Source of the DNA: an uncultured bacterium
GTDB taxonomy: Bacteria > Patescibacteriota > Minisyncoccia > UBA6257 > 2-01-FULL-56-20
Length of the DNA stretch: 64,000 nucleotides
NCBI GenBank assembly: GCA_963844965.1
Contig: CAWJQC010000004.1
Span: 32,001-96,000 of the forward strand
Reading direction: 5' to 3'
Part shown: positions 1 through 64,000 of the stretch, one piece after another
Numbering within the stretch: position 1 is the first letter of the stretch
Layout: every line of letters starts with the position of its first letter
Position numbers and translations under genes: made by a program
Notes under the pieces: generated by a model
The model's input: the letters and a program-made list of their open reading frames with translations, nothing else
Databases searched by the model: none
Told to the model about the DNA's origin: nothing

Positions 1-511
1 GGGCAGCTTCCGCTACTCGTGCCTTGTTACGACTTATCCCATGTCACCGAGCTTAAGCTAAATCGCCTGAGGCGATCTTCACCTACTCCCGGCTCCCTTG
101 GATTGACGGGCAGTGAGTACAGGACTCGAGAACGTATTCACCGCAACATAGCTGATTTGCGATTACTAGCGATTCCAGCTTCATGAGGGCAGGTTGCAGC
201 CCTCAATCCGAACTGAGACCGGGTTTGATGGGATTAGCTCCGCCTTGCGACTTCGCAACCCATTGTCCCGGCCATTGTAGCACGAGTGTAGCCCAGGGCA
301 TCAGAGGGCCATGCTGATTTGACGTCATCCCCTCCTTCCTCCCCGCTCAGAAACCACGAGACATGAGACACACGTCACGACTCACAAATTTATTGTGCAT
401 CGTGCTACGTGTATCGTGCATCATGAACTCTGAGCGGGGCAGTTTCGCGTGACACTTGTAACACACGATAGGGGTTGCGCTCGTTACCCCACTTAAGGGA
501 ACACTTCAAAG

Positions 512-542
<31 letters not shown>

Positions 543-669
543 ACGTGACGTCCTTGAGAGAGGGCCCGCCTTTCGGCAAGCTTTCGTCACGAATTTCAAG
601 CCCTGGTAAGGTTCCTCGCTTACTGTCGAATTAAACCTCATGCTCCACCGCTTGTGCGAGTCCCCGTCT

Positions 670-701
<32 letters not shown>

Positions 702-1161
702 TCCCAGGCGGCCGACTTAACGCGTTAGCTCCGCCACTCCGAGGGTCGATACTCGAAACAGCAAGTCGGCATCGTTTAGGGCGTGGACTACAAGGGTATC
801 TAATCCTTTTTGCTCCCCACGCTTTCGCGTCTCAGAGTCAGGAAGGTCCCAGTGCCATGCCTTCGCCTTTGGTGTTCCGCACGATATCAACGGATTTCAC
901 CCCTACACCGTGCGTTCCAGGCACCTCTAACCTCCTCTAGTTTCGCCGTATCTCCTGCACTTCCACCGTTAGGCGGTGGGATTTAACAGAAGACGCACGA
1001 AACCTCCTACACGCTCTTTACGCCCAATAAATCCGGATAACGCTCGAGGTCTACGTATTACCGCGGGTGCTGGCACGTAGTTACCAACCTCTTTCCGTAT
1101 GGTACGGTCACCCAGCACTTTTGGAACGAACTTTTCTAATTTGCTCAAATTTTTGGAGGTA

Positions 1162-1190
1162 TTGACAACAGCAATCACTTCTGCTATAAT
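1162..1190 (+). promoter_or_regulatory. Perfect consensus sigma70 promoter (TTGACA-17 nt-TATAAT) inside the 16S insertion, antisense to the rRNA.
   Basis: TTGACA at 1162-1167, a 17-nt spacer, TATAAT at 1185-1190. Confidence 0.6.
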
Positions 1191-1269
1191 GCCCATAGCA
1201 CATTGGGAGACCAACGTGCCGCACGTCGGGCCTCAGCCCTTGTGCAATTCCCAAAAGGAGAATTGATTT

Positions 1270-1461
1270 ATGCGTGCCAAATTCCCGTCACAAGTCACGG
1301 ATCGAATACTGGAAGCAGCCAAGAAAGAGTACTCCTTCCAGATCAATCATGCGGAATTAGGGCGGCGGCTGTTTACGCGCAAGCACTGTGGCACGAGAAT
1401 GGTTCAGGTAAAAGTCTTTCTGCAAGGAAGACAACAACCTGCCATACTCGGAAAACAATAA
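1270..1461 (+). CDS. 63-aa basic hypothetical protein encoded antisense inside the 16S rRNA insertion.
   Basis: AAGGAG RBS at 1255-1260, 9 nt upstream of ATG 1270. The ORF is MRAKFPSQVTDRILEAAKKEYSFQINHAELGRRLF.... It is preceded by the consensus promoter and followed by an intrinsic terminator. Confidence 0.45.
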   Translation: MRAKFPSQVTDRILEAAKKEYSFQINHAELGRRLFTRKHCGTRMVQVKVFLQGRQQPAILGKQ

Positions 1462-1542
1462 CCACAGATGCACGGACGCCGCAGTATGCCCCGTTTGTTT
1501 GCTGGCATATGTCATGACTAACGACTAGCTGCCACCTTTCTA

Positions 1543-1577
1543 CTGCCACCAGAAGCTTTCCGGTGGCAGTTTTTTAA
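1543..1577 (+). terminator. Intrinsic terminator after the 63-aa ORF.
   Basis: ctgccacc-agaagctttcc-ggtggcag hairpin followed by TTTTTT. Confidence 0.6.
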
Positions 1578-2337
1578 ATCCAAAAATTTGAGCAAATTAG
1601 TTTTCCCGCCAAAAGTGCTGGGTTCTTCCCATACTACCGCAGTTTACAACCCGAAGGCCTTCTTCCTGCACGCGGCGTCGCTCGATCAGGCTTTCGCCCA
1701 TTGTCGAATATTCTCGGCTACTGCCACCCGTAGGTGTACGAACCGTTTCTCAGTTTCGTCGTTGGGGGTCAGGCTCTCACCTCCCCTACCGGTCATAGCC
1801 TTGGTAGGCCGTTACCCTGCCAACTAGCTGATCGGACCTAGGCCGCTCTTGGAGCGTCTTGCGACTTTGGATGCGAATGGCTTTCGCCCCCGCATCATCA
1901 TCAGGAATTACCCCGCCTTTCGGCGAGCTGTGCCCGTCTCCAAGGTACGTTACCAAGGTGTTACTAACTCGTTCGCCGCTCACTATTTTCCTTGCGGAAA
2001 ATAGTTCGCTCAACTTGCATGCCTTATCCACGCCGCCAGCGTTCATCCTGGACCAGGATCAAATCCTCAGTAAAAATCGCGCATTTATTCAATACGCGAG
2101 ATTGTGCGCCATGCATGACGCCCAAACTCGCGCATCTCACTCGTGCGTGAGTTCATACCGCGATTGATTTATTGATCTCGGTTTATTTCAATTCCAAACC
2201 GAAAAATGAATCTTATTGGGACAACTAAAAAACTCTTTTTTATTTACTTTTCTCATATTAATTTTTCAATCTGCAGTCGGCGCAGTCCTTTACCCCGCAC
2301 ATTACCTTCGGTAATAACGGGGCGAGCAACAAAACAT

Positions 2338-2378
2338 CCCCCCTACACATTCTAAACCTCAGAAGAATGTGTAGGGCG
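2338..2378. repeat. CCCCTACACATT palindromic hairpin, copy A, in the rRNA leader.
   Basis: cccctacacattct...agaatgtgtaggg is a perfect 13-14 bp stem. Near-identical arm to copy B at 2771-2813. Confidence 0.6.
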
Positions 2379-2438
2379 GATGTCTTTAGACACACCATAA
2401 TATTGAGATATCAAACCTATCCGTTTTCCATATTGATA

Positions 2439-2466
2439 ATTATATTCTACCCACAACCCTTGTCAA
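2439..2466 (-). promoter_or_regulatory. rRNA operon promoter (TTGACA-16-TATAAT on the minus strand).
   Basis: rc of 2439-2466 = TTGACAagggttgtgggtagaaTATAAT, ~360 nt upstream of the 16S 5' end. Confidence 0.55.
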
Positions 2467-2487
2467 GCACCTATGATTGTGTATAAT
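2460..2487 (+). promoter_or_regulatory. rpmE promoter (TTGTCA-16-TATAAT). It overlaps the rRNA -35 on the opposite strand, and the mRNA is nearly leaderless.
   Basis: TTGTCA 2460-2465, TATAAT 2482-2487, ATG at 2498. No SD. Confidence 0.5.
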
Positions 2488-2497
2488 CTATAGCATT

Positions 2498-2770
2498 ATG
2501 GCCAAGAAAGACCTGCATCCCCAATATTATCCCGCCGCCAAGGTGCACTGCGCCTGCGGAAACACTTTCACAGTTGGCTCAACCAAACCCGAGATTCAGG
2601 TTGAAATCTGCCACAAGTGCCACCCGTTCTATACCGGCGAAGAAAAACTGATAGATACCGCTGGACGCGTGGAGAAGTTTAAGATACGACGGGCCAAAGC
2701 AGTCACGGCTCCCAAGAAAAAGCCCCGACGCGCCCGAGCAACGGAGGACAAGAAGGAACATCGGAAATAA
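2498..2770 (+). CDS. rpmE: 50S ribosomal protein L31 (Zn-ribbon type).
   Basis: [12 protein letters not shown]...CACGNTF...[10 protein letters not shown]...[12 protein letters not shown]. Confidence 0.9.
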
Positions 2771-2813
2771 TCCCCCTACACATTGTTTGAATTTTGACAA
2801 TGTGTAGGGAAAA
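2771..2813. repeat. CCCCTACACATT palindromic hairpin, copy B, immediately after the rpmE stop.
   Basis: tccccctacacattg-tttgaatttt-gacaatgtgtaggg. Confidence 0.6.
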
Positions 2814-2829
2814 CCAAGGAAACAAGGAA

Positions 2830-2861
2830 GCGGCCTCTACGTGAGGCCGCTTCGCGTTCTT
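2830..2861. terminator. GC hairpin terminator between convergent rpmE and the histidine kinase.
   Basis: gcggcctc-tacgt-gaggccgc followed by ttcgcgttctt. Confidence 0.45.
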
Positions 2862-2955
2862 GCTCGGATAAAAATCGGTCGTATTGCAAACTGTCCGATA
2901 TTTGTAAATCGGCTGCCCGCCACAATCGGCTGACCTCAAAAACGCGAAACTATTT

Positions 2956-3717
2956 CTAACCGACCTTCGGCAACGAGAAACGGAATGTTGAACCTTTACC
3001 TTCCCCCTCGCTTTCGGCCGAAATCTTCCCGCCATGCGCCTCAATAATGCTCTTAGTTATATGGGGCCCGATGCCCGAACCCATGATTTCGTTCCTCACG
3101 CGCTTATCGCGGACATATTCTCTGAAGTTCAGCGGATTCACGCCCGGATCAAAGCCAATGCCGGAATCTTTAACCATGAAGACCGCCTCGCCGTCCTTTT
3201 CTTCCACTCTCACGCCTACGAATCCCTCGGGGGTGTATTTGATAGCGTTGTCAATGAGATTTCTGATGGCGTGCTTCAGCTCCCGCGGGTCAGCGTTCAC
3301 GAAAATATCCCTCGCCGACGCGCTGAACGTCAGATCAATTTCTTGAACGTCGGCGAGCGGTCGCAAACCTTCAACCACGTCTTTTGCCAAACCCACCAGA
3401 TCGGTTTTTGAAAATTCGTACTCCATTTTTCCCTCTTCAACTTTTCTCAAATCAACCATGTTGGTTACGGTTTCAACGAGGTCGTCGGTCGTGGTTTCAA
3501 TTTTCCCGAGAGTTTCTTTCGCTTTCTCGTCTATAACTCCGCACAAGCCCTCACGCAGCAAGGTTGCATAACCTTTTATGACCGCGAGGGGAGTTTTCAT
3601 TTCGTGGGAAGCAATCGCAATAAGCCGGGTGCCGAAGCGATTGGCCTCTTCAAGTTTGCGCCGCATTTGTTCAAGTTCATCCGCAAGTTCCTGCAAGCGG
3701 GTATTAATGTCAGCCAT
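2956..3717 (-). CDS. Sensor histidine kinase (HisKA + HATPase_c) with no transmembrane segment.
   Basis: H-box SHEMKTPLAVIKGYATLL, and the ATPase G-boxes DSGIGF / GSGIGPHI. Confidence 0.8.
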   Translation of the reverse strand: MADINTRLQELADELEQMRRKLEEANRFGTRLIAIASHEMKTPLAVIKGYATLLREGLCGVIDEKAKETLGKIETTTDDLVETVTNMVDLRKVEEGKMEYEFSKTDLVGLAKDVVEGLRPLADVQEIDLTFSASARDIFVNADPRELKHAIRNLIDNAIKYTPEGFVGVRVEEKDGEAVFMVKDSGIGFDPGVNPLNFREYVRDKRVRNEIMGSGIGPHITKSIIEAHGGKISAESEGEGKGSTFRFSLPKVG

Positions 3718-3822
3718 ATTAAAATTCTAACATTGCGCCCAGAAATTTTGTAGATGCACTTGAAAAGCATGCCGCTTCCGTGTTATATTCGGATAAGCTA
3801 ATTTACATCTCTGTGAGGCGCG

Positions 3823-4665
3823 ATGAATTTTATGTATCGGATGGGGTTTTCGGCAATTCTGAAAGTGCGGAATGTCTACCTTGCCTTCCCAAGATGCTAT
3901 AAAGCGGCTGCCGAATGCTACGAAAAAATCGTTTGGTGGCACCTGCTCGTGGCGCCTATCATTCTCATAATCGGCGGCTTCGTGTGGGGCATCGTGACCG
4001 GCGGCCTTTTGTGGGGTCTGAAATGCGGCTCCGGCGTTTTCTTCCTGTTCTTCGAAGCCGAGGGCGTAATCGGATTCTGGGCAAAAGTCATCGGCATCTC
4101 GTTACGTGGGGCGGTGGTCCTCTCCATATTGTGCAGTTCTTACGATATCTTCTGTTTGTTCATACTATCAAACAAAGCGGTGGCTGGCCTAAGGCGTTCG
4201 GTAAAAGCCAACCCGGAAAAGGCCGGCGACTCCTGGACTGACAAATTTTTCTTTCTTGTGCGGGCATTTGAATCCCGCGCTCACGTGGCGGCCGCTGAGG
4301 TTGAAGACAAGGTAAAAAATCTGGAAACTGAATCGGACAACTCGCGGTTCGCCAGAGCATACCGTTGGTTCAAAAGACGCAAGTTACTTTACGCGACGCT
4401 TCCGATCTTCGGATTCGTAGTCGGCGCCCTTTTCATCGGCGTCCCCCTGTCCGTTGTCTGTGGGCTGAATCAGTTGCTTTCCTTTGTCCTAATCGTATCC
4501 GGCAATGCACTGAAGATGATCGCGGCCGGCTATACCGTCTTAAAGATAGGAATGTTCGGCGTCATTCTTTCAGTTGTAGCTGTGGCGTTCGCCGAAAAGG
4601 CAATCAAGTTCTGCATTAGAAAATGGCGGCATCGCCATCTGCAACATAAGAAGGGCCTCGCTTAG
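3823..4665 (+). CDS. Hypothetical polytopic membrane protein.
   Basis: 280-aa ORF with several hydrophobic helices. No recognisable family. Confidence 0.4.
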   Translation: MNFMYRMGFSAILKVRNVYLAFPRCYKAAAECYEKIVWWHLLVAPIILIIGGFVWGIVTGGLLWGLKCGSGVFFLFFEAEGVIGFWAKVIGISLRGAVVLSILCSSYDIFCLFILSNKAVAGLRRSVKANPEKAGDSWTDKFFFLVRAFESRAHVAAAEVEDKVKNLETESDNSRFARAYRWFKRRKLLYATLPIFGFVVGALFIGVPLSVVCGLNQLLSFVLIVSGNALKMIAAGYTVLKIGMFGVILSVVAVAFAEKAIKFCIRKWRHRHLQHKKGLA

Positions 4666-4724
4666 CGGGGCCTTATTTAATCAATGGCAAAATCCGAGTA
4701 GGCGACAATTTCCCCCGACCATAA

Positions 4725-5126
4725 TCAGGGCGCAACATTCAACAATGTCTTGATTTGATCGACCGTCTTGTTCAGATCGTCGGATTTTTTGATGTACCCA
4801 TCGGCGCCCAATTCCCCGGCAAAGCGACGGTCAATTTCCTGTATTTCCCGCCGCGGATCGCCCAAACTTGATAGAAAAACCACTTTTATATTTTTGGTTT
4901 CGGGGTCACTCTTCAACCGCAATACTGCGTCGGCGCCGCTTACTCCCGGCATCTTCACGTCCATTAAAATTAAATCCGGCTTCAATTCTTTAGCCATTTT
5001 TATCCCGCTCTCACCGTCCCCAGCCGTTTCCACTCTAAATCCAGCACTGGTCAACTTCATGCCAAAAATCTCCAGAAAGTCCGGCTCATCGTCAACAATC
5101 AATATCAAGGGTTGTTTATCTGTCAT
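4725..5126 (-). CDS. Stand-alone response-regulator receiver (CheY-like).
   Basis: LIVDDEPDF...DLILMDVKMPGVSG...K. No output domain. Confidence 0.8.
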   Translation of the reverse strand: MTDKQPLILIVDDEPDFLEIFGMKLTSAGFRVETAGDGESGIKMAKELKPDLILMDVKMPGVSGADAVLRLKSDPETKNIKVVFLSSLGDPRREIQEIDRRFAGELGADGYIKKSDDLNKTVDQIKTLLNVAP

Positions 5127-5240
5127 ATTACCTGCTTTAATTATACAATATCATTATATCATAATTGGCACTAAACACGGGAAGCGTGCCGAAACGCGTA
5201 GAGCGACAGCCGCGCCGGCACAATCCCCATTTACGAAACC

Positions 5241-5309
5241 ATGAACAAAATAATCCTAGAAATCCGGGCTGGAACGGGCTTGCCCGCCATAGCCAAATTT
5301 TATAAATAA
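5241..5309 (+). pseudogene. 22-codon relic or uORF that re-codes the N-terminus of the downstream release factor.
   Basis: [22 protein letters not shown] compared with the downstream [23 protein letters not shown]. Similar protein, different codons. Confidence 0.4.
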
Positions 5310-5337
5310 TTCAAGTACGAAGTGGTGCAACAAAAGC

Positions 5338-6057
5338 ATGACAAATAAAGTTATTTTGGAAATAAGGGCGGGGGCGGGAGGTGACGAAGCCGCTATCTTT
5401 GCGGGCGATCTCGCGCGAATGTACCAACGCTACGCCGCAAGGCGCGGCTGGGGATTCGCGACGCTTGACTCAAACGAAACATCGCTCGGCGGCTATAAAA
5501 CATTTATCGCCGAGATAAAAGGAGAAAATGTTTATGACGCGCTGAAAAACGAATCTGGCGTCCATCGCGTCCAGCGCGTGCCGAAAACCGAGAAATCGGG
5601 ACGTGTACACACCTCAACCGCTTCAGTGGCTGTGATTCCCGAAGTGGAAGCAAAACTGGTTGATGTCAACCCGAACGACTTGGAAGTGACATTTTCTCGC
5701 GCCGGCGGCCCCGGCGGCCAGAACGTCAACAAGGTTGAAACGGCCGTAAGGATCTTGCACAAACCGACCGGCATCGTCGTTTCCTGCCGTGAAGAACGCT
5801 CACAGAACGCCAACCGCGAAAAAGCTCTGGAAATTCTGCGCGCGAAATTATTCGAACTTCAGCGCGAACAAGCAGCCGGCAAAGTAAGCGAAATCCGCCG
5901 CGAACAAATCGGCTCCGCCGAACGCGCGGAAAAGATACGCACATATAATTTCCCAGAAGACAGAATCACCGACCACCGCCTCGGAAAGAAGTTTCACAAC
6001 ATAGAGAAAATTCTTGACGGGGATTTGGAACCGATAGTCAAGGCTTTCCAAAAATAA
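5338..6057 (+). CDS. Class-I peptide chain release factor with domains 2-4 only (GGQ present, PKT tripeptide). N-terminal domain 1 is absent.
   Basis: [17 protein letters not shown]...[19 protein letters not shown]. Only ~210 nt upstream is free, so there is no room for domain 1. Confidence 0.75.
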
Positions 6058-6067
6058 AACGAGGCGG

Positions 6068-6409
6068 TTATTTCCGCCTCTTGACCTTCTTGGTTTTGGA
6101 ATCCCGCCTTCCCGCGGGCTCCGGCTCCGTCCTACCGCCAAAATACATCCGGCTGTCAATTTCAATCCTGGTGCCGCATCCCGGGCAGGGAACATAATGA
6201 ACAATAAAATCCTGTGTGCCGACAGCGCCTCCGTCAACTGTCTGGATTTGCGCGACCACCTTTTTTCCATCATTTTTCTCAAGTTGGAATTGGCATGCGC
6301 AAATACTGTTGTTGCATACCCAAACTTTTTCCAGCCAATCAGGCCAAACGCTCTTAGATTTCCATTCTCTTACTACGTGCACGCGCCGACTAACCAGTAT
6401 TTTCATTGC
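6068..6409 (-). CDS. Small zinc-ribbon protein (CPGC...C...C), hypothetical.
   Basis: ORF with CNNSICAC ... CPGCGTRIE. The start is taken at the internal MKILVS. Confidence 0.3.
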   Translation of the reverse strand, partial: AMKILVSRRVHVVREWKSKSVWPDWLEKVWVCNNSICACQFQLEKNDGKKVVAQIQTVDGGAVGTQDFIVHYVPCPGCGTRIEIDSRMYFGGRTEPEPAGRRDSKTKKVKRRK

Positions 6410-6500
6410 TAACCTCCTTCCTTCTTGTGAAATATCACTCAACCACATGACAAGGCAACTGAGAATACAATATTGCACAATTATTAAAAAGTCAAATGAG

Positions 6501-6998
6501 CTACCGCGCCTTGCTGATTAATCCGTCCACATCTTTCAATTCTTCCCAAATGCCGTCAATCAAATCATATTTCTTAGCCTCTTCAAGCGTTACCCAGACG
6601 TGATCGGTCAGGTCCTTGCACAATTTTACTTCACCGCTTTTGTAAAACGTCCAGTATGACAGCGTGACCACGGGGAAACCATCAGGGCGGATGAAAACCA
6701 AATCCGTCAAATATTGCGGCTTCTCTATTTCCAGACCGACCTCCTCGCGCACCTCCTTGCGCACGAGCCAATCCATAATGCCGTAGTATTGAAAATATTC
6801 CGTCTCGTGCGGCAGTTTCTCGTATTCATGAACCACAAGTTTCCCGCCCGGCACGGTCCATTTATTCGGGAACGCTTTCTCGTGCGGCGCGCGCTTGGCG
6901 ATCAAAAACCGCGCAACGTCCTGAGCCGAAGGCGAAGGATCTCTTTTGACGATAATCGCTGTCGCGGTTACGAAATGCAGGCGAGGGTCAGTGTCCAT
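6501..6998 (-). CDS. Nudix hydrolase.
   Basis: Nudix box G-x5-E-x7-REVREEVGLE. Confidence 0.7.
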   Translation of the reverse strand: MDTDPRLHFVTATAIIVKRDPSPSAQDVARFLIAKRAPHEKAFPNKWTVPGGKLVVHEYEKLPHETEYFQYYGIMDWLVRKEVREEVGLEIEKPQYLTDLVFIRPDGFPVVTLSYWTFYKSGEVKLCKDLTDHVWVTLEEAKKYDLIDGIWEELKDVDGLISKAR

Positions 6999-7115
6999 TT
7001 CAATTTAATTCCCGACATTTACGAAAGCTCAAAGGGGTAAATTATTCTTCTTCCCTGTGTTCTAAAACTTTCTCGCGCGCCGCTGCAAGTCTACTCGCCT
7101 CTTCGGTTTGGCGAA

Positions 7116-7514
7116 TCACATCTTTCCGACGATCTCTTCGATTTTCACTAAACCCTTCCCAACCATTTCCAGTCTATTCGCCAAAGCACCGACATTCTTC
7201 ATCTCTGCCTCGATTCTCTCAGTTTCTTCTCCTTTTTCCGCATTTTTATATTTCCCCTTAAGCCCCTCTTCCAACTTACGAAGTCCTTCACAAATCGTAT
7301 GCATGTCATGCTCAGTAAAATATTTACCAAGATCTTTTGACATCGAATCTGTTTTTATCATCTCTCTCTTAGCCTCTGCTTTCTGGTCGCCCGTTGCAAT
7401 AAGTCGTCCTTCTCTGTCAACCTCGGCTCCTCCTTTTACCATCTCGGCCTCTTGTATTCTGGCGCTTGCTATTTCCTCCGGCGTCATTCTTGGGAATTCT
7501 TCTGATTTTGGCAT
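7116..7514 (-). CDS. Hypothetical charged/coiled-coil protein.
   Basis: 132-aa ORF, K/E-rich. Confidence 0.4.
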   Translation of the reverse strand: MPKSEEFPRMTPEEIASARIQEAEMVKGGAEVDREGRLIATGDQKAEAKREMIKTDSMSKDLGKYFTEHDMHTICEGLRKLEEGLKGKYKNAEKGEETERIEAEMKNVGALANRLEMVGKGLVKIEEIVGKM

Positions 7515-7564
7515 TGTTTTAACTGTTTAATAATTTTACGGATACGACCTTTTTAGTAAGATAC

Positions 7565-7665
7565 CAATATACAAATGCATGCAAATGATACAAATAATAC
7601 GAATTAATTATTAGTATCCATTCGTATCATTAGTACCATTTGTATATTTGTATCATAGTTTCAAA
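7565..7665. repeat. AT-rich array of TACAAAT/ATTTGTA half-sites (inverted and direct).
   Basis: atacaaatgcatgcaaatgatacaaataat ... ccatttgtatatttgtatcat. Confidence 0.5.
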
Positions 7666-7666
7666 T

Positions 7667-8749
7667 TTATTCCAGTATTTCTGCAATTTGTTTGATCATC
7701 GCGAGCGCTACCGGTGCCGGCAATAAACTATAGGAATCAACGCCTTCGTCATCTTTCACGACCCACGGACTTTCAACGACTTTTATTTTCCCCGAAGAGT
7801 CGCGCTCGTAACTGTAAGCCGGCGTTATTTCGTAATCATCCACAAACTCCGCGGCCTTCGCGACCGGCACAGAGTTGCGGAGATAAACCTTGGGCACGCC
7901 GTGAAGTTCAAGAAGTTTGTTGAAAACCTTCTCGTCGGTTTCCAAGCGCTCTCTGATGGGCTCAATGCCGAGTTCGTCACCCTCTTTGGGCACCATCCGC
8001 GCGCCGTTGCACGAAGGGTTATCGCATATCAAATAAAATTCTTTTTTATCCCTGTCGTATCCCACCTCCTTCGTGGCAAGGAGTTTCGTGTTGCGCGGCG
8101 TCTTGCAAATCGGGCAGACGACGCGCGTTTTTATCCTTGCGTCAATGATGGAAGTCGGCAAACTTATGAACACAAAAAAGTCCGGGTCATCGCGGTAGCC
8201 CAGAAGCTCGCGCAAAAATATTGAATAATTTATCTGGTCCAAGCCGCGCGGAAAGCCGTCTATGAAAATCGCTTGCCTCGGCCGCTTGGAAATCTCATAT
8301 TTCAAAAGGGCCAAAATAAGTTCGGTGGAAACGAGCGAGGACTGACTCCGCCCCTCTATCAATCCGTCTATTTCTTCCAAACTGTGAAAGCCGCGGTAGT
8401 TCTTTTTGAAAAATTCGCTCAATTCTTTTTTCTTCGCCGAATCGGAAAGCCCGGCATGCACGTCACGGACGATGTCCCCCACCGCCACGTGGCCGACATG
8501 GCCTGCCTCGCCGGCAGGCAAACCGCCGCCGATGGTCTCCATGAAAAGCTTGGAGTAAGTGCCCTTGCCAGAATTCTTTTTGCCCAAAAGGTAGCCGACG
8601 AACGTTTTGCCGCTCGCTAAATATTTCCTTATTTTTTCAATTTCCTTGCCGGCCTTCAATTTAAAATACTCCCGGCGCTCGTCCGGGTCGTTCAGGTTGA
8701 ACTTTCGGTCAACTCCCTTTACTTTTGTTTTGAATATAGGGAAATCCAC
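7667..8749 (-). CDS. Adenylate/nucleoside-monophosphate kinase-like protein with long N- and C-terminal extensions and a Zn-LID.
   Basis: P-loop GKKNSGKGT, core IDGFPRGLDQ, and a C-x2-C-x20-C-x4-C lid (CPICKTP...CDNPSC). Confidence 0.6.
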   Translation of the reverse strand: MDFPIFKTKVKGVDRKFNLNDPDERREYFKLKAGKEIEKIRKYLASGKTFVGYLLGKKNSGKGTYSKLFMETIGGGLPAGEAGHVGHVAVGDIVRDVHAGLSDSAKKKELSEFFKKNYRGFHSLEEIDGLIEGRSQSSLVSTELILALLKYEISKRPRQAIFIDGFPRGLDQINYSIFLRELLGYRDDPDFFVFISLPTSIIDARIKTRVVCPICKTPRNTKLLATKEVGYDRDKKEFYLICDNPSCNGARMVPKEGDELGIEPIRERLETDEKVFNKLLELHGVPKVYLRNSVPVAKAAEFVDDYEITPAYSYERDSSGKIKVVESPWVVKDDEGVDSYSLLPAPVALAMIKQIAEILE

Positions 8750-8794
8750 GCGTTTTTTTGTTTTTTTCCCCGACGCTACGGTCGGGGTCTTCGG

Positions 8795-10252
8795 CTATGC
8801 CTTTGACTTTTTAATTCCCAATCCTAACTCATTCAATTGTTTTTTGTCCACATCGCTCGGCGAACCCATCATCGGGTCATAGCCCTCGCCAGTTTTCGGG
8901 AATGCAATAACTTCGCGGATGTTCGGCTCGTTTTGCAAAACAGTAACCAGGCGGTCAAGTCCCCAGGCGATGCCGCCATGCGGCGGCGCGCCGAAACTCA
9001 GCGCCTCAAGCATGTGCCCGAACTTCGCCTGTATCTCCGTGTCACTGTAGCCCATAATACTAAACACTGCCTTGAGTGCTTCGGGCCTGTGATTGCGCAT
9101 ACTGCCGCCGCCGATCTCCAGTCCGTTCAAAACAACATCGTATTGGCTTGTCAAAATTCCGGCAATATTTTTCTGCGCCAGCAAATCATCCATAAACTCC
9201 GGCTTCGGCGCGGAAAATGGGTTGTGCGTAAAAGTCCATTTGGTTTTCTCTCCGCCAGAGGCGGATCCCTGCCCGCCGGCAGGCGCGGCGCCTTCGGCGG
9301 AAAAAAACGGAAAATCAATTATCCAGCAAAAAGCCAAAAGGTTCGGGTCGTTCTTATCCTTCCGTAAATCCGGCCGGTCGGTTTTATATTTTTCAGCAAC
9401 ATCTTTATAGCTCAGACGCGGGAAAGGAATTTCCTGAATTTTTTTGTCCGGATAGAGGGTCTCCACTATCTTTATCAGAAGTTCTTCGTTTATCGCCATC
9501 ACATCCTCGCGTTCCACGAAGCTCATCTCCAGATCAAGTTGCGTGAATTCCGGCTGCCTGTCTCCTCTTGTGTCCTCGTCGCGGAAACAACGGGCAATCT
9601 GGAAATATTTTTCCAATCCGCCGACCATCAAAAGCTGTTTATACTGCTGCGGCGACTGCGGCAAAGCGTAAAACTGTCCTTTGAAAATGCGTGACGGCAC
9701 AAGATAATCGCGTGCGCCTTCCGGCGTGGATTTTGACAGCACCGGCGTTTCTATTTCCAAAAATCCTTTCCCATCCAGAAAATCTCGTATTAACTTGATT
9801 ATTCTGTGCCGCGAAATCAAGTTTTTCTGCAAGCGCGCGCGCCGCAAATCCAAATATCTGTATTTCAGGCGGGTTTCCTCGTTGATCTCGTAACCGTCGG
9901 CGTCAACGGAAATCGGCGTGGCTTCCGAGCGATTCAGGATTTCCAGTTCGGTCGCGCTGACTTCATAGTGACCGGTCGGCAACTTGTCGTTCACCATCGC
10001 CGGCGGCCGCTTCTTGACCTCGCCTTTCACTCGCACGACATATTCCAGCCGCAGGTCGCCGGCGCCTGATAATGATGGCCCTCCGCCAGAGGCGGATCCG
10101 CCTTCGGCGGAAAAAACGACCTGCGCTAAACCGCTCCGGTCGCGGAGGTCAATAAAAACCAATTTCCCGTGGTCGCGCCGCGCGTGAACCCAACCGCAAA
10201 GCTCAACTTCTTTGCCTTCGTTTTTTATGATTTCTGATACAGATACCCGCAT
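8795..10252 (-). CDS. aspS: Aspartyl-tRNA synthetase (class II, short type lacking the GAD domain) with two in-frame Gly/Ser/Ala-rich insertions.
   Basis: N-terminal OB fold, motif FRDEDTRGDRQPEFTQLDLEMSF, C-terminal GGIAWGLDRL. Confidence 0.85.
   Translation of the reverse strand: MRVSVSEIIKNEGKEVELCGWVHARRDHGKLVFIDLRDRSGLAQVVFSAEGGSASGGGPSLSGAGDLRLEYVVRVKGEVKKRPPAMVNDKLPTGHYEVSATELEILNRSEATPISVDADGYEINEETRLKYRYLDLRRARLQKNLISRHRIIKLIRDFLDGKGFLEIETPVLSKSTPEGARDYLVPSRIFKGQFYALPQSPQQYKQLLMVGGLEKYFQIARCFRDEDTRGDRQPEFTQLDLEMSFVEREDVMAINEELLIKIVETLYPDKKIQEIPFPRLSYKDVAEKYKTDRPDLRKDKNDPNLLAFCWIIDFPFFSAEGAAPAGGQGSASGGEKTKWTFTHNPFSAPKPEFMDDLLAQKNIAGILTSQYDVVLNGLEIGGGSMRNHRPEALKAVFSIMGYSDTEIQAKFGHMLEALSFGAPPHGGIAWGLDRLVTVLQNEPNIREVIAFPKTGEGYDPMMGSPSDVDKKQLNELGLGIKKSKA
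9248..9307. repeat. GC-rich palindromic mini-element copy 1 (with an extra 22-nt internal insert), located in-frame inside aspS.
   Basis: ctccgccagaggcggatcc[ctgcccgccggcaggcgcggcg]ccttcggcggaaaaaaa. Hairpins ccgcc-agag-gcgg and ccgcc-ttc-ggcgg. Confidence 0.55.
10080..10115. repeat. GC-rich palindromic mini-element copy 2, in-frame inside aspS.
   Basis: ctccgccagaggcggatccgccttcggcggaaaaaa. Encodes FSAEGGSASGGG on the coding strand. Confidence 0.55.
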
Positions 10253-10264
10253 GGATTGGCGTCC

Positions 10265-10528
10265 TTATTTAGCTCTTGCCTTATCAACCCTATCTATGGC
10301 GCTCTGATACTGATCGCGTATCTTTTCAAGCTCCTTGCGCTGATCGATCAGTGCATTTGCTGTCGCCTGACCATGCCTGACGCCATATTTTACTTGTTCT
10401 TGAATCTGCTTCTGAAGCTCCGCAATCTCTGCTAACTTCTTCGCAAGTTCTTCCTTGTAAATTTCGTACATTTCCTCGTCTTCTTGCGAAGCTTCGCCGC
10501 TATTTTGAATTATTTCTTTCCCGTCCAT
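10265..10528 (-). CDS. Hypothetical coiled-coil protein.
   Basis: ORF starting MDGKEIIQNS.... Heptad-like EELAKKLAEIAELQKQIQEQ. Confidence 0.4.
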   Translation of the reverse strand: MDGKEIIQNSGEASQEDEEMYEIYKEELAKKLAEIAELQKQIQEQVKYGVRHGQATANALIDQRKELEKIRDQYQSAIDRVDKARAK

Positions 10529-10558
10529 ATGAGTATGATATAATTTCACTATACACCA

Positions 10559-11047
10559 ATGCTGACTTTTGAACAAATGATCTTGCGACTCATCGTCGCC
10601 CTCGCCCTCGGAGCGCTCATTGGCCTTGAGCGCGAACTCATCGGCAAAGAAGCCGGAATACGCACGACGATGCTTGTTTCAAGCGGAGCGACAATCTTCT
10701 CAATCATCGCGATGACTCTCCCCTACCTTGTCGCGACGGACGCGTCGCAGTTGCCCGACATCCTCGCGCACAACGGCGGCTTCCTCACAATAATAGGAAA
10801 CATCATCGTCGGCATCGGCTTTATCGGCGCAGGCATAATACTCAAGGAAGAAGGGCGCGTGCGCAGCCTGACCACCGCGGCGGATGTCTGGTTCGCCGCC
10901 GCCGTCGGCATTCTTGTCGGTATTGGCCTGCTCAGCTTCGCTGTCGCTTCCGCAATACTCGTTGCCGGCCTTCTCTACTTACTGCGAAAAGTTAGGCTCT
11001 CCGAATACGTGCGGCCGGAAGATAAGGCCGAAAACGTGTCGGACTAA
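10559..11047 (+). CDS. MgtC/SapB-family membrane protein.
   Basis: LIVALALGALIGLERE...AGIRTTMLVSSGATIFSII. Confidence 0.7.
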   Translation: MLTFEQMILRLIVALALGALIGLERELIGKEAGIRTTMLVSSGATIFSIIAMTLPYLVATDASQLPDILAHNGGFLTIIGNIIVGIGFIGAGIILKEEGRVRSLTTAADVWFAAAVGILVGIGLLSFAVASAILVAGLLYLLRKVRLSEYVRPEDKAENVSD

Positions 11048-11069
11048 AAAACTTGTACCTTCTACGCAA

Positions 11070-11100
11070 ACAAAAACGCCCCGTTCATCGGGGTATTTTT
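11070..11100. terminator. Bidirectional intrinsic terminator shared by the mgtC-like gene (+) and rnpB (-).
   Basis: AAAAACgccccgttcatcggggtaTTTTTG. Confidence 0.6.
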
Positions 11101-11101
11101 G

Positions 11102-11512
11102 TTGCTGGCAATCCGTAAGCCGGATTCTGTCGCGCCTGCCTGTCGGCAGACGATGCGATCATTTATCTGGGCCCTTGATTGCTCGCGGGCTCAAGCGGCA
11201 CTTCCACCTCATCGGCGGACACGGCCTTGCACCCAGTAAGGATTTAGCCGTTTCATCTCCACTTTTTTATCCCTATGGCGGAGCTGGACCGACTAGCTTG
11301 GGATTGGGTCCGTCCGACTTTTTCAAATCGGACCGTTTCTGCTCGCACCTCTATTCTTACGAACGACGGCTGTTAGCCGCTACTATTTTATCCCTCCCCA
11401 GTTTTGCCAGTAATGTCACTGGCAAAACTGGGGAGGGATGGTGTCCGGACTTTCCTCCCTACATTTTCTAGAATTTTAAGAAAATGTAGGGCGATCGCCT
11501 AGATTGCCAGCT
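11102..11512 (-). ncRNA. rnpB: RNase P RNA (bacterial type).
   Basis: rc contains P4 strands GGAGGAAAGTCCGGAC and ACAGAATCCGGCTTA. P1 GCTGGCAATC/GATTGCCAGC. P3 hairpin CCCTACATTTTCT/AGAAAATGTAGGG. A 21-bp P-helix tccctccccagttttgccagt/actggcaaaactggggaggga. Confidence 0.85.
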
Positions 11513-11604
11513 AACTACAGTGTAACATTCTATCAAAAAAAATCAAGTCCGGAAGCAGTGTTCGCGACTAGCCGGTGATATTTTAATTCACGGCGGACAT
11601 ACCT

Positions 11605-12699
11605 TCAACTTATATTGAAAAGCAACTTGAATATGATAAAACACAACGCCGCGAGAACCCCACTCGCGATAATATTAACAAAGCAGACAAATCCCGAATC
11701 TTTTACCAGCCGCCAGCAAACCGCTTTAAAGCGGGATGCCACATCCGCTTCAGCTGTTGAGGATGAGATAACCTGCGCCGTGGAAAGCGGGTAACCGAAA
11801 ATTGTAAAAGTATAAATCACGAACGCCGATGCCATTTGCGGCGCGAAGGCGCGCGTCGGTTTAACTTTGCGTGAACGCACCCCCACTGCCTTAATCGCCC
11901 TCCAACCGCCGGCCATCACGCCCGCGGCGATGCCAAGCGAACACAACGCTATCACCCACCACGGAATAACCACCGAATCTCCCGCTCGTAAGACATTAAT
12001 GCCGACTATCACAAGTGTGAAAGCAATGACGCCCATCGCCTTTTGTGCTTCATTCGCGCCACAAGAGAACGTCTGTGCCGCCAAAGACACAGCTTGCATA
12101 TTTTTAAACGATCTATCGGCGCGGTGTCCAAATAGTCCCGAAAAACGGACCGCCACTTTAGCAAAAATACGCGCGACAGCAAACCCGACGAGAGGAGCGA
12201 TAAGCATTATAACTACGATCAAGAGCACTTTCAGCCAATGAATCGGCTGAAATCCCCAAGCGATTAAAAACGCACCGACAAGCCCGCCGATGAGCGCGTA
12301 AGATAAGGAAGACGGGACCCTAAGGCGCCTGGCCAAGAAGTTCCACACTATCGCCCCAAGCAGCGCGGCTATAATTACGAACGCGCCTACGCTCCTTTCT
12401 CCCAAAAAGCTCGGGTCAATAATTCTCTGGCTAATGGTTCTCGCTACCGCCGTTCCCAAAAGAAACGCGCCGGCAAAATTTCCCGCCGCCGCGAGCAAAA
12501 ACGCCCGGGTCGGTGAAACAGAACCAGACATAATCACCGCAGCTGTTCGGTCAGACGAATCGCCAAAACCATTCATGAAGTCAAAAAACAAGCCGAGCGC
12601 TATAGCGATCGCCGCGAGCAAGATTGCCAATCCGGTCACCGGTTCTATGACTTGCATCAATGTAAAAGTTAAATCGTTCGCGAATCGGCGCCCTAACAA
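11605..12699 (-). CDS. Inorganic phosphate transporter, PiT/PHO4 family.
   Basis: Polytopic membrane protein with the FMNGFGDSSDRTAAVI motif region and a duplicated half structure. Confidence 0.6.
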   Translation of the reverse strand: MLGRRFANDLTFTLMQVIEPVTGLAILLAAIAIALGLFFDFMNGFGDSSDRTAAVIMSGSVSPTRAFLLAAAGNFAGAFLLGTAVARTISQRIIDPSFLGERSVGAFVIIAALLGAIVWNFLARRLRVPSSLSYALIGGLVGAFLIAWGFQPIHWLKVLLIVVIMLIAPLVGFAVARIFAKVAVRFSGLFGHRADRSFKNMQAVSLAAQTFSCGANEAQKAMGVIAFTLVIVGINVLRAGDSVVIPWWVIALCSLGIAAGVMAGGWRAIKAVGVRSRKVKPTRAFAPQMASAFVIYTFTIFGYPLSTAQVISSSTAEADVASRFKAVCWRLVKDSGFVCFVNIIASGVLAALCFIIFKLLFNIS

Positions 12700-12770
12700 G
12701 TTAGTGGGCTCTAGAGTGCTTTGTTTATATTCAGTTAGCCCGCGAACTCGTCAACTGAACAATTTTTCAA

Positions 12771-13203
12771 CTATAACCCATTCTTGTTCAAAACCTCATT
12801 CACGACTCTATCCGCTTTTCTGTTCTCCTCGCGCGGCACGTGGCGGAATTCCACCATTTTAAAGTCAAATTTCAAATTCCATACACCGACGAACAGTGGC
12901 TGCAGGTTTTCTTCCATGATCTTATACTTGCCGTTCAGTTGTTTCACCACGAGTTCGGAATCCATCCTTATTTCAACATCCGACTCCTTCGCTTTCGCTT
13001 TGCCAATGAGCTGTTTTATTTTTTTAAGCGCGAAAATGACCGCTTCGTATTCGGCCTGATTGTTGGTCTTCTCGCCTAGATATTCGCCATATTCTTTATT
13101 ATCAATCACAACCCCGATAGCGGCCGGACCTGGATTTCCCCTGGAACCGCCGTCGGTATAAACGACGTATCTTTGATTCTTTGAATAATTGACCCTTCTT
13201 CAT
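12771..13203 (-). CDS. rnhA: Ribonuclease HI. It has a 1-nt frameshift between the ATG (13203, overlapping the upstream stop as ATGA) and the YTDGGSRGNPGP motif.
   Basis: VVYTDGGSRGNPGPAAIGVVI...NNQAEYEAVIFALK...RHVPREENRKADRVVNEV. The ORF track starts only at GTG 13109. Confidence 0.75.
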
Positions 13204-14153
13204 TTTAGCCTTTCAACAACTTCCATAGCGACCCTTCCAGCGTCTTCCTTACTTTTGAAGAAAGCACCCGCGGCGCCCTTGTGGCCGCCGCCGCCGTATT
13301 TTGCCATAAGTTCACCAGCATGAATTTTTGCCTCGCGCATTCGCCAGGGATTCGCTGAAAGCCCTACCTCAAAAAGGTTGTCGCTCCTTTGCAGGCGGAC
13401 GGCATAGATGGTCTTCGGATAAAGATAGTATGGCGCGAACCGCAGCTTGCCGCTACCTGCCAATGTCAGGTCTATAAATGTCGCCTTGCCGCGAACTTTT
13501 ATGTTCTTCCGGTAAAATCTCAATCCCAATCTTATCTTTTTGCGCGCACCGGCTGCGCATTCCTGAACGCGCGGGTCTTTAGCTATTTCCCTGAGCGACT
13601 TCCGGGAAAGAAGGTCTATGAGCGGCCGGCGCGTGCTGTTATCATTGGCGTTCTTTTCAATGAAGGCGTCAATGCGGAGTGCCGGCTCCTTTACTTCAAG
13701 CGTCTGCTTGGCGGATCCATAACCCGCTCCGTCAATAATGTCCAGCCATTTCGTCAACTCCTTGAAGTGCTTGGGTGGTTTCCAGTCGAAACCGACGCGC
13801 AGTGACGCCTCGGTAAAATGGCACGCCGACTTATACGACGGATCGTAACGGCGGAACTTGGATGGTCTGAACTTTTTCCGCCAGCTTTCTTTCTGAAAAG
13901 CGGTCGGATGGTGGTCAAACCAAAAAAAAGCCCCTGGGTGGTATTGGAAATCCAAAACGATGGCCGGATTGCGCCTGCCGCGGAAGAGTTTGTGCTTCAA
14001 AAAGAATTTTTCGTCCCGCCACTGCGGTAAAATATCAAAACCGAGAGGAACATAACGCTCAATATCGTCGCCGCGGTCGCGCAAAAATGCAAGCATCACC
14101 GCCGCTGACGCCCATCCGTCAAAATCGTTGTGAAAATAGACGTCGTAAGTCAT
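13200..14153 (-). CDS. DHH-family phosphoesterase (NrnA-like, DHH + DHHA1).
   Basis: HNDFDGWASAAV, FDHHP, and the C-terminal GGGGHKGAAG. Confidence 0.75.
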   Translation of the reverse strand: MTYDVYFHNDFDGWASAAVMLAFLRDRGDDIERYVPLGFDILPQWRDEKFFLKHKLFRGRRNPAIVLDFQYHPGAFFWFDHHPTAFQKESWRKKFRPSKFRRYDPSYKSACHFTEASLRVGFDWKPPKHFKELTKWLDIIDGAGYGSAKQTLEVKEPALRIDAFIEKNANDNSTRRPLIDLLSRKSLREIAKDPRVQECAAGARKKIRLGLRFYRKNIKVRGKATFIDLTLAGSGKLRFAPYYLYPKTIYAVRLQRSDNLFEVGLSANPWRMREAKIHAGELMAKYGGGGHKGAAGAFFKSKEDAGRVAMEVVERLK

Positions 14154-14377
14154 TCTCTATTATGATAACGCCTGCCGCCCCTCCTCGCCAACTATCTGAA
14201 GTCATCGGCGAAAAATTCATAACCGCAGATTAGCACGGGCGTGGAAAGAAAATACCAGAATACCACGTCGTCTATGGGAAAAATATGGCCGAAAACAAGA
14301 ATTGGAAAGATATATTTTCCGGGTGACCAGGACCCCGTAATTTAGACACAAAGGTCGAAACAAACTACCATTGTGTC

Positions 14378-14641
14378 ATGAGCAACAAAAAAGGGCATCG
14401 GATTGCAAAGGAAGTGAAGGCGGACATCCTCCGCCGCGTGAAGGAAGAAGGCGTTTCGGTGGCCCAAGCCGCGAAGGACCACGGCTTGCACGAGTCCACC
14501 ATCTATAACTGGCTCGGAGCCGGAGCGGCAGGCGCTCCCTCGTGGAGCGAGTTCTCCCGCCTGCAGAAGCAGAACCGCGAGCTCTTTGAGGTGGTGGGCG
14601 AGCTCACCGTGAAGCTCTCTCAGGCCCAAAAAAAGAGTTGA
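14378..14641 (+). CDS. IS3-family transposase OrfA (HTH).
   Basis: RIAKEVKADILRRVKEEGVSVAQAAKDHGLHESTIYNW plus a leucine-zipper tail. Confidence 0.8.
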   Translation: MSNKKGHRIAKEVKADILRRVKEEGVSVAQAAKDHGLHESTIYNWLGAGAAGAPSWSEFSRLQKQNRELFEVVGELTVKLSQAQKKS

Positions 14642-15420
14642 CGGAGAAACGGGACAAGTCGGCCCTGGCCAGGGCCATGGGCGTCTCACGGGCATCGCTC
14701 TACTACGTTCCGAAACAGTACGCGAAGGATTGGGCATTCAAGATCCTGATCGAGGAAGAGCTGCGGCGCCATTCCTCGTACGGCTCGCGGCGCCTGGCGC
14801 AAGCCCTCCACGCGAACCGCAAACGGACCAGGCGTGTGATGAAGCTCTTTGGCATCAAGCCATACCGGAGGCGGGGCAAGAAATATCGTAAATCAAAGGC
14901 ATCGCGGGCCTTTCCGAACCTCTTACTTGCCATCATGCCCTCGTACGCGAACCACGTCTGGGCAACCGATTTCACGGAGTTCCTGTATCGCGGCAAGAAA
15001 GTGTACGTGTCCACGATACTCGATCTTTTCACGAGACGATTGATGGGCGTCCATGTGGCGTTGCGGAAAGGATCGCCCCTCACGATACAGACCCTGGCCA
15101 ACGCGCTTTTCCACCATCCGCATCCGGTCATCTTCCATTCGGACAACGGCAGCGAGTACAAGGCACGAGCGTTCACCGATACACTGGGGGACTGTGGCAT
15201 CACGATCTCGCGGTCGCGGCCCGGTGCCCCATGGGAAAACGGCTACCAGGAATCGTTCTATGACAAGTTCAAGATTGACCTCGGTGATCCCAACCGGTTC
15301 GGGACCTTCGGCGAGCTCGTGGCGGAGATCTACAGCACCTTGTGGCAGTACAACCACACGCGGATCCACTCCGCCCTCAAGATGCCGCCGTCCGTGTTTG
15401 CCGAGAAGATTGCGGCTTAA
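14638..15420 (+). CDS. IS3-family transposase OrfB (DDE integrase core).
   Basis: WATDFTEF...HSDNGSEY...NGYQESF. rve domain. Confidence 0.8.
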   Translation: MTEKRDKSALARAMGVSRASLYYVPKQYAKDWAFKILIEEELRRHSSYGSRRLAQALHANRKRTRRVMKLFGIKPYRRRGKKYRKSKASRAFPNLLLAIMPSYANHVWATDFTEFLYRGKKVYVSTILDLFTRRLMGVHVALRKGSPLTIQTLANALFHHPHPVIFHSDNGSEYKARAFTDTLGDCGITISRSRPGAPWENGYQESFYDKFKIDLGDPNRFGTFGELVAEIYSTLWQYNHTRIHSALKMPPSVFAEKIAA

Positions 15421-15472
15421 CGAAAAAAAACGGCAAAAAGCCGTCGAATCACTGTCTAAAGAAACCTATCCT

Positions 15473-15736
15473 TTACAGGTGTTTATAGCTGCCATCTTCT
15501 GGTGCCCAAGACTCAAACAATTTCTTTAAGTCCTCTATGATTCCCACCTCCCACTCCATAATAACAAGCGCTGCAGTCGTTCCAAAAACGAATATGTGCG
15601 CGATTCCGTCCGAGAGGCCGGATTGCTTGACCACCGCAGCAACCCGATCGGTGATGTTTATAAAATCGTAGTGACCTTTTGTTTTGACGGAAAGGATCAT
15701 CGCCATATTATCTCGAAAGTTGCGGGTGGGGTGCAA
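15473..15736 (-). pseudogene. N-terminal 87 aa of a YjbQ/UPF0047-family protein, truncated immediately next to the IS3 right end.
   Basis: HITDRVAAVVKQSGLSDGIAHIFVFGTTAALVIMEWE...DGSYKHL* compared with the ~138-aa family. Stop is 13 nt from the IS IR. No C-terminal remainder was found on the other side of the IS. Confidence 0.6.
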
Positions 15737-16050
15737 ACGATTCTACCGCAAACTGGTTTTTTTTGCGGTTTTGACATGTCCATGTTTCCCAACTCTATCA
15801 CTTTAATTCTATCAGAACAGAGAAAATTATATGCATCTCGGTCTGTCCGATACTAAAACTAGGTGCGGGGAGTAGTGGACGACGTTAGAACCTGTTTGAT
15901 GGAAAATGCCAGCAAATTCAGTATCCCGAGTCTTGTGAGTTAGGTTCCCCCACCCTATCACCCACCATATCTACTCCGGTGGTTGGACGACATAAGGGCC
16001 TGTAAAAAAACCGAACATTCTTATCGCGATCAGCTTTGAGAAATTAACTT

Positions 16051-17106
16051 CTAGTTCCCCATCTTCGGCCCGCTTACGTCGCCATTGTTATTATATCCAG
16101 ACTTTTCCCACGTGCCTTTGTAATTAATATCATCGGACAACTCAATTTTGGTTATCCATTTTATCCATTTGTATCCCCATTTTTGTTCCGCAACAAGCTG
16201 AAACGGGAAGCCTTTTTCTGCCGGAATGACAACGTTATTCATTTTATAGGCCAAGAGAATATTATTATTTTCAATATAATCCAGGGGCAGTGAGGTGGTA
16301 TAACCATCGCTCGCATAAAATATGACAACTTTTGCTTGTGCTTTAATACCGGCCGATTCCAAAAGGTCTTTGACCAAGACCCCTTCCCATAAAATTTTTG
16401 CAGTCCAGCCCTCGACACAATCAAGCTCCACAACCTTAGAATATTTCTGAAAATTTAGAACTTGATCGTAGGTATAACTTTTTGGAGTCTGGACCAAGCC
16501 AGAGATTTCCAATGAGTAATTATCAATGTCTATATATTGAGTTCCTTTAATCGCGTTATCCTGAATATCGGCAATTGATGATAATTTTTCTCCCTGGTAC
16601 TCCTTAACCTGACTATCTGTTAATTGTTTTGTTGCGTAATCAGACGATAATTTAATTCTGATAAAAGAAATGCTTGCGATTCCGGCCAGCACCAAAAAAA
16701 TTATTAAAAACCAAATTTTGGTTCTCAAACCTAAAAATTTATTTTCAGGAGTTGCGTTGAGTGTTTTTTCGGAAACTTTAATTCGGCCCAAGACGATATT
16801 CATCAATGCCAAAACTACTATAATAATACCCGACCAATCATGTGCAAAATTTATCCAAAATAACGGCAAAGGCGCATAGCCAATTACATGATACAATTCC
16901 AAAAACTTAAAAACGCCCGTAATAACCAGTATTGGAACAAAAAATATCAAAACCAGTCGAACAATTTTTCTTAATGCAATCACGCTTTTATTATATCGTT
17001 TCCATCCGAAGTCAACAAAAGCGAAGAGCGTCAAAAAACCACCCCGTGTGCGGAGCGGCGGAAATTTACTCCAACGGGTGGACGGTGTTAGAATATAAAT
17101 CGCCAA
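16051..17106 (-). CDS. Molybdopterin-dependent oxidoreductase (sulfite-oxidase/MsrP-like catalytic domain) fused to an N-terminal multi-TM domain.
   Basis: ELDCVEGWTAKILWEGV...FYASDGYTTSLPL...LLAYKMNNVVIPAEKGFPFQLVAEQKWGYKWIKW. Confidence 0.65.
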   Translation of the reverse strand: MAIYILTPSTRWSKFPPLRTRGGFLTLFAFVDFGWKRYNKSVIALRKIVRLVLIFFVPILVITGVFKFLELYHVIGYAPLPLFWINFAHDWSGIIIVVLALMNIVLGRIKVSEKTLNATPENKFLGLRTKIWFLIIFLVLAGIASISFIRIKLSSDYATKQLTDSQVKEYQGEKLSSIADIQDNAIKGTQYIDIDNYSLEISGLVQTPKSYTYDQVLNFQKYSKVVELDCVEGWTAKILWEGVLVKDLLESAGIKAQAKVVIFYASDGYTTSLPLDYIENNNILLAYKMNNVVIPAEKGFPFQLVAEQKWGYKWIKWITKIELSDDINYKGTWEKSGYNNNGDVSGPKMGN

Positions 17107-17163
17107 AAGTTAGAACCTCAAATTGCTTACCGGATAAGCGTTAACCGAGAAAAATTATCGTAG

Positions 17164-17235
17164 CGGGGGCAGTAGGAATCGAACCCACGTTAGCGGTTTT
17201 GGAGACCGCTGTCCTGCCACTGAACGATGCCCCCT
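17164..17235 (-). tRNA. tRNA-Trp (CCA).
   Basis: rc GGGGGCATCGTTCAGTGGCAGGACAGCGGTCTCCAAAACCGCTAACGTGGGTTCGATTCCTACTGCCCCCG. Anticodon loop cuCCAaa. Confidence 0.85.
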
Positions 17236-17332
17236 TGCGCTCCGACCATGGTCGGAGCGCAATTTTCAAATCACAATTTCCAATTTTCAAACCATTACTG
17301 AATTACCACTAATTACAACTGAATTACATCTA

Positions 17333-17515
17333 TTACTTCCCTCCTATCTTAACCTCCTTGTGTGCCGTATGTTTTCGGCACCACTTGCAGAATTTTTTAT
17401 ATTCCAGTTTCCGCTCAACTTTCTTCTTGTTCTTGGTCGTATAATAATTCCGCCGTTTGCAGACGGAACAACGCAGGGCTATTAAATTCTCGGAATGCTT
17501 GGATTTAGCTGCCAT
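17333..17515 (-). CDS. rpmG: 50S ribosomal protein L33.
   Basis: MAAKSKHSENLIALRCSVCKRRNYYTTKNKKK...KFCKWCRKHTAHKE. Confidence 0.85.
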   Translation of the reverse strand: MAAKSKHSENLIALRCSVCKRRNYYTTKNKKKVERKLEYKKFCKWCRKHTAHKEVKIGGK

Positions 17516-17635
17516 GGAATCAGAAAGTAGAAGGTAGAAAATAGAATTTAGAACATAGAACTGAGGGCGCGGAGAGAACAATCCTCAAAATTCCACACAG
17601 GAAATCTTAGCAGAAAACCGGTTTTCGCGCAAATC

Positions 17636-19514
17636 TTAAACGGTCCCTCGGGGTGACGCGCGGAACGCAGCCTCAACATCCAGGTCCTCCCAGCCGGCTT
17701 TCTTCAATTCGCCGCGAATCACGTCGTCCACAAACGCGGCGGCGCGGGCGGCCCTGATATATTCCACGAGCTCCGGATTCTGGGAACCGGCTTGGGTTGA
17801 TTTCACTTCCGCGGCCGGAGAAGCGGCGGTTGCGGCGTCCGCGCTAACTTGCCGCGCGGCTTCAGGGTTCGCCGCTGAAGCCGCTGAATTGTTTTTCTCC
17901 GCTTCTTCCCGCGTCGCCTCATGTTTTATAAGTTCTTTCTCTTCCGTCTCCAGCTTCACTATTTCCTCCTCCTCTTTTTTCATCCGCTTGCGAAGCATGA
18001 CTACGACAAACGCCGCTATTATCAGAACCAACACTCCGCCGCCCGCGATAAGCCACGCGGTGAGTCCGACTCCGCTCAGCCGCTCCTTTATGACATCCCA
18101 TGGCGTATCAAGCGACCCGCCCGCGGCGATAAGCGCCGCGCACTGCTCTATATACGGGTCAGCGTATTTGTTTACGGAGAATTTCGCGTCGGAATTCTCG
18201 GCTATCTTGAATTGCTCCGTCGCTTTCTTGCACTGCTTGGCGTGCAGAAGCGCGAGACCCTGTTCCATTGAATCGGTGAAGCCGCTTGTATCGTTTTTCA
18301 GCGACTGTGCGTCAAGCGCGGCTTTCGCCAGTTCAACCGGAACGGCGGATGCGAAATTATCCCCTAAAATGTCGCTGAGCCCCGATTCAAATGTCACCAA
18401 ACCAATGACCTCTCCGTCAGCTCCGAAGAGCGGCCCTCCGCTTGAACCTTCGGAGATCTTCGCGTCCGATTGCAATATTTTGAAATCCTTATTTTGGGAA
18501 TCTTTGATGGCGGTTATCACTCCCTGTGTGAACGTCGGCTCAAGATAATCTTGCGACCCGATACTGGGCCGTACCCGGAAAGCCAAACACGTAAATTTTC
18601 TGGCCGACAGCGGCCAACGCCGAAGCGCCGAGCTTCATGGCCGCGAGGTTACTTTCGCCAATCTTAAGAATAGCGACGTCCTTGTCGTCAAGGTTGTAGT
18701 TATCATTCACGCTCAAAACCGTTGCCGGAAACGAATCTTTGATAAGTTCGGTGAGTTTTTGTTTCGTTGATGTCGGATTCAGCACGACGACCTCCCGCAA
18801 GATGTCAAAGCGGCTGTTGGCTTCCAGGGCGGATAAAATTTTCTTTCCATATTCTTCTCCCATGCTTTCCGCATCCAGCGAGTCAATCCCTTTATCTTTA
18901 TAATACTTTTCCAAGTCCTGTATTTCATTCGGTTTCAAGGAGAACATTTCTTTGAATATCACCGACGTCATAGCCGCGCCGAGTATCGCCTGCCGCATGG
19001 TCTCTTCCGAAACAACATGGGAGTTTGTGAGGACCAGGCCGGATGGATTCACGACGAAACCGCTGCCCGCGAGATACTGCTCCGTGGAAGTGCCGTTAAC
19101 GGCGCCTGATTTCGGAAACGACACGGCAAACGTTCGGAGGTCAATGCTAAAATCGGGCACCGTTGAGGTTACCAGGAAATGCGTGAGCACCCGAACAATG
19201 GACGGCTTCGTTATGTCCGCCAATTCCTCTTCGCTCATCGCGAGCGGCTGCGGCGTGGGCATGCTCCAAAGATCGGAGAGCGACGCCGTCCCCGATCTCC
19301 CACCGCCGGGCAAACTGCGGAGAGCAACGGCGCCCAAAAACGCCGTGCTCACAAAAAGCGCGACCAAAAACAAAAAGAGCGGTAGCCATATCCGTCCACC
19401 TTCCCTACCGTTGCCGATAAATGGCATGTATAAATTATAACAAACCCGGAATGAGCCTGGCACTTCACGACAACTTAAACGTGGGTCTGAATTAACTCGT
19501 TCAAATCCAGCCAA
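17636..19514 (-). CDS. Trypsin-like (S1/HtrA-like) serine protease with a C-terminal TM anchor and a low-complexity tail. It is split into two ORFs by a frameshift near 18540-18586.
   Basis: Catalytic His (LVLTNSHVV), Asp (DVAILKI) and Ser (EGSSGGPLF), distributed across the two ORFs. Confidence 0.7.
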
Positions 19515-19555
19515 AACTTAACCCGTTGCCCTAAACACTTCGTGTCGGGCAGCTA

Positions 19556-19590
19556 AAACAAAAAAGCAGGCGATTCACCTGCTTTTTTGT
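19556..19590. terminator. Bidirectional terminator hairpin.
   Basis: AAAAAgcaggcgattcacctgcTTTTTTG. Confidence 0.55.
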
Positions 19591-19599
19591 TTTAGGCTG

Positions 19600-19671
19600 A
19601 GCCGATGGCCGGATTTGAACCGGCGACCTACTCCTTACCATGGAGTTGCTCTACCAGCTGAGCTACATCGG
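19600..19671 (-). tRNA. tRNA-Thr (GGU).
   Basis: rc GCCGATGTAGCTCAGCTGGTAGAGCAACTCCATGGTAAGGAGTAGGTCGCCGGTTCAAATCCGGCCATCGGCT. Confidence 0.85.
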
Positions 19672-19808
19672 CGAACTTAGTCCCGACGCGCTTCGGGCAT
19701 CGGTTTAAGTTTACTATTACGAAAACGCACAGTCAAAACACCGTGTTTTTATCCCGTCACACGGTCCTCATTTCTGGCGTGCCGGTGATTCTTCAAAAAT
19801 AGCCCGGA

Positions 19809-20060
19809 CTAGGCGGCACCGGCCGTGTCGGATTTGTCCTTGCTTATGCCGAGCTTGTTCATTAAACCCTTTCTCGTTTTCTCCAGCTCGGGCAACAGCA
19901 CTCGGTCCTCTACCGTAGAATTACCGGCTCCCATCCACATGTTCAATTCTGCAATCCGCTTCTCAAGATTCTTAAGCTCGGCTATATCGGCCTCGCGCCT
20001 TGCCATTTTTGCCTCATCCTCTAACCTTTTTTCTTTTCGTTCAAACCATCCCATAAACAA
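19809..20060 (-). CDS. Small hypothetical protein.
   Basis: 83-aa ORF between the tRNA genes, coiled-coil-like. Confidence 0.35.
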   Translation of the reverse strand: MFMGWFERKEKRLEDEAKMARREADIAELKNLEKRIAELNMWMGAGNSTVEDRVLLPELEKTRKGLMNKLGISKDKSDTAGAA

Positions 20061-20148
20061 ATGTTAGCAAGCAAACGCCACAATATCAATATTTATGCCT
20101 ACGCGTCTTATTTAAACCGAACTGTTTTACCCCACACTTTCCGCCGAA

Positions 20149-20179
20149 TGAGCCGAGGAGAGGAGTCGAACCTCCAACC
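20149..20179 (-). other. tRNA 3'-half-like fragment (T-arm + acceptor 3' strand).
   Basis: rc GGTTGGAGGTTCGACTCCTCTCCTCGGCTCA. No matching 5' acceptor or D-arm within 70 nt. Confidence 0.5.
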
Positions 20180-20213
20180 TACGGTTTATCCCGATTTTGC
20201 AAAATTTGCCTTG

Positions 20214-20285
20214 AGCCGGCGGTCGGATTTGAACCGACGACCTGCTGTTTACAAAACAGCTGCTCTGCCGCTGAGCTACGCCGGC
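20214..20285 (-). tRNA. tRNA-Thr (UGU).
   Basis: rc GCCGGCGTAGCTCAGCGGCAGAGCAGCTGTTTTGTAAACAGCAGGTCGTCGGTTCAAATCCGACCGCCGGCT. Confidence 0.85.
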
Positions 20286-20400
20286 AATTTTTTTGCAAAA
20301 TCGCGGACTCGCGATATTGTAAGCAAATCGTAGATTTGCACAATATCGGAGCAAAACCGTTGCTCCCTGCCCCGCACCGAGCTTTGCTCTGGTGCGCGGG

Positions 20401-20420
20401 TGCCATTGAACTACCTCGAC
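20401..20420 (-). other. tRNA 5'-half-like fragment (acceptor 5' strand + D-arm start).
   Basis: rc GTCGAGGTAGTTCAATGGCA. GTCGAGG is complementary (one G-U) to the CCTCGGC of the fragment at 20149-20179. Confidence 0.4.
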
Positions 20421-20480
20421 AAATATGCCTGAACCCAAAAATTATTCTAACAGAAAATTGAAAAATCGGCAATTTTCATC

Positions 20481-20510
20481 AAAAAAGCCCCGCGCTCGAA
20501 GCACGGGGCT
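20481..20510 (-). terminator. Intrinsic terminator downstream of the 20521-20784 gene.
   Basis: gccccgtgcttcgagcgcggggc followed by TTTTTT on the minus strand. Confidence 0.55.
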
Positions 20511-20520
20511 ACTCAAAATA

Positions 20521-20784
20521 TCATTGCGCCAATACCTTGTTAGGTTGAGCAACTTGCCGTCTCCCGGTGTATCCCCTGATCTCACTCAGCCCGGCATAAA
20601 TGACGTGACCAACCATCAATTCCGGACGATCTTCGTCCATACCCCCTACAAACTCACAGGGAAAACCGGCTCCCATAACAAGCTGGCAAGCATCCCTTGA
20701 TTCGTTTGACACTCCAAAGATCAGAAGGGCTTCATCTCTGATGGGGATTTCTGTTGCCATTACAAGTCTCCTTTCGTAATTCAT
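20521..20784 (-). CDS. Hypothetical protein.
   Basis: 87-aa ORF with its own terminator. Confidence 0.4.
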   Translation of the reverse strand: MNYERRLVMATEIPIRDEALLIFGVSNESRDACQLVMGAGFPCEFVGGMDEDRPELMVGHVIYAGLSEIRGYTGRRQVAQPNKVLAQ

Positions 20785-20919
20785 AATAAACTACTTTCAT
20801 AATAAGTCGCGGCGCAAATTTTGTCAAATTTTCACGCATATGTGCATAAATCCTCTTTCGCGGACGCGAGAATTTCTCTATGATTAAGGAAACAACAACC
20901 GAGACCGTCAAAATTTTTT

Positions 20920-23900
20920 ATGTCCAAGTTCACGCATCTCCATATCCACTCCCACTATTCTCTGCTTGACGGCCTCACAAAAATTGACGACCTTGTCGCG
21001 CGGGTAAAGGAACTCGGAATGGATTCGGTAGCGCTCACCGACCACGGCGTTCTCTACGGCGCCGTTGAATTTTACAAAAAGGCGCGGGCCGCCGGCATAA
21101 AACCGATCCTCGGCCTCGAAACCTACGTCGCGCCGAGGGACAGGTTCAGTAAAGAAACGAGTGAGCGGTATTATCACCTCATACTCCTCGCGGAAAGCAA
21201 CACCGGCTGGAAAAATCTCATAAAACTTTCCACCAAAGCGCACCTGGAAGGGTTTTATTACAAACCCCGCGTTGACAAAGACCTTCTGCGGGAATGCCAC
21301 GAGGGACTCATCGCGCTCTCGGCATGCCTAGGCAGCGAGATCGGCCAGGCGCTCCTTGAAGGCAACACGGAAAAAGCTGAGCGCATCGCTCGGGAGTATG
21401 AAGAAATATTCGGCAAAGGAAATTATTTTCTGGAGATCCAAAAACATCCGCGCATTGCCGATTCAGAAAAGATAGAGACGGGACTCATAGACCTGTCGCG
21501 CGCTACCGGCATCCCTCTCGTCGCCACGCAGGACAGCCACTACCTCCGCTCAGAGGATGCGGAATACCACGACGTGCTTCTCGCTGTGCAGACCGGCAAT
21601 CAACTCGCCGACCAGGACCGCCTGACGATGAAAGACGATGACTTCTCCCTCCTTTCTCCGGAAGCAATGGCGGAAAAATTCGTGCGCGTTCCCGAAGCCA
21701 TCGCCCAGACTTCCGTTATCGCCGAGCGCTGCAATGTTGAACTGCAACTCGGAAAAGTTATCCTGCCGAATTTTCCCAAGCCGGAGGATAAAACCGCGAA
21801 CGAATACCTGAGCGACTTGATAAACGAAAAGATCGGTAATCGCTTCACAAAAGAAAAACAAACTCCTGAACTTTTGAAGCGATTGGAATACGAGCTCACT
21901 ACGATCGAGAAGACCGGATTCGCCGATTACTTTTTGATAGTCGCGGACATGATCAACTGGGCCAAAACCCACGGCATAGCCGTAGGCCCTGGCCGCGGTT
22001 CCGCCGCCGGAAGCCTGGCTTCGTATATCCTCGGCATAACGGACATCAATCCGCTTGAATACAACCTCCTTTTTGAGAGATTCCTGAACCCCGACAGGGT
22101 TCAAATGCCGGACGTTGACATGGATTTCGCCGACACGCGGCGCGATGAGGTCCTGGCATATCTGCGCGAAAAGTACGGCACCGACCATGTGGCGCAGATA
22201 ATAACTTTCGGAACGATGATGGCGAGAGCGGCGTTGCGGGACGCGGGCCGCGCGATGGGATTTAGCTATAATTTCTGCGACCAAATCGCCAAGCTGATCC
22301 CGTTCAATCCGACACAAGGAATGAAAGAAGGATGGCTGGACAGGTGTCTCGCCATGGTGCCGGAACTTAAATCCACCTACGAAGGCAATGTGGACGCCAA
22401 GCGCCTCATTGACACCGCACGGCATCTTGAAGGAGTGGCGCGCCACGCGTCGGTCCACGCCTGCGGTACGGTGATCTCCAAAGAGCCGCTCGTGAATTAC
22501 CTGCCGTTGCAGCTCGCGCCACAGGACAAAAACAATGTCATCACACAATTTGAGATGCACAGCGTGGAAGACCTGGGACTCCTCAAAATGGATCTCTTGG
22601 GACTCAGGAACCTCACCGTAATAGAGGAAACCGTACGCCTCGTGAAAGACACGCGCGGCGAGGAGTTGAAAATTTCCGAACTGCCGCTCAACGACAAAAA
22701 AACATTTGAACTTCTGCGGGCGGCGAACACCACGGGCGTCTTCCAGTTCGAAAGTTCCGGCATGAAACGCTATATGAAGGAAATTGAACCGACAAGCATT
22801 GAAGACCTAATCGCCCTCGTCGCTCTTTTCCGCCCCGGCCCGATGGAACTTATTCCGTCCTTTATCAATCGCAAGCATGGGCGGGAAAAAATCACATATC
22901 TTCATCCCCTGCTTGAACCAATCCTAAAAAACACCTACGGCATCGGCGTTTATCAGGAACAAATGATGCAAATCGCCCGCGACCTCGGCGGCTACACGCT
23001 CGCGGAAGCCGACACCCTGCGGAAAGCGATCGGCAAGAAAATAAAAAAACTTCTGGACGAACAGAAAGAAAAACTCATAAGCGGCATGCGCAAAAAAGGC
23101 ATACCGCAAAAGACGGCGCAAGCTATCTGGGAACTCTTCCCACCTTTTGCGCGCTACGGTTTCAACAAATCGCACGCCGCCTGCTACGCCCTGATCGGCT
23201 ACCGGACTGCATATCTCAAAGCGCACTATCCGGAGGAATTCATGGCGGGACTCCTCAATTCCGAGCTGAGCGATATTGACCGCATCTCGGTTCTCATAGA
23301 AGAAGCGAAGCAGTCCAACATCGGGATACTGCCGCCGGACATTAATAAAAGTTTCGTAAATTTCACACCAGAGGGAGAAAAAATCAGGTTCGGTCTGGTA
23401 GCTGTGAAAAATGTCGGCGAAGAGATAGCGAAGAACATCATAGAAGAACGGATCCGCGGCGGCCCGTTCAAGAATTTTGAGGATTTCCTCTCGCGGGTTC
23501 AGCACAAAGACCTGAACAAAAAATCCCTGGAGTCGCTCATAAAAGGCGGCGCGTTTGACTCGCTTGGCGTGGAGCGCAATCAGGCCCTCCAAGGAATGGA
23601 GGATGTGCTCAGGTTCGCGAACGTTTTCCGCAAAGGCGCAGCATCCATGAATGGCAGAAGTACTTCCCTCTTCGGTGTGAGCACGCCCAAAGCTTCGTTA
23701 AAATTGAAAATTGTTCCGCCGGCGACAAACGAGGAAAAGCTTGCCTGGGAAAAGGAACTCCTCGGATTCTACCTGTCCGAGCATCCTCTGAAGGCCTACG
23801 AGAAAAAAATAAACGGCTACAACGCGAAGCCGATATCCGAAGTGCGGAAGATAACGAACGGCCAGCTTACGGTGCGGACCGCGGGCCTTGTCTCACAAAT

Positions 23901-24117
23901 CAAAAAAATTCTCACGAAGAACGGCCAGCCGATGCTCTTCGCGAAAATTGAGGACCTCTCCTCGCAGCCTATTGAGGTTGTCGTATTCAACAGCACTTTA
24001 GAAAAAACGGCGAAGGCCTGGGTTCTAAACAACGTCGTCCTGCTTGAAGGCCGCGTCAACTGGCGCGACAACGAACCCAAAATCATCTGCGAGCGAGCGG
24101 CGAAGCTGGAAGCGTAA
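20920..24117 (+). CDS. dnaE: DNA polymerase III alpha subunit.
   Basis: PHP domain HLHIHSHYSLLDG. Full 1065-aa PolIIIalpha architecture. Confidence 0.9.
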   Translation: MSKFTHLHIHSHYSLLDGLTKIDDLVARVKELGMDSVALTDHGVLYGAVEFYKKARAAGIKPILGLETYVAPRDRFSKETSERYYHLILLAESNTGWKNLIKLSTKAHLEGFYYKPRVDKDLLRECHEGLIALSACLGSEIGQALLEGNTEKAERIAREYEEIFGKGNYFLEIQKHPRIADSEKIETGLIDLSRATGIPLVATQDSHYLRSEDAEYHDVLLAVQTGNQLADQDRLTMKDDDFSLLSPEAMAEKFVRVPEAIAQTSVIAERCNVELQLGKVILPNFPKPEDKTANEYLSDLINEKIGNRFTKEKQTPELLKRLEYELTTIEKTGFADYFLIVADMINWAKTHGIAVGPGRGSAAGSLASYILGITDINPLEYNLLFERFLNPDRVQMPDVDMDFADTRRDEVLAYLREKYGTDHVAQIITFGTMMARAALRDAGRAMGFSYNFCDQIAKLIPFNPTQGMKEGWLDRCLAMVPELKSTYEGNVDAKRLIDTARHLEGVARHASVHACGTVISKEPLVNYLPLQLAPQDKNNVITQFEMHSVEDLGLLKMDLLGLRNLTVIEETVRLVKDTRGEELKISELPLNDKKTFELLRAANTTGVFQFESSGMKRYMKEIEPTSIEDLIALVALFRPGPMELIPSFINRKHGREKITYLHPLLEPILKNTYGIGVYQEQMMQIARDLGGYTLAEADTLRKAIGKKIKKLLDEQKEKLISGMRKKGIPQKTAQAIWELFPPFARYGFNKSHAACYALIGYRTAYLKAHYPEEFMAGLLNSELSDIDRISVLIEEAKQSNIGILPPDINKSFVNFTPEGEKIRFGLVAVKNVGEEIAKNIIEERIRGGPFKNFEDFLSRVQHKDLNKKSLESLIKGGAFDSLGVERNQALQGMEDVLRFANVFRKGAASMNGRSTSLFGVSTPKASLKLKIVPPATNEEKLAWEKELLGFYLSEHPLKAYEKKINGYNAKPISEVRKITNGQLTVRTAGLVSQIKKILTKNGQPMLFAKIEDLSSQPIEVVVFNSTLEKTAKAWVLNNVVLLEGRVNWRDNEPKIICERAAKLEA

Positions 24118-24119
24118 TT

Positions 24120-24230
24120 TTAGAAAATAGTAAGTAGAAATTAGAAAATAGAATTTTGTCGGGATTTTCGGCGAAGTTCCGATTTCTATTTTCTATTTAC
24201 TATTTTCTACTTTCTATCTACGATATTGCT
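24120..24230. repeat. Long imperfect AT-rich inverted repeat (TAGAAA-type spacer) between convergent dnaE and the nucleotidyltransferase gene.
   Basis: agaaaatagtaagtagaaattagaaaatagaa ... ttctattttctatttactattttctactttct. Confidence 0.55.
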
Positions 24231-24614
24231 TTTATATCTATGCGGCTCGTGCGCCCTCAAAACAACCATCTTCGGCCGCCAACGAAATTCCTTGCGGTGA
24301 TTTTTCAGGTCCTCTTTGAGCGCCACCTGGTCGTAACCCAAAGCGATAACGTCGGGCTTGTGCTTTTTCACGACCTCGTAAACGCCGAGTTCAGCGTCGC
24401 CGAGCGCGACCTCGTCAACAAGAGGTTCTTTTCGCAGGTCGTCAATTCTCCGCGCGAGATTTCTCTGCGGCAGACGGCCCTTCAAGTACTCAGCCGTATG
24501 GTCCTGCGCGACTGCGACGAGCAAATAATGGCCGTATTCCCTGGCTTGTTTAAAAAATTGACGGTGACCTTCATGGATGCCGTCAAAAACGCCGAAGACC
24601 AGAACTTTTTTCAT
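24207..24614 (-). CDS. Cytidylyltransferase-like nucleotidyltransferase (TagD/HIGH family).
   Basis: VFGVFDGIHEGH. Confidence 0.65.
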   Translation of the reverse strand: MKKVLVFGVFDGIHEGHRQFFKQAREYGHYLLVAVAQDHTAEYLKGRLPQRNLARRIDDLRKEPLVDEVALGDAELGVYEVVKKHKPDVIALGYDQVALKEDLKNHRKEFRWRPKMVVLRAHEPHRYKSNIVDRK

Positions 24615-24676
24615 GTATCACGCAACATGAAACATGTAGCAGTTAAAACGGTGCTACATGTTTCGTGTTATATGTT

Positions 24677-26125
24677 TCATTTTTTCGGACGCATCAGCGG
24701 GAAAATCACGGTCTCGCGCACGGGCTTGTCCATCAAAATCGCGAATAGGCGCTCTGACATGCCGAAACCGGCGGCGGGCGGCATACCGTACTCCATAGCT
24801 TCCAAGTAATCCTCGTCCAGCCGCTGGGCTTCATTGTCCCCTTCCGCACGCAACTTCATCTGCTCCTCAAACCGCGCGCGCTGGTCAAGGGGGTCATTCA
24901 GTTCCGAAAAACCATTTCCCACTTCCGTGCCACAGGCCACTACCTGAAACCGTTCCGCGACTTTCGGATTTTTCCGACTGCGTTTGGCCAAGGGTACTAA
25001 TTCAACCGGTGGGTCAACCAAAAAGCACGGCTCAATCAGTTTGGGTCGGATGGCTTTCTTATATATCAGATCAATAAGGCGTCCTCTGCCGAGATTTTCC
25101 TCCGGCTGCAGGCCGAAAGAACGTGCCGTGATAAAAAGCTCTTTGCGCGTGGCAACCGTCGGGTCAAGCCCGGCAGCTTTCTTAAATTCCTCCACGTAAT
25201 TCACTTTCGGCCACCTCTTCCCCCAGTTTATTTTTTTGCCGCCGAAGGTCACGGTAAAACCGCCGCAGGTTTTTTTGACAACGGCTTTGTACATTTTTTC
25301 CACGGACGCCATCATGTCGTTGTAATCGGCGTAAGCCCAGTAGTATTCCATGTGCGTGTAGTCCTGCAGATGTTCCTTGTCTATGCCTTCGTTGCGGAAC
25401 ACGCGGCCAATCTCAAAGACCCTTTCAAAACCGGCGACGAGAAGTTTTTTCAAAGACAGTTCCATGGATATGCGCAGGTAGAAGTCAACATCCAGCGCAT
25501 TGTGATGCGTTTTGAACGGCTCGGCGTCCGCGCCTCCGGGAACGCTCTCCAGAACGGGCGTTTCCACTTCCAAAAATCCTTCGCCCTTAAGATAATTGCG
25601 GATAGTTTCCCAAAAAACGGCTTTCTTCTCAAAAAGCACCTTTGCTTCCGGATTCATAAGCAAATCCAGGTATCGTTTCCGCAGGCGCGTTTCAATGTCT
25701 TCCAGCCCGTACCACTCGCTCGGCAACGGACGCAGGGATTTCGCCAGTATTTTAAGCTCTTTAACTTCCAGACTTTCCTCTCCTTTTTTCGTCTTGAACA
25801 ACGAGCCACCCGCGTAAATAAAATCGCCGATGTCCAAAACGGATTTCCAAAATTCAAAATCCGGCAAATTGTCTTTCTTCAAAACCAGCTGCAGCTTGCC
25901 CGTGGCGTCTGCCAGATCAAGAAACACGATATTCCCCTGGTCGCGCGAGCCCAAAATGCGCCCGACCAAAGAAATCTTCTTCCGGGATTTCGCCAGCGCG
26001 TTGAATCTTTTCCGCGCCTCGGCAATCGCAAGCGTCCGCTTCGCCTCCGGCGGATACGGGTCGAGCTTCACTTTCTTTATTTCTTCCAGCTTCTTCAACC
26101 GCTCTTTGATAAGATCGTCAAGCAT
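24677..26125 (-). CDS. lysS: Lysyl-tRNA synthetase (class II).
   Basis: N-terminal OB anticodon-binding domain plus a class II core. ...FEIGRVFRNEGID.... Confidence 0.85.
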   Translation of the reverse strand: MLDDLIKERLKKLEEIKKVKLDPYPPEAKRTLAIAEARKRFNALAKSRKKISLVGRILGSRDQGNIVFLDLADATGKLQLVLKKDNLPDFEFWKSVLDIGDFIYAGGSLFKTKKGEESLEVKELKILAKSLRPLPSEWYGLEDIETRLRKRYLDLLMNPEAKVLFEKKAVFWETIRNYLKGEGFLEVETPVLESVPGGADAEPFKTHHNALDVDFYLRISMELSLKKLLVAGFERVFEIGRVFRNEGIDKEHLQDYTHMEYYWAYADYNDMMASVEKMYKAVVKKTCGGFTVTFGGKKINWGKRWPKVNYVEEFKKAAGLDPTVATRKELFITARSFGLQPEENLGRGRLIDLIYKKAIRPKLIEPCFLVDPPVELVPLAKRSRKNPKVAERFQVVACGTEVGNGFSELNDPLDQRARFEEQMKLRAEGDNEAQRLDEDYLEAMEYGMPPAAGFGMSERLFAILMDKPVRETVIFPLMRPKK

Positions 26126-26363
26126 TAGATTAATTATGCCCCATTATCAATCAAAATTCAAAATCGGGATAACATAAAAAGCTGTTTTTGCCGACAGGCT
26201 AAAACACCTTATATCCAAAAGAATTGAGTGGCGTTTCTTGGGAAACCCGCAGCCGATTTAGCTAGGTCTTTGCCGAAAGGCAAAGTAAATCGGCGAGGAC
26301 AAGTCGAATTTGCCGCCGGAGCAAATTCGACGGGTTCCCAAGAAATCTCGCCGCTCGATTCCC

Positions 26364-26823
26364 TCACTCTATCTTAGTAATCTGGTATACAATCTGTCCC
26401 GCCGGCGCGTTAACGGTCACGCTGTCGCCGACTTTCCTGCCGATGAACGCTCTGCCGAGCGGCGATTCGTCGGAAATCTTTCCTTCCTCCGGCTTCGCTT
26501 CATAAGAACCGACTATCGTGTAACGCGCAATCTGATTCTCCTTTCTTGGCGAAAACCGTGGAGCAGACGCCAACTTTCTCCGCTCCTTCTGTCTTCTTTA
26601 TAATCACCGCTTTTTTCAGAAGTTCCTCCAGATCAAAAATCCGCGTCTCAACGAGCGCCTGCTCTTCCCTCGCCTCCGCGTACTCGGAATTTTCCGAAAG
26701 GTCGCCGTATTCCTTCGCGTGACGCAAACGCTCCGCGATTTCCGCGCGTTTCGTATTTTTCAGAACGTCAAGTTCCTGCTTCAATTCCTCAAGACGTTCT
26801 TTTGTTAAGTAATATCTGTCCAC
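26364..26823 (-). CDS. greA: Transcription elongation factor GreA. It is split by a frameshift near 26540.
   Basis: N-terminal coiled-coil ORF 26500-26823 plus the C-terminal FKBP-like ORF 26364-26573 (GRAFIGRKVGDSVTVNAPAG). Confidence 0.7.
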
Positions 26824-26885
26824 GATAGAAAATTAAAAAATTTAAAAATCAAAATGCAAAATTTGGGTGTCCTACGGACCAGATT

Positions 26886-27749
26886 TTATAATTTGTCAAT
26901 TTTAAATTTTTCATTGTTATTTTGAACTTTGATTTTTACATTTTCAACTTGATACTTGCCGGTCCACAGCCACCAACGAATTTTACACGTTTCCCATAAA
27001 GTTTTCAAGTAGGCGGAAGCCGGAAGCCTTGAGCGGGCATCGTTCACCCAATGAACCGGAATTTCCTTAATTTTGTAGCCGAATTTCTTGGCCAATGCCA
27101 GGATCTCCACGTCAAATCCCCAACCGCTGATTTTTGATAAATTGAAAATTTTTTCCGCTGCCTCATCCGTAAACGCCTTGAAGCCACACTGCGTGTCCCA
27201 AATCTTCGGCAACAGCAGTGCTTGAATGATCAAATTCCCGACCTTTCCCGGGATCTGGCGGTAGAAGGGCTGCGGCGGGTCAAGTTTGCTTCCTTTGAGC
27301 ACGCGGTCACAGATCACGACATCATATCTCTCGCGCGCCGCCACGGTCGGCGCAGAAAGCGTTCCCAGTTTCATATCATCCGAATCCGACTCAACTGGTA
27401 CGCCTCCCGGAGCAAAATACGGCATCATGGCATTGAAGTGATCTATGGACGTAGAATTGTCGGCATCGGTGAAGAGCCGAATCTTCCCCCTTGCGAGAAG
27501 CATTCCCTGCCGGACAACTCCGCCCTTGCCCTTGTTCTCGGAATTATCTATCAGCTTGAGGTTTTTGATAAGCTTCGCCATATTGCTGACGATTTGGGCG
27601 GTGTTGTCCTTTGAGCCGTCGTTCACGACCAAAATTTCGTAGGAATATTCCGCGTCTGCCAGGCGCTTGTCAATATCAACGAGCGTCAAGGGCAGCCGCT
27701 CGGCCTCGTTGTAGGCGGGAATGATGATAGAAAGATAGGGCTGGGCCAT
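26886..27749 (-). CDS. Family-2 glycosyltransferase (Dpm1-like).
   Basis: LSIIIPAYNE...VVNDGSKDNT...DAD. Confidence 0.75.
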   Translation of the reverse strand: MAQPYLSIIIPAYNEAERLPLTLVDIDKRLADAEYSYEILVVNDGSKDNTAQIVSNMAKLIKNLKLIDNSENKGKGGVVRQGMLLARGKIRLFTDADNSTSIDHFNAMMPYFAPGGVPVESDSDDMKLGTLSAPTVAARERYDVVICDRVLKGSKLDPPQPFYRQIPGKVGNLIIQALLLPKIWDTQCGFKAFTDEAAEKIFNLSKISGWGFDVEILALAKKFGYKIKEIPVHWVNDARSRLPASAYLKTLWETCKIRWWLWTGKYQVENVKIKVQNNNEKFKIDKL

Positions 27750-27884
27750 TGAAATAGAAAATAGAATTTAGAAAGTAGAAAGTAGTAGGTAGTAGGAAGA
27801 AAAAACTGAAAATTTCTAAATTCTAATTTCTGATTTCTAAACAATTAAAATTATAACACAAAAGAAACAGCTGAAATTCCACGC

Positions 27885-28646
27885 TCAAATCTTGGTTAGT
27901 ATTCTTGTTCCCTGTTCTGTTATAGCAACCGTATGTTCCCAATGAGCGGATGGTGAGCCGTCGGCGGTGATAAAACTATCGTCGGCGAGCTGCTTTGTCG
28001 CCCCGGAGCCCATCGCTACCATCGGCTCAATCGCGAGCACCATTCCTGGCACAAGTTCTTCGCCTTCGCCTTTGCGGCCAAAATTCAGAACTTGCGGCTC
28101 TTCGTGAAGGTCGCGGCCGATACCGTGACCCGTGAGCGAACGAACGACCGAGAAACCATTTTTTGTCACGAACTTTTCAATAGCACAACCGATGTCCCCC
28201 ACCATTTTTCCAGGCCTCGCTTCCGCAATACCAATATTAAGTGCTTCTCTCGTGACGTGAATTAATTTCTGTGCTTCACGGCCGATAGCGCCAACGGGAA
28301 CGGTAATCGCCGAATCGGAATAAAATCCCTTGTATTTTAGTCCCAAATCCAATTTAAGAAGATCGCCGCTCTTCAGCGCGTAATCCGACGGCAACCCGTG
28401 CACGACAACGTCGTTCAGGGATGCGCAAATCGTAAATGGATATGGCTTTTCGGAGCCCGCTGGTCGGTAACCCAAAAACGCCGGCTCGGCTCCAGATTCT
28501 TTTATCAGCTTCTTCGCCAATTTGTCCAAAAAAATTGTGGTGACGCCCGCGCGGACCTCTTTCCTAAGCGCCTCAACAACCGAAGCGAGCCGCTGCCCAG
28601 CCTCGGCCATGATTTCAACCTCAGCGGGAGTTTTTATGGTGGTCAT
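27885..28646 (-). CDS. map: Methionine aminopeptidase type I.
   Basis: Pita-bread fold motifs ...VVHG..., ...HGIGR..., ...AIEPM. Confidence 0.85.
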   Translation of the reverse strand: MTTIKTPAEVEIMAEAGQRLASVVEALRKEVRAGVTTIFLDKLAKKLIKESGAEPAFLGYRPAGSEKPYPFTICASLNDVVVHGLPSDYALKSGDLLKLDLGLKYKGFYSDSAITVPVGAIGREAQKLIHVTREALNIGIAEARPGKMVGDIGCAIEKFVTKNGFSVVRSLTGHGIGRDLHEEPQVLNFGRKGEGEELVPGMVLAIEPMVAMGSGATKQLADDSFITADGSPSAHWEHTVAITEQGTRILTKI

Positions 28647-29401
28647 TACGAAAACAAAACCCGATAAAAGTCCACTGAGCCGGCGGAGGCCTTCCTCACG
28701 GTGGTTTTTCTGCCGATGCCGCGCGTTCGCAGCATAATCGTACCAATTATCTTGTTGAGCACTTTATATGGCGCGGCTCTGGCGTTAATAACTTCCAGGT
28801 TGTAACCCAATTTATCCAAAATATTGAAAACCGGCTCGGTGCGATTCTTATACTCCTTAAGACGTACCTTGATCACCTCCGGTTTATCCAATGAACGTCT
28901 GTAAAAATTTCCGCCGCACACGGGGCAATACCTCGGCTTAACCTTGGGGTAATATTTCGCAAGCAGCGTGTAGCCGCAGGATTTACACACCATGCGGGCG
29001 CCGTTTCTCTTGATTGAATATTCTGCCGGCAGCCGCAACTCAAAAATAAATATATTCTCCCGGCCATAAAGCCGATCCAAAATCGGCATAAGCCGCTCGC
29101 CTTCGTAAACGGTGCGCGGCGAGCCGCTGAAAGCGACGCCGAATCCCGCCTGCGCGATCTTCGTGACCGCGTTCGCCACCTCGCGCGAAACAAAGCTCGG
29201 TGTCATCAAAATCCCGCCATCAAAAAGTTTCCGCTCGCGCTTTACAATTTTTTCTTTCTGCCGCGCCTGGTCGTGCACAACCGATTCCAAAAATTTTCCC
29301 GTGTCAAAATGAATCAGGTTCAGTTTTTGCGCCAATAAATTCGCCTGTGTTCCCTTACCCGAACCCGGCGGCCCGTAAATTATAATGGCGATTTTTTTCA
29401 T
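28646..29401 (-). CDS. adk: Adenylate kinase (Zn-LID) with a C-terminal extension.
   Basis: GPPGSGKGTQ. Lid CKSCGY...CPVCGG. Confidence 0.85.
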   Translation of the reverse strand: MKKIAIIIYGPPGSGKGTQANLLAQKLNLIHFDTGKFLESVVHDQARQKEKIVKRERKLFDGGILMTPSFVSREVANAVTKIAQAGFGVAFSGSPRTVYEGERLMPILDRLYGRENIFIFELRLPAEYSIKRNGARMVCKSCGYTLLAKYYPKVKPRYCPVCGGNFYRRSLDKPEVIKVRLKEYKNRTEPVFNILDKLGYNLEVINARAAPYKVLNKIIGTIMLRTRGIGRKTTVRKASAGSVDFYRVLFS

Positions 29402-29648
29402 CCCGTTAGAGACAGGGAACGCTTCGCCAGTTAGACGAACCGCTATCTGTCATTATTATTTTTGATAAATGAAGTTGGTTTGTGTAAATTAAGCGTCCCC
29501 GTAGCGAAGCGGTCTCTAACGGGATTCATGCACTTGAAACAATTCTAACACAAGATGCCCCTGCAATTTAAGGGGGATTTATGCACAGCAAATCGGCACA
29601 CGCCATGTCGCGACAAACAAAAACCCCGATTCTCATCGGGGATGCAAA

Positions 29649-30314
29649 CTATTCCGGCTCAATACCAAGAACATCGCAAACGGCGCAGAAAAGGCGCTCT
29701 TTCTTCTTTTTGAAACCTGTAGAATTATCAATTACCGTCAAATTTCTGTGTGGTCGCCAACCGGCGAGAATGCGCCGATCCAAAGCGCGGGCTTTTTTAG
29801 GGGTCTCGTATCTCACTTCGTTGCTTTTATTCCCATAATGCTTCTCTGCGCCCAACGCGGCCGTCACAAGGTGTATCACGGCGTCGTATCTCGTATAGAT
29901 GTCGTGAAGCAACATTTCCTTGTCTTTCAAAATCTTTTCCAATGAAACTAGACCGTCGTATCCAACCCGATCGACGATTCCACGATCGCACAAGATTACT
30001 ATATTTTCACGGGGCAAGGTTTTTGCCAAAACCTCAGTCCCGTCTTCAAGGGCTAGTTGCAAATCAACAATATATCTCCCCATAAGGAAAGAGGTGTGTG
30101 AATCTTCCGCAACAATTCTCTTTATGTCGTATGCGCCCGTGCCTATACCGAAAAGGATGGTTGCAGCTTCCGGAACGAGCAATGGTTGCCAACCAGCCGC
30201 CTTCAACTTTCTAACGACGTACTTTATTCCCAGCGTTTTTCCCGAACAAGGCCCACCGGTAATGGCAATCTTTATAATCCTTCCCATTTGCGACCTCCCG
30301 GAAGATAATTTCAA
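29649..30314 (-). CDS. P-loop NTPase (AAA_28-like predicted ATPase/kinase).
   Basis: Walker A ITGGPCSGKT. Confidence 0.55.
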   Translation of the reverse strand: MKLSSGRSQMGRIIKIAITGGPCSGKTLGIKYVVRKLKAAGWQPLLVPEAATILFGIGTGAYDIKRIVAEDSHTSFLMGRYIVDLQLALEDGTEVLAKTLPRENIVILCDRGIVDRVGYDGLVSLEKILKDKEMLLHDIYTRYDAVIHLVTAALGAEKHYGNKSNEVRYETPKKARALDRRILAGWRPHRNLTVIDNSTGFKKKKERLFCAVCDVLGIEPE

Positions 30315-30444
30315 TTTCGCTGCCTAAAATATATCAGAACCTTAAAATTTGTGCAACAAAAAGTTTTGTATGGTAGCGGTCAATGGACAACAACGTAGGA
30401 ATGATTTAGAATTTAGTCAGCATCACAAAATACGGGAGGTGGCA

Positions 30445-30801
30445 ATGGCTACTAAGAAAAAATTCAGATTGACGAAGAAAGAGCGCACAAAACGGAATCC
30501 GAAAGGAAAAATTTCCCGCCGAATTGCCGAATTGCGCCGGAAATTTAAAAAATTTTCAAAGACGCCTACAGACAACGTGTCTATTCGTTCCTTGGTTCGC
30601 TCTAATATTAAGCGCAAGATTAAGATGCTGAACGACCACCTGAAGGGCAAGATTGATATTTTTGCCGAGATTGCGAACGAAAAACCCAAGACCGAAGTTC
30701 TGCGTTCGGCAGAGCAGCAATTATCTTTAGCTCAAATCAGGGTAGACACGCTCAAGAAAGAATTGCAGAGAATTGTCTGGCTCAAAGATTTGGTCGGTTA
30801 G
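30445..30801 (+). CDS. Highly basic hypothetical protein.
   Basis: MATKKKFRLTKKERTKRNPKGK.... Confidence 0.4.
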   Translation: MATKKKFRLTKKERTKRNPKGKISRRIAELRRKFKKFSKTPTDNVSIRSLVRSNIKRKIKMLNDHLKGKIDIFAEIANEKPKTEVLRSAEQQLSLAQIRVDTLKKELQRIVWLKDLVG

Positions 30802-30987
30802 ATGTGGAATTTACCAGACAAAATAACGGCGCCCCCTCGGCGCCGGATTTTTTTCGGCAGTTGCACATGCTTAGTTATCTAAATTTTCCCAATGCGGAGG
30901 CCATTGCCTCTCAAAAAAGAAAGGGCCGGATTATCCATCCGGACCCTGCGGCCTGCCGTGGCCGCTTCAAACCGGTCTCGCCCCGCC

Positions 30988-31422
30988 TCATTTGCCAACT
31001 TTCGGAGTGACGTCAGCCGCCGGAACGGCAAACTTGATCTCTTCTATGTCGCTGCCAAAGTCAGTACCAAGGTTATAGACAAACCTACCAACACATACCT
31101 GCTCTCCGACTACCATCTTCAACCCTGGTTTAACAGGAACAGAACGGATCCTGTCACGCTGACTCTTGATTGCGACCCTGTCGAGGCCGAGGACCCCATC
31201 AGGTATCACCTTCACGACGGTATAACGATAATCGTCAATGCCCTTGACATAGATGCGCAGGGACTCCCGACTGACGAGATCAATGTCTTTTTGTTCGCGC
31301 AACGCTTCTTGCTTGACGACATCGCGGGCGTGATCGTAGGCGGGTTGAGTTGCCCTCCAAACGATTCCCGCCAGAAGCAATACCGCAGAAATTAATAAAG
31401 CGACCGTAAAGTTCTTCCCCAT
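30988..31422 (-). CDS. Membrane-anchored hypothetical protein.
   Basis: N-terminal TM helix followed by a soluble domain. Confidence 0.4.
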   Translation of the reverse strand: MGKNFTVALLISAVLLLAGIVWRATQPAYDHARDVVKQEALREQKDIDLVSRESLRIYVKGIDDYRYTVVKVIPDGVLGLDRVAIKSQRDRIRSVPVKPGLKMVVGEQVCVGRFVYNLGTDFGSDIEEIKFAVPAADVTPKVGK

Positions 31423-31907
31423 GTTTCTTCCCTCCGATTTGAGATACCCAACCAGAAAAAGCTGGGCTATAAGACCGAAAACTAGATTGTGCAGAACTAC
31501 TTATATGTTAGCATATAGTCAATAATAAGTCAAGTGCTTAAAAACGCTTGATTTTGTTGGCTAAAACGTACTTCGCCCTGCTATCAAGAAAGCGCACGGA
31601 GATTCTTCGCATGGCTCAGAATGACACCGGCTCTTTATAAAAAATCCGTTTTGCGCCAGCAAAACTCCTTATTTCCTACAGCATTGAGGGATGTTTCTTT
31701 GGAACCAGAAGCGGAGGCCGCGCAAAAATGAATGAGTGCGGCGAAGATTTTTAAAAGCCGATTTTGCCGTGAGGCAAAATCACCTTAAGCACTCGCAGAA
31801 GTTTTTGTTTCGCGAGGGTGTATCGCAGGAGCGAAGGCGACGAGATGCAGCGCGTTTTCAGCAGAAAACGACGCGACCATCGCGAAATAAAAACTGGAGC
31901 TACTCGA

Positions 31908-33172
31908 TGCCCTCGTATTCGCGAACCGTCAGCTGCGAATCCACCTGCCTCATTGTCTCCAAGCGCTACCGCGACAACGATCAGAAGCGCCGTGCCCGAA
32001 ATATTCAGGACCTGGACGCCGGTAAAGCGCTGGATGACGAGCGGCAAAACCGCGATCAAACCCAGAAACGCTGCGCCGAAAAACGTGATGCGGTTAACGA
32101 TACCGGAAAAGAATTGGGTGGTCGCCTCGCCGGGCCGGATACCCGGAACGAATCCGCCACCCTTCTGGAGATTTTTGGCGACCTCTTCCGGATTGAACGT
32201 AATGGCGGTGTAGAAATATGTGAAAATGAAAACCAGGGCGAAGTAGAAAATTCCGTAAAAAATCTGATTGTTCAAAAACGCCGTCACGAAGCCGTTTATT
32301 TTAAGCGCGAGACTCGGAGAAAAAATGGTCGCGGCCTGAGCGATGAACTGCGGGAACAGAAGGACCGAGATCGCGAATATCAAGGGAATCATTCCGGCCT
32401 GGTTCACCTTGAGCGGTAGATAGCTTTGCGCGCCGCCATACATTTTCATGCCGCGAACCCGCCGCGCGTAGGCGACGGGAATTTTCCGTTCTCCCTCGTT
32501 CAGATAAACCACGCCGGCGATAAGCAAGACGGCCACTACAACGAAACCGATATACGTCGGCAAAAGCGCCGGCTGATACGAAAGAAGCGCGAGTCCGAAA
32601 GACGAAGGCAGACGGCTCACGATACCCGCTAAAATTATGAGCGATATGCCGTTCCCCACCTTCTCTTCGCTTATAAGTTCTCCGAGCCACAAGGCGAGCA
32701 TGGAACCCGTAACGATTACCACGACGTTCCTTATCATACTGAAAGGATCCGGCCTGTCTATGACGTTCTGGGATATGAGGAGCGTCAAAAATCCGTAAGC
32801 CGAAACGACGGCCAGCGGCACGGTTATGAAACGCGAGTAGCGGTTGAACTTCGCCTGGCCGCGGGCTCCTTCCTCGTAATACATCTGCTTAAACTTCGGG
32901 AAAATAATCGTGAGAAGCTGCATGATGATCGTAGCCGTGATATATGGTCCAACGCCAAGCATGACAACGGACATGTTCACAAGTCCGCCGCCCGAGAAGA
33001 AATTCAAAAATCCTAAGAGCTGATTGGAGTTGAAATAATTCTGAAGTCTAAGCGCGTCCACCCCCGGAATAGGTATCGCGGCCAGGAGCCGGTAAGCGAT
33101 CAAAAACAGTGCGACCTTCAAAATTTTGTTGCGAAGGTCCTTGATTTTAAAAATTTGGAGGAATCTGTTCAT
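31908..33172 (-). CDS. secY: Preprotein translocase SecY. A 1-nt frameshift near 31955 creates an artificial C-terminal extension in the ORF track.
   Basis: 10-TM SecY. The true C-terminus ...ALLIVVAVAL.ETMRQVDSQLTVREYEGIE* is in the alternative frame. Confidence 0.8.
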
Positions 33173-33264
33173 CTCAATAGTAAACCGCAGAATGCGACGT
33201 ATTTAATGGTTGCTTGATCGCGGTTGTGTCAAATCCGATCATTTTACATGTCGCGTTGTCCATT

Positions 33265-33705
33265 CTACTTTATTGTGCCGCCGGCTTTTTCAATCTTCTC
33301 CTTGGCGCTTTTTGATACCCCGATGCCTTCCACCGCAACCGGCACGGTAATTTCCCCGTCACCTAAGATTTTAACATCTCCCGGGTAATTCGCCTTCAAA
33401 AGTCCGCTTTGCGCCAAAAAATCCTTGTCCAGCAAAATTTGCTTCCCGCCGCTTCCGGCGACCTTCAGAACAAGCGACAAATCGTCAAGATTGAATATCG
33501 TAGGCTTGGAACTCTTCGGTTTGTTCCTAAAACCCCGGCGTTTGGGAATGCGCAAAATCAAGTCGCGCTCCGCTGGGCGAATCCTGTGGCCAGCCCTGGA
33601 TTTTTGACCCTTCTGTCCGCGTCCGGAAGTCGTGCCGCGCTTGCCGCCGCGGCCAATGCGCTGCGCCTTCTTGTGGCTTTTAACTTGTAGTTGATGCAGT
33701 TGCAT
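33265..33705 (-). CDS. rplO: 50S ribosomal protein L15.
   Basis: GRGGKRGTTSGRGQKGQKSR. Confidence 0.85.
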   Translation of the reverse strand: MQLHQLQVKSHKKAQRIGRGGKRGTTSGRGQKGQKSRAGHRIRPAERDLILRIPKRRGFRNKPKSSKPTIFNLDDLSLVLKVAGSGGKQILLDKDFLAQSGLLKANYPGDVKILGDGEITVPVAVEGIGVSKSAKEKIEKAGGTIK

Positions 33706-34170
33706 TTAGGCTTTAAGTTTCTTCAACGCTTCTATGGTCGCCAGGGCATTAGTCAGTTTATTTGGCGTTCTGCCGAGACATTTTGCCGTCGCGTCCTTTA
33801 CGCCGGCCAAAGACAGCACAAATCTTACCGCCCCGCCCGCCCTAAGACCGTGCCCGGCCACGGCCGGTTTGAGCAATACCTCAGCCGCGCTGAACTTCGC
33901 CGTTACTTCGTGGGCTATCGTGCGGCCGTCCTTCAGATTCACTTTCAAAATATTTTTCTTCGCCGCCGACTTTGATTTGGCGATTGCCTGCTGGACATCC
34001 GCGCCCTTGGCAACCCCTATCCCGACTCTGCCCTTCTCGTCACCAATGACCAAAGTCGCCCGGAAACGGAATCTTTTGCCTCCGGCGACAACGCGCGTCA
34101 CGCGGCGAAGGTCCAGAACCTTCTCCTTGAATTCCTCCCTTTTTGCGATTGTTTCTCTACGCTTGAACAT
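33706..34170 (-). CDS. rpsE: 30S ribosomal protein S5. It is directly adjacent to rplO, with no rpmD/L30.
   Basis: LDLRRVTRVVAGGKRFRFRATLVIGD. Confidence 0.85.
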   Translation of the reverse strand: MFKRRETIAKREEFKEKVLDLRRVTRVVAGGKRFRFRATLVIGDEKGRVGIGVAKGADVQQAIAKSKSAAKKNILKVNLKDGRTIAHEVTAKFSAAEVLLKPAVAGHGLRAGGAVRFVLSLAGVKDATAKCLGRTPNKLTNALATIEALKKLKA

Positions 34171-34315
34171 GTTGGCGTTAAATTTCTAATATCTAATTTC
34201 TAATTTCTAAACAATATTTGAAATTCCAATGACAAAAACTTAAAATGGTCTGTTTTCAATTTGGGACTTAGAAATTGGGGTTTGTTTAGGATTTAGAAAT
34301 TAGGAATTAGGGCTT

Positions 34316-34678
34316 TTATATCCTAAGTCCGCCCTTTCTGGCTCCTTCGGCCAGCGCTTTGACGCGACCATGGTACTTATACGCGCGGCGGTCCAACACC
34401 GCCTCCTTGACGCCCAACTCCACCGCTCTTTTCGCGATGAGTTCGCCGACCATCAGAGCTTCTTCGCTTTTGGATTTCTTCGCAGCCTTAATTTCGCGCG
34501 ACGACGCCTGGGCAAGAGTGTGCGATTTGCCATCATCGATCAGCTGAGCGTAAATGGAACGACTGCTCCGCGAAACCGCAAGACGCGGCTTCGTGGCCGT
34601 GCCAAAAATCCTGGCTCTGTTACGCGCCGTCCGCCGCACCCTTTTTTCGTTTAACAGTTTTTTCGGATTCATATCCAA
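34316..34678 (-). CDS. rplR: 50S ribosomal protein L18.
   Basis: [18 protein letters not shown]. Confidence 0.85.
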
Positions 34679-34682
34679 AGCA

Positions 34683-35246
34683 TTATGCCGGGGCCGTTGT
34701 CGCCGCTCCGGCTTTTTTGCCGACTTTTCGCTTTATTACCTCGCCGCGATAGTGTATCCCCTTTCCCTTATATGGTTCGGGCTTCTTCAGCGCCCTGATA
34801 TTCGCGGCCACCTTGCCGACCAGATCTTTATCAATGCCGGAAATCTTTATCGCGTTCTTCTCTACCACTACGGCAATGCCTTCCGGAATTTTCAGGCGAA
34901 CCGGTTGCGCGTACCCCAAGAAAAGAACAAGCTCGTTCTTTTCGGTTTGAGCGCGATAGCCAACGCCCTCAATTTCCAGATTCTTCTCAAAGCCATTTGT
35001 GACTCCCTCAACGGAATTTTTAACCAGAGACCAAGCCGTGCCAGCAAGCGCCCGAGCGCGTCCCTCGTTGTCAGTTCCTTCGATCCGGATATCCTCACCC
35101 TCTACCTTAACACGAATTCCCGGATTGACGGCAATCTTTATTTCCCCGCGAGGTCCCTTAAAGATCAAAAAGGAACCCTCGTTTTTCACGGTAACGCCCG
35201 GCGGTAATTTGACTGGTTTTTTGATTAAACGGCTCATTGATAACAA
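34683..35246 (-). CDS. rplF: 50S ribosomal protein L6.
   Basis: [17 protein letters not shown]. Confidence 0.85.
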
Positions 35247-35344
35247 ATGGAAAATGTAAATATCAAAATGTAAAATGACAACCCAAAATGCAAAAATTTT
35301 TAATTCTGAATTGTAATTTTGATTTTTGCATTTTAAATTTTACG

Positions 35345-35725
35345 TTACCATATTTGAAATAAATATTCCCCGCCGACTTTGTTTTTCCTGGCGGTTTTGT
35401 TACTCATTATGCCTTTAGGCGTGGAAATAATACCGACGCCGTAGCCGTGTTTTACCGGCTTCAGGCTTCTGTAATCCGCATAGATGCGCCGGCTCGGCTT
35501 GCTTAATATTTTGAAATCGTTTATGGCCGGTTTTTTACCGCCACCGGCAAGTTTAATTTCTATCGCGCCGCGCACACCGGCACTTTTCTTTTCAACGGCT
35601 TTCACGTAGCCCTCTTCGGCCAAAACTTTGGCGACGGCAAAATCAAACTTTGAGAGGGGGGTGGTGATTTTTTCTTTCCCCGAACGCTCGGCGTTTTTTA
35701 TTTTTACCAGCAGATCGTAGTACAT
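35345..35725 (-). CDS. rpsH: 30S ribosomal protein S8.
   Basis: Starts MYYDLLVKIKNAE. The ORF track's upstream extension is out of frame with rpsN. Confidence 0.8.
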   Translation of the reverse strand: MYYDLLVKIKNAERSGKEKITTPLSKFDFAVAKVLAEEGYVKAVEKKSAGVRGAIEIKLAGGGKKPAINDFKILSKPSRRIYADYRSLKPVKHGYGVGIISTPKGIMSNKTARKNKVGGEYLFQIW

Positions 35726-35733
35726 AAATTTTA

Positions 35734-35919
35734 TTACCAAGACGCCTTTTTGACCCCGGGTATTTCCTGCTGCGTTGCCATTTCCCTGAAGCAAATCCTG
35801 CAAAGATTGAATTTCCTTATGTAGCCGCGTTTTCTGCCGCAACGAAAACACCGCCGCACAATTCGCGTGGAATATTTTGGCGTTTTTTTGCTTCTTGCGA
35901 TGACAGATTCTTTGGCCAT
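35734..35919 (-). CDS. rpsN: 30S ribosomal protein S14 (Zn-ribbon type).
   Basis: C-x2-C...C-x2-C, 61 aa. Confidence 0.85.
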
Positions 35920-36000
35920 GATTATAAATAAATTTTCAATTTTTAATTTTCAATTTTAAAATGTTTGGAAATTGTAAAATTGAGAATTATAAAATTGTTT

Positions 36001-36519
36001 TCATTTCTTCTTTAGCGGCAATCCTAACTCCCTAAATTTCTCTATCGCCCATTGCCGATCTTTCTTGCGCGGAACGATGCTCACTCCCAACGAAAAAGAG
36101 AGTGGCGATTCTTCCGGCTTCACTTCAGGAAAAACAAATTGTTCTTTAAAGCCGACGTTCAGAACGCCTCCGCGATCAACCGCGCCAAGATCTACCCCCC
36201 TGAAATCTCGGACCCTTGGCCATACTATCTTAACCAAGCGCTCAAAAAAATCAACCATTTTTCCGCGCCTTAATGTAGCTTTCAAGCCGACGATCTGGCC
36301 TTCGCGCACCTTGAAGCCGGATATCGATTTTTTGGCGCGCCTTACCTGAGGCTTCTGGCCCGCAATGAGCGCGATGTCGCGCGATACCTGCGGCAGCCCC
36401 CTTTCCTCAAAGTTGGGGTTTTGAGCTGCGCGACCCACGCCGGCGTCAATGACGATCTTCTCTAAAAACTGTGTTACACGCCGACTGTTCTCGGATTGTT
36501 TTGGCTGTTCGTATTTCAT
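36001..36519 (-). CDS. rplE: 50S ribosomal protein L5.
   Basis: Start taken at MKYEQPKQSENSRRVTQFLEKIVIDAGVG. Confidence 0.8.
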   Translation of the reverse strand: MKYEQPKQSENSRRVTQFLEKIVIDAGVGRAAQNPNFEERGLPQVSRDIALIAGQKPQVRRAKKSISGFKVREGQIVGLKATLRRGKMVDFFERLVKIVWPRVRDFRGVDLGAVDRGGVLNVGFKEQFVFPEVKPEESPLSFSLGVSIVPRKKDRQWAIEKFRELGLPLKKK

Positions 36520-36520
36520 T

Positions 36521-36826
36521 TTATGTTGTGGCATTACATTTCTTGCAATATCGGACTTTTCGCCCAGATTCAAAACGGTAACCAACGCGCGTCGCTTTCT
36601 TGCAACCTGAACATACCAGCATCACCTTGGATGCCGGCATCGGACGCGGAACCATGACCGTTTCGCCTTTCTGCCCCTGTCTCTTCGGACGCACGCGCTT
36701 CTTATAGAGATTTAGTCCTTCAACGGTAGCGCGTCCATCGTCTGGAAAAACATTCAAAACGGTGCCGCTTTTGCCGCGATCTTTGCCGGATAATATTTTA
36801 ACTTGGTCGCCTTTCTTTATGTGCAT
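36521..36826 (-). CDS. rplX: 50S ribosomal protein L24 with a C4 zinc-ribbon in its C-terminal region.
   Basis: MHIKKGDQVKILSGKDRGKSG... CSGC...C..C. Confidence 0.8.
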   Translation of the reverse strand: MHIKKGDQVKILSGKDRGKSGTVLNVFPDDGRATVEGLNLYKKRVRPKRQGQKGETVMVPRPMPASKVMLVCSGCKKATRVGYRFESGRKVRYCKKCNATT

Positions 36827-36837
36827 GATTGAAGTTC

Positions 36838-37207
36838 TTATACAATTTCTTCGGCCATCGTCATTAATTTTTCAAAACCTTTTTCCTTGAGCTCGCGCGG
36901 TAAAGGACCGAAGATCCTGGTCGCTATCGGTTCCTTCTTGGCGTCAATCAGCACAACCGCGTTCTCGTCAAAACGCACGTAAGAACCATCCAAACGCCTT
37001 ATGGGACTCTTTCGTGCGCACGATGAGCACCCGGACGATGTCCTTTTTCTTCACGGTTTTTCTGGGCTCGGCGACCTGAACGGAGGTCACGATAACGTCA
37101 CCCACACCTCCATATCTCCTGCGCGTTGCTCCCAAAATTCTAAAGCAACGGACGATTTTCGCGCCGGAATTATCAGCAACCTTTAAAATACTCCTTTCTT
37201 GTATCAT
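36838..37207 (-). CDS. rplN: 50S ribosomal protein L14. It has a 1-nt frameshift near 36985, so the ORF track truncates it at 79 aa.
   Basis: [17 protein letters not shown]...VRTKE then the alternative frame [21 protein letters not shown]...AEEIV*. Confidence 0.8.
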
Positions 37208-37276
37208 TGCTTTGTAAAATGTTTACTGCGACATGTGAAATGTTTTATTTATATGATCTTTCCATGTCGCTTGTCG

Positions 37277-37537
37277 CTATTCTACTTTTGCCACGATTCT
37301 CCATCTTTTCTCTTTTGATGTCGGCCTTGTTTCCTCTATGACAACCTTATCGCCAACGCGATATTCGTTTTTCTCGTCATGCACTTTAAACCGCGCGGTG
37401 ACCCTATAGTACTTTTGGTACTTGGGATGCTTTTTAAACCTTTCTATTTCAATTACCCTCGTCTTCTGCATCTTGTCGCTTACCACCACGCCCTCAAGCT
37501 TCCTATGATTTAATTTTGCGTTGGATTTTTCCGCCAT
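37277..37537 (-). CDS. rpsQ: 30S ribosomal protein S17.
   Basis: 86-aa OB-fold protein in the conserved position. Confidence 0.8.
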   Translation of the reverse strand: MAEKSNAKLNHRKLEGVVVSDKMQKTRVIEIERFKKHPKYQKYYRVTARFKVHDEKNEYRVGDKVVIEETRPTSKEKRWRIVAKVE

Positions 37538-37542
37538 GATAA

Positions 37543-37752
37543 TTATTTGTTGCCGTTATTTTCGGCCTCGCGCATGAAGGTAAGCACCCTCGCGATATCT
37601 CTGCGCAGTTTTCTTAATTCTTCCACGTTCTTGACCTTGCCGGCTGCCAAATCAAACTTCAAAACTCTTAGGCGCTCTCTCCACTCCTTGAGGAGTTTCG
37701 CAAGTTCCGGCATCGGCTTGGTTTTTAATTCTTGGATCTCTTTACGTTTCAT
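37543..37752 (-). CDS. rpmC: 50S ribosomal protein L29.
   Basis: 69-aa helical protein after rplP. Confidence 0.75.
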   Translation of the reverse strand: MKRKEIQELKTKPMPELAKLLKEWRERLRVLKFDLAAGKVKNVEELRKLRRDIARVLTFMREAENNGNK

Positions 37753-37756
37753 ATCG

Positions 37757-38168
37757 TTATTTACTAATGACCTTGCTTTTGAACGGCAGTTTATATCCGG
37801 CGAGGCGCAGGGCTTCCTTTGCCATATCCCCGTCCACGCCGTCTATTTCAAATATAACCCGACCGGGCTTCACGGGGAATACGTAGTGGTCAACGCTTCC
37901 TTTCCCGCCGCCCATGGTGGTTTCCGGCGGCCGCATGGTGACCGGCTTATCCGGGAAAACGCGTATCCAGAGCCGGCCGCTGCGCTTCAAGTGATTCGTA
38001 ATGGTTTTCCTCGCAGCTTCAATCTGCTTGGAATTCAACCACGACGGCTCAAGCGCCTTCAGACCGTACTCGCCGTAATTCAACCCCAAACCGCGCGTTT
38101 CCACCGGCGCGCTTGCGCGACCTGCCCTTTTGCCACTTCCTATGTTTTACTTTTTTGGGAATCAACAT
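37757..38168 (-). CDS. rplP: 50S ribosomal protein L16, with a frameshift near 38105.
   Basis: The N-terminus [23 protein letters not shown] is in another frame from [17 protein letters not shown].... Confidence 0.8.
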
Positions 38169-38253
38169 GGTTTTATAAATTCGAAACTTAAAAATCAAAA
38201 GGCAAAAGTGGGATTAAAAAGTTTTAAATTTTGACCTTTGATTTTGTTATTTG

Positions 38254-38937
38254 CTACTTTTTGTTTTCTGTTTTGTCTTTTTGGAATATCTCTCCTTTAT
38301 ATATCCAAACCTTGACTCCCACCGTTCCATACGTGGTGTAGGCGACGGCGTGGCCGTAATCTATATTGGCGCGGAGGGTGTGGAGCGGCAAAGAACCGCC
38401 CTGCGCCGCAAGCCACTCGCGCCTCGCAATCTCGTTGCCGTCAAGCCGGCCGGAAAGAAGCACTTTTGCGCCTTTCACTTCCTTGTTTTGTTTGACGCCT
38501 TCAAGATATTTTTTCATCGTCCTGCGGTAAGGCATGCGTTTTTCCAGATCCCAGGCGATCTGCTGCGCAACGTATTGTGCAGAAATTTCGGACCTTTTCA
38601 GTTCCTCAACGTTCACACTCAAGTTCCCGGTCAATTTCTTGACTCCCTTGAGCTTCCTTACTGCCGCCTCAATCGCCTTGTTCAGTTCTTCTATGCCTTT
38701 GCCGCCCCTGCCGATTATGAAACCCGGCCTTGCGGCTTTTATCCAAATCTTGATATTTCCGCCGGTGCGTTCTATCTCCACGGCAGCGATGCCCGCCTGC
38801 CCGATTTTATCCGTAATCACCCTTCTAACTGCTTCATCCTCTTCCAGAAATTTTGCGTAATTCTTGGAAAACCAGCGCACTGGCCAATTCTTGGTAACAC
38901 CAAGCCGATATGATAACGGATTTATTTTTTGTCCCAT
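38254..38937 (-). CDS. rpsC: 30S ribosomal protein S3.
   Basis: MGQKINPLSYRLGVTKNW. KH domain. Confidence 0.9.
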   Translation of the reverse strand: MGQKINPLSYRLGVTKNWPVRWFSKNYAKFLEEDEAVRRVITDKIGQAGIAAVEIERTGGNIKIWIKAARPGFIIGRGGKGIEELNKAIEAAVRKLKGVKKLTGNLSVNVEELKRSEISAQYVAQQIAWDLEKRMPYRRTMKKYLEGVKQNKEVKGAKVLLSGRLDGNEIARREWLAAQGGSLPLHTLRANIDYGHAVAYTTYGTVGVKVWIYKGEIFQKDKTENKK

Positions 38938-38945
38938 GATTTTAT

Positions 38946-39461
38946 TTATTTGGCGAATCCAGCCTTTCTGCTGAAAATTCTCCTGAAGAAACCGGGTCTT
39001 TTCTTCGGCTCGGCGACTTCTTTTTTGGCCTTTTCAACTCTTTTCTTTTTCGCCGGTTTTTCCTCTCCCGGCGGCAACTTAACTTTTTTAGGAACAACTA
39101 TCTTGAACCGCGGCGAAGCCAGATCCGGTTTCTCCGCTAAAATCATAGTAACGTGGCTCATTTTTCTCTGTATCGGCGTGGCTGTGCCGCGCGCGCGGGG
39201 CAGATATCTTTTGAGCATGGGGCCCTGGTCAACGCGCACACTCTCAACGAGAAATCTTTCTTCGGCTAAGCGCTTATTGTTCTTGATATCGGCGACGGCG
39301 GAACGCAAAAGCTTCAAAAGCGGTACGGCGGCTCGGCGCCTTATGGACATAAGCTGCGCTTCCGCTTCGTGGATAGGCAGTCCTTTAAGCAGATCGGCAA
39401 TGGCGCGCACCTTGCGCGGAGTCATTCTAAGATAATTCAGTTTTACTGTTTGCTTATTCAT
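38946..39461 (-). CDS. rplV: 50S ribosomal protein L22 with a Lys-rich C-terminal extension.
   Basis: L22 core plus a KKKRVEKAKK tail. Confidence 0.8.
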   Translation of the reverse strand: MNKQTVKLNYLRMTPRKVRAIADLLKGLPIHEAEAQLMSIRRRAAVPLLKLLRSAVADIKNNKRLAEERFLVESVRVDQGPMLKRYLPRARGTATPIQRKMSHVTMILAEKPDLASPRFKIVVPKKVKLPPGEEKPAKKKRVEKAKKEVAEPKKRPGFFRRIFSRKAGFAK

Positions 39462-39473
39462 GCGTAATTTTTA

Positions 39474-39806
39474 TTATTTCTTGACCTCCTTTGCCGGCGC
39501 GGCAGCCGGTGCTCCAGCGACAGCGGCGCTCGCCTCCAACTCACGCTGCATCTTGCCGCCGTGCCGCGTGAACTTCCTCGTCGGCGCGAATTCTCCCAAG
39601 CGATGGCCGACCATTTCTTCGCTCACTTTAACCTCAATGAAGATCTTGCCGTTGTGAACGCCGAAAGTGAATCCCACCATTTCCGGTGAAATCTCCGAAG
39701 CCCGCGACCATGTCTTAACAACCACCTTGTCGTCGGGCCTGAGTTTGGAAACCTTCTTAAGAAGTTTCGGGTCAACATAAGGACCTTTCTTTAGCGAGCG
39801 GCTCAT
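39474..39806 (-). CDS. rpsS: 30S ribosomal protein S19.
   Basis: [19 protein letters not shown]. Confidence 0.9.
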
Positions 39807-39882
39807 AATGATAAATTTTCAATTTCCAATTTTCCAATTTCCAAACGTTTGGAAATTCTGAACTTGGAATTATTTTCTCCGT

Positions 39883-40695
39883 TTAATTATAAGTTTTGCT
39901 CGACCATTTTTTCTTATTGCGGGTCTTGTGCCCGCCGGTAACCTTACCCCACAACGTTTTTGGTTTTCTCGTGCCGCGCGGCTGTCTGCCCTCGCCGCCG
40001 CCGTAGGGATGATCAACCGGATTCATGGCTGTGCCGCGGACGGTCGGCCTCACGCCAAGCCAGCGCGAGCGGCCGGCTTTTCCTATTGTAACCAAATTAT
40101 GCTCGGGATTGGAAAGTTGTCCGATGGAAGCGAAGGAGTTCCAGGAAACCCTTCGTATCTCGCCGGAGGACAACTTCAGGTCCGTATAGCCATCGGCGTT
40201 CGCGAGGACCTCCACGTAAGAACCGGCGGAACGGGCCAGCTTCCCGCCCACGCCCGGCTTCAATTCTATATTATGTACTTGGTAGCCAACTGGAATATTC
40301 TTCAATCTTAACCTATTTCCGATTTTAAGAGGCGCGGTATCGGACGTCACGATGGTATCCCCGACCGCGAGCCCCTGAGCCGCGAGAACGTAGCGGCGCT
40401 CGCCATTGGCGTATAAAACCCTGGCGATGAATGTGGTTCTGTAAGGATCATATTCCAAAGTTTCAACCTTGGCCGGCATATCCGGGAATTCGCTCTGCAC
40501 GAAATCTACCATCCTGTACAGCTTTTTGTGACCGCCGCCCTGATGGCGCACCGTGATTCTTCCCTGCGAGTTCCTGCCCGCGTGGTCCTGAAGGCGCCTA
40601 AGCAGCGGCTTATACGGTTCTGTTTTTGTAAGCGCACCATAATCGGGTACCGTCATCTGCCTGCGTCCCGGAGTTGTTGGCTTGTAAGCTTTCAT
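39883..40695 (-). CDS. rplB: 50S ribosomal protein L2.
   Basis: ...GGGHKKLYR...HPYGGGEGR. Confidence 0.9.
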   Translation of the reverse strand: MKAYKPTTPGRRQMTVPDYGALTKTEPYKPLLRRLQDHAGRNSQGRITVRHQGGGHKKLYRMVDFVQSEFPDMPAKVETLEYDPYRTTFIARVLYANGERRYVLAAQGLAVGDTIVTSDTAPLKIGNRLRLKNIPVGYQVHNIELKPGVGGKLARSAGSYVEVLANADGYTDLKLSSGEIRRVSWNSFASIGQLSNPEHNLVTIGKAGRSRWLGVRPTVRGTAMNPVDHPYGGGEGRQPRGTRKPKTLWGKVTGGHKTRNKKKWSSKTYN

Positions 40696-40702
40696 CGGAA
40701 AA

Positions 40703-40978
40703 TTATTGTATGTCTATTTTTTGTCCGGCCTTAAGCGTCACAATCGCTTTTTTGTATCCAGATTGTTTGCCGCGCAGGGCGCCGACGCGCTTATGCTTGG
40801 CCGGGCGATTGACGATATTGACTGCGACCGCATCGGCTTTGTAAATTTCTTTCACCGCTTTTTTGATCTCCGGCTTGGTGGCGTCATTCCTCACGAGAAA
40901 AACGTATTTGCCGAACTTGGACAAGTCGGTCGCTCTCTCTGTCACCCACGGTTTTTTTATCAAAAATACGCTGCTCAT
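40703..40978 (-). CDS. rplW: 50S ribosomal protein L23.
   Basis: 91-aa protein in the conserved position. Confidence 0.8.
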   Translation of the reverse strand: MSSVFLIKKPWVTERATDLSKFGKYVFLVRNDATKPEIKKAVKEIYKADAVAVNIVNRPAKHKRVGALRGKQSGYKKAIVTLKAGQKIDIQ

Positions 40979-41619
40979 GATTTGTAACGTTTACCCATAA
41001 TTTCAACGGCTTTTCTGTCCATGAAAATATTCTTATAGTTCAAAATGTCGTAGAGATTCAGCGACTCCGGAGGAACAGTTTTTGTCTTGACCAAATTCCG
41101 CGAGGCGCGCGCCAAATTTTTGTTTTCTTTGTTCGCGACAAGAAGTAGATCAAATTTTTTATCCTTCTTTTTCAAGTTCAAAACCGGCGCGAGCGCCGCG
41201 GCAAGAACCTTGGTTTTCGGCCGCTCCACGTTCAAATCTTCAAAAATCCTCACGTCATTGTCTTTGAGTTTGCGCGAGAGCGCGCTCACGAGAGCCAGAC
41301 GCTTCATTTTCTTGTTTATCTTCTGCGAATAATCGCGCAACTTGGAAGGTCCGTGCGCCTTGCCGCCGCCAACCCACAACGGCGAGCGGATAGAGCCATG
41401 CCTCGCGCGCCCCGTTCCCTTCTGCCGCCACGGCTTTCTGCCGCCGCCTCGGACTTCGGCGCGGGTCTTTGCGTGCGCCCACGGGCGTCTGGCGTTCGCA
41501 AGCTGGGCAACCAAAACCTGTTGCACAAGCTCCGGATTCCACTTCACGCCAAAAATCTTGTCGGGTAGTTCAATCTCGCCGACCACCTCGTTTTTTAAAT
41601 TATAAACCGCGGCTTTCAT
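40975..41619 (-). CDS. rplD: 50S ribosomal protein L4.
   Basis: 214 aa, with an RGGGRKPWRQKGTGRAR loop. Confidence 0.85.
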   Translation of the reverse strand: MKAAVYNLKNEVVGEIELPDKIFGVKWNPELVQQVLVAQLANARRPWAHAKTRAEVRGGGRKPWRQKGTGRARHGSIRSPLWVGGGKAHGPSKLRDYSQKINKKMKRLALVSALSRKLKDNDVRIFEDLNVERPKTKVLAAALAPVLNLKKKDKKFDLLLVANKENKNLARASRNLVKTKTVPPESLNLYDILNYKNIFMDRKAVEIMGKRYKS

Positions 41620-41620
41620 T

Positions 41621-42172
41621 CTATTTTCTATTTTCTATTTTCTGTACTTCCAAAATCCCTCCCCTCGCTCCGGGAACCGCTCCCTTTATAAAAAGCAATC
41701 CGTTCTCTTTATCAACGCCGGCGACCTTCAAATTTTTTACCGTCACGCGCTCGTCGCCCATGTGGCCGGCCATGCGGTGGCCCGGCGTAACCCGCTGGGG
41801 CGCGGTGCTGCCGATGGAACCGCCGGCGCGGAAACGGTTTTTCTGTCCGTGTGTTTTCGGTCCGCCGGCGAAACCATGGCGCTTGACGACACCAGCAAAG
41901 CCACGTCCCTTCATCGTGCCCGACACGCGCACCACATCACCTTCCTTGAAAGCATCAACCTCTATTGCGTCACCAACTTTAAATTTCTCGCTTTCGGTTC
42001 TGAATTCCCGCTTTTGCTTTCCGAGAGCGAGCTGAACGGCTTCATATCCGTCCCGTTCGTTAGTGCGAACAAAAGTTACCTTATTCGGCTGCGCGCGAAG
42101 CACCGTCACGGGCACGACGGTTTTGTCCTTCCAAATCTGGGTCATCTTCAATTTTTTCGCCAGGATAAACAT
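41621..42172 (-). CDS. rplC: 50S ribosomal protein L3.
   Basis: KKLKMTQIW...FKEGDVVRVSGTMKGRGFAG. Confidence 0.85.
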   Translation of the reverse strand: MFILAKKLKMTQIWKDKTVVPVTVLRAQPNKVTFVRTNERDGYEAVQLALGKQKREFRTESEKFKVGDAIEVDAFKEGDVVRVSGTMKGRGFAGVVKRHGFAGGPKTHGQKNRFRAGGSIGSTAPQRVTPGHRMAGHMGDERVTVKNLKVAGVDKENGLLFIKGAVPGARGGILEVQKIENRK

Positions 42173-42407
42173 AACTTAATAAAAATCCGCCCAAGCACAC
42201 CCGGGCGGTCCGGCTGTCCTTGTGAAAACGTTCTTAATTATTGTCCAGAACGTCCATTAAAGAGACAAGCTAATACTACGCCGGAATGCCTGGAACGTCA
42301 ATAGCACCCCCTCCACAAGCAAAATCGGCCTGATTTTGCCGCCTTGCCTTCTAAAATGTCGGTAAAATAAAAAGCCGGGCCGTTAGAACTTCAGCCCGGC
42401 AACTTGC

Positions 42408-43511
42408 TCACCGAAGAATGAAACGTCCCGGTTTGCTTGAGTAATCAGAGAAGAAATTCGCATACGGGAAACGCAGAACACCATAGCCGTGCGTCACGCT
42501 TTTTGAGACGAACGCGGGCCTTTCTCGTTTCCATCGCTCATACTCTTCTTCCTTGAACAGCACGACGCGTAGCGGATTGCGCGATTCATCAATAACGGCA
42601 GGAAGAGCAAACTCCCAAAACGCCATGTCGTCCTGTTCGTCGCGCGTGAAGAGCGAACGAACGTCGGCGATATCGCCTTCGGCCCAGAACGCGAATCCGC
42701 CGCAGGAAGTCAAATATATTCTCTCCAACTCTTTCGGCCGAATACCCTCCAACTTCAACAAATCAAATCTGTTACAAACAGCCAAAGGCTTTAACCGAGA
42801 ATAGTAAAAAAGTTGTCGCGCTTCCTTTCTTACACATTTGGCAAATATGTCCTCGATGTAGGCGGCGAGGAACGGGAGCTCGTGACTAATGTCGGCATCA
42901 AAACAGTTGACCGAATGTTCAACCGGCAGGGCGTATTTCCAAATGCTCGGAATCGTTTCTTGGAGAATGGCAAGTGTGTCCGGCACCGACCCGCCGATAG
43001 TACTGAGAGAATTGAGGCCGGGAACCGTTTCGCCGTGTATGAAGTGCCGGTGGCAAACCGACACATACCGGAGATATATACCCATGCCGTCGCTGTGCAT
43101 GAATTCCAGAAGACGCAGGGTTTTTTCCGGCGCGAACATAACGAGCACGCATTTCTTCGTTTTCTCAATCGGCACCGTTTCGCCGGGCAGTACGTGCCCT
43201 TTATCCCCGAGCGCGCGGAGAAGTTCTTCGGCGGCTTCATCGCAACCGTCACGCCGGAGCTGGGCATAAAAATCGGCGAGAACGCGCGCATCGCTGAAAA
43301 GTCCGTTAAGTTCGTTCAAAAACGCGGTTGGGGTGTCGGCTTTATCGGCGATATTTGCCAACGTTTCCGTCATAAATCCGAGTTTGCCGCGCCTTCGCCC
43401 AAACACTTTATGGCCGGCGAGTTTCTGAAATAACCGGTCAAATTGCTGTCCACGAAGAACCGTCTTTCCTTCAGGCACCTGTTTCATGGGAACCTCCTTG
43501 TTCCGAAACAC
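42408..43511 (-). CDS. Hypothetical 367-aa protein in a locally GC-rich segment.
   Basis: Long ORF with no recognisable motif. Many overlapping antisense ORFs indicate a compositional shift. Confidence 0.45.
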   Translation of the reverse strand: MFRNKEVPMKQVPEGKTVLRGQQFDRLFQKLAGHKVFGRRRGKLGFMTETLANIADKADTPTAFLNELNGLFSDARVLADFYAQLRRDGCDEAAEELLRALGDKGHVLPGETVPIEKTKKCVLVMFAPEKTLRLLEFMHSDGMGIYLRYVSVCHRHFIHGETVPGLNSLSTIGGSVPDTLAILQETIPSIWKYALPVEHSVNCFDADISHELPFLAAYIEDIFAKCVRKEARQLFYYSRLKPLAVCNRFDLLKLEGIRPKELERIYLTSCGGFAFWAEGDIADVRSLFTRDEQDDMAFWEFALPAVIDESRNPLRVVLFKEEEYERWKRERPAFVSKSVTHGYGVLRFPYANFFSDYSSKPGRFILR

Positions 43512-43690
43512 ATCTGAAGCAACACTTCCTGGGAAATGCCTATTCGTCTGCCTTTCAGCAGACCGTCTCCTGGGAAACGTGGATTAGCGCATTTTCAAAG
43601 AACATGCACCGAACAAATCATAAGCAATGCGGACTTCTAAGTCAAGCGCATCGTAGATGCGGCCGACACCGAAAATCTTCCGTTCCCAAT

Positions 43691-44695
43691 TTACTGTGCC
43701 ACCATAAGCGTCCTCCTTATTGAGTCAAACTGATTAAGCAATGCCGTGCGGTCAAATTCATGGACAACGCCAGGCGGATAGTTATAAATATCCGTGGAGT
43801 GTATGAGATAGCGCACCGCGAGGCAGGGATTTGTGCCGGGAACGGCCCAGACTTGTTCTTCGTAAAAATTGCCCGCCGCCCCTTCGGTCGTCGTAGCAAC
43901 GGAATACTCCGCGCCGCCGTCGGTCACATTCTCTGCGACCAGATTTTGCCGGTCAAGAAAAGGAAGCGCGCTGCAATCCTTTATGTTCGGAGTTTCTTCA
44001 ACCGACACGCCCGTGTCGTAGTGTGAAAGATTGGTACCGGTCGCCATCGCGGCGGGAATAACAAATTTGACGCCGCTGATATCCTTGCCCGGGCCGAGTT
44101 CCTGATACTTATACGAAGCGTCAACGGAGTAGCCCACGGGATAACGTATGGAAAAACCCGCCGTTCCGCTTGCGTAAGTTTGCGGCAAACCGCCCGAGTC
44201 TGGCGCAAGCACAATACAGCCAACGTAATTTTTCTCTTCGTTATTCTCAAAAACGAGCGCGCCGTTGCCCTTGCCCCAGAAAACGAACGACTCGTCACTG
44301 TTGGCGTAACGTATTCCGTCCGCCGATATTGTTTGCGGCAAAGTGAATCTGCGCCCGTCGCTTAAAACCAAGGCAACGCTCCCACCGGGAACCGGCGGCT
44401 CGCCGGGCTTTACGGGCGGCGGAGTTCCCTTGTAAAAACTTGCGTCAATCGTCTTTCCGCCATTGCACAGATAGGTAACTTCATTGATAGGCGCGGGCGC
44501 CGCGGACTTTTCCGGCGCGCCGCGGCGGGCGTACCAAAACCACACGCCAAAAAACACCAAGATGACCGCGAGCACCGCAAACAATATTTTAATATTCCTA
44601 AATTCCATGATTTTAGTTTTTAGAAACGCCCGATCCGATAAGCACAGGTGGCACTCTGTGGAGATAGCGAGAGGCACCAGTTGCAACTTCGCCAA
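43691..44695 (-). CDS. Membrane-anchored protein with an MliC/PliC-like (lysozyme-inhibitor) domain plus an unknown C-terminal domain.
   Basis: The probable start is MEFRNIKILFAVLAVILVFF (44608). Motif region CNGGKTIDASFYKG...VALVLSDGRRFTLPQTISADGIRYANSDESFVFWGKGNGALV...C. Confidence 0.5.
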   Translation of the reverse strand: MAKLQLVPLAISTECHLCLSDRAFLKTKIMEFRNIKILFAVLAVILVFFGVWFWYARRGAPEKSAAPAPINEVTYLCNGGKTIDASFYKGTPPPVKPGEPPVPGGSVALVLSDGRRFTLPQTISADGIRYANSDESFVFWGKGNGALVFENNEEKNYVGCIVLAPDSGGLPQTYASGTAGFSIRYPVGYSVDASYKYQELGPGKDISGVKFVIPAAMATGTNLSHYDTGVSVEETPNIKDCSALPFLDRQNLVAENVTDGGAEYSVATTTEGAAGNFYEEQVWAVPGTNPCLAVRYLIHSTDIYNYPPGVVHEFDRTALLNQFDSIRRTLMVAQ

Positions 44696-44706
44696 ACCAA
44701 CCGCCG

Positions 44707-45018
44707 TCAGCTGTAAGCCAAAATGATAAACACAATCGCGACGATTACGACGAGGAACGTAATGGTTGCCGCAACAAGATTTATCGCTTCCCTTTTTTTG
44801 CCGTTAAAGTACCAAAGAATCGGCCGGCCGAAGATAACAATGCCCATTACAGCCGCGGAAATCACAAAAACAAGAAGAAACGCCGAGACGACCAGCACCC
44901 CGCCCCCGGGACCGAAAACGTGGTTCGCGTTTGAAATCAAAAGAGCGACGAGCCCCACGTAGGCCGCGGCGGCAAGCGCGTTAAGCAAGCCGTAGCCGAT
45001 TATTCGTTTTGTTTTCAT
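44707..45018 (-). CDS. Small 3-TM membrane protein, hypothetical.
   Basis: 103-aa hydrophobic ORF. Confidence 0.4.
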   Translation of the reverse strand: MKTKRIIGYGLLNALAAAAYVGLVALLISNANHVFGPGGGVLVVSAFLLVFVISAAVMGIVIFGRPILWYFNGKKREAINLVAATITFLVVIVAIVFIILAYS

Positions 45019-45030
45019 TGTATAGAAATA

Positions 45031-46422
45031 TTACTGCTGGCATGCCTGGCCCGTCAGCCACGGTCCACTCGTGGCGTTGGGATCGTATGGCACGAGCGGC
45101 ACTACGCACGACCAGGAAAGGCCAGTGGATTTGAGCACGATTTTGCTATCGCTTCGGTCCGTTATTACGCTACGCAGTCCGATGGTAATTGTCGGGTCAA
45201 CGCCGGAAATGCCCATGCGGTGCACCCCCAATATTTCAATCGGGAGCATTCTCTGGGTGGTTGGTCCTAATGGGAAGGAAAACGGAACGTTAATGTTCTC
45301 TCCGCTGTGCGTGAAGGGAATAGATGGGTCAGCCGCCAGATTTTCCAGGTGATAATCGGTTGACGGATCATCAGCTACGCGCAAAACCAGCGGCGAATCG
45401 GCGACATTCAAAGCCGTGTAAGAAATATCAACGTTTAGTCCGGTAATCGTAATCTGGTTGGAATCTATATTGTTGAAAACAAGACCACCATTGTCCGTAC
45501 TTTCCTGAAGCACGGTGCTCATGGCCGACGGCGAAGTGACGATCAGTTGGCCGGGGTCGGTCGTAAAGGAAAAATTTTTGGACTGAACCCGCTGGTCGTT
45601 TCCGGAAGTCTGAGCCAAACCGATGGCACAAGCGTATGAAGTTCTCACATCGAACATCGGATTTTGGTCGGTATCGTCGGAAGACGGGATATTCGGCGGC
45701 GGATTGCAGGAGAACGAAACGAAAAAACGCGGCACCGAACCGCTGCCGCCGATGGAAGTTTCGTCCAAACCCCATATTACACTGCTTTTTGTGCCTGCGA
45801 ACGTGGTAAATTTTGCTTCGTATGGGCCGTCAAACCGTTCGTTCAAAGAAAGCGTGGTGGCGTCCAAAAACGTCCGCGCCGTAATTACCGCCGGGACGGA
45901 AGCGGCGGCTGTTGTCGGGGTCGTAGCGGATTTTGCCTGCGCTCCGGCCTTTTTACTTGTAGTTTTCCCACCGGACTGGGTGGTCGCGGCGGCCGTCGTG
46001 GCGGTCGTTGTGGAAAACGGCACATCCACGCTTGGCAATAGTCCCGCCACAATCTCCGTCTGTGCATCCAAACTCGCGACGCTTGAGGTGGCAACGCTTG
46101 AAGTAGCCGTGGAAGTTGAGAACGCAATAACACTTTGCATCATGGCAATCTCTTTCGGGACGCCTACTGCCATGCCCAGGCGTGCCTGCATGCCCATAAC
46201 TTCAATCGTCTGTTTATAGGAAACAATTTCCGTCAAAGTTTTCGCCGCGAAAACTCCTCCGAAGAGGATTGCCGCGAGCCCGACAAGAAAAGGAACTCTC
46301 GTGCTGAACAACTTCAAGATTTTTCCGGAGATATTTCCGCCGCCCAAAAAAATGGCCTTGAAGCCGCCGGGTCTGGCGGGCTTTTCACGGCGCACAATAT
46401 CTTGTACGCGCCTGTTATTCAT
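45031..46422 (-). CDS. Large N-terminally anchored secreted/cell-surface protein with a Ser/Thr-rich linker.
   Basis: 463 aa. TM near the N-terminus, a TTTATTAAATTQSGG linker, and a Cys-containing C-terminus. Confidence 0.45.
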   Translation of the reverse strand: MNNRRVQDIVRREKPARPGGFKAIFLGGGNISGKILKLFSTRVPFLVGLAAILFGGVFAAKTLTEIVSYKQTIEVMGMQARLGMAVGVPKEIAMMQSVIAFSTSTATSSVATSSVASLDAQTEIVAGLLPSVDVPFSTTTATTAAATTQSGGKTTSKKAGAQAKSATTPTTAAASVPAVITARTFLDATTLSLNERFDGPYEAKFTTFAGTKSSVIWGLDETSIGGSGSVPRFFVSFSCNPPPNIPSSDDTDQNPMFDVRTSYACAIGLAQTSGNDQRVQSKNFSFTTDPGQLIVTSPSAMSTVLQESTDNGGLVFNNIDSNQITITGLNVDISYTALNVADSPLVLRVADDPSTDYHLENLAADPSIPFTHSGENINVPFSFPLGPTTQRMLPIEILGVHRMGISGVDPTITIGLRSVITDRSDSKIVLKSTGLSWSCVVPLVPYDPNATSGPWLTGQACQQ

Positions 46423-46717
46423 TTGACGTATTGTTATATATTACCTCAGGACGCGTGGGGATTCAAACGTAGGCAAAATCGCAGTTTTGTTGCGGCAGGG
46501 CAAATCACCCGGAGCGCTGAAGGATTAAAAAACAAAGCCGCAACCACGACTGTTCACTTTTTATGAACAATCATTTTATCGCTTGTTAAAAATTGAAACT
46601 GCCGACCGTGGATACAAAAATCTTTCAAAAGCCCGAAAAGAAAACACCCCGAAAACGAATTGGCTTTCGGGGCGACTTGTTAGAAAAAAACAGGAGTCAG
46701 GATTCTATTCTCTGGTT

Positions 46718-47162
46718 TCAATTGAGGCCCGTTGCGGCAAGAAGTGTGCGGCGAATCACCGAATCGTGTCCCATCTCATTGTATGTGGCCGCCTCTATAC
46801 GCCTCTCCAAAACAGCAGGAAGCCCAAGTATTTCTTTCTTGACCTCCCGTTCGGCAGAGCTCGCCACACCTTCCGTAATCATCGCGTATACCGCAGTCAA
46901 CGGATAGTAGTCATTTTCCGCGGTGATGATGACACCGAGCGGCGTCAGCTTCCATCGGTGGGGTCTTTGCGCAGATACTCAAGAATACGCTGTAGTCGTA
47001 GATATCGCGCCCCAACAGTGCGCCGAAGAACAGCAACAAAACACCCTGAATTCCTACGACCACGTGATGACCTTGTATTTGATCTTTTGAAAAAAGAGCG
47101 AAAGCGGTGCATATTCCACCAAACACCAGCAGCACGACAAGCGATGGCTTAGCGCCCTTCAT
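46718..47162 (-). CDS. Hypothetical membrane protein, probably one gene split by a frameshift.
   Basis: ORFs 46911-47162 and 46718-46900 are collinear. Confidence 0.3.
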
Positions 47163-47434
47163 ATACCCCCCCTTCCTCTTTTTTATCTTTGGCCTATCCA
47201 GCTGGCCTCAACCTAACACAGCGAAAGTTATTAGTCAAATGCGGCGGCTTTTTATAACTTGCGCGCTGATCACGGCAAAAATCTGCCGCCGGCCGGGAAT
47301 GCGGGGGTTTAAACGAGGTCCAGCTGGTCCTCGGCCACAGGGTTTTAGAAAACCAATTCAAAACTGCCCTTTCCTGCGCTTCGCCGAAGGCTTCGGCAAG
47401 GCGAGCGGGCGGTGGTGAAAAAAATTACCTAGTT

Positions 47435-47782
47435 CTATTTGCCGTCGGCGCTGCTGGCCGGAAACTCGGAAGACGCGTCTCCGTCGTTCATCCATTGCCA
47501 AATTTCGGCTCGGCGCTTTTCGGCGCCGGGAAACACGTCATCGGGTATGGCAATACGCCGCAATTCTTCTTCGGTCAAGCTGCTGAGGTTAACCGACGAG
47601 GGGTCTTTGCCTAAAAGAGATTTGAGCGTTTTAAGGCTCGCTTTTATCCGTTTCGGGGCGAGAGCGTCCTTATTCCACAACTCTGAATCTTTTCTAATTG
47701 CGTCCAAATTTTCGTGCGCCAGGGCGATCCTGTCGTTCCTGGAGAGTTCGTTCCCGCCAATCTTATCTGCAGGTTCTGGCAT
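47435..47782 (-). CDS. Hypothetical protein.
   Basis: 115-aa ORF. Confidence 0.35.
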   Translation of the reverse strand: MPEPADKIGGNELSRNDRIALAHENLDAIRKDSELWNKDALAPKRIKASLKTLKSLLGKDPSSVNLSSLTEEELRRIAIPDDVFPGAEKRRAEIWQWMNDGDASSEFPASSADGK

Positions 47783-47841
47783 AAATTTATATTACAACAA
47801 TTTAATTTCTAAGTCCAAGCCCTGAATTAACAGAGAAATTC

Positions 47842-47870
47842 AAAACCGCCTTTTCGGGCGGCTTTGTTTC
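47842..47870. terminator. Bidirectional terminator hairpin downstream of rpsJ.
   Basis: AAAAccgccttttcgggcggcTTTGTTT. Confidence 0.5.
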
Positions 47871-47885
47871 TGCGTAATTCCGCGT

Positions 47886-48236
47886 AGTTCCGCGCTTAGA
47901 CCATTTTGATTTCCACATCTACGCCAGCCGGTAAATTCAGATTGCTCAGCGATTCCACGATTTTCTGACTGGGATTCAGTATTTCCACGAGGCGCTTGTG
48001 GACGCGGAGCTCAAACTGCTCGCGCGAGTCCTTGTGGACGAATGTTGAACGATTTACGGTGTAGCGCTTAATCTCGGTCGGCAGCGGAATCGGCCCTACG
48101 ATGCGCGCGTCCTGCCTCTCGGCGGCTTCAATAATTTGCCGCGCCGAATTATCAATCAGCTTGTGATCTGTATGACTTGATTCTCAGCCTGATTTTTTGC
48201 GGAAGGTCCGCTACTTTTTTGGCCATTATTTTTTCC
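47886..48236 (-). CDS. rpsJ: 30S ribosomal protein S10, with a 1-nt frameshift near 48165. It is absent from the ORF track.
   Basis: [19 protein letters not shown] then shifted to [41 protein letters not shown]...[13 protein letters not shown]. Confidence 0.8.
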
Positions 48237-48537
48237 TATTGAGGGAATTCATCCGGATGTTCGTCCTCGTATTTTTCAAGAAGTCCGTTGTACAGATTTA
48301 TATCCCTTTCGAGTTTGGAGCAGGATTCAAGCTCCCAGTGCCCGATATCCCCTTGACGGGACGCCGCTGGCTCGCCACTTCCGCAAATTGGCTCTCTAAT
48401 CGCTTAACCAGGGCTTTCAGTTTTTCGTAGTCCTCGTGATTTTGAGGCGGATTTTTCAACCAGCTCCTGTTGTCAAAGTTAGTTTCTTTTTCCTCACCAA
48501 GCTAATTTTGGATTCACTGCGATTTTTTTCACCCATA

Positions 48538-49740
48538 TTATTTCAGTATCTTAGTCACCGCTCCTGCGCCGACCGTCTTGCCGCCTTCGCGGATGGCAAA
48601 ACGCTGTTTTTCTTCAAGCGCGACCGGGAAATGAGTTTCACGGTGAGTTTAACGGTGTCGCCCGGCATGACCATTTCCATGCCTGCCGGCAAGGGTCACT
48701 TCGCCCGTAACATCGGTCGTCCTGATATAGAACTGCGGCTTGTAGCCGTTGAAGAACGGCGAGTGGCGGCCGCCTTCCTCTTTTGAAAGCACGTAAACCT
48801 CGCGCTCGAATTCCGTGTGCGGCGTGACGCTGCCCGGCTTCGCGACAACCTGCCCGCGCTCCACGTCTTCTTTCTTCAGGCCGCGGAGCAGAACGCCGAC
48901 GTTGTCGCCCGCCATGCCTTCGTCCAAGAGTCTTATTGAACATTTCAATGCCCGTGACGACGGTCTTCTGCCGTCGGCCTGCAGGCCGACGATCTCCACT
49001 TCTTCGTTCACTTTCACCTTGCCGCGCTCCACGCGGCCGGTCACGACCGTGCCGCGTCCTTCAATCGAGAAGATGTCTTCGATCGGCATAAGGAACGGCT
49101 TGTCGAAGTCGCGGACCGGATCGGGAATGAATGTCATCCACCGCTTTGATAAGGTCCAAGATCGGTTTCGCGTCCGGGTCGTCGGCGATTTCGCGGCCAA
49201 CGCTTTCAAAGCCGAACCGCGGATGATCGGAGTCGTGTCGCCCGGGAATTCGTATTTCTTCAAAAGCTCGCGGACTTCGGACTCAACGAGATCAATGAGT
49301 TCCGGATCGTCCACCTGATCGCACTTATTAAGAAACACGACGATGGTCGGCACGCCGACCTGGCGGGCAAGCAAAATGTGCTCGCGCGTCTGCGGCATCG
49401 GGCCGTCGGTCGCGGCGACGACCAAAATCGCGCCGTCCATCTGCGCGGCGCCCGTGATCATGTTCTTGATATAGTCGGCGTGTCCCGGCGCGTCAATGTG
49501 CGCGTAGTGGCGCTTCTCGGATTCGTACTCCGAATGGTGCAGGGCGATCGTGATGCCGCGCGCCTTTTCCTCCGGAGCGTTGTCAATTTGGTCCACTCTC
49601 TCTTCTTTCTTCGTCAGACCCTTCAAATGCAAAACGTGCATAATCGCGGCGGTCAGGGTCGTCTTGCCGTGGTCAACGTGGCCGATCGTGCCGATGTTCA
49701 TGTGCGGCTTGGCCCGGTAGAATTTTTCTTTTTCAGCCAT
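48538..49740 (-). CDS. tuf: Elongation factor Tu, with at least four 1-nt indels (near 49185, 49150, 48690 and 48600).
   Basis: [14 protein letters not shown]...DAPGHADY...NKCD. The C-terminus ...[51 protein letters not shown] can only be reconstructed by switching frames. Confidence 0.85.
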
Positions 49741-49864
49741 GGTTTTATTATTTTATTTTTATTTATTTTTTTAGTGAGAACCTGGCCTGATGGATATCGC
49801 GTATGAAAAGCCCCAAACCAATCGACCGGGGCCGCGAACACATCATCGGACCTTATAATGCTAG

Positions 49865-49894
49865 ATTATATACCATTCCCCCAACTGCTGTCAA
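49865..49894 (-). promoter_or_regulatory. tuf promoter (TTGACA-18-TATAAT on the minus strand).
   Basis: rc TTGACAgcagttgggggaatggtaTATAAT, ~125 nt upstream of the tuf ATG. Confidence 0.5.
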
Positions 49895-49980
49895 TTGCCA
49901 TTGTGGAATGATTGTGGACGGCGAAAGGGGGCAGGATTTGGACAAATCATAGATAGATAGCATGAATTAATTTATTACTT

Positions 49981-50040
49981 ATTAACGGATTAACGAATTG
50001 CGAATTGAATCCGATGCGTTAATACGTTAATTCGTTAATT
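49981..50040. repeat. Array of TTAACG half-sites (three direct 8-nt repeats plus inverted copies) upstream of the tuf promoter.
   Basis: attaacggattaacgaattgcgaattgaatccgatgcgttaatacgttaattcgttaatt. Confidence 0.5.
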
Positions 50041-50050
50041 TTAATAGAAT

Positions 50051-50088
50051 AAAAAACCCGCCGACGCTTACACCTAACGCGCGGCGGG
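50051..50088 (-). terminator. Intrinsic terminator after the 50101-50904 gene.
   Basis: cccgccg...cggcggg hairpin followed by a T-run on the minus strand. Confidence 0.55.
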
Positions 50089-50100
50089 CTCGTTCAAGAC

Positions 50101-50904
50101 TCATTTCCCTAGAGCGGAAAACGCCTCGTTGCCGGGATACTTTCTATGAAGGTAATCGTGGATATTAGCTTTGTCATCTGCGGTATATTGGCAGGCGTTT
50201 TTCTTGTCCGTGATTATCTTCAAAATCACGAACCAAACGTCGTCGGCGTACATACCGCCGTCCAGAGCCACCGATTCGAATATTAATTCCCGGCCGCGAT
50301 AGTCGTTGTTCGGAATGCCGAACAGTGTTGTCACCACGGGATGCGACGACGCCCTATAGTTCGTAAGGCCGAGAAGGAATTTCGCGCCACGGTACTTTGA
50401 GGCGGAAGCGACGGCAACGGCGGACTGCAAGGTGTTTTTTGCCGCCCACCACGAGCCGCAGCCATACAACAGAACTGCCTTGGTATATAGAAGATTCGCC
50501 TCTACATACTGATAAAAATCAATCTGCTTGCCGTTTCCTATTTTCTTATCAGCCTTGTTGATGCCCACATCAAGCAGCTTGAAAAAATCCGCGCGCGGGC
50601 CGTCCTCCAATTTAGGCGCGTCCTTTTTTTGTTCGTGCCGAAGCCGGAAAAGCCAGCTCAAAGATAGCCGCAGTTCACCGACGGGATCGTCCGGCTCCAT
50701 TTCCGCGTATTTTCTGAACTTGGCGTCGGCGCAGTTATAATCGCTGTTGTAAAAACAATTCAGGCCCGCCTCAAGCACAGCACGGCTCTCGGGCCTCATC
50801 TCACGGTCCGAGATAGAATCCGCAGAAAAAACCGGGGCAGCCGAACCCGAGAAGAGACACACCGACATAAAAAAGATGAGCATCCTCGTTCTCTTCGCGC
50901 CCAT
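50101..50904 (-). CDS. Secreted hypothetical protein (signal peptide) inserted between fusA and tuf.
   Basis: MGAKRTRMLIFFMSVCLFSGSAAPVFSA.... Confidence 0.45.
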   Translation of the reverse strand: MGAKRTRMLIFFMSVCLFSGSAAPVFSADSISDREMRPESRAVLEAGLNCFYNSDYNCADAKFRKYAEMEPDDPVGELRLSLSWLFRLRHEQKKDAPKLEDGPRADFFKLLDVGINKADKKIGNGKQIDFYQYVEANLLYTKAVLLYGCGSWWAAKNTLQSAVAVASASKYRGAKFLLGLTNYRASSHPVVTTLFGIPNNDYRGRELIFESVALDGGMYADDVWFVILKIITDKKNACQYTADDKANIHDYLHRKYPGNEAFSALGK

Positions 50905-51044
50905 TTTTCTCCTTTCAACGGCAAAATTTCAACGCAAGCCCATCAGCTACGAAGCATTATACGGAAATACTTCATAAAAGTCAAACAAATTGCCAAATTG
51001 CCCCGAGGGCGCAAGAGAACGCGACCAGGATCTCCGGCAAAAAA

Positions 51045-53149
51045 TTACCGTTTTTTGCCTTCGATAATCAACTGCGCAATGTTCTGCGGCACTGGCTCAT
51101 AATGGTCAAATTCCATCGTGAACGCTCCCCTGCCTTGCGTCATGGAACGCAACTCGGTCGCGTAGCCGAACATTTCCGCGAGCGGAACTTTGGCGTCAAT
51201 CACTTTCACGTTGGGCCGGTCGGAAATTTCCTCAATCCTGCCGCGCTTGGAGTTCAAGTTGCCGCTCACCTCGCCCAAAAATTCTATCGGGATGATAACC
51301 TGAAGCTTCATTATCGGCTCCAATATGACCGGCTTCGCGCGCTTCGCCGCTTCCTGCAGGGCGATGGAGCCAGCAATTTTGAAAGCCGCCTCCGACGAGT
51401 CAACTTCATGGAAAGAGCCGTCATAGAGCGAAACTTCAAGGTCGGTCATCGGGTAGTGGGCAACGACCCCCTTACTCAATGCTTCCACCACACCTTTTTC
51501 CACCGCCGGGATGAATTCGTTCGGAATGATCCCTCCCTGATATCGTCTATGAAAACAAATCCCTTGCCGCGCTCCAAGGACTTCACGCGCAGCCAGACAT
51601 GTCCGTATTGTCCGCGGCCGCCGGATTGCCTGATATATTTGCCTTCCGCCTCCGCTTCGCCCATAATCGTTTCTTTATAGGCAACCTGCGGCCGCCCCAC
51701 CGAACCCTCAACACCGAACTCCCGCTTCATCCTGTCAACAATAATTTCCAGGTGCAACTCGCCCATGCCAGAAATAATCGTCTCGCCAGTTTCCAGGTCG
51801 CCCGCCACGCGGAAAGTCGGGTCTTCTTCCGCCAAGCGGTGCAGGGCAATGCTCATTTTTTCCTGGTCGGCTTTCGTCTTCGGCTCAATGCGAATGCCGA
51901 TCACCGGCTCGGGGAATATGATCTTCTCAAGCACTATCGGCGCGTCGGGACTGCAAAGCGTGTCGCCGGTCGTCGTATTCTTCAAACCGACGATCGCCGC
52001 GATATCTCCGGCATGCACTTCCTCCATTTCTTCGCGGTGGTTGGCGTGCATCCGCACCACGCGGCCGACACGTTCCTGCTGGTCCTTCTTGGAATTCAAA
52101 ACGTACGTGCCGCGCTTCAAAACGCCGGAATAATTCCGGAAATAGGTTAAAGTGCCGACGTACGGGTCTGTCGCAACCTTGAAAGCCAGCGCCGAGAACG
52201 GCTCTTCGTCCTTGGGGTGCCGCACGATATCGGCGCCGCTCTTCGGGTCAATGCCCTTAACCGGAGGAAGGTCCGTCGGCGCGGGCAAATATTCCACAAC
52301 CGAGTCAAGCATAAATTGCACGCCTTTGTTTTTCAGGGCCGAACCGCAAAGCACCGGCACAATTTTGTTGGCAATAACGGCTTTGCGCAAAACGCGGCGC
52401 AAATCTTCAATGTCAAGCTCAGTACCATCCAAATACTTGGTCATCAAGGCATCGTCATTGTCCACAATGCGTTCCACAAGTTCATGCCGCGCCTTCTTCA
52501 CGTGCACTTTCATATTTTCCGGCATCGGAATTTCTGTAATCTTTTCGCCATGTTCACCCTCCGAGCCGTACGCCTTTTCGGTTAAGAGGTCTATCATTCC
52601 CACGAATTCACCCTCAAGGCCGATGTTCAACTGCAAAGGCAGTGCGTTCGGCGTGAGCCGTTCTTTGATTGACTGCAAACTTTTTTCAAAGCTCGCACCC
52701 AAGCGGTCAAGTTTGTTAATAAAGCAAATCCGCGGCACGTGGTACTCATCGGCATAGCGCCAGTTCGTTTCCGACTGCGGCTCAACACCTGCGACGCCAT
52801 CAAAGACGACAACCGCGCCGTCCAAAACGCGGAGCGAACGCTTCACCTCCACCGTAAAGTCAATGTGCCCCGGCGTGTCAATCAAATTTATCATATGCTC
52901 AAATTTTTTGTCGCCCTTGCGGTAAGTCGGAATCCAGAACGCCGTCGTTGCGGCGGAAGTAATCGTAATTCCCCTCTCACGTTCCTGCTCCATCCAATCC
53001 ATCACCGTGTCGCCCGTGTGCACCTCGCCGATTTTGTGACTGACGCCCGTATAAAAAAGCACCCGTTCGCTCACGGTGGTTTTGCCGGCATCTATATGGG
53101 CGATGATGCCGATGTTACGGACCTTCTCGACAGGATACATTCTAGGCAT
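51045..53149 (-). CDS. fusA: Elongation factor G, with a 1-nt frameshift near 51520 splitting it into two ORFs.
   Basis: [25 protein letters not shown].... The C-terminal ORF 51045-51503 continues ...[27 protein letters not shown]. Confidence 0.85.
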
Positions 53150-53363
53150 TGAATTTGAATAAACTTATTTTAATTCTCGCGCATATTGATGCGGGAAAGG
53201 GGTCGGGAAAACGGGAGTTTTCCCGTATAGGAAAAAGGCCGGAGGCCGAGTTAAAAACCGAGAGGTTTTTAAGGAGCGGGTTGCTGTATAGCGACTCGCG
53301 ACCGTCTATATGCGCGATTATTCCTATATTTCTTACTTTTTCTACTGGATATTGTCGCGGCAT
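53142..53363 (-). pseudogene. Re-coded relic of the EF-G N-terminus (first 20 codons) directly upstream of fusA.
   Basis: [21 protein letters not shown] then nonsense. Different codon usage (AT-rich) from the real fusA start. Confidence 0.45.
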
Positions 53364-53371
53364 AAAATAAA

Positions 53372-53758
53372 TTATTTATCTTCTTCAACTTCCGGCAAAC
53401 CTGTTCCGCCTCTCACCCCTTGGCCGCCGCTCTCCACGTAAGACATGGTGACATCGAATGCGTTCCGGAGATAAGGAATTTTGGCGGGACTGCTGTTGCC
53501 TTCCTCTATCTCCGACCAGCTAATTTTGCCTTTTTCCAAAAGAGCGCTCAGAACTTCTATTTTTGATTTGGTGCCGAAATCCAAAACCGTTTCCGGTGGT
53601 GCATAAGCGATGTTTTTACCCTGCCGAAGCGCTTCCAATTCGTGGCGTTTCGCTCGTTCCTTATATTCTTCCAATTTTAATCGCAATTGCTTTACGCGCC
53701 GTCCGTCAGTAGGCAAAACTATCTCTAAACCACTTTTTTCGGCTTCCGGACCTTTCAT
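53372..53758 (-). CDS. Hypothetical protein inserted between rpsG and fusA.
   Basis: 128-aa charged ORF. Confidence 0.4.
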   Translation of the reverse strand: MKGPEAEKSGLEIVLPTDGRRVKQLRLKLEEYKERAKRHELEALRQGKNIAYAPPETVLDFGTKSKIEVLSALLEKGKISWSEIEEGNSSPAKIPYLRNAFDVTMSYVESGGQGVRGGTGLPEVEEDK

Positions 53759-53886
53759 CGTGGCAAATAATTACCGGGCGAAGTGCGCGAATGCCCTGTT
53801 CGCTTCCGCCCCCGCACCAAAGCTACGCTTGGTACGGGACTCCGCCTCTTCTAAATATCTTAAATTAAGGTGGCTACGCATTCTGT

Positions 53887-54354
53887 TTATCTGGCAAAGT
53901 GTGCAAAGGCACGATTAGCCTCAGCCATCCGGTGCATATCTAACTTCTTTTTGATTGCCGCGCCTTCATTCTTGGAAGCGGCAATGATTTCTTCCGCCAA
54001 TTTGTCGGCCATGGGCTTGCCTTTGCGGCTGCGCGCAGTGCCGATTATCCAGCGGATTGCCAAAATAAACCTGCGTTCGGGGCGCACTTCAATCGGCACT
54101 TGATAGTTCGCGCCGCCGACCCGCCGCGATTTCACCTCCAATAAAGGCGAGGCGTTTTCAACGGCTTTCTCAAAAACCTTCAGGGAATCTTCTTTCGTGA
54201 TTTCTTTCACTTTATCAAACGCGTCATAGACAATTTTTTCGGCAATTGATTTCTTGCCGTCGCGCATCACGTAATTAATAAAACGCTCCACGTCTATGCG
54301 CTCATGCTTTATGTCCGGCTTGTGATATTTTTTGTAAACTCGTTTTTTGCGCAT
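53887..54354 (-). CDS. rpsG: 30S ribosomal protein S7.
   Basis: ...[19 protein letters not shown].... Confidence 0.85.
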
Positions 54355-54437
54355 TGTTACATATGGTTGTCATTCCGAGCTTTGCGAGGAATCTCATGAG
54401 ATCCTTCACTTCGCTCAGGATGATGCTCTGCGGAGCG

Positions 54438-54848
54438 TCATTTCGGCCGCTTTACACCGTATTTACTGCGCTGCTGTTTCCTGTTATCCACTCCGGTCGT
54501 GTCCAAAATTCCGCGGATAACGTGGTAGCGCACGCCCGGCAAGTCCTTCACGCGGCCGCCGCGCACGAGAACGATGGAGTGCTCCTGCAGGGTGTGGCCT
54601 TCGCCGGGAATATAAGCCGTGATTTCCATGCCGTTCGTGAGACGGACGCGCGCGACTTTGCGCAGAGCCGAGTTCGGTTTCTTCGGCGTTGTCGTGAAAA
54701 CCTTGAGGCAAACGCCGCGCTTGAACGGTGAGCCGGAATCCACCGGCCGATTCTTCAGCGTGTTGAAATAATAAGACAGCGCCGGCGCCTTGGTCTTTGC
54801 TTTAAGCGGCTTCCTTCCTTTTTTAATTAGTTGACGGATTGTCGGCAT
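54438..54848 (-). CDS. rpsL: 30S ribosomal protein S12.
   Basis: [12 protein letters not shown]...[19 protein letters not shown]. Confidence 0.9.
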
Positions 54849-55018
54849 CCTTAGATAATCTCCAATTTACAATACCCAATTTCCAACTAAATTTCCAGAT
54901 TAACAAAATTAGCAGCCAGCCACAGCCGCTACATTAGGAAAGTGTACAGTAAACGGCGGCCAGTGTCAAACCCACCACGCTTACCCACCGCGCCTAAGAG
55001 AGATAAAAAAAAGCCGCT

Positions 55019-55729
55019 TCAAAATCCGAAAGACTGCCCCGTGATGAGCGTGAAAAGAAACTGAATGATGGGCGCTATGAGCTGAAATCCGAAGAATACG
55101 AAAATGAGAACGAGAATCATGCCGTAGCGCTCCAGGAAATATGCCGCGCGGTAGCTCGCTTCGGTTTTCGGCAAAACGGCGAATAAAACCTTGGAGCCGT
55201 CAAGCGGCGGAATGGGAACAAGGTTGAATACGGCGAGCAGAATGTTAATAAGAGTTATCACAAAAAAAGCATATAAAATCATAGCAACTGGCGAAGTTAG
55301 TAAAGTTAAAACTAGGTCCGTTCTGCCAGAAAGCACGGCTATAGCCATATTATTTCGCAACATTTCGGATACTGGCAAAAACCGACTAGCAATTCCAAAA
55401 AAAATTGCTATTAACAAGTTTGAAGCTGGCCCAGCAACGGCGATTTTTCCAGCTCCAGAAAGAGGATCGCGCAGATTATTCGGGTTGTATGGCACGGGCT
55501 TCGCCCAACCGAAGACCATGCTGCCTCCGGTCAAAAAATAAAGAGAAACCGGCAGCAGAAACGAGCCGAAGAAATCCAGATGTTTTATGGGATTCAAAGT
55601 CAGCCGCCCGGCGAGCCGCGCCGTGGGGTCGCCCAAGTGCTCGGCGACGACGCCGTGCGAAACCTCGTGGATTACGGCGGACATTATGAGTATCGCGAGC
55701 CAAAATAAAAAAGCGATTGTGGATGTCAT
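55019..55729 (-). CDS. M50-family (site-2 protease-like) membrane metalloprotease.
   Basis: HEVSHG zinc motif within TM helices. Confidence 0.6.
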   Translation of the reverse strand: MTSTIAFLFWLAILIMSAVIHEVSHGVVAEHLGDPTARLAGRLTLNPIKHLDFFGSFLLPVSLYFLTGGSMVFGWAKPVPYNPNNLRDPLSGAGKIAVAGPASNLLIAIFFGIASRFLPVSEMLRNNMAIAVLSGRTDLVLTLLTSPVAMILYAFFVITLINILLAVFNLVPIPPLDGSKVLFAVLPKTEASYRAAYFLERYGMILVLIFVFFGFQLIAPIIQFLFTLITGQSFGF

Positions 55730-55829
55730 ATCAACAATAATATCCGAAAACCGCGGTCTTTGCCAATTAAGAAAAAACAAATTAAAATGAGCATGTCGCC
55801 CTCGTGGTGAAACTTGCCCTCCCACCTTT

Positions 55830-55902
55830 GTCCCTGTAGCTCAACGGATAGAGCGTGTGGCTTCGAACCACAAGGTTGCAGGTTCAAATCCTGCCAGGGA
55901 CG
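55830..55902 (+). tRNA. tRNA-Arg (UCG).
   Basis: GTCCCTGTAGCTCAACGGATAGAGCGTGTGGCTTCGAACCACAAGGTTGCAGGTTCAAATCCTGCCAGGGACG. Confidence 0.85.
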
Positions 55903-55928
55903 CAAAGGTGGGAGGGTGAAGATATCAT

Positions 55929-55978
55929 ATGTGGCTTCGAACCACAGGTTCCAGGTTCGAGTCCTGGCGAGGGCACAC
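55929..55978 (+). other. 5'-truncated copy of a tRNA-Arg(UCG) paralog (anticodon arm + T-arm + acceptor 3' strand). Candidate att site.
   Basis: The 17-nt tgtggcttcgaaccaca is identical to the intact gene. The T-arm/acceptor is ccaggttcgagtcctggcgagggca. Confidence 0.6.
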
Positions 55979-56072
55979 ACAACATTTCGTATCGCGGCAT
56001 CGTGGGGGCCGACGCTCTAGCGCGACCCCGAGAGGCCTACCGATACGGAATATCGTCCTCCTTATTTCTCTA

Positions 56073-56324
56073 TTAAGAGCCGGCAAAAATACTTTTGATA
56101 AGGCTTGTAATGCCGCCTGCTATCAGCACGATCACAAAACCGACTGCCGCATACGTAAGGGTCTTCTTCCCTTTCGAAAATTTTTCAGGATCGCCAGCCG
56201 CCGTCATCATTTGAAACCCGCCGACAAGCACCATTATACTTGTGAGCGGCGCTGCAATATCGTAAAAAAGAAATCCCGCCACACTATTCGCGACGGACAC
56301 CAAGCTGCCCCCCCATTCGTACAA
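56073..56324 (-). CDS. Small 2-TM membrane protein (pilin/TrbC-like is speculative).
   Basis: 83-aa ORF with two hydrophobic helices. Confidence 0.35.
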   Translation of the reverse strand: MYEWGGSLVSVANSVAGFLFYDIAAPLTSIMVLVGGFQMMTAAGDPEKFSKGKKTLTYAAVGFVIVLIAGGITSLIKSIFAGS

Positions 56325-56491
56325 TTTGGATCGAACGGATTAAAAAGTTGGTTGGGAGGGCACGCGGCAAAAGCTAACTTCGCGACGGTTAAGGCGCTGA
56401 CTGTTATTAAAATCTTTGTTGTGCGGCGGATAATATGCATATGGATTATTATAGCATACGAGATAGCGTGGCAGAAGCCCATTTTGTTTAG

Positions 56492-57886
56492 CTATTTCTG
56501 CAAGCTCAGAATTTTATTCCTGAACGTCAACTTACTCTTGAAGCAAGATAGCAATTCGCGTTTCTCGACCGTGCTGCCCTTTTTGAGAAGATATTTTGCG
56601 TACGTTTTAAGGTCAATTTCTTTAGTGGCCGCTTTCGATCCTTCTCCCAAGACATCGTTCGCGAATTTGCGATATCGTTCCATCTCGTCTTCGAATTTCT
56701 TCTGCATCCCAATCTCACTGATATCCATCTCGTCAATGATAGCGAGAAGTTGAGCGATCAATTCCTCTTCGCGAATGTATCCGCACTTGCAATCCTTATC
56801 TTTCGAGCGTGAGCATCCATAGTACACGTACCGCGCCGTCGTTCCATCCTTGTGCGCCTTATATTTCTCGCACGCACTGATGCCCGATCCGCATAGGCCG
56901 CACGAGATCAGTTTCGTAAACGAAAATTCCTTTATCTCCGACCTGATGACAAAATCTCGGTGCAGCTGCTCCTGTACTTTATCGAACAGCTCCCGCGAAA
57001 TGATTGCTTCGTGCTTGCCGCTGTACCAGTTACCGCTCTTCAGTGGATACTCAAAGATGCCGCAGTAAAATGGATTTTTGAGGATGATATAAATATTGGA
57101 TAACGAAAGCACTTTCCCATTCTTTGTTCTGAATTTGATTTCCGACTTCAGCCAATGATAAAGCTTCCGGCCCGACCATTGTTCGTCGGCGACTTTCTGG
57201 AGCATTTGCTTGATGACGGGCGCTCGCAGGGGATCAATGATAACTTCACAAGGACGGTCGGTGCTCTTCTCGTTAAGATACCCTGTCGGTGCGATAGACG
57301 GACGCAAACCTTGTTCGCACCGCATCCGTAATCCGCGCTTCACGTTTTCCGATTTGTTATCATTCTCAAGTTTCGCTTGGCTGCACAAAATCATCAACAT
57401 GAATTTCTCGCTCGGCGAGTTCGTGAATTTCTGGCTGAAGGTTCTGATCTCGATAAGTAATTTTTGATCCATCAAGTCCACCAAGCCGCCAAGGTCGCCC
57501 GCGTTGCGGCTCAAGCGATCCGGCGCCCATGTAAGGATACCGTTGAATTCGCCGGAACGAATATCAATAAGCAACTCGTTAAAAATTTTTCGCTGGCCGA
57601 CAGCTTTTGCGGAATGGCTTTCCTTTCTAACTTCGGCGATCTCAAGGTTATCGCGCTCGGCGATTTTCAGCATCTCCTTTATCTGACTATCAATGGAAAG
57701 CACTTGCTGTTCCTCGCTCTCCGTACTTTTCCTCGCATAGAGGCAGTATTTTATTTTTATCGCTTCGGCCTTTGTCGCAGAAACGCCCGACTGATCCCAG
57801 CCCTTTGGTATATTTGTTATTTTCTCCATACCTAAGGGATGCCGCAACGGCGGAAGGAGTCCAGAGCATCCTTGTCGGTAACTCAA
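56492..57886 (-). CDS. Large serine recombinase (resolvase domain + recombinase domain + zinc ribbon).
   Basis: YARKSTESEEQ...SIDSQ catalytic region. C-terminal CGLCGS...YYGC. Confidence 0.8.
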   Translation of the reverse strand: MSYRQGCSGLLPPLRHPLGMEKITNIPKGWDQSGVSATKAEAIKIKYCLYARKSTESEEQQVLSIDSQIKEMLKIAERDNLEIAEVRKESHSAKAVGQRKIFNELLIDIRSGEFNGILTWAPDRLSRNAGDLGGLVDLMDQKLLIEIRTFSQKFTNSPSEKFMLMILCSQAKLENDNKSENVKRGLRMRCEQGLRPSIAPTGYLNEKSTDRPCEVIIDPLRAPVIKQMLQKVADEQWSGRKLYHWLKSEIKFRTKNGKVLSLSNIYIILKNPFYCGIFEYPLKSGNWYSGKHEAIISRELFDKVQEQLHRDFVIRSEIKEFSFTKLISCGLCGSGISACEKYKAHKDGTTARYVYYGCSRSKDKDCKCGYIREEELIAQLLAIIDEMDISEIGMQKKFEDEMERYRKFANDVLGEGSKAATKEIDLKTYAKYLLKKGSTVEKRELLSCFKSKLTFRNKILSLQK

Positions 57887-57985
57887 AACTCGATATCAGG
57901 CGACGAAGGGGCAAAGAAGGCAAGCAGAGTGATTTCCCCAGCCACCCTCTTTAAGACCATTTATAAACGAGCTATAATAATTCTA

Positions 57986-58951
57986 ATGTTCAGTACCAAT
58001 GCGCGACGGGTAATGTGTGTCGTTGCAGGTTTGATTTTGACTTCGCTCGCTTGGATCGGATGCGCGAATTATTTCAACTGGTACGCCGACACAATCGGTC
58101 CCGTGGCCTGGTTTGGCACCCTGTTCCTATTTGCCGCAGCAGGAGTCGGCGCCGGTCTGCTCTTCGAAAAATCGACCAGGGCTCATTATCAGTCTGCAAT
58201 GACGGCAAATCCCCAACTTAAGGAACGAATGGAAACTACTCTCGGAAGGCGCCTCAAGTTTGGCTACGTGCTTGCCGGGCTTTATGTCGCCTATAGGCTT
58301 TTCGGATATTATCTGTTTTTTGTTCTCGGCTTCTCTTTATCTCCAGCGGCCCATCTTCAACTGATTCTTTCGGCGGTCGTTGAGGCGGTTGTCGCCTTAG
58401 TGTGTTTGTTGCTTTATTGGGAGCGCGGAGAAGATGCCAGTACGGCGAATATAAAAAAGCATTTGCTTGTCTATGTTATTTTCTTCTTCGTTCTCGCAGT
58501 GGTTGACGGTGTCGCACTGCTTGTCTTGAAGCCCGCTTCGGCGGTAGTTCAAACACCCGCAACTCTCGAATCCGCGCTCGAAGCATTTTCCGCCGAGGAA
58601 TTTTCCGGGGCAGCAGCAAAAGGGGCGCAAGCGCTACAAGTAAAAGATATGGTCGGGATAGCTTCGGCGCTCCAGAAGATCAATGCTCATTTTAACCAAT
58701 CATTAACCAGCGCGGATCTTTATGACATGCGGTACACCATTAATTGGGGCTTGAATGAAGCAATTGCATATTACCAATTCGAGGCCGACGATCAATCCAT
58801 TTACGCTCTTCAGCTTACCGAAAATCTTGCGACCAGCAATATTGCCGAGAGTTATTATTCGTTTCCGGCAGGTAGCACCTCCGCTCTAACCGGACAGAGG
58901 TATCTCTTCGTGGCAAACGGATTCAAACGCGGCCGAAACTTTGTTCCTTGA
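57986..58951 (+). CDS. Hypothetical 4-TM membrane protein with a C-terminal soluble domain.
   Basis: Start taken at MFSTNARRVMCVVAGLILT. Confidence 0.4.
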   Translation: MFSTNARRVMCVVAGLILTSLAWIGCANYFNWYADTIGPVAWFGTLFLFAAAGVGAGLLFEKSTRAHYQSAMTANPQLKERMETTLGRRLKFGYVLAGLYVAYRLFGYYLFFVLGFSLSPAAHLQLILSAVVEAVVALVCLLLYWERGEDASTANIKKHLLVYVIFFFVLAVVDGVALLVLKPASAVVQTPATLESALEAFSAEEFSGAAAKGAQALQVKDMVGIASALQKINAHFNQSLTSADLYDMRYTINWGLNEAIAYYQFEADDQSIYALQLTENLATSNIAESYYSFPAGSTSALTGQRYLFVANGFKRGRNFVP

Positions 58952-59130
58952 TACTGCAGGTGCTTATCTCAACCTACCTATGCAATCTCCGATTATGAAC
59001 GAAGACCTTTATTATCCTTTAACGGCATCTGCTCCTTCGTGGACAGTGTCCGTCCTCTTTACGAGCACTACGGAGGAGGGACAACAGCAAGTTCACGCTC
59101 TATAATACCTTTGACGCGAATACCGAGCGG

Positions 59131-59526
59131 GTGACGACGAGTACTTACGTTCCCTCCGGAAACTATTTGCCCTTGTCACCACAATCGCCATCCGTGTCGA
59201 TGAACGTTGCTCCGCCTCCCTCAAATTCCTCCCTGAAAATAATTTCTCCTGCCAACGGACAGAAATTGAAGCAGGGGTCAACATACACGATTAGCTGGCA
59301 GTCGTCTGGTGATTTCAATTTTGTCGTCGGGAATATCGTCGCTCCCGTTCCGGGCGAAGGGGGTGTAGGAATATTCCAAGCCCCCGCGACTTCAAGCCGC
59401 TATAGCTGGACCGTGCCGACCGGCTTCCCACCTGGGATGTATAAACTGGGGCTTGCGGGCAGCGATCAAGATTTTGTGAATCATAATTTTGCCTCGTCCA
59501 GTGTTTCAATCTACATCATTCCGTAG
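59131..59526 (+). CDS. Small protein with a Kre9/KNH-like Ser/Thr-rich-family domain.
   Basis: YTISWQSSGDFNFVVGNIV...SRYSWTVPTGFPPGMYKLGL. Confidence 0.4.
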   Translation: MTTSTYVPSGNYLPLSPQSPSVSMNVAPPPSNSSLKIISPANGQKLKQGSTYTISWQSSGDFNFVVGNIVAPVPGEGGVGIFQAPATSSRYSWTVPTGFPPGMYKLGLAGSDQDFVNHNFASSSVSIYIIP

Positions 59527-59649
59527 TAAAACTTATTTAAGATGAGACGCGGCCTTGGGACACCCTTTTAGTGCCTCATTTGTCTCATTTGCATAAAAAA
59601 GCCTTATTTTATGGGCATCGATTTTTCGGAATGAGACACTGCTTTGTAT

Positions 59650-59985
59650 AAATCGGACACGTCCAGAATGGCATTTCTGTGTCCGATTTGTCCGATTTGC
59701 CTCCAAAATGTTACACACCACAAAGTGCAAAAGTTGTGTAACATTTGTAACATTTTGAGGAAAAGCGGGGGGTTGGAACATGGGAATGGGACACGAAAAA
59801 TCGACCTCTTGTGTCCCATTTGTTCCATTTTGTAGAAATGAGCCCTGCTGCGTTACGTTTGCCGCGTTACATTCCGAACGCTCAGAAATCTTTGATTTAT
59901 CTACCTAACAGGACAGCTCCCCAAAAAAGTGCCGCCCTCTCAACTTTTCACATCGCGTTACATTTGTTACATGTTACATTTGATC
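59650..59985. repeat. Iteron-like cluster: several families of short tandem and inverted repeats in an AT-rich intergenic region.
   Basis: AAATCGGACAC-18 nt-GTGTCCGATTT. (TCCGATTTG)x2. TGTTACACA/TGTGTAACA IR. (GTAACATTT)x2. (TCCCATTTG/TTCCATTTT). (GTTACATTT)x3 at 59956-59980. Confidence 0.6.
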
Positions 59986-60188
59986 CCTCCGAAAACCGCG
60001 ACCGTGAGCCTTCCAAGGGAAATTTGGGGTCGTCCTCAAAAACCCTTATACTGATTGCACAGGGAAAGTCCGCATCCGCGAGGGGGCACAACAAAACTAT
60101 ATCTTTTTAGTTACCGCACGGTTGTCGTCGAGACGCGTGAAAAACAAAAAAGGAGCTTGCAGAGCTCCTCTATCTAACTCAACCTAAC

Positions 60189-61013
60189 TCAACGGGATGC
60201 GGCGGAAACATGGGACAGCACGTCCGCAATGGCGTTCACGAGAACTCTTAATCCGTCTCTCCGGTAGAAAATTTCCTCACCGTCTGCCGGTCCGAAGCGA
60301 TCAATGTGGCGGTGAGATTTTTTCCTTATGAAACGACTGTTCGAAAGAGCGTGTAAGTTTACCCTTATGTTCTCAATCATTTTCTCGTGATAAGGGTTCT
60401 CCCTGCCATGCCATTGCTCACAAAGGGCAATCTCGCCTTCGGCGGTCGTAAAAAACAACGACCGAAGGAAGTAATTAAAGTGACGCTCAACGGCAGTCTC
60501 AACCAATCTTTGCAACTCCGGCCCGCTTTTCGCGCTTCCCAAGACCGGTATCGCCGAGATATCGTTACCATACTTCTTTTTGGCCAAGTGGTCCCAGGCA
60601 TAACCAAGAGCGATGAGCCAACGTTTGCCGTGGACGGTGGCAAGGAACACGTCGCCGTACTTCATATATAACCTTTCCGAATTATTGCCGTTGACGGCAT
60701 GGTCGTCAACGATCGCGTAGACAGATGACGGAATGGGCAACTCGATTTTCCTACGGGGACGCAATCTATAATCATCCCAAAGTCCGTGAAATACCCCGTA
60801 GGTAAGTTCCTCAGGCGTAATCAACCGCCTGAACGGATGGACAATAGAACGAAGAGCACCGTGCTTTCCTTCCAGCACTTCCTTCAGGCGTTTTCTAAAA
60901 ATTTTCATCCGACCCCCAATCAAAAGATTTTCACTCAAACAACTGCAAGCAGTATAACGAAATTTTTTGAATTTGGCAAATTTGATATTTTTCGCCGCAG
61001 AAGCCAACGCCAC
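60189..61013 (-). CDS. Hypothetical protein adjacent to the iteron region.
   Basis: 274-aa ORF, no recognised motif. Confidence 0.4.
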   Translation of the reverse strand: MALASAAKNIKFAKFKKFRYTACSCLSENLLIGGRMKIFRKRLKEVLEGKHGALRSIVHPFRRLITPEELTYGVFHGLWDDYRLRPRRKIELPIPSSVYAIVDDHAVNGNNSERLYMKYGDVFLATVHGKRWLIALGYAWDHLAKKKYGNDISAIPVLGSAKSGPELQRLVETAVERHFNYFLRSLFFTTAEGEIALCEQWHGRENPYHEKMIENIRVNLHALSNSRFIRKKSHRHIDRFGPADGEEIFYRRDGLRVLVNAIADVLSHVSAASR

Positions 61014-61236
61014 TTCTCGGCCATAAAAATATCCGCAAACGGCAACCGTTTGCGGATTTCAACTTATCGCGACGCACTCTCAACGCACCTCACGCACAAA
61101 ACACGCACCTGCCGCCAAGGAATCTCGCCCTCAGCGGCGAGAAGAAAATCTCCGGCCAATATAAAGCCCATGGATTCAAGAATTCGCGCGCGGCATTTGC
61201 AACAATTCACTTTCACGCCGACCTTCCTTAGAATTT

Positions 61237-62256
61237 TCAATCGCGCCTCTTCAAAACAGGCGGCTGCTCCTCGCCCTTATTACCTTTATTCTCGCCGCCC
61301 TGCTGTGTCTGGTCGGTCGGCTCGCGCTTCTTAAGCGTCGGCTTTCCTTCGGTTACTTTCCTTCTGCTCGTCACAATTTGCAGCCGATCTTTCACGTCAT
61401 CAAACTCGGATGTAGACACGAGATACTGGTCCTTTTTCGGAAGAATTTCCTTAATCTCCTTCTCTATTTTTATAATCCTGTCACCAGTTGGCGGATGGTC
61501 GGCAAAAACGTTTGGCACGCTTCCGGGTATTCGCCTTTCTTCTTCAATAACCTTGGAAAACATACCTACGTAGGACTCCGGGTCGTAGCCCGCCTTATAC
61601 ATGTACTGCAATCCCAGATAGTCCGCCTCGGCCTCGTCGTTGCGGCTGAATTTTAAAAACGCAATAGGTATGCCAAAGTTCATGGCCTCCATAGTCGCAA
61701 TGTAAACAGGATAAGACATGGGTACGAAGATAAGAGGAATTGTGGCGTATTGGAGGAGCGTGGCTTTTGTCATCTGCGACGCCCAATGCCGGCACGCAAC
61801 GTGCGCAATCTCGTGCGCCATCACTCCGGCAACCTGACTTTCTCCATCGGCAACAAGAAGCAGGCCAGAATTAATATACAAGAACCCGCCAGGGAGAGCG
61901 AAGGCGTTGATTCCGGGCGCATCTATAACTTTCACCGTAAGAGGAACTTTCAGGTCCGAATTCCGCGCAATGTTCTGAGCGACGCGGTTGACATACTCGC
62001 CCACCACAGGGTCGGTCAAAAGTTTCGCCGATTTCTCAACTTCGGTGGAGTATTGTTTCCCGATGGCAATCTCTTTTTCAATGGAAATTATTGACTTGTG
62101 CGCGACCTTGCGGTTGCCGATTTCTTCGGGGTTGTCTTTGCTCTTCTGTCCGTCCGCCGAAGCGCCATAAGCCCTGGGAGGGCACGCCATAATGGCCAAA
62201 AGGATAGCAAGAATAATTACAAGAATCAGGTATCGTTTCTTGACCGTACCGCTCAT
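61237..62256 (-). CDS. M48-family zinc metallopeptidase (HtpX/BepA-like).
   Basis: HEIAHV motif, signal/TM N-terminus. Confidence 0.7.
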   Translation of the reverse strand: MSGTVKKRYLILVIILAILLAIMACPPRAYGASADGQKSKDNPEEIGNRKVAHKSIISIEKEIAIGKQYSTEVEKSAKLLTDPVVGEYVNRVAQNIARNSDLKVPLTVKVIDAPGINAFALPGGFLYINSGLLLVADGESQVAGVMAHEIAHVACRHWASQMTKATLLQYATIPLIFVPMSYPVYIATMEAMNFGIPIAFLKFSRNDEAEADYLGLQYMYKAGYDPESYVGMFSKVIEEERRIPGSVPNVFADHPPTGDRIIKIEKEIKEILPKKDQYLVSTSEFDDVKDRLQIVTSRRKVTEGKPTLKKREPTDQTQQGGENKGNKGEEQPPVLKRRD

Positions 62257-62488
62257 AAGCCACCTCCTTTTCCAGATTCAACCAACTGCTTCCACTCTAC
62301 CAAAAAGCGGGAAAAAATCCAGAACCTGTCCAAGTCGTTGCGGAAAGACGTTTTTGGATATAAAATAATAAAACCGGCCGCGAAGCCCGACATAATCAGC
62401 GCCATTCGGCTTAATAAAAATCCGCCCATAGCTCCCACCTTCGCCGAGGCTTCGGCGGGCAAGCAACTGGCCCCGCACCAAAATTTAT

Positions 62489-62561
62489 CCGCGCGTAGCT
62501 CAACTGGCAGAGCAGCTCCCTCTTAAGGAGACGGTTGCAGGTTCGACTCCTGCCGCGCGGA
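62489..62561 (+). tRNA. tRNA-Lys (CUU).
   Basis: CCGCGCGTAGCTCAACTGGCAGAGCAGCTCCCTCTTAAGGAGACGGTTGCAGGTTCGACTCCTGCCGCGCGGA. Confidence 0.85.
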
Positions 62562-62700
62562 CTGGAAAAATTAAGGATAAATTTGGTGCGGGTTAGACGC
62601 CGCAGCTCTCCTCTTACAACCGCGTAGCGAGGCGAGGATAAAAATCGCCAATTTTTATTTTCGCCGAGCGAGCGGGTGGCGAAACAGGTTTTCGCAGGAA

Positions 62701-62735
62701 AAGGTTCCAGGTTCAAGTCCCTGCTTGCCAGCAGG
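62701..62735 (+). other. Degenerate tRNA T-arm-like fragment. 18/19 match to the fragment at 55945-55963.
   Basis: aaGGTTCCAGGTTCaAGTCCctgcttgcca. Confidence 0.45.
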
Positions 62736-62860
62736 CAGGCAGGTGGGCGGACACAGAATCGAGGATCTCCGGCAGCTCACCTCTTTTTTATTGACAACAC
62801 ACACGTTATTTTTTAATCTAAACAGTAGCGTCTGTTAAAAATTAAAAATCGGGAGCGGCA

Positions 62861-63100
62861 ATGTATAGTCTGTTTGGAAGATTCGAGCGGATAGGCGAAG
62901 CGAAATATTCCGCCGAGGAAATCTGTCTTTTCCGGTTAATCGACCTTCTATTACATCGCGGATGGAGATTCCTGGGATGCCTGTGGAACGGCAAAAAATA
63001 TAAGATAAAAATAAAAAATCTCCGCACCGGCAAAAAACGCTCTTTCAAATCAGGACGCCCATATTGGCTCTCAAGCGATGCCGACGGAAATTTATTCTAA
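62861..63100 (+). CDS. Small hypothetical protein.
   Basis: 79-aa ORF followed by a terminator. Confidence 0.3.
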   Translation: MYSLFGRFERIGEAKYSAEEICLFRLIDLLLHRGWRFLGCLWNGKKYKIKIKNLRTGKKRSFKSGRPYWLSSDADGNLF

Positions 63101-63132
63101 CCCCACCGAATGAACAGGTGGGTTTTTGTTTT
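63101..63132 (+). terminator. Intrinsic terminator.
   Basis: cccacc-gaatgaaca-ggtggg followed by TTTTTGTTTT. Confidence 0.55.
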
Positions 63133-63237
63133 GGGGTAAATTTGGTATAATATGTGCGCGATGTGCTTGGCTCATATTGGGAAAACGTGGCGCCGGACAC
63201 CGAACAAATTCCGTTCTATGTATAAATCATTATGAGT

Positions 63238-64000
63238 GGGATAAAAATAAATCTTTCTCTCAGCGAAATCCCAGGCATCGGCCCGCGTTTTCTGGAACGG
63301 CTGGGAAAACTCGGCATAAAAACCGTCCGTGATCTCATTTATCATTTTCCGGCCCGCTACGAGGATTTCTCCCAGATATACAAAATTTCCGACGTTGAGC
63401 CGGGGGAACAGGTAACAATACGTGGCGTTGTTGAAGACACCAAACTGCGGCGGACTTGGAGAAAACACATGACAATCGCCGAAGCCCTGATCCGCGACGA
63501 TTCCGGAACGATACGCGCCATCTGGTTCAACCAACCATATGTTTTGAACACTCTGCGGGTCGGGCGCACGGCGAATTTCGCAGGCAAAATATCCATATCG
63601 GACGAGGACGAAATTTATTTGAGCCACCCGGCTTATGAAATCGTCGGCAGTCGGGAGTCGGGAACGGAGAAGCAAGAAACAAAACATACAGCGCGGCTCG
63701 TCCCCATTTATCCCGAAACGCGCGGCCTCACATCCAAGGGGTTGAGATATCTGATCCAGCCAATTCTGAAAAACAGCGAACAGCTGGAGGAATGGCTGCC
63801 GCCGGAAGTTCTGCGCGAAAATAATTTTCCCGAAATAAACCTTGCGCTCAGATCCATACACTTCCCCGAAAAAACCGAGGATGCTCTTGTCGCGAAAAAA
63901 CGCTTCACTTTTGAAAACCTGTTCCTGCTGCAACTCGCCAATCTTGAACAAAAATTGAAACTCGCGCGCGAAAAAGCGCCAGTGATCAAAACCGACATAG
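63238..64000 (+). CDS. recG: ATP-dependent DNA helicase RecG, N-terminal part. It continues beyond the window and is not in the ORF track because no stop lies inside the window.
   Basis: MSGIKINLSLSEIPGIGPRFLERLGKLGIKTVRDLIYHFPARYEDFS...GEQVTIRGVV (wedge domain). Confidence 0.7.

Follow-up and report, generated by a model that had tools for sequence, protein, structure and literature searches.

The prfA locus and its leader

The locus described here lies in a window of 64,000 nt (64 kb), by which we mean the whole stretch of DNA that was analysed. Within it, prfA (5338..6057, plus strand) encodes a release factor 1 (RF1) of 239 amino acids without domain 1, as follows from profile searches, the homologues and a structure alignment. 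The gene specifies the PKT codon-recognition tripeptide at 5581..5589 (plus strand; aa 82-84 of the prfA product) and the GGQ motif at 5713..5721 (plus strand; aa 126-128 of the prfA product). Its upstream limit is set by a divergent response-regulator receiver gene (4725..5126, minus strand), which was identified by profile search and synteny. The intergenic DNA between the two genes amounts to 211 nt, in agreement with the ~210 nt that an earlier, sequence-only reading of this DNA had given. A promoter scan of the intergenic region returned a sole promoter-like site, CTGTCA-18-TACAAT, at 5120..5149 on the plus strand. It includes a box, TATACAATAT (5142..5151, plus strand), that is also present upstream of prfA in the closest syntenic relatives. 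Just past the prfA stop, a terminator scan identified a GC-rich hairpin, GAGGCGG-TTATTT-CCGCCTC (6061..6080), which the scan classed as a terminator-like feature of the convergent ORF on the minus strand. That it also ends the transcription of prfA is only possible, as there is no T-run on the plus strand.

Between the promoter-like site and prfA lies a mini-ORF of 22 codons followed by TAA (5241..5309, plus strand), hereafter referred to as the stub, which was delineated by a head-motif search, an HMM and codon comparison. Codons 1-13 of the stub (5241..5279, plus strand) are a copy of the prfA head, MNKIILEIRAGTG, and no RF homology was detected in codons 14-22. When stub and gene head are compared over 36 nt, 12 positions differ, with merely two amino-acid changes, and an HMM of RF N-termini matches the stub with E = 8e-7 for that sequence. 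The comparison shows that prfA carries in its 5' leader, as this mini-ORF, a second version of its own first 13 codons. The earlier claim of a mini-ORF that mimics the RF start with different codons was thus corroborated, and the resemblance goes well past what chance would give. Set against the head of the nearest relative, the main head of prfA has 5 differences and the stub 9 (manual count), so the main head is the closer of the two. A spacer of 58 nt (5280..5337, plus strand) connects the stub head to the true start. Folding against shuffles was used to characterize this spacer; it opens with a weak hairpin, whose 3' arm is approximately an inverted copy of the last 13 nt of the stub. The resemblance is not significant relative to shuffled sequences, and the stability of the fold-back hairpin at the stub end is the same as that of shuffles (z = -0.01).

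Identity and architecture of the release factor

Within the 239-aa ORF the Pfam PCRF domain (PF03462) is matched only at profile positions 100-194 of 194 (2.7e-45) and the RF-1 domain (PF00472) is complete (residues 106-214, 1.7e-39). With the two NCBIfam RF1 models the match begins at position 104 of 347 and at position 112 of 361, respectively, and extends through the model end. The corresponding scores of 371.2 and 359.5 bits are below both equivalog cut-offs (400 and 423.25) because the first third of the models, domain 1, is absent from the protein; the deficit equals the missing domain. In the alignment with solved structures, residue 5 of the ORF corresponds to residue 107 of Thermus RF1 and residue 111 of E. 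coli RF1. Domains 2-4 share 48-60% identity with the solved RF1 chains, and RVPVTE is aligned with RVPKTE. Profiles and structure alignment therefore bear out the description of a 239-aa RF ORF whose start coincides with that of domain 2 and in which PKT and GGQ are preserved. The prfB (RF2) model scored 246 bits, versus 371 and 360 bits for RF1. The models of PrfH (TIGR03072; 76.5 bits versus a cut-off of 166.65) and ArfB (NF006718; 52.4 bits versus a cut-off of 100, with residues 108-140 alone matched) both failed, so that among the RF1, RF2, PrfH and ArfB profiles RF1 was the best. The suggested comparison to RF-H/ArfB-type factors was not supported, given an RF1 score (371 bits) far above those of PrfH (76) and ArfB (52). 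In addition, no rtcB-type gene was found beside prfA, the upstream neighbour being the divergent response regulator both in the window and in the syntenic relatives.

Compared with canonical RF1 (TIGR00019/NF001859), domains 2, 3 and 4 align end to end and the PxT (PKT) and GGQ motifs are shared, but the entire N-terminal domain 1 (about 105-110 residues) is missing. RF-H (PrfH) and ArfB are likewise class-I release-factor relatives without domain 1. The window RF1, however, keeps the codon-reading tripeptide and domain 4, and counts 239 aa versus ~200 and ~140 aa, respectively. It is a new natural variant within the known RF1 family. The search for a second release factor, a full prfA or a separate domain-1 ORF gave none within the 64-kb window. 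The stop codons of 48 long window ORFs were distributed over TAA (20), TGA (16) and TAG (12). Considering that all three are in use, the standard code applies and RF1 activity is needed. Judged by its sequence, the 239-aa ORF is the ordinary working RF1 of the organism, naturally devoid of domain 1. Recognition of UAA and UAG via PKT and peptide release via GGQ would be expected of it.

The closest functional parallel is provided by engineered N-terminally truncated RF1 and RF2 of E. coli, which have the same architecture as the window RF1. In the passages of PMC1586002 that cite Mora et al. 2003, such truncated factors are described as recognizing stops and releasing peptides in vitro and as functional in vivo, truncated RF1 included, but as failing to stimulate RF3; domain 1 is presented there as dispensable for codon recognition and peptide release and as serving RF3. 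Unlike these constructs, the truncation in the window is natural, fixed and conserved in a clade. Without domain 1, RF3 would be unable to recycle the short RF1, which would then have to leave the ribosome unaided, and RF3 is presumably absent from the short-RF1 clade. The same part of PMC1586002 states that prfC orthologues were not found in small-genome bacteria.

Conservation of the short RF1

The best 120 database homologues/clusters showed 76-100% identity to the window RF1 and every one of them measured 233-267 aa. They start 3-8 residues before ILEIRAG, save a few that were called with longer N-terminal extensions. The closest proteins carry names that refer to Parcubacteria, Paceibacterota, or Lipton-, Jorgensen- or Brennerbacteria, and the short-RF1 homologues come from NCBI, JGI, ENA and Logan assemblies. 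The relatives share a gene neighbourhood that consists of a histidine kinase, a hypothetical protein, one or two response regulators, prfA, a hypothetical protein, a NUDIX protein, an ADK-like protein and aspS. Among the called genes of the syntenic relatives, the short RF1 was the only one to give a PCRF or RF-1 match. The EIRAG motif is preceded by 75-100 residues in other Parcubacteria and by 113-125 or more in ordinary bacteria, so that the short-RF1 clade represents the extreme of a progressive shortening of the N-terminus. The short forms make up a small minority of the 50%-identity cluster representatives. Based on these sequence comparisons, the domain-1-less RF1 appears as a fixed trait of a whole clade of Paceibacteria (Patescibacteria/CPR). 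The literature search on short RF1 in CPR bacteria yielded no paper describing it.

A split gene, as had been proposed, is not supported, in view of the clade-wide occurrence of the short RF1 and the lack of a domain-1 ORF in the window and among the called genes of the syntenic relatives. It could also be argued that what we see is an auxiliary RF or one in decay (a pseudogene, an RF-H/ArfB rescue factor or an assembly truncation) and that the real RF1 is encoded elsewhere. The RF1 scores are indeed under the NCBIfam equivalog cut-offs (371 versus 400 and 360 versus 423), the window represents only 64 kb of the genome, and the assembly may contain indel errors, as fusA and tuf look frameshifted. 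We nevertheless consider this explanation highly improbable: domains 2-4 are well preserved relative to solved RF1, the score deficit is the missing domain, the best 120 homologues are equal in length and come with conserved synteny from several assembly sources, and the PrfH and ArfB models failed, with no rtcB neighbour. The occurrence of the short form at 76-91% identity in independent assemblies, together with the conserved synteny, indicates that it is neither a pseudogene nor an assembly artefact, the two possibilities that the sequence-only reading had put forward against itself.

Distribution and form of the prfA stubs

In the following, the window locus is referred to as WIN, and the fetched loci of relatives as L001, L004, etc. 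A search of ~800 kb of fetched loci with the head-motif regex recovered the RF genes themselves, one match inside a full-length RF1, and five upstream stubs. All five are located just upstream of a short prfA: one in WIN, one in L004/L005, two in L006/L007 and one in L016. The RF identity is 88% for L004/L005, 82% for L006/L007 and 69% for L016. The stub census comprised ~34 short-RF1 lineages among the matches listed, of which 4 have a stub and ~30 do not. No stub was present in the closest relative listed (L168, 91%), nor in L001, L129 and L169-L174.

Every stub keeps the RF head to codons 11-14 (RAG[AT]G) and then diverges, and the HMM of RF N-termini finds no RF homology in the stub tails past about codons 11-18. 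The breaks of all five prfA stubs fall within 3 codons of the point between RAGxG and GDEA. The tails vary from 9 to 33 codons and the stops include TAA, TGA and TAG; the stub of L016 lacks a start codon. A likeness between the tail AKFYK and ARMYQ, noted by eye, was dropped because the HMM gives no RF homology there. The 40-aa product of the L004 stub, compared with 5.8 billion proteins, retrieved itself alone. L006 has two stubs in series and in addition a C-terminal stub, EPIVKAFQR followed by a stop, just 3' of the gene. Palindromes of the sequence GGCGAGSSTCGCC follow both L006 stubs and are found again 30 nt past the L006 prfA stop, before the C-terminal stub. The structure z-scores of the leaders were -0.73 for WIN prfA (not significant), -1.31 for L004 and -4.49 for L006, the latter value resulting from the palindromes. 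The spacers of the first L006 stub (L006a) and of L016 have 19 of 20 nt in common and are the sole prfA spacers to share the palindrome. A C-terminal stub candidate in L016 is situated inside an apparent opposite-strand gene and was taken as chance. A putative duplication of the promoter box in the prfA spacers of WIN and L004 was rejected as well, since 872 and 213 of 2000 shuffles, respectively, reach the score.

The box TATACAATAT directly precedes the start of RF1 or of the stub in L001, L004, L006, L129, L168, L170 and L171. In L004 and L006, the stub ATG occupies the box-adjacent position that the prfA ATG has in stub-less relatives; in WIN the leader is longer, the stub ATG being separated from the box by ~90 additional nt. 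In five out of six junctions (L004, both of L006, L016 and the WIN fusA junction treated below) the stub stop overlaps or abuts the next ATG, an arrangement typical of translational coupling. The exception is WIN prfA, with a 28-nt gap between the stub stop and the prfA ATG. The second L006 stub (b) shows 88-95% nucleotide identity to the functional heads of other lineages, and prfA itself is a recombination mosaic, as L004 and L168 are 97% identical at codons 180-210 versus ~70% at codons 15-60.

Stubs at fusA and lepA

Each window ORF, and then all fetched loci, were scanned for an upstream copy of their own N-terminus. In the window this unbiased scan yielded one further strong match, at fusA. 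The pattern therefore extends beyond what the sequence-only reading had noted, the prfA stub being one case of a feature that also affects fusA and lepA. The fusA stub ORF (53142..53363, minus strand) has 73 codons, of which the first 20 copy the fusA head; over these 20 codons stub and gene differ at 18 of 60 nt and in one residue only. The stub breaks at the P-loop, right before GRES, and its TAG stop overlaps the start of the functional copy downstream, fusA (EF-G; 51476..53149, minus strand). The latter contains a 1-nt frameshift near 51530 and continues in the ORF at 51045..51503; tuf in the window also looks frameshifted. Behind the stub head lies a conserved, structured spacer (53175..53302, minus strand), recognized by alignment, nhmmer and folding.

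Relatives of the fusA stub product are encoded before fusA in L177-L179 (P0122) and before lepA in L175/L176 (P0123), the latter with a head of the lepA type (IRNFVIIAHID). The fusA and lepA stubs are broken at the P-loop in all cases. The spacer (~125 nt, range 105-130) is about 90-94% identical between WIN-fusA, L177-fusA and L175-lepA; around it, the heads are ~70% identical and no alignment is possible for the 15-35 nt that precede the true ATG. Its structure is pronounced (z = -3.4 as RNA and -4.8 to -5.1 as DNA), and it terminates in a stretch of 18-19 nt that repeats the P-loop codons of the host gene in inverted orientation, with 83-89% complementarity. In the L177 stub the conserved ID residues have been lost, and parts of the spacer (L177 D2) resemble fusA sequence. 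A relative of the spacer was detected by nhmmer in an intergenic region of L001/L002 (E = 2e-4). Rfam gave no match for the fusA stub region (E up to 10) and viral contigs yielded no match to the spacer core. Within the 64-kb window no extra copies of the fusA/lepA spacer were identified, and no relation of it to the prfA spacers was detectable. Dispersed-repeat tests of spacer motifs in the window gave chance-level counts. As a side observation on the RNA genes of the window, the 16S gene is ~540 nt longer than the Rfam model.

In L180/L181 the gene order is S12-S7-stub-fusA-tuf and the spacer is a different one, of 104 nt. A perfect 99-nt direct repeat flanks this spacer in L181, and a nearly perfect one in L180. 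The repeat spans 37 nt of leader and the first 20.7 codons of fusA, and in L181 it shows the fresh state of the event. Taken together, the comparisons show that stub formation has occurred repeatedly, at prfA, fusA and lepA, that the copies end at ultra-conserved motifs and that in at least one case they begin as direct repeats.

Codon differences between stubs and genes

Pooled over eight stub/gene pairs, pS was 0.94 and pN 0.08, which is the same as between orthologous functional heads of different genomes (pS about 1.05 and pN 0.04-0.08). In a neutral simulation (2000 runs), the stub started identical to the gene and drifted freely, and the gene accepted synonymous changes only. Under these conditions 52 amino-acid differences were expected for the eight pairs versus 13 observed, and 0 of the 2000 runs fell below 40. 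An in-situ copy with neutral decay is thereby rejected, which implies that the copies come from already diverged alleles, or that the stub peptide is under purifying selection. The joining of diverged alleles is favoured by the mosaic structure of prfA, the identity of L006 stub b and the sporadic distribution of the stubs. Selection on the peptide is favoured by the retained ATGs, the frames that are open across the spacers and the stop-start overlaps. The fusA stubs of WIN and L177 differ from each other with a pN of 0.19, versus 0.08 for the functional heads. Together with the loss of ID in L177 this suggests that the constraint on the stubs is relaxed, not gone.

A comparison of GC3 did not distinguish native from foreign heads. 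DGR-type adenine mutagenesis was discarded as a source of the differences between stubs and genes, as these are not limited to A positions. The IRAG in the stub head, which we take to resemble a SecM-like arrest motif, was set aside, considering that IRAG is part of every RF1 and RF2.

Origin of the stubs

Our preferred reading, to which we attach a slightly better than even chance, is that the mini-ORF is a scar, the orphaned 5' end of a gene that remains after duplication or replacement, a process that recurs at ultra-conserved motifs. A relic of in-situ gene replacement or duplication was among the options of the sequence-only reading and it is the one favoured by the comparative data. An in-place duplication or replacement of the 5' end of prfA would have left the first 13 codons of one allele behind, upstream of the gene, with the break in its most conserved stretch (after RAGxG, before GDEA). 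The different codons would then most probably reflect descent from diverged alleles that were united by recombination, rather than deliberate re-coding. The stub would be part of the 5' leader of the prfA mRNA, transcribed from the sole promoter-like site (5120..5149), and its translation as a uORF is probable, yet it would not be a required regulator. Surviving stubs would be those that end near the true start and so leave expression unharmed. A precedent for a displaced gene end that is left as a fragment and differs mainly at synonymous sites is found in icd, the site of e14 and phage 21: in the E. coli icd/icdC case, incoming DNA brings a replacement gene end, by which this conserved gene stays functional, and a short fragment is all that is left of the old end (PMC13626634). 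In contrast to the situation described here, that case involves the 3' end of icd and a 15-kb prophage with an integrase. At our loci the 5' end is concerned, the copies are 23-155 nt apart, and neither a recombinase nor any ORF besides the stub was found between the copies at the prfA, fusA and lepA stub loci. The position of the break at a conserved motif could mark a site where diverged alleles recombine preferentially, or else one that an element targets. The uniform break positions (within 3 codons in prfA, at the P-loop in fusA/lepA) are not predicted by plain recombination, and the conservation of the fusA/lepA spacer, far above that of neutral DNA, points to an element with a function or mobility of its own.

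That the mini-ORF is a working leader peptide, with the position of its stop or a hairpin setting the flow of ribosomes to the prfA start (coupling/attenuation), is an explanation that we regard as unlikely. RF1 synthesis could in this way respond to the termination or elongation capacity of the cell, with fusA and lepA employing the same device and the conserved spacer acting as the sensor. The preservation of the amino acids of the stub heads despite saturated synonymous sites agrees with such a role, as does the rejection of neutral drift in place. The ATG is kept in four out of five prfA stubs and in all four fusA/lepA stub ORFs (WIN, L175, L177 and L180/L181), the stub ORFs are open across the spacer and mostly end a few nt from the next ATG, and the sole promoter-like site is located upstream of the stub. 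The high conservation of the fusA/lepA spacer (90-94%), its structure (z = -3.4 to -5.1), the ability of its 3' end to pair with the end of either head, and the structured leader of L006 (z = -4.5) would also fit. Autoregulation of release factors is exemplified by the +1 frameshift of prfB, and the stubs resemble release-factor leader peptides in being a short upstream frame in the leader of a translation factor, with stop-start overlaps in some relatives. They differ from these in lacking conservation among close relatives and a defined sensing codon, and in copying the N-terminus of the gene itself. In fact, ~30 of the ~34 short-RF1 lineages listed, including the closest relative, have no stub, so that the suggested regulatory uORF is not supported as an obligatory device. 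Moreover, the stubs vary in tail, stop and copy number, that of L016 lacks a start codon, and there is no reason why the sensor of three different genes should in each case copy the N-terminus of the gene concerned. Read in the stub frame, each of the substitutions that separate the fusA spacers of WIN and L177 is non-synonymous, which indicates that the tail peptide is not selected; furthermore, the WIN prfA leader has no structure signal and the L177 stub has lost its ID residues. We attach hardly any credence to the related idea that the stub is joined to the gene during expression, by ribosomal bypassing, frameshifting or RNA splicing, and supplies the real N-terminus. The hairpin behind the stub head and the potential of the 5' exon-like end to pair with the 3' end of the fusA spacer are reminiscent of such systems. 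However, the downstream head has its own ATG and represents the form found in all stub-less relatives, the product would merely be the same protein again, and no matching take-off/landing arrangement with an adjacent stop is present. Neither the Rfam search of the whole window at gathering threshold nor that of the fusA stub region returned an intron or ribozyme, and group I and II introns are larger than these spacers.

The other alternative that has to be considered is a mobile element, small and non-coding, with ultra-conserved motifs of translation-factor genes as its insertion sites; the scar would be its footprint. Insertion would be tolerated as a second, promoter-proximal head comes along, the gene restarting rather than being spliced. 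This explanation, too, we consider improbable, but it would account for the presence of the same ~125-nt spacer at the P-loop of fusA (WIN, L177) and of lepA (L175) between flanks that are far less alike, and for the related copy in the L001/L002 intergenic region. The inverted copy of the target stretch at the end of each spacer, specific for the host gene, is also in line with it, as are the perfect 99-nt direct repeat around the second spacer type of L181, the serial stubs of L006, which fit repeated insertion into a regenerated target, and the sporadic distribution. On the other hand, the prfA spacers measure just 23-85 nt and show no detectable relationship to that of fusA/lepA, extra spacer copies were found neither in the 64-kb window nor in viral contigs, there is no linked transposase, integrase or nuclease, and the resemblance of parts of the spacer to fusA (L177 D2) means that it could be a rearranged gene fragment. 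We know of no precedent for a target duplication of 40-100 nt. Rickettsia palindromic elements, which reside inside coding regions and are translated in frame together with their host gene, are similar in that they constitute short structured non-coding DNA in conserved genes of reduced genomes. They differ in that here the duplicated head restarts the gene. It is accordingly a tentative suggestion, with the odds against it, that CPR bacteria (Paceibacteria) may harbour small non-coding insertion elements of a hitherto undescribed class that home to RAGxGG of prfA and to the P-loop of fusA/lepA and recognize the site via a complementary terminal stretch, with the prfA mini-ORF as an eroded footprint.

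Implications

If the mini-ORF is indeed an orphaned gene start, the stubs imply that in these genomes the 5' ends of even essential, ultra-conserved genes undergo repeated reconstruction, and such scars can be mistaken for regulatory uORFs or split genes. Should the fusA/lepA spacer turn out to be mobile, it would represent a new way for selfish DNA to inhabit essential genes. There is a consequence for annotation as well: the pipelines under-name these RF1s, as illustrated by the NCBI names of the relatives, which read just 'PCRF domain-containing protein', and they call the stubs hypothetical proteins. The short RF1 fits the pattern of a pared-down translation machinery in CPR bacteria. A whole clade seemingly terminates translation with an RF1 that lacks domain 1, and thereby provides a natural experiment on the role of domain 1, on recycling by RF3 and on the contact with L11 and the L7/L12 stalk.

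Stubs, repeats and insertions around prfA in related genomes

Within the stub-bearing related locus L006, the stop codon of prfA is closely followed (3748..3815) by a palindrome, GGCGAGCCTCGCC, and then by the sequence EPIVKAFQR*, which is a stub of the release factor C-terminus. The functional prfA of this locus is bracketed by this C-terminal stub and two N-terminal stubs. Another stub-bearing relative, L004, carries a reverse-transcriptase gene (RVT_1; 3742..4710, minus strand) directly downstream of prfA. In several relatives (L168, 1..70; L129, around 1310..1390; L006, around 2750..2830; L004, around 2750..2800), the promoter box of prfA is preceded by tandem repeats of 7-8 nt (e.g. TTAGTCA and GCTCGTTA), which are situated between prfA and a divergently oriented response-regulator gene.

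The prfA promoter box of the related loci L001/L002 contains a 144-nt element (2797..2940), which has perfect terminal inverted repeats of 20 nt and TTATAC at either flank, and which resembles a miniature transposable element. An intergenic stretch of the same loci (166..300) is related to the spacer described below for fusA and lepA (nhmmer E = 2e-4) and holds two perfect palindromes of 20 nt, CCTGCCTGCCGGCAGGCAGG.

The fusA stub and other features of the window

A 73-codon ORF (53142..53363, minus strand) precedes fusA in the window, and its first 20 codons repeat the head of fusA in other codons. The copy breaks off at the P-loop, after which follows a conserved and structured spacer of around 125 nt (53175..53302, minus strand); the same spacer accompanies fusA and lepA in other genomes. 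In the window fusA itself (51045..53149, minus strand), a frameshift of 1 nt within a run of G near 51530 divides the reading frame in two, and tuf (48649..49740, minus strand) encodes only 363 amino acids, with a shortened domain 3. Both cases point to assembly errors of the indel type or else to genuine frameshifts.

The 16S rRNA gene (1..2074, minus strand) measures 2074 nt versus 1533 nt for the model, and therefore contains around 540 nt of inserted sequence; insertions of this kind are known from the rRNA genes of CPR bacteria. The RNase P RNA (11101..11510, minus strand) barely reached the gathering threshold (100.2 bits versus 100), a match that suggests a divergent form. Finally, the region 55830..57886 has the look of an integrated element in which the end of a tRNA gene has been duplicated: a tRNA-Arg (55830..55903) and a partial match resembling a tRNA (55915..55967) adjoin a gene for a large serine recombinase (56492..57886, minus strand).

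Follow-up and report, generated by a model that had tools for sequence, protein, structure and literature searches.

Selfish palindromes that lie in-frame within coding sequences have hitherto been seen as a curiosity of Rickettsia and of a few REP-rich genomes. In the part of PMC10969869 that recounts Ogata et al. 2000, the Rickettsia palindromic elements (RPEs) are palindromic repeats found in-frame in unrelated housekeeping genes, where they are translated and tolerated by the fold as extra surface segments, with several families per genome; a CGTC tag is reported for RPE-4 and RPE-6 (Di Nocera et al. 2013, PMC3733652). REPs are imperfect GC-rich palindromes of 20-40 bp, commonly arranged as inverted dimers (Di Nocera et al. 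2013, PMC3733652), and pairing the mismatched residues at the loop edge of the REP hairpin abolishes cleavage by the RAYT (PMC3733652). Intragenic REP dimers are described in Opitutus terrae, R. conorii, Thioalkalivibrio and Xanthomonas (PMC3733652), and MITEs occasionally give rise to in-frame fusions (PMC10969869).

Here we describe two copies of a palindromic element in the aspS gene of an uncultured bacterium of the Patescibacteriota, within a window of 64,000 nucleotides (the whole stretch of DNA that was analysed). Our preferred reading, to which we assign a probability of roughly 0.7, is that this is a dispersed, non-autonomous palindrome of a REPIN/RPE-like kind, which yields a flexible loop when translated and has been moved between aspS alleles by homologous recombination. 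New in this case are the much smaller size of the element, its one conserved sequence, and its presence in essential genes (tRNA synthetases, primase, DNA polymerases, ATP synthase).

Two palindromic inserts in aspS

The host gene is a 485-aa open reading frame on the minus strand (8795-10252). Its product matches tRNA_anti-codon (PF01336) and tRNA-synt_2 (PF00152) in Pfam and is a bacterial-type aspartyl-tRNA synthetase without the GAD insertion domain; the best PDB matches are the T. thermophilus and Mycobacterium AspRS structures, in which query residues 297-335 correspond to chain residues 294-434. The first-pass annotation had recognised two copies of a GC-rich palindrome in this gene, and both were recovered, at 10082-10111 (site N) and 9251-9301 (site C). 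Within the 64 kb there are exactly two occurrences of CCGCCAGAGGCGG, one at 9252 and one at 10083, where 0.08 would be expected by chance, and two or more copies were found in 0 of 100 shuffles; CCGCCTTCGGCGG or a one-mismatch version of it adjoins each occurrence. No element copies were found in the 64-kb window beyond aspS, even degenerate ones with up to 6 substitutions, and activity of the element in the source genome is therefore not evidenced.

Site N (minus strand) is an intact 30-nt doublet, TCCGCC GAA GGCGGA followed by TCCGCC TCT GGCGGA, encoding SAEGGSASGG as residues 48-57 in the protein context VVF-SAEGGSASGG-GP. Each of its two 15-nt hairpin units (10082-10096 and 10097-10111) has a 6-bp TCCGCC/GGCGGA stem and a 3-nt loop, and the predicted DNA fold consists of two neighbouring hairpins. 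Directly 5' on the coding strand is a T-run, GTT TTT (10112-10117, minus strand; V46 F47), which belongs to the pre-existing target flank, as uninserted orthologues already read GTT TTT-GGA CCG or GTT TTC-ACG CCT at this point.

Site C (minus strand) is a 51-nt composite in which the 30-nt doublet is split by a nested palindrome, encoding SAEGAAPAGGQGSASGG as residues 318-334 in the context FF-SAEGAAPAGGQGSASGG-EKTKW. One unit is intact (9251-9265; coding strand TCCGCC TCT GGCGGA). The other is divided into 3 nt at 9266-9268 and 12 nt at 9290-9301, the latter reading GCCTTCGGCGGA on the plus strand; between them lies a GC palindrome at 9269-9289 (GCC GCG CCT GCC GGC GGG CAG, codons AAPAGGQ) with the stem CCTGCC..GGCAGG. 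The extra palindrome noted earlier in one copy is present, but it measures 21 nt and not 22, and it does not separate two halves of the element; it is nested within a single hairpin unit, between GGC and GGA, 3 nt off the GGATCC centre. The same architecture recurs in the orthologue P0102 (locus L009), and a palindrome also adjoins GGATCC in an intergenic copy at locus L034. The predicted RNA fold of site C is a single extended hairpin whose tip is formed by the nested hairpin (-40.7 kcal/mol, z = -4.0). Upstream is the T-run TTT TTT (9302-9307, minus strand; F316 F317), and uninserted orthologues read TTT TTT-GAA AAG; downstream, an A-rich flank, GAG AAA ACC AAA (9239-9250, minus strand; EKTK), travels with the insert. 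Both copies are in-frame, both follow a run containing Phe codons (GTT TTT and TTT TTT on the coding strand), and both encode Gly/Ser/Ala-rich loops, all as first proposed.

Comparison with 120 close AspRS orthologues bore out the suggestion that these loops are lineage-specific. The site N insert is a clean 10-codon addition relative to the 117 of 120 orthologues that lack it, and the SAEGG-type insert of the C-terminal site is absent from 111 of 120. The baseline states of the two loops are VVFGP at site N and FFEKTDEGGW at site C, which makes both aspS loops derived insertions. Carriers are scattered over the aspS orthologue tree in a patchy distribution, some lineages carry the site N insert together with unrelated inserts at site C, and in the orthologues at loci L009 and L010 the hairpin units have visibly decayed. 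The loop ends in E(x)xK in 9/9 SAEGG carriers and in 1/111 non-carriers. Mapping onto structure placed both insertion sites, as anticipated, between beta strands, in loops predicted to be disordered (AlphaFold pLDDT below 50 for residues 51-59 at site N and 322-334 at site C).

Distribution and insertion sites of the element

At least about 250 additional sites, in many uncultivated bacterial phyla, carry the element. Two independent pattern scans, one of genomes and one of metagenomes in which the ends were left free, each returned at least 120 matches, in many unrelated genes, an outcome in favour of the first-pass interpretation. Among the genome matches listed (at least 120), Patescibacteria account for 62, Omnitrophota for 11, PVC for 12 and Ignavibacteria/Bacteroidota for 4, with others besides; the hosts among the matches listed span at least ten phylum-level groups of uncultivated bacteria. 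Host genes among the matches include dnaG, polA, dnaE, atpD, tsaD, cysS, pheT and dnaJ, and Pfam confirmed DnaG, class I aaRS, ATP synthase beta, TsaD, Pol I, CysRS, DnaJ, PheRS beta and DnaE. The positions occupied within these genes are unrelated, and intergenic copies exist too. All matches listed come from MAGs or metagenome contigs, some of them apparently long Nanopore contigs, and cultured isolates, plasmids and phages were the source of none of them. Carriers include Doudnabacteria contigs of 868 kb and 700 kb (CAWINB010000004/1) and Ignavibacteriota contigs of 1.6 Mb; the source contig of the window measures 216 kb. Carriage by a phage or plasmid was considered and rejected: 2.9 million viral contigs held 2 matches, and matches in plasmid and phage collections were at chance level. 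Literature searches by sequence, peptide and keywords returned no description of the element.

An orthologous site with the element is exactly 30 nt longer than one without it, and there is no target-site duplication. The usual site is a junction between T-rich and A-rich sequence with a loose TTY/RAA consensus, enriched equally on both sides; T stands at position -1 in 80-84% of copies, and a fixed tetranucleotide is absent. The flank consensus of TTT before and AAA after the element is as strong in non-coding copies.

Insertion at site N is polymorphic within one species-level sister population (P0019), which contains 99%-identical aspS alleles with and without the insert. The insert borders a recombination tract: in 3.8 kb of otherwise near-identical sequence, 35 mismatches all fall within about 340 nt that begin at the insert. 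For the source genome, a gapped exact pattern run over metagenome contigs for empty or filled alleles of site N gave no match, and its exact AspRS protein had no match in the contig index. A carrier-like tract at site C, seen as sliding-window identity, had suggested import into this aspS, and it vanished once the element was excluded; since the flanks are then no closer to carriers than to non-carriers, the import claim was dropped for this gene, where the support for import consists solely of the linked PSL and EKTK residues; for the P0019 population it is retained. Between lineages, aspS inserts appear to travel by homologous recombination and not by fresh insertion.

Hairpin conservation, reading phase and competing explanations

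The unit of the element is TCCGCC-NNA-GGCGGA followed at zero spacing by TCCGCC-TNN-GGCGGA, an inverted doublet of a 15-nt GC hairpin in which the second half is the reverse complement of the first; with flanks the consensus is ttt-TCCGCCNNAGGCGGATCCGCCTNNGGCGGA-aaa. In the metagenome scan with free ends, T1 and A30 are present in 114/122 copies. Stems and the A9/T22 pair are invariant and the loops vary, and the element retains 27-30/30 identity where flanking third codon positions are only 25-45% identical. Stem changes are compensated within single units in 7 cases and within the long hairpin only in 0, covariation that favours two unit hairpins and led us to reject a model with the long hairpin alone. 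From the conserved A9/T22 and the association of positions 8 and 23 it follows that the units are also read as a pair. At 8/23 an A.C mismatch (G.T on the other strand) recurs, with counts of 143 heterogeneous against 28 and 19; non-coding copies show the same excess (35/8/8). Loop position 8 is associated with a few flank positions at z of about 5-6, a value obtained with data doubled by pooling both orientations, and the 8/23 pair reaches z = 27.7. Two ideas on how the loops arose were set aside: a snap-back (inverted duplication) origin of the doublets, as complementary loop dinucleotides number 24/127 against 17.8 +/- 3.8 expected, which is not significant, and copying of the dinucleotides from the target, as their mutual information with the flanks is at most weak and scattered and forms no interpretable pattern. 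Near-perfect stems at orthologous sites of very divergent lineages could mean selection for function.

The double hairpin might accordingly be a functional nucleic-acid motif under selection, either a binding site for a conserved protein or a structure in the mRNA by which translation or decay is adjusted, with the peptide as a by-product. The invariance of stems and A9/T22 beside saturated synonymous sites, the compensatory stem changes, the retention of one specific mismatch even in non-coding copies and the strong predicted folds of the two aspS copies (-26 and -41 kcal/mol, z = -3.5 and -4.0) would all fit such a motif. We nevertheless consider it unlikely: the element is present in one and absent from another of two 99%-identical alleles, is patchy among orthologues, occurs at unrelated positions of unrelated genes and in intergenic DNA, has decayed units at L009 and L010, and matches no Rfam family. 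Moreover, hairpins can be maintained without selection, as by templated quasi-palindrome correction.

The reading phase of the element depends on the length of the frame that holds it. In ORFs of at least 900 nt, phase 0, which reads SAxGGSAxGG, is used by 56/61 and 44/53 copies in the two scans (83-92%), and in ORFs below 450 nt the phases are distributed without bias (15/14/13 and 10/8/9). Of the sampled copies, roughly two thirds occupy phase 0 of an ORF of at least 450 nt, and about a third lie in short or absent ORFs in random phase. In 46/57 copies the coding strand gives the hydrophilic orientation, SA[K/E/Q]GGSASGG. Judging by the phase bias and the avoidance of stop codons, coding copies are probably translated. 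That the (SAxGG)2 peptide is itself selected, as a flexible linker or as a modification or recognition motif, with the DNA palindrome incidental, would agree with this dominance of phase 0 in long ORFs, with the preferred orientation and with the location of inserts in loops; but selection on the peptide does not explain the third of copies outside long frames, the fixation of the codons TCC, GCC, GGC and GGA at four-fold degenerate positions, the pairing of stem changes at the DNA level that yields S-S..G-G variants, or the equal T/A flank signal of non-coding copies, and we regard it as very improbable.

An origin within aspS itself, whether a low-complexity Gly/Ser stretch slipped or was duplicated inside the gene or the similarity is due to chance, could be entertained given that both copies lie in one gene, share the loop triplets GAA and TCT and have no companions in the 64-kb window, but it is refuted by the scans, which find the identical 30-mer in other genes and phyla, at over 240 further sites, and it fits neither the failure of 100 shuffles to reproduce the repeat nor the lineages whose site C has unrelated inserts beside a site N insert. 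An assembly or sequencing artefact, a reading suited to carriers that are all metagenomic and never from isolate, plasmid or phage collections, is scarcely credible against recovery in assemblies that, to judge by their contig names, stem from different assemblers (including contigs of 0.87-1.65 Mb that, from record names and lengths, resemble long-read assemblies), a phase bias found solely inside long ORFs, precise insertion at conserved loops, an allele polymorphism tied to a recombination tract, and loops that vary where stems do not.

We return to the dispersed, non-autonomous palindrome as our preferred reading. Such an element would reach new sites while single-stranded and able to form hairpins, and it would do so with the help of a HUH/RAYT-like enzyme acting in trans or by copy-choice at microhomologies in T/A runs. 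Selection would purge insertions other than those adding short Gly/Ser/Ala loops on a tolerant protein surface, and an insert resident in a conserved gene such as aspS could cross lineages via homologous recombination of short patches, which would account for the substitutions that accompany each insert in its flanks, PSL in the case of site N and EKTK in that of site C. A second small palindrome would later have entered the copy at 9251-9301 near its centre. With respect to AspRS function, the element is most likely selfish or neutral.

A search for a mobilising enzyme by tblastn, using IS200 TnpA and E. coli RAYT sequences over 1.04 Mb of element-bearing loci (8-kb windows), a design that could miss distant RAYTs, found one IS200-like gene (L089), which is unrelated to the element. 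This result lends no support to a cis-associated transposase and is compatible with an enzyme acting in trans. In 0.84 Mb, no gene was found bracketed by two separated half-elements.

More tentatively, the palindrome with its SAxGG doublet may represent a previously undescribed element that propagates itself across phyla, perhaps the smallest known to colonise coding sequence, served by dedicated machinery common to CPR, Omnitrophota, PVC and FCB. The persistence of the stems and of one mismatch through saturating divergence would point to machinery that is dedicated and sequence-specific, whether a new HUH-like enzyme or recombination-based copying. Were the element self-propagating, it would generally supply streamlined genomes with new surface loops.

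Comparison with known systems

If the preferred reading is correct, the element accounts for some of the Gly/Ser-rich insertions in CPR proteins that have lacked an explanation and, as the insert moves with short conversion tracts, provides a sequence marker for recombination between deeply diverged lineages. It also raises the mechanistic question of which process pastes exactly 30 bp without duplication at T/A junctions in such different bacteria. When marker genes are aligned, placed in phylogenies or modelled in structure, inserts of this kind can lead the results astray.

The likeness to RPEs that was noted at the outset is sound as analogy but not as homology. Like RPEs, the element found in aspS is inserted in-frame in dnaG, polA, dnaE, atpD and other genes, and its aspS inserts occupy low-pLDDT loops. 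Unlike RPEs, which measure about 100-150 bp and encode about 30-50 aa, it has 30 bp and encodes 10 aa, and the encoded peptide is a Gly/Ser/Ala linker. RPEs are confined to Rickettsia, whereas the same stem sequence is found here in many phyla, and the CGTC tag of RPE-4 and RPE-6 is missing.

The REPIN concept is said to stem from Bertels and Rainey in 2011. With REPs and REPINs the element, a 15-nt hairpin unit joined to its reverse complement, shares the short GC-rich palindrome in inverted-dimer form, a mismatch in the hairpin (here recurrent, at 8/23) and the lack of target duplication. In contrast to them, it carries neither a GTAG nor a CGTC tag, has zero spacer, is mainly intragenic in CPR genomes where REPs are predominantly extragenic, and keeps one sequence across phyla where REPs are species-specific. 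A RAYT gene is typically flanked by its repeats, and none was found near this element in the 1.04 Mb searched by tblastn. Like MITEs it is non-autonomous, short and composed of inverted repeats; MITEs, however, are 70-300 bp long, with TIRs around an internal region, and make target-site duplications, whereas this element consists solely of two arms and makes none.

Palindrome-associated elements of the IS200/IS605 type have hairpin ends, make no duplication, insert beside a short T-rich sequence and use a single-stranded mechanism; in the known elements the target is a fixed sequence of four or five nucleotides, and the left end differs from the right. The element described here differs from them in its loose TTY/RAA flanks and in being symmetric apart from one mismatch, but it is likewise hairpin-ended, inserted without duplication and flanked by T-rich sequence, and a single-strand mechanism would suit a 30-nt double hairpin.

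Two copies of a palindromic element in aspS

The product of aspS (ORF 8795..10252, minus strand) is a 485-aa aspartyl-tRNA synthetase (AspRS), in which Pfam detects OB-fold anticodon-binding and class II core domains; its nearest solved structures are bacterial AspRS proteins, from Thermus and Mycobacterium. The GAD insertion domain (~140 residues) is absent, query residues 297-335 spanning T. thermophilus residues 294-434 in the structure match; this domain of canonical bacterial AspRS is also missing from the ~460-aa orthologues. The top AspRS matches are Paceibacteria/Liptonbacteria MAGs and the 16S rRNA gene (window 1-2074, minus strand) is 2074 nt long against a 1533-nt model, and thus carries ~540 nt of insertions; for these two reasons the host is assigned to the Patescibacteria (CPR). 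A 47-nt inverted repeat lies within the 16S gene at 341-387/393-439, and a 36-nt inverted repeat (2341-2376 and 2774-2809, CCCTACACATT...AATGTGTAGGG) flanks ~400 nt beside it. AT-rich repeats of TAGAAA/TTTCTA-like heptamers, often in inverted pairs (17514-17572, 24121-24227, 27752-27845, 34178-34310, 41607-41644), might be terminators or regulatory sites. An RNase P RNA class A match (11101-11510, minus strand) scores 100.2, barely above the gathering threshold of 100, suggesting that this RNA is divergent, and a 54-nt stretch of aspS (9737-9790) is 76% identical to 25550-25603 in a second gene, presumably another class IIb aminoacyl-tRNA synthetase with a common conserved core motif.

The first-pass annotation had placed two copies of a GC-rich palindrome in aspS, and our analysis confirms this: the window contains exactly two occurrences of CCGCCAGAGGCGG (9252 and 10083), against a chance expectation of 0.08, and none of 100 shuffles gave two copies. 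Its partner, CCGCCTTCGGCGG, adjoins each copy; no third copy was found in the 64-kb window with up to 6 substitutions tolerated. The copy at site N (10082-10111, minus strand) directly follows GTT TTT and reads, on the coding strand, TCCGCC GAA GGCGGA TCCGCC TCT GGCGGA, giving SAEGGSASGG at residues 48-57. Its two 15-nt halves each form a hairpin, with 6 bp in the stem and 3 nt in the loop, and because the second half nearly reverse-complements the first, the full 30-mer is an imperfect palindrome with GGATCC at its centre. The copy at site C (9251-9301, minus strand) directly follows TTT TTT and contains the same 30-mer plus a nested palindrome, giving SAEGAAPAGGQGSASGG at residues 318-334. 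The nested piece (GCC GCG CCT GCC GGC GGG CAG), which splits the first unit between GGC and GGA, had been correctly noted in this copy, at a length of 22 nt; it measures 21 nt. As RNA, each copy folds into a single long hairpin (-26.3 kcal/mol, z = -3.5 at site N; -40.7 kcal/mol, z = -4.0 at site C, with the nested element at the tip), and as DNA site N folds into two adjacent hairpins. Double occupancy of one aspS is not unique, as paired copies within an ORF recur in other genomes, in contigs L031 (5845, 6865), L019 (1400, 1808), and L078 (2125, 2920); pheT of a Campbellbacteria MAG is one example.

In an AlphaFold2 model of the window AspRS built with 64 orthologues (mean pLDDT 79.8), pLDDT drops under 50 over residues 51-59 and 322-334, corresponding to the two inserts. 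These lie between beta strands 41-48 and 72-81 (site N) and 317-319 and 339-341 (site C). The site N insert is predicted to take the place of the short connection between OB-fold strands 3 and 4, and site C is a hairpin loop immediately past the GAD-domain position of other bacteria. Two more low-confidence segments of the model (residues 172-183 and 225-232) fall within the class II catalytic core.

Filled and empty sites among AspRS orthologues

Comparison with 120 close AspRS orthologues (67-78% identity, mostly 460-463 aa) shows that the usual state is VVF/GP at site N and FF/EKTDEGG/W at site C, slashes marking the junctions. The 10-aa site N insert is present in 3 of the 120, and an SAEGG-type site C insert has nine carriers in the same comparison: one with a single unit (P0118), five with two units (P0024, P0011, P0049, P0054, P0100), and three with the nested piece (the window gene, P0102, P0071). 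Carriers are scattered across the neighbour-joining tree. In other lineages site C holds small palindromes unrelated to this one (AHSEASAKE, PSTGSGQAG, HPELVEGR...GSTGSPQTS), which marks the loop as a hotspot for insertion. The palindrome CACTCCGAAGCTTCAGCGAAGGAGTG encodes AHSEASAKE, and the other two resemble GC-rich modules of intergenic repeats from other phyla; these small in-frame site C inserts occur in loci L005 (2169-2260) and L001 (1312-1440) and in P0002, P0007, P0008, P0026, P0042, P0070, P0080, and P0092. Uninserted aspS DNA reads GTT TTT/GGA CCG at site N and TTT TTT/GAA AAG at site C, so the T-runs predate insertion. A compensated stem variant, TCCTCC..GGAGGA, is found in the relatives L007, L001, and L005.

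In the 90% cluster of P0019, proteins that are 99% identical either have the site N insert (P0019, P0122) or lack it (P0123, P0124), and a 96%-identical protein lacks it too (P0121); the residues that follow are TPSLDE in filled and TPSIPE in empty alleles. A filled (L005) and an empty (L136) locus differ by 0-3 mismatches per 100 nt across most of 3.8 kb, with the exception of a ~340-nt tract with 35 mismatches that starts ~13 nt upstream of the insert. The insert in this cluster was therefore exchanged through homologous recombination with a diverged allele. A second short divergent tract between the two loci, downstream of ndk (L005 3101-3400, 14 mismatches in 300 nt), suggests that short patches recombine often in this population. 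P-S-L follows the insert in all 3 site N carriers and in 0 of 114 non-carriers, and the loop ends in E(x)xK in all 9 site C carriers and 1 of 111 non-carriers; these linked changes fit spread by recombination. They are the sole sign of import in the window aspS, where no imported tract was found, the flanks minus the element being closest to phylogenetic neighbours.

A dispersed family constrained at the DNA level

A scan for TCCKCCNNNGGMGGATCCKCCNNNGGMGGA across one genome per species (185,579 species) returned at least 120 matches, which were assigned to taxa by record title. Among the matches listed, all from MAGs, at least 62 belong to CPR lineages (including Saccharibacteria, Kaiserbacteria, and Doudnabacteria), at least 12 to PVC (Kiritimatiellae, Lentisphaerae, Planctomycetes, Verrucomicrobiota), at least 11 to Omnitrophota, and at least 4 to Ignavibacteria/Bacteroidota, with one or a few each in Elusimicrobia, Firestonebacteria, Margulisbacteria, Chloroflexota, Firmicutes, and Deltaproteobacteria and the rest under unclassified or doubtful labels. 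Judging by contig names, the assemblies probably come from several different assemblers, and a few carrier contigs of 0.87-1.65 Mb appear, on the basis of record name and length, to be long-read assemblies. Metagenome contigs scanned with free end positions (CCGCCNNAGGCGGATCCGCCTNNGGCGG) gave at least 120 matches, T1/A30 being present in 114 of 122 copies among those listed. Viral contigs gave only 2 matches in 2.9 million, and the plasmid and phage collections scanned had none above chance. The consensus is ttt TCCGCC NNA GGCGGA TCCGCC TNN GGCGGA aaa, with four variable positions; A9 and T22 are 95% conserved though left free by the search pattern. Pfam-confirmed hosts are DnaG, a class I aaRS, ATP synthase beta, TsaD, DNA polymerase I, CysRS, DnaJ, DnaE, an amylase with a sorting domain, and PheRS beta, which has two copies in one gene. 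A Kiritimatiellae MAG has several copies of a ~185-nt intergenic composite repeat (L018 4569-4752 and 6390-6572; also L072) in which the element forms a single module, alongside other hairpin modules such as GTCATTCCGAGCGTAG... and CCCTTCGACTTCGCTCAGGGCAGGC.

Six further comparisons of filled with empty orthologous sites, covering two different positions in dnaG as well as dnaE, cysS, tsaD, and an unidentified ORF, each gave a length difference of exactly 30 nt. The extra bases fall between codons, and no target bases are duplicated. The window dnaE (~23626-23811, plus strand) has an empty site, ctcttc/ggtgtg, and dnaE of L074 has the element at exactly the same codon junction. Among the matches listed, the phase that reads SAxGGSAxGG (phase 0) accounts for 56 of 61 copies in ORFs of at least 900 nt in the genome set and 44 of 53 in the metagenome set; in ORFs below 450 nt the copies are spread evenly over the three phases (15/14/13 and 10/8/9). 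T-rich 5' and A-rich 3' flanks, with T at position -1 in 80%, are equally strong in non-coding and coding copies and are therefore a DNA-level property rather than a codon effect.

At orthologous sites of very divergent lineages, such as Paceibacteria and Saccharibacteria aspS, the element is identical at 27-30 of 30 positions against 25-45% at flanking third codon positions, and it differs only at NN positions or compensated stem pairs. Stem covariation favours the two unit hairpins (7 unit-only compensations, 0 for the long hairpin only). Positions 8 and 23 are strongly associated yet anti-complementary, A8 occurring with C23 (G8 with T23 on the other strand): 143 of 232 distinct copies are heterogeneous, 28 are G/C, and 19 are A/T, where ~95 heterogeneous copies would be expected under independence by arithmetic from these counts, for copies that may share descent. 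The excess is also seen in non-coding copies (35/8/8), and in 46 of 57 genic copies the coding strand is the one with A8/C23. Loops are predominantly RRA/TYY, as would be expected if the exposed loops of a perfect GGA/TCC palindrome had undergone C-to-T transitions.

Mode of spread and relation to known systems

The evidence best supports a non-autonomous palindromic element of the REP/REPIN-RPE kind. It would be pasted precisely at T/A-rich junctions, kept within genes only where it forms a phase-0 Gly/Ser/Ala loop on a surface that tolerates it, and then shuffled between alleles through recombination; the mobilising step itself is one that we infer. A functional motif is an unlikely alternative that we keep in consideration because the stems are so well conserved. 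Selection on the peptide, local duplication, and artefact run counter to several observations taken together: copies exist outside coding sequence, synonymous positions are fixed, the sites are numerous, the assemblies are varied, and the polymorphism is linked to recombination.

Like HUH/RAYT systems (PMC3733652), the element has hairpin ends and causes no target duplication, and its 8/23 mismatch can be likened to the mismatch these systems require (PMC3733652). Unlike them, it lacks a GTAG/CGTC tag and a fixed target tetranucleotide; no transposase was associated with it in the sampled DNA. No description of this element emerged from literature searches that used its nucleotide sequence, its peptide, and keywords. 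Intragenic REP dimers and RPEs are already documented (PMC3733652, PMC10969869), and the kind of element is thus known. Relative to these, the present element is set apart by its length of 30 bp encoding 10 aa, the absence of known tags, its uniform reading phase, and the occurrence of one element sequence in many phyla.

Follow-up and report, generated by a model that had tools for sequence, protein, structure and literature searches.

Single-nucleotide frameshifts interrupt core translation and secretion genes in a stretch of DNA from an uncultured bacterium, which raises the question of whether the organism carries broken genes or whether the deposited sequence misrepresents intact ones. 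The window (the whole stretch of DNA analysed, 64,000 nucleotides) is from a Parcubacteria-type Patescibacterium contig, and the G+C content of the genome is about 50%. A first-pass annotation of this DNA had reported frame breaks in ten named loci and preferred indel errors in the assembly as their cause. Frameshift-aware alignment finds 10 of these 10 loci broken, and the preferred cause is borne out by independent Logan contigs, intact relatives, repaired proteins free of decay and a lack of slippery motifs at the sites. From these comparisons we conclude that the frameshifts are very probably consensus errors of the deposited metagenome-assembled contig, stemming from sequencing or assembly, and that in the Patescibacterium itself the genes tuf, fusA, secY, greA and rnhA and those for ribosomal proteins are almost certainly intact.

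Detection and density of indels

Frame breaks were called by frameshift-aware alignment of proteins against the DNA with up to four references per gene, and calls were kept where at least three references agreed (for tuf, eight references were used). The aligner was written because plain tblastn hides the tuf indels: it crosses the short out-of-frame stretches as one HSP with 75% identity, masking the indels, and was rejected for detection. Against intact orthologues, we identified at least 18 1-nt indels between 13.1 and 51.6 kb, and all sites in coding sequence fall in minus-strand genes. Coding sequence with homologue support amounts to 26 kb and contains seventeen coding indels, or 0.65 per kb. 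As a control, the identical pipeline was run on 28.8 kb of the relatives L164, L082 and L001 and yielded 0 reproducible events. The indel density is well above the chance expectation, and far beyond chance.

After repair, the product of each of the 12 affected genes can be aligned over its whole length with intact homologues, at 63-93% identity, and the sense-strand alignments revealed no in-frame stops in the broken genes. The first-pass annotation had proposed a second genome of the lineage as a check; relatives proved intact and in frame at every site, including those of the same genus (L164, L081) as well as L082, L083, L166, L167, P0244, P0249 and P0265. Outside 12.7-53.2 kb, where detection is weaker, approximately 9 kb of genes showed no break. 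A reference-free codon-usage frame plot made only the switches in the protease, greA and fusA visible, the genome being weakly biased and the method insensitive. As a rough positive control, MAG loci with Flye-style names (L048-L063), whose sequencing platform is our assumption, gave 6 events in 72 kb versus 0 in 49 kb for other assemblies, these being multi-gene regions in which the calls are unreliable.

Affected genes

The gene tuf (48541-49740, minus strand) is an indel hot spot (P about 2e-5) that holds a third of all sites, clustered in its C-terminal half (48622..49192). MAFFT nucleotide alignment to the intact tuf of L082, L083 and L001 places, all on the minus strand, a deletion at 49187, an insertion of A at 49132, a 2-nt insertion at ~48975 that is equivalent to a 1-nt deletion, an insertion of A at 48931, an insertion of C at 48693 (CC to CCC) and a deletion of C at 48628 (CCCC to CCC), and the frameshift-aware alignment to eight references agrees with these placements. 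The gene had been described as broken at four sites; it is indeed broken, but nucleotide alignment brings the count to six. The six sites fall into three pairs of opposite sign, spaced by 44-65 nt, and one of the indels generates a stop at 48649. Once repaired, EF-Tu has 93% identity to P0001 and P0002 over 100% of the length, and only 2 of its 399 residues do not occur in any of the 120 homologues nearest to it; both of these fall in variable columns. Two local explanations were tried and rejected. Foreign chimeric DNA between the paired indels is not indicated, the divergence from relatives there being no greater than in the flanks, and a slippery site at 48628 fails because the heptamer-like TTTCCCG is out of register and CCC is no known shifty triplet.

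The second elongation factor gene, fusA (51048-53149, minus strand), carries a 1-nt deletion within 51528-51544, in GATATCAGGGAGGGATC, which the frameshift-aware alignment puts at 51537. Three-frame translation shows that this deletion leaves EF-G as two ORFs, one of 557 aa and one of 152 aa; the repaired protein has 79% identity to the EF-G of L113 over residues 2-703. In secY (31903-33172, minus strand), a 1-nt insertion within 31955-31969 (GCGC[T]TGGAG, extra base in brackets), 20 codons ahead of the true stop, yields a false 473-aa ORF instead of a 423-aa protein. The extra T is visible in nucleotide alignment to L164 and L167, repaired SecY has 93% identity to the intact P0244 by frameshift-aware alignment, and the cluster at ≥90% identity that contains the public 473-aa product includes intact 423-aa members.

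Among the ribosomal-protein genes, all on the minus strand, rplN (36841-37207) has a 1-nt insertion within 36997-37009, in GAGTCCCATAAGG, that reads either as CC to CCC or as an added A. Repaired RplN has 92% identity to the intact 122-aa P0249, and the site was also aligned to the nucleotides of L166 and L164; the Logan contig L168 ends beside it, at 37010, and matches the window perfectly up to there. An extra C at 38106 (38101..38112; GCGCGC[C]GGTGG) in rplP (37757-38168) is called by four references and lacking from L168. In rpsJ (47899-48226), four references agree on an extra A at 48169 (48163..48174; TAC[A]GAT) outside any homopolymer, and the repaired product has 93% identity to that of L083, with nucleotide alignment to L083 and L082. 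Two neighbouring sites were absent from the earlier list: an insertion at 39894 (39889..39901; AAA to AAAA) in the C-terminus of rplB, called by four references (39891-39897) and lacking from L169, and a deletion at 39867 (39863..39875; TTT to TT) in the rplB-rpsS spacer just past the rplB stop, where L169 has an extra T. The latter, found in a gene-independent comparison over 4.8 kb, shows that indels also occur in non-coding DNA.

The remaining genes, again on the minus strand, lie mostly at the other end of the affected region. An extra A at 13168 (13163..13174; AAAGAT[A]CGTCG), identified with the Logan contig L165, falls 12 codons past the ATG of rnhA (about 12771-13205; RNase H / RVT_3 domain), and the downstream ORF alone carries positions 35-138 of the Pfam RNase_H profile. 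A Trypsin_2 (S1-type) serine protease is split into ORFs at 18540-19514 and 17636-18586 by a 1-nt insertion within 18554-18575, placed by Pfam and frame reading: the C-terminal part of the upstream ORF matches profile positions 39-93, and the N-terminal part of the downstream one matches 86-144. The greA gene (26367-26829) has a 1-nt insertion within 26526-26547, put at 26523-26544 by alignment to four references, between its N-terminal and C-terminal domains, with the GreA_GreB C-terminal domain in the downstream fragment; repaired GreA shows 71-74% identity over its full length. A 148-aa membrane protein with two TM segments is divided between ORFs at 46911-47162 and 46718-46900, with the break at 46956..46985. 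The intact 148-aa homologue P0265 (69% identity, 99% coverage) extends across both ORFs, and its alignment resolves the break into two 1-nt deletions near 46978 and 46964, ~14 nt apart.

Apart from tuf, the first-pass annotation had put breaks at about 13150 (rnhA), 18560 (the protease, where the split Pfam profile agrees), 26540 (greA), 31955 (secY), 36985 (rplN), 38105 (rplP), 48165 (rpsJ) and 51520 (fusA, where several references agree), and every one of these corresponds to an indel located above; the frameshift it thought probable in 46718-47162 is real and consists of the two deletions.

Independent contigs and the public record

Four Logan contigs from run ERR10755942 (L165, L168, L169 and L170), a run of which we found no mention in the literature, cover 4.8 kb of the window at 99.65-100% identity. 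Of the 18 sites, four fall within these contigs (13168, 38106, 39894 and 39867), and at 4 of these 4 the contigs have no indel. Over 1204 columns, the base at 13168 is the sole difference between L165 and the window, and L170 is identical to the window. Besides the base at 38106, L168 has 99.65% identity over 1148 columns, and its three substitutions within 1.1 kb affect variable residues only. The Logan contigs could come from a very close sister strain rather than from the window's own strain. Because these independent assemblies of the same organism are free of the indels, we favour consensus error as the explanation.

The broken products are also found verbatim in a public protein collection, namely those of tuf (363 aa), fusA (557 aa), secY (473 aa), rplN (79 aa) and greA (107 aa), all from one NCBI/ENA contig of 216,488 bp, and the DnaE of the window is 100% identical to P0121. 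Since the broken ORF products stand verbatim in the public collection and trace to a single contig, the errors belong to the deposited assembly.

Error signature

The earlier statement that several sites lie in short homopolymers holds for about 6 of the 18, which are clear run-length changes (≥3 nt), but at least four insertions of A (13168, 48169, 48931 and 49132) have no adjoining A and lie outside homopolymers. Two further sites double a single base, the remaining ones being ambiguous. No site has a homopolymer longer than 4 nt, and insertions are somewhat commoner than deletions. A homopolymer signature of the 454/Ion type accounts for only part of the errors. The errors are strongly clumped: five neighbouring gaps are shorter than 70 nt (P about 6e-5). 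The corresponding close pairs are 14-65 nt apart, and opposite signs occur in four of these five. Neither this clumping nor the tuf hot spot is predicted by simple random error.

Indels that fragment genes are well documented for long-read assemblies (Kastor, PMC12007338; an ONT R10.4 evaluation, PMC9262707). As in those cases, conserved genes of the window are cut by 1-nt indels into neighbouring ORFs that differ in frame, repair gives full-length proteins, the sites are partly homopolymeric and the breaks are gone in an independent assembly. Unlike in those cases, many sites in the window are non-homopolymeric, with four isolated A insertions, the close pairs are often of opposite sign, and a third of the indels are in tuf. 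We propose that single-base insertions and deletions would have entered the consensus during sequencing or assembly, the source probably being an indel-prone assembly that was long-read, low-coverage or poorly polished. The errors may have arisen in short patches, and tuf, the most conserved gene, may be the worst affected because its consensus is blurred by reads of related populations.

Alternative explanations

Another reading, which we regard as improbable, is that the consensus has caught true variants from a sub-population that is defective or in the minority, or has merged co-occurring strains into a chimera; the indels would then be neither base-calling errors alone nor what a viable cell carries as its genotype. 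The three substitutions in L168 imply that more than one strain is present, the errors come in clumps and often in opposite-sign pairs, and they concentrate in tuf, the gene likeliest to recruit reads from a related population. Mere mixing of in-frame alleles, however, does not produce 1-nt indels. Moreover, the only difference between the window and either L165 or L170 is the single L165 indel, and the sequence enclosed by paired indels diverges from relatives no more than its flanks do.

Highly improbable, and largely refuted, is the reading that these are genuine pseudogenes of a lineage or strain in genome decay, with working copies of the genes located elsewhere or coming from a host. The genomes of Patescibacteria are reduced, these bacteria are considered host-dependent, and the public record does contain the broken ORFs. 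Against this, the genes show neither in-frame stops nor excess substitutions, as the two unusual residues of repaired EF-Tu illustrate, a like indel lies in intergenic DNA at 39867, and both the independent contigs of the same organism, at all four testable sites, and close relatives are intact. Six core genes for translation and secretion (tuf, fusA, secY, rplN, rplP and rpsJ) are broken simultaneously; these are single-copy in most bacteria, and loss of all of them is incompatible with viability.

We find it scarcely credible that the indels are genuine in the Patescibacterium or its dominant clone and that a novel, motif-less recoding or editing corrects +1 and -1 shifts alike, keeping EF-Tu, EF-G, SecY and the ribosomal proteins functional and leaving the opposite-sign pairs as its footprint. 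If true, genuine frameshifts would mean that an uncultivated phylum has a new system of recoding, but the evidence is strongly opposed.

Recoding by known mechanisms has precedents in IS3 orfAB, prfB and dnaX and in poly(A) slippage in insect endosymbionts, and the window itself contains a textbook example. An IS3-family transposase on the plus strand (14378..15420; Pfam HTH_Tnp_1 in orfA, rve and rve_3; NCBIfam transpos_IS3) has an orfB that matches positions 104-362 of 369 of the transpos_IS3 profile, and orfA and orfB overlap at A_AAA_AAG (14626-14632) in the orfA register, with orfB in the -1 frame. Judged by its motif, this is the only plausible genuine programmed frameshift in the interval. 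The indel sites resemble it in that a single protein is encoded by overlapping ORFs whose frames differ, but they differ in lacking a slippery heptamer, in shifting in both directions and in affecting genes never recoded in relatives. Across the 18 site contexts, we found no in-register X_XXY_YYZ heptamer and no CUU_UGA-type (prfB-like) motif. In reduced endosymbiont genomes, transcriptional slippage at long poly(A) tracts restores the reading of frameshifted genes, and it needs A/T runs of ~8 nt or longer. The window likewise has 1-nt frameshifts in essential genes of a small-genome bacterium, but no long poly(A) run occurs at any indel site, all runs being ≤4 nt in a genome of balanced G+C. 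That the organism decodes across the indels, whether by programmed ribosomal frameshifting, by transcriptional slippage or by RNA editing, is extremely improbable. Corrections of both +1 and -1 would be needed, up to six in one mRNA, the sites lack conservation in orthologues, one indel is intergenic, and independent contigs are free of the indels.

Consequences for annotation

About 0.5-0.7 indels per kb are present in the surveyed region of the contig, and a similar load is probable for the MAG as a whole. At this indel density, gene calls, pseudogene counts, completeness estimates and inferences of 'missing' or 'truncated' proteins are unreliable. Other oddities in the window are an N-terminally short prfA, a partial tRNA and an RNase P RNA with a score barely at threshold, which should not be taken as biology before polishing. 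Public protein collections already hold fragments of this kind, such as the 363-aa 'EF-Tu' and the 473-aa 'SecY'.

Detection of frame breaks

The window has a G+C content of ~50%, and the majority of its genes, including the str/S10/spc ribosomal cluster, secY, adk, map and greA, lie on the minus strand. By the repaired EF-Tu (the tuf product after indel correction), its nearest relatives are Patescibacteria/Parcubacteria genomes, with 83% identity to the related locus L001 in a search among species representatives and 93% identity to two Liptonbacteria-type homologs (P0001 and P0002) in a large protein collection. EF-G and EF-Tu are already scattered across several frames in a three-frame translation. 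Plain tblastn reads through the short out-of-frame tuf stretches as one alignment and hides the shifts, so we wrote a protein-versus-DNA aligner that tolerates one missing or extra nucleotide and applied it to every gene with up to four orthologs each, drawn from ~160 related loci. In all, the window has 17 coding events in 26 kb of homolog-supported coding sequence, and the same pipeline found 0 reproducible events in 28.8 kb of three control relatives (L164, L082 and L001). No event was identified by the aligner in 23 further genes (~15.8 kb, including the 3.2-kb dnaE). Outside 12.7-53.2 kb, where detection was less sensitive, Pfam domains in ~9 kb of genes were fully covered with no break.

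The first-pass annotation had listed 1-nt frameshifts in rnhA, an S1-type protease, greA, secY, rplN, rplP, rpsJ, tuf and fusA, and the aligner, split profiles and nucleotide alignment bear out this list with slight shifts in coordinates. Reproducible events on the sense strand were insertions in greA (~26540), secY (31963), rplN (~37003), rplP (~38106), the rplB C-terminus (~39894) and rpsJ (48169), a deletion in fusA (51537), and six sites in tuf (48628-49187). For the S1-type protease (~18562), the Pfam Trypsin_2 profile is split such that positions 39-93 lie at the end of the upstream ORF and positions 86-144 at the start of the downstream ORF, and in the rnhA ORF the RNase_H profile finds no match for its first ~34 positions. 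A frameshift considered only probable in 46718-47162 proved to be real, as the fused query retrieves an intact 148-amino acid homolog (P0265) that covers 99% of it, and alignment to this protein requires two deletions 14 nt apart (46978 and 46964). The tuf gene is indeed frameshifted, but at six sites rather than the four originally proposed: when the gene is aligned at nucleotide level with three intact relatives, deletions fall at 49187 and 48628, insertions at 49132, 48931 and 48693, and a 2-nt insertion with the frame effect of a 1-nt deletion near 48975. Sites in rplB and in one intergenic region, as well as a second deletion in the membrane protein encoded at 46718-47162, had not been listed previously.

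Origin of the indels

The products of the broken ORFs occur as exact entries in the public protein collection (a 363-aa tuf, 557-aa fusA, 473-aa secY, 79-aa rplN and 107-aa greA product), all from one 216,488-bp contig, indicating that the indels were already in the deposited assembly. P0121, a protein 100% identical to the window's DnaE (20920-24117, plus strand), is likewise encoded on a single NCBI/ENA contig of 216,488 bp. The decisive comparison is with Logan assemblies of run ERR10755942, from which some of the window's intact proteins are known as well; four Logan contigs of this run could be compared with the window directly. L165 (1203 bp) differs at a single base, an A that the window adds at 13168, 12 codons into rnhA. 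In L168 (1147 bp), the additional C of rplP at 38106 is missing and three substitutions are present. L169 (1131 bp) shows one substitution and two indel differences: the window's surplus A at 39894 in rplB is missing, and directly past the rplB stop, at 39867, there is a T that the window lacks. The fourth contig, L170 (1353 bp), covers a region without a suspected error and is identical to the window. All four indels that could be checked against these independent, same-organism data are thus absent there, one of them in non-coding DNA.

Two biological causes were weighed against assembly error. If the indels were real and decoded by an unfamiliar mechanism, both +1 and -1 corrections would be needed across the sites, six of them in the single tuf message, and a stop at 48649 lies inside one of the shifted tuf stretches. 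Around the sites there is neither an in-register X_XXY_YYZ heptamer nor a prfB-like motif, and no run exceeds 4 nt. We consider such decoding highly improbable. A textbook programmed -1 frameshift site, unlike the flagged sites, does occur inside the flagged interval: in an IS3-family transposase (14378-15420, plus strand), orfA (HTH_Tnp_1) and orfB (rve) overlap at A_AAA_AAG (14626-14632). This heptamer lies in register at the 3' end of orfA, and orfB is read in the -1 frame. Nor does gene decay fit, with relatives in frame at every site (including same-genus contigs L164 and L081 and 93%-identical tuf loci), no in-frame stops in the sense alignments of the broken genes, and a repaired EF-Tu that does not look like the product of a decaying gene given that just two of its residues are unseen in the 120 closest homologs, both at variable columns. 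These data support the reading preferred in the first-pass annotation: the frameshifts are almost certainly an assembly artefact without biological novelty, and their sole import is caution about the present MAG and about the fragmentary proteins that have entered databases from it.

Error profile and clustering

The indels comprise ~11 insertions and ~7 deletions. Clear homopolymer changes are found at 39894 (AAA to AAAA), 39867 (TTT to TT), 48693 (CC to CCC) and 48628 (CCCC to CCC), and probable ones at 46964 (CCCCC to CCCC) and 51537 (AA or GGGG one shorter). A single base is doubled at 31963 and 38106, and an A is inserted between other bases on the coding strand at 13168, 48169, 48931 and 49132. 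Such a mix departs from a pure homopolymer (454/Ion) signature and is better matched by a noisy long-read consensus; gene fragmentation by such errors in long-read assemblies has been documented (PMC12007338, PMC9262707). Each of the four clear non-homopolymer insertions adds an A on the minus (coding) strand, and all four window-versus-Logan substitutions (38079, 38007, 37825 and 39744) are to A in the window on the coding strand (three G>A and one C>A), a bias that is possibly a systematic error signature.

The events are also clustered. tuf holds 6 of the 17 coding events where ~0.5 would be expected (P ~2e-5; ~7e-4 after correction for 37 genes), and in five cases neighboring events lie less than 70 nt apart, compared to 0.5 expected (P ~6e-5). 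In four of these five close pairs the two events have opposite signs, which preserves the downstream frame. The opposite-sign pair at 39894/39867 is shown directly to be absent from Logan contig L169, so the pairing belongs to the artefact and not to evolution. We hypothesize that the consensus has slipped out of register locally, over short stretches, and that tuf may be worst affected because reads from related populations would be recruited in consensus polishing, tuf being the most conserved protein-coding gene.

Other features of the window

The 16S rRNA gene (1-2074, minus strand) spans 2074 nt compared to a 1533-nt model and thus carries ~540 nt of insertion, as is common in Patescibacteria. 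With indels this frequent, its sequence may hold errors too. The RNase P RNA (11101-11510, minus strand) scores 100.2 bits against an Rfam gathering score of 100, which may reflect a divergent Patescibacteria form or damage by the same indel errors. The prfA ORF (RF1, PKT motif; 5240-6054, plus strand) is just 239 aa long and aligns to RF1 models from position ~104 on, so that the N-terminal domain is missing. The gap between prfA and a divergent response-regulator gene is only 210 nt, and a 22-codon ORF directly upstream (MNKIILEIRAGTG...) is similar to prfA's own start. This arrangement could be a real truncation, a duplication or a misassembly.

The ribosomal cluster is broken in 42200-47900, where ~5.7 kb of non-ribosomal genes, including one for an MliC-domain protein, lie between rpsJ and rplC; the break after tuf-rpsJ is also present in relatives L082 and L083. 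A 267-aa secreted-protein ORF (50101-50904) lies between fusA and tuf (49750-51040). The spacer separating rpsC from rplP is only ~90 nt long in the window (38169-38253); the same-genus relative L164 carries an inserted dCMP/cytidine deaminase gene at this place (L164 4447-4851).

Finally, a perfect inverted repeat of 13 bp, CCCTCCCACCTTT / AAAGGTGGGAGGG, flanks a tRNA-Arg(TCG) (55830-55903; region 55814-55975, plus strand). This tRNA is followed by a second, partial tRNA-Arg(TCG) (55915-55967), undetected by ARAGORN, which has the same anticodon arm and is missing the 5' acceptor strand. A large serine recombinase (Resolvase, Recombinase and Zn_ribbon_recom domains; 56495-57886, minus strand) is found ~500 nt downstream of the tRNA pair. 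This region is probably the boundary of an integrated element by which part of the tRNA was duplicated.

Follow-up and report, generated by a model that had tools for sequence, protein, structure and literature searches.

The working fusA gene in the window, the whole 64,000-nt stretch of DNA that was analysed, is preceded by a short fragment of a second fusA allele that encodes nearly the same residues in different codons. We propose, with a probability of roughly 55%, that this fragment (the EF-G stub) is the scar of a homology-anchored recombination between diverged alleles. The features of the rpsG–fusA junction are, in window coordinates:

53887..54354, minus strand: working rpsG (ribosomal protein S7), from the ORF call and an independent contig
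53810..53886, minus strand: 77-nt insert from the working rpsG stop to the S7 stub, with a terminal hairpin of -18.8 kcal/mol against the stub
53771..53809, minus strand: rpsG (S7) stub, the last 12 codons of a second allele plus stop, from similarity and collinearity with the relative L082
53372..53758, minus strand: ORF128, in an uncharacterised family of small proteins whose C-termini carry the motif GGTGLPEVE, assigned by family comparison across relatives
53304..53363, minus strand: EF-G stub, the start codon and codons 2-20 of a second fusA allele, from similarity to working fusA and collinearity with L082 fusA nt 1-59
53150..53303, minus strand: 154-nt insert, the present leader of working fusA, from structure and similarity searches; it contains, for example, CGGGAAAACTCCCGTTTTCCCG
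53142..53363, minus strand: 73-codon ORF, starting at 53363, formed by the EF-G stub read on through the 154-nt insert
51045..53149, minus strand: working fusA (EF-G, all domains present), from the ORF call and a domain search

A fragment of a second fusA allele precedes the working gene

The EF-G stub is truly part of a second fusA allele, one that uses different codons. Its 20 codons match EF-G residues 1-20 at 19/20 amino acids and 70% DNA identity, and similarity to fusA breaks off sharply past codon 20-21, as the original prediction had described for an upstream ORF with an EF-G-like N-terminus that then degenerates. The AT-rich synonymous recoding noted there was equally evident: GC3 is 0.25 in the stub vs 0.60 in the first 20 codons of working fusA, and the 18 nucleotide differences between the two fall 3/1/14 on the three codon positions (binomial P = 1.4e-4). 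Because these differences are almost all synonymous, the stub represents an allele that once evolved as a working coding sequence. When all window ORFs were compared with the window by tblastn, the stub/fusA pair was the sole significant non-self match (E = 2.4e-7), and a repeat search returned the EF-G stub and the fusA start as a 64-nt direct repeat (70% identity, 214-nt spacing). The stub begins 8 nt past the ORF128 stop, the position taken by the fusA start in the stub-free relative L082. The 73-codon ORF that it opens ends at a TAG (53144-53142) overlapping the fusA start region (AATGCCTAG); on exact database look-up, this 73-aa ORF was not on record.

Working fusA is read in two frames, with one G absent from a GGGG run near 51530, and the missing G is probably a consensus error. 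Homopolymer indels are carried by both fusA and tuf of the window. An exact database look-up of the 557-aa EF-G fragment found it not on record.

The same arrangement is present in an independent short-read assembly, Logan contig L081 (1353 nt), which is 100% identical to window 54549-53197, a match that takes in rpsG, both stubs with ORF128 between them, and 106 nt of the 154-nt insert. Because this contig is identical across it, the EF-G stub is not an assembly artefact. The homopolymer indels of fusA and tuf do suggest consensus problems in conserved genes. However, it is extremely improbable that two populations were chimerically joined inside a conserved region, given the identity of the Logan contig over both stubs, the lack of any exact run >8 nt between the copies that could mislead an assembler, and the presence of the same architecture in many unrelated assemblies.

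A mirror-image stub lies on the other side of ORF128

The rpsG 3'-end stub is the mirror image of the EF-G stub, on the other side of ORF128. It ends 12 nt ahead of the ORF128 start, which is the native end position of rpsG. Each stub has a stable hairpin directly against it, formed on the strand that has its 3' end directed away from the working gene. The two stubs are flanked by the working copies: fusA, preceded by its 154-nt leader, on one side, and the 3' end of rpsG, followed by its 77-nt trailer, on the other. The block formed by the S7 stub, ORF128 and the EF-G stub (window 53810-53305) gave by blastn one collinear match, at 81%, to L082 1114-1619. In L082, rpsG, ORF131 and fusA are contiguous and stub-free.

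Members of the ORF128 family lie between rpsG and fusA in L082, L083, L206/L207 and L208, that is, in lineages down to 69% EF-G identity. Because the family is syntenic in such distant lineages and its divergence scales with that of S7, ORF128 appears to be an old resident of the rpsG-fusA junction. We also rejected the idea that ORF128 encodes a homing nuclease or is carried as mobile cargo: family and fold searches gave no match, and its small-protein family is syntenic. L204 and L205, the nearest relatives by EF-G, are without ORF128; thus, potential donors that lack it exist. EF-G, S7 and ORF267 of the window are closer to L204/L205 than to L082, and ORF128 is common to the window and L082 at 80%. 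Its GC3 is low in both genomes (0.46 and 0.42 vs a background of 0.55-0.65), and its pS of 0.50 (95% interval 0.38-0.64) lies at the low end of synonymous divergence. In L204 the same rpsG-fusA junction is taken by another small gene, a PD-(D/E)XK family member.

The EF-G stub ends at the first long block of identity

Where along fusA does the stub end? With L082 fusA as a proxy for the resident allele, every exact run shared with window fusA before nt 55 is <=8 nt, and the first 17-nt identical block spans nt 55-71 (P-loop codons). The EF-G stub ends at nt 59-61, at the edge of this block. Between the stub and working fusA, the longest exact in-register run is 8 nt.

Synonymous sites are saturated in all pairs among the available relatives (pS 0.50-0.73). 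We tried to date blocks with third-position identity and Nei-Gojobori dS, and in a sliding comparison along fusA no ancestry switch was visible, synonymous sites being saturated. At such saturation the comparisons with the available relatives give no measure of any replaced tract and no sign of which side was the newcomer. The xenologous displacement put forward in the original prediction therefore stands in part: a second-allele fragment does occupy the native start, but replacement of the whole gene by a xenolog is not established. Two further candidates were rejected. An anomalous divergence of fusA from L082 (51% vs 62-72%) did not hold, L204/L205 showing EF-G equally low in every pair, nor did a special re-spelling of the working fusA 5' end, whose identity to relatives is within the background range.

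The insert is a structured leader containing a third, inverted fusA fragment

The 154-nt insert places a hairpin directly against the stub, followed by three more hairpins, an AT-rich tail and the fusA ATG. Folding of the leader is much stronger than that of shuffled controls (z = -4.2), and the hairpin at the EF-G stub junction reaches -17.2 kcal/mol (antisense strand). An Rfam search of the leader and four related loci returned nothing relevant, and the sole ORF of the insert had no Pfam match. No second copy of the window inserts was found in the 64-kb window, and a search for the 154-nt insert in the rpsG-fusA spacers of relatives returned only antisense matches to fusA itself. Stop codons number 0 in the frame of the stub ORF vs 1 and 3 in the other two frames of the insert; the stub-ORF frame is also open in 10% of shuffled inserts. 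Within the insert we found a further piece of fusA:

53172..53206, plus strand: inverted fragment of a third fusA allele, reading ILAHIDAGKG; inverted repeat I1

This fragment contains a 22-nt, 95% antisense match to L008 fusA. At the RNA level it is predicted to pair with the stub or with fusA codons 14-22 (-22.4 vs -21.7 kcal/mol), in an insert seen in one lineage.

About 3 kb from the insert lies a serine recombinase (56492-57886) associated with a tRNA-Arg site. A Pfam scan of the neighbouring ORFs contained no reverse transcriptase. We rejected a diversity-generating retroelement as the source of the stub: 12/18 differing sites are A in the stub and 6 are not, the changes are synonymous third-position ones, and no reverse transcriptase is nearby. 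Attachment-site duplication by an integrated element was also rejected, the copies having no shared core (longest run 8 nt) and no element between them.

Stubs recur at the ends of other genes and in relatives

The window holds a comparable arrangement at a release-factor (RF) gene:

5241-5279, plus strand: RF stub, 13 codons, from similarity to the RF gene start
5241..5337, plus strand: RF stub and 58-nt insert, ahead of the working gene start at 5338

This stub, reported with the original prediction, is real: 10/12 aligned residues are identical to those of the gene and the differences fall 4/0/8 by codon position. The process suspected from the two loci does recur, at fusA, the RF gene, rpsG and other genes, in the window genome and in relatives. 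In comparisons that included a position-constrained stub scan, we found the architecture at fusA ends in 7/~47 CPR loci. N-terminal fusA stubs were found in L001, L021, L028 and L083, the last with a 32-codon stub and a different insert, and C-terminal ones in L026, L028, L033 and L034; L209 has a release-factor stub. Metagenome contigs added stubs at four other gene types, assigned by reading end peptides (tsaD-like, ribosomal protein L16, response-regulator and HtpX-like). When 12 N-terminal cases were pooled, differences fell 24/10/95 by codon position, with 160/172 residues identical (P = 1e-20). Both copies thus evolved as working genes, unlike what would be expected of a local duplicate under neutral drift.

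Stub copies always start at the start codon or end at the stop codon. They measure 9-32 codons, and the inserts of different cases are unrelated in sequence. Cargo-free cases are those at L001, L021, the RF loci, the tsaD-like gene and L16. L180 carries a perfect 43-nt duplicate. The stub ORF of five fusA N-terminal cases terminates no more than 18 nt ahead of the real AUG or, as in the window, overlaps it, and that of L164 and L199 ends 53-79 nt upstream of the real start.

Many stub junctions in relatives carry a GTAG-type REP hairpin (L026, L028, L033, L034, L209 and metagenome contigs), in a fixed layout of stub, hairpin, box AGAAGYGGT, AT-rich spacer and full gene. The GTAG palindrome is dispersed over at least 120 metagenome stretches, and L026 and L034 contain tandem arrays of units. 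Neither the GTAG-REP motif nor generic GTAG palindromes had a match in the 64-kb window. The window inserts were rejected as GTAG-REP members; the apparent box match in the RF insert (GAAGTGGT) is no better than expected by chance, the window having 9 near-matches.

A model for the origin of the stubs

What process leaves one gene end beside another? If the EF-G stub is a recombination scar, DNA of an ORF128-less relative would have recombined into the window lineage. The earliest place where pairing could have started is the 17-nt identical block over the P-loop codons (nt 55-71), which would leave as an unpaired donor tail the donor's own first 20 codons and its leader. This tail may have been trimmed back just to its stable terminal hairpin and then ligated in instead of removed, and because it was ligated in, the recipient's first 20 codons would have survived as the stub. 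The process would be homology-facilitated illegitimate recombination (HFIR) or a close variant, and the rpsG stub would reflect the same process acting from the other side. Several observations sit uneasily with this model. Stubs on both sides of ORF128 require two separate events, and a single block import requires one; the inverted third-allele fragment is not predicted by a simple one-sided event; the perfect duplicate of L180 could equally be a local duplication; and our search for a donor lineage with the 154-nt insert upstream of fusA found none.

The EF-G stub is probably translated as the 73-codon upstream ORF because its native start context is kept. With its stop on the fusA AUG, this ORF would hand ribosomes to fusA and melt the structured leader. 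We regard such ribosome delivery as a likely by-product and not the reason for the existence of the stub.

The polarity of the exchange could also be the reverse, which we consider unlikely. The ~510-nt block of S7 stub, ORF128 and EF-G stub would then be the imported DNA, cut from an L082-like genome and end-joined into an existing 231-nt rpsG-fusA spacer, with the stubs as hitchhikers. One event would suffice instead of two, and earlier insertions of such blocks, in one orientation or the other, would be in keeping with the inverted third-allele fragment. The affinity of window EF-G, S7 and ORF267 to the ORF128-less L204/L205, set beside an ORF128 shared with L082, is in keeping with such an import, as are the low GC3 and low-end pS of ORF128 and the different small gene of L204 at the same junction. 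However, the synteny of the ORF128 family in distant lineages and its scaling with S7 are as expected from vertical descent, this reading does not say why the block should enter that particular spacer, and two illegitimate joints would be needed without a homologous anchor. Block import also leaves the cargo-free stubs unexplained and does not predict a stub ending at the first long identity block. We find it improbable, with small weight, that a small mobile REP- or MITE-like hairpin element inserts into gene ends, either making a long target duplication or using as its homing arm a duplicate of the conserved end codons. The two copies would then diverge, or the element would move between genomes with its arm. 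The junction in relatives is very often a GTAG-tagged palindrome in a fixed layout, dispersed and of a described REP class (PMC3733652), and the L180 duplicate and the tandem arrays of L026 and L034 would suit an element of this kind. Yet the window is without that REP family, its inserts are single-copy in 64 kb, and no transposase is linked to any case. Moreover, a copy made in place cannot account for peptides that are conserved although synonymous sites are saturated, and copies that always run from a start codon or to a stop codon are unlike mechanical target duplication.

Might the stub ORF and the antisense segment instead be a selected regulatory leader, in which uORF translation and mutually exclusive antisense pairing (with the stub or with fusA codons 14-22) tune EF-G synthesis? 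The fold of the leader, the near-equal pairing energies, the ORF open through the insert with its stop on the fusA AUG, and the five fusA cases with stops close to or overlapping the AUG are all compatible with this. We nevertheless hold it to be very improbable: the closest relatives, L082, L204 and L205, are without stub or leader, the inserts are unrelated between cases, one shuffled insert in ten is open in frame, and the stub ORFs of L164 and L199 end well before the real start. Nothing in these comparisons points to the stub ORF as a conserved regulator. The decoy uORF of the original prediction likewise lacks comparative support, the uORF being absent from the same three relatives and other stub ORFs ending 53-79 nt early. 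A tentative and rather unlikely proposal is that the stubs are footprints of an undescribed, dedicated CPR process. This might be a hairpin-ended homing element that uses differently spelled end codons as its arm and is moved by a REP-associated nuclease or as a mini-circle; possibly, a transformation or repair pathway routinely joins hairpin-capped donor tails instead of trimming them. If so, essential translation genes would receive new heads and tails time and again, and stub ORFs could become coupling leaders.

Implications

CPR bacteria are mostly uncultured and ultra-small, and their DNA exchange is known largely by inference. Read as scars, the stubs record, in a form that can be read and dated, how diverged lineages have recombined within essential translation genes. 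Every stub keeps a piece of one allele and marks the point at which it started to pair with the other. Should the link to hairpins be borne out, it would show the processing of non-homologous donor tails in CPR bacteria, and a signature of gene-end stub, hairpin, AT-rich spacer and full gene could be counted over thousands of genomes. For annotation, stubs yield spurious small ORFs and can cause mis-called starts in essential genes.

Comparison with known systems

GTAG-tagged REPs and RAYT transposases have been described, and REPs that abut or overlap ORF ends were noted; gene-end duplication beside REPs is unmentioned there (PMC3733652). The stub-junction hairpin of relatives is a GTAG...CTAC palindrome of this class, but the window is without any copy of that family. 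Like uORFs, leader peptides and translational coupling, the EF-G stub provides a short ORF before an essential gene, a stop overlapping the start codon and alternative leader pairings. Unlike them, its peptide copies the N-terminus of the downstream protein itself, and the nearest relatives are without this leader.

Integrative elements such as islands and prophages insert at a gene end, 3' or 5', and bring a replacement for it. The stubs resemble the att-site duplications that result, with a displaced gene end beside a complete gene and copies that differ while encoding the same residues. In contrast to such elements, the intervening DNA here is just 77-154 nt and non-coding, no identical core exceeds 8 nt and no integrase flanks the insert, the nearest serine recombinase being ~3 kb off.

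HFIR has been described experimentally in naturally transformable bacteria, for example Acinetobacter and Streptococcus pneumoniae. One homologous anchor and a non-homologous tail joined illegitimately add foreign DNA beside the replaced segment; the illegitimate joint would be expected to fall at a short microhomology between the donor tail and the recipient. A search of the literature on HFIR remnants and on CPR fusA duplication found nothing specific. The proposed likeness is that the fusA junction falls at the edge of the first long block of identity between the alleles. Unlike in HFIR, what is left here is not a simple addition or deletion: a gene end of 9-32 codons in a different spelling has been kept as a stub, the joint adjoins a stable hairpin, and the scars are found in the natural genomes of uncultured CPR bacteria, where they recur at the same essential genes.

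Re-spelled gene ends at the rpsG-fusA junction

At the rpsG-fusA junction, short and differently spelled copies of gene ends (stubs) lie beside the full working genes, on either side of ORF128, a small-protein gene.

Features of the rpsG-fusA junction in the window
54848-54438, minus strand: rpsL
54354-53887, minus strand: rpsG
53886-53810, minus strand: 77-nt insert
53809-53771, minus strand: copy of the 12 terminal rpsG codons and a stop (S7 stub)
53758-53372, minus strand: ORF128
53363-53142, minus strand: 73-codon ORF carrying the EF-G stub, starting 8 nt after the ORF128 stop
53149-51045, minus strand: working fusA

Over 20 codons, the EF-G stub and the fusA start share 19 identical residues at 70% DNA identity, and the 18 nucleotide differences are distributed 3/1/14 over the codon positions. 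When every ORF of the window was compared with the window, this pair was the only significant non-self match (E = 2.4e-7). The third positions of the stub are AT-rich, with a GC3 of 0.25 vs 0.60 in the working copy. The original prediction, an EF-G relic with AT-rich synonymous codons whose GC3 was to be compared with that of the downstream gene, is thus borne out. The S7 stub with its insert (53771-53886, minus strand) is a third stub in the window, absent from that prediction. It lies 116 nt beyond the genuine rpsG stop and is spelled differently from the working rpsG end (67% DNA identity); the 77-nt insert that precedes it ends in a hairpin.

A 154-nt insert separates the EF-G stub from fusA. 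Its first hairpin directly abuts the stub and is followed by three further hairpins and an AT-rich stretch up to the fusA ATG. The region folds far better than shuffled sequence (z = -4.2), matched no family in an Rfam search and has no second copy in the window. Near its 3′ end, an inverted fragment of a fusA allele reads ILAHIDAGKG on the plus strand (53177-53206, within segment 53172-53206) and is antisense to the fusA of L008 (95% over 22 nt); it is a piece of a third fusA allele. For this fragment as RNA, the stub (-22.4 kcal/mol) and fusA codons 14-22 (-21.7 kcal/mol) are about equally good predicted pairing partners.

Several other features surround the junction. ORF267 (50101-50904), without a family match, lies between fusA and tuf; its homologues at that position in two relatives are very diverged (29% identity in L082, 41% in L204). 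On the other side, a tRNA-Arg (55830-55903) and a partial second tRNA copy (55915-55967) are followed by genes encoding a pilin-like protein of conjugal transfer (56073-56324) and a serine recombinase of the large type (56492-57886), so that 55830-57886 looks like an integrated mobile element adjoining the str operon. Elsewhere, a low-GC island (16001-17000, GC 0.36 vs ~0.50) contains a 351-aa ORF (16051-17106, GC3 0.39) that adjoins a tRNA-Trp.

The stub is not an assembly artefact

An independently assembled Logan contig, L081, is 100% identical to window 54549-53197, a match that takes in rpsG, ORF128 with the stub on each side of it, and 106 nt of the 154-nt insert. Moreover, the longest exact run common to the two fusA copies is at most 8 nt. 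Both observations contradict an assembly duplication, the alternative named in the original prediction; the stub is not an artefact. The working genes themselves contain small defects: fusA is read in two frames because one G is absent from a GGGG run at ~51530, and tuf is broken at least twice by small indels in short homopolymer runs (~48560-48700), unlike a 1065-aa ORF elsewhere in the window, which is intact. These single-base indels probably reflect consensus errors that cluster in strongly conserved genes, real decay being the alternative, and fusA is probably intact in the organism.

ORF128 looks like an old resident of the junction

The window belongs to a Patescibacteria (CPR) bacterium placed close to the Liptonbacteria/Paceibacterota. 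In the stub-free relative L082, rpsG, ORF131 (80% identical to ORF128) and an intact 701-aa fusA follow each other with spacers of a few to ~12 nt. Window 53810-53305, comprising the S7 stub, ORF128 and the EF-G stub, forms one uninterrupted 81% match to L082 1114-1619, and the rpsG and fusA of L082 are matched a second time by the working rpsG and fusA of the window. Therefore, the stubs lie exactly at the rpsG end and fusA start of the simple arrangement. In another relative, L083, a 32-codon EF-G stub and then an unrelated 86-nt hairpin insert stand between an ORF128-like gene and fusA; with its different breakpoint, this stub is an independent event.

Neither Pfam nor NCBIfam assigns ORF128 to a family, and no solved fold matches it significantly. 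A profile search recovered 275 cluster representatives of an uncharacterised, predicted helical family of ~105-135 aa with a conserved C-terminal GGTGLP(E/D)(V/I)E. Distant members (47-50% identical) occupy the rpsG-fusA junction of L206/L207 and L208 as well, lineages whose S7 and EF-G are 79% and 69% identical to those of the window, and ORF128 divergence roughly tracks that of S7. This synteny and scaling make ORF128 look like an old resident of the junction, and the position of its family in several CPR lineages could hint at a translation-related role. The two closest EF-G relatives lack the family, a PD-(D/E)XK-family gene (L204, EF-G 92% identical) or a 38-nt spacer (L205, 89%) taking its place, and so do the 47 best-matching (nearly all CPR) of 80 species-representative loci fetched. 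Relatives with and without ORF128 thus provide heterology exactly at the stub sites. The PD-(D/E)XK gene (PF13366; L204 5540-6000) is flanked by inverted TACGAAT-type repeats, and similar repeats occur in the L001 spacer.

Stubs recur at other genes

We scanned for stubs running from a start codon, aligned with residue 1 of the gene, or up to a stop codon, aligned with its last residue. Among the species-representative loci, fusA has N-terminal stubs in L001, L021 and L028 and C-terminal stubs in L026, L028, L033 and L034; the count is given as 7/47 best-matching loci, nearly all labelled CPR, and is 0 in the remaining 33 of 80. The C-terminal stubs of L026, L033 and L034 are tandem units of end codons plus stop, AT-rich spacer and CCACYTCNCGCCCCGTAG-hairpin-CTACYGGGG, a motif that in L028 follows the N-terminal stub in reverse. 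These arrays lie downstream of fusA (L026 7095-7370, L034 7098-7400, L033 7110-7280) and hold two to three units, each with the last 10-14 EF-G codons and a GTAG-REP hairpin; coding parts differ at third positions only, hairpins are nearly identical, and one L034 stub is interrupted by another hairpin. The junction motif belongs to a class of GTAG-tagged REPs that has been described (PMC3733652).

A metagenome scan for this motif returned at least 120 stretches. Motif-bearing stubs belonged to two tsaD-like genes, two ribosomal protein L16 genes, one response regulator (a perfect 43-nt duplicate) and one HtpX-like C-terminus, identities read from end peptides rather than from a domain search. 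Their common layout is stub, hairpin, AGAAGYGGT, AT-rich spacer and full gene. In these cases the native position is taken up by the stub, which in L021 starts 10 nt past rpsG and in L199 16 nt past the S3 gene. The release-factor locus has a 13-codon stub in the window, a 14-codon stub followed by a GTAG-type hairpin in L209/L210 (same genome as L205) and none in L211; the same promoter-like box precedes the first release-factor start in all three. The recurring pattern of the original prediction, which already named the release factor, is thus real and more general, covering rpsG in the window and fusA and other genes in relatives and metagenomes. A 322-aa reverse-transcriptase gene (RVT_1; L209 3242-4210) lies directly downstream of the stub-bearing release-factor gene. 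The release factor of the window (5338-6057) is RF1-like, 239 aa, without N-terminal domain and matched by the PCRF profile only from position 100; since it is also ~240 aa in thousands of CPR relatives, this is the normal clade form.

Origin of the stubs

What is the origin of the stubs? In 12 pooled N-terminal cases, 160/172 stub residues match the working protein, and the 129 nucleotide differences are distributed 24/10/95 over the codon positions (P = 1e-20), with third positions near saturation. A local duplicate drifting unconstrained would have gained many first- and second-position changes in that time; the copies therefore diverged while both were functional. Judging from this pattern, stub and working copy must have diverged in separate lineages and been joined by recombination, young cases such as that of locus L180 excepted.

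The first 54 nt of fusA contain no exact run >8 nt between the window and L082. Long identity first appears at nt 55-71 (ATAGATGCCGGCAAAAC, P-loop codons), and nt 59-61 is where the stub ends. At each of the two window junctions, a stable hairpin (-17.2 and -18.8 kcal/mol) has its 3′ end directly against the stub, on the strand pointing away from the working gene. The block edge and abutting hairpins fit homology-anchored recombination: pairing would start at the first usable identity block, leaving unpaired a donor tail of the donor's own end codons and flanking spacer, which would be trimmed to a stable hairpin and joined in, so that the recipient's end codons survive as a stub. Such anchoring would explain similar break codons in independent events of one gene. 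These shared breakpoints lie just before GGDEA (release factor), at codons 11-12 (tsaD-like) and at codon 9 (L16).

Which side was the newcomer? Three points make us prefer the working ends of fusA and rpsG: the synteny of ORF128, the logic of the anchor, and the large number of stubs that carry no cargo gene. Import of the ORF128-plus-stubs block is less preferred; it would take a single event where the other reading needs two, and the genes on either flank are a little closer to ORF128-less genomes. No donor with the 154-nt insert was found. With a pS of 0.50-0.73 between the window, L082, L204 and L205, synonymous sites are saturated, so a recombination tract is not demonstrable. An apparent excess of fusA divergence from L082 was rejected as a signal, since it occurs in every pair and is hence a property of the gene. 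Of the xenologous displacement originally proposed, the two differently evolved fusA alleles stand, and import of the working fusA would be the preferred reading.

The stub is probably translated, since its native start context is kept. Its ORF stays open throughout the insert, as in 10% of shuffled inserts, and its stop and the fusA start overlap (AATGCCTAG); ribosomes terminating at the fusA AUG could plausibly re-initiate there and open the structured leader. There is no sign that such coupling is under selection: the leader is missing from the closest relatives, inserts vary from case to case, and a number of stub ORFs stop long before the genuine start. The decoy upstream ORFs first suggested likewise have no comparative support.

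Gene-end scars recur in CPR bacteria, and REP-type hairpins often bound them; the paper on the GTAG-tagged class does not mention gene-end duplication (PMC3733652). They would be of considerably greater interest if a dedicated element or repair pathway lay behind them. As a natural variant of a type of event already known, the finding is most aptly called a gene-end recombination scar.
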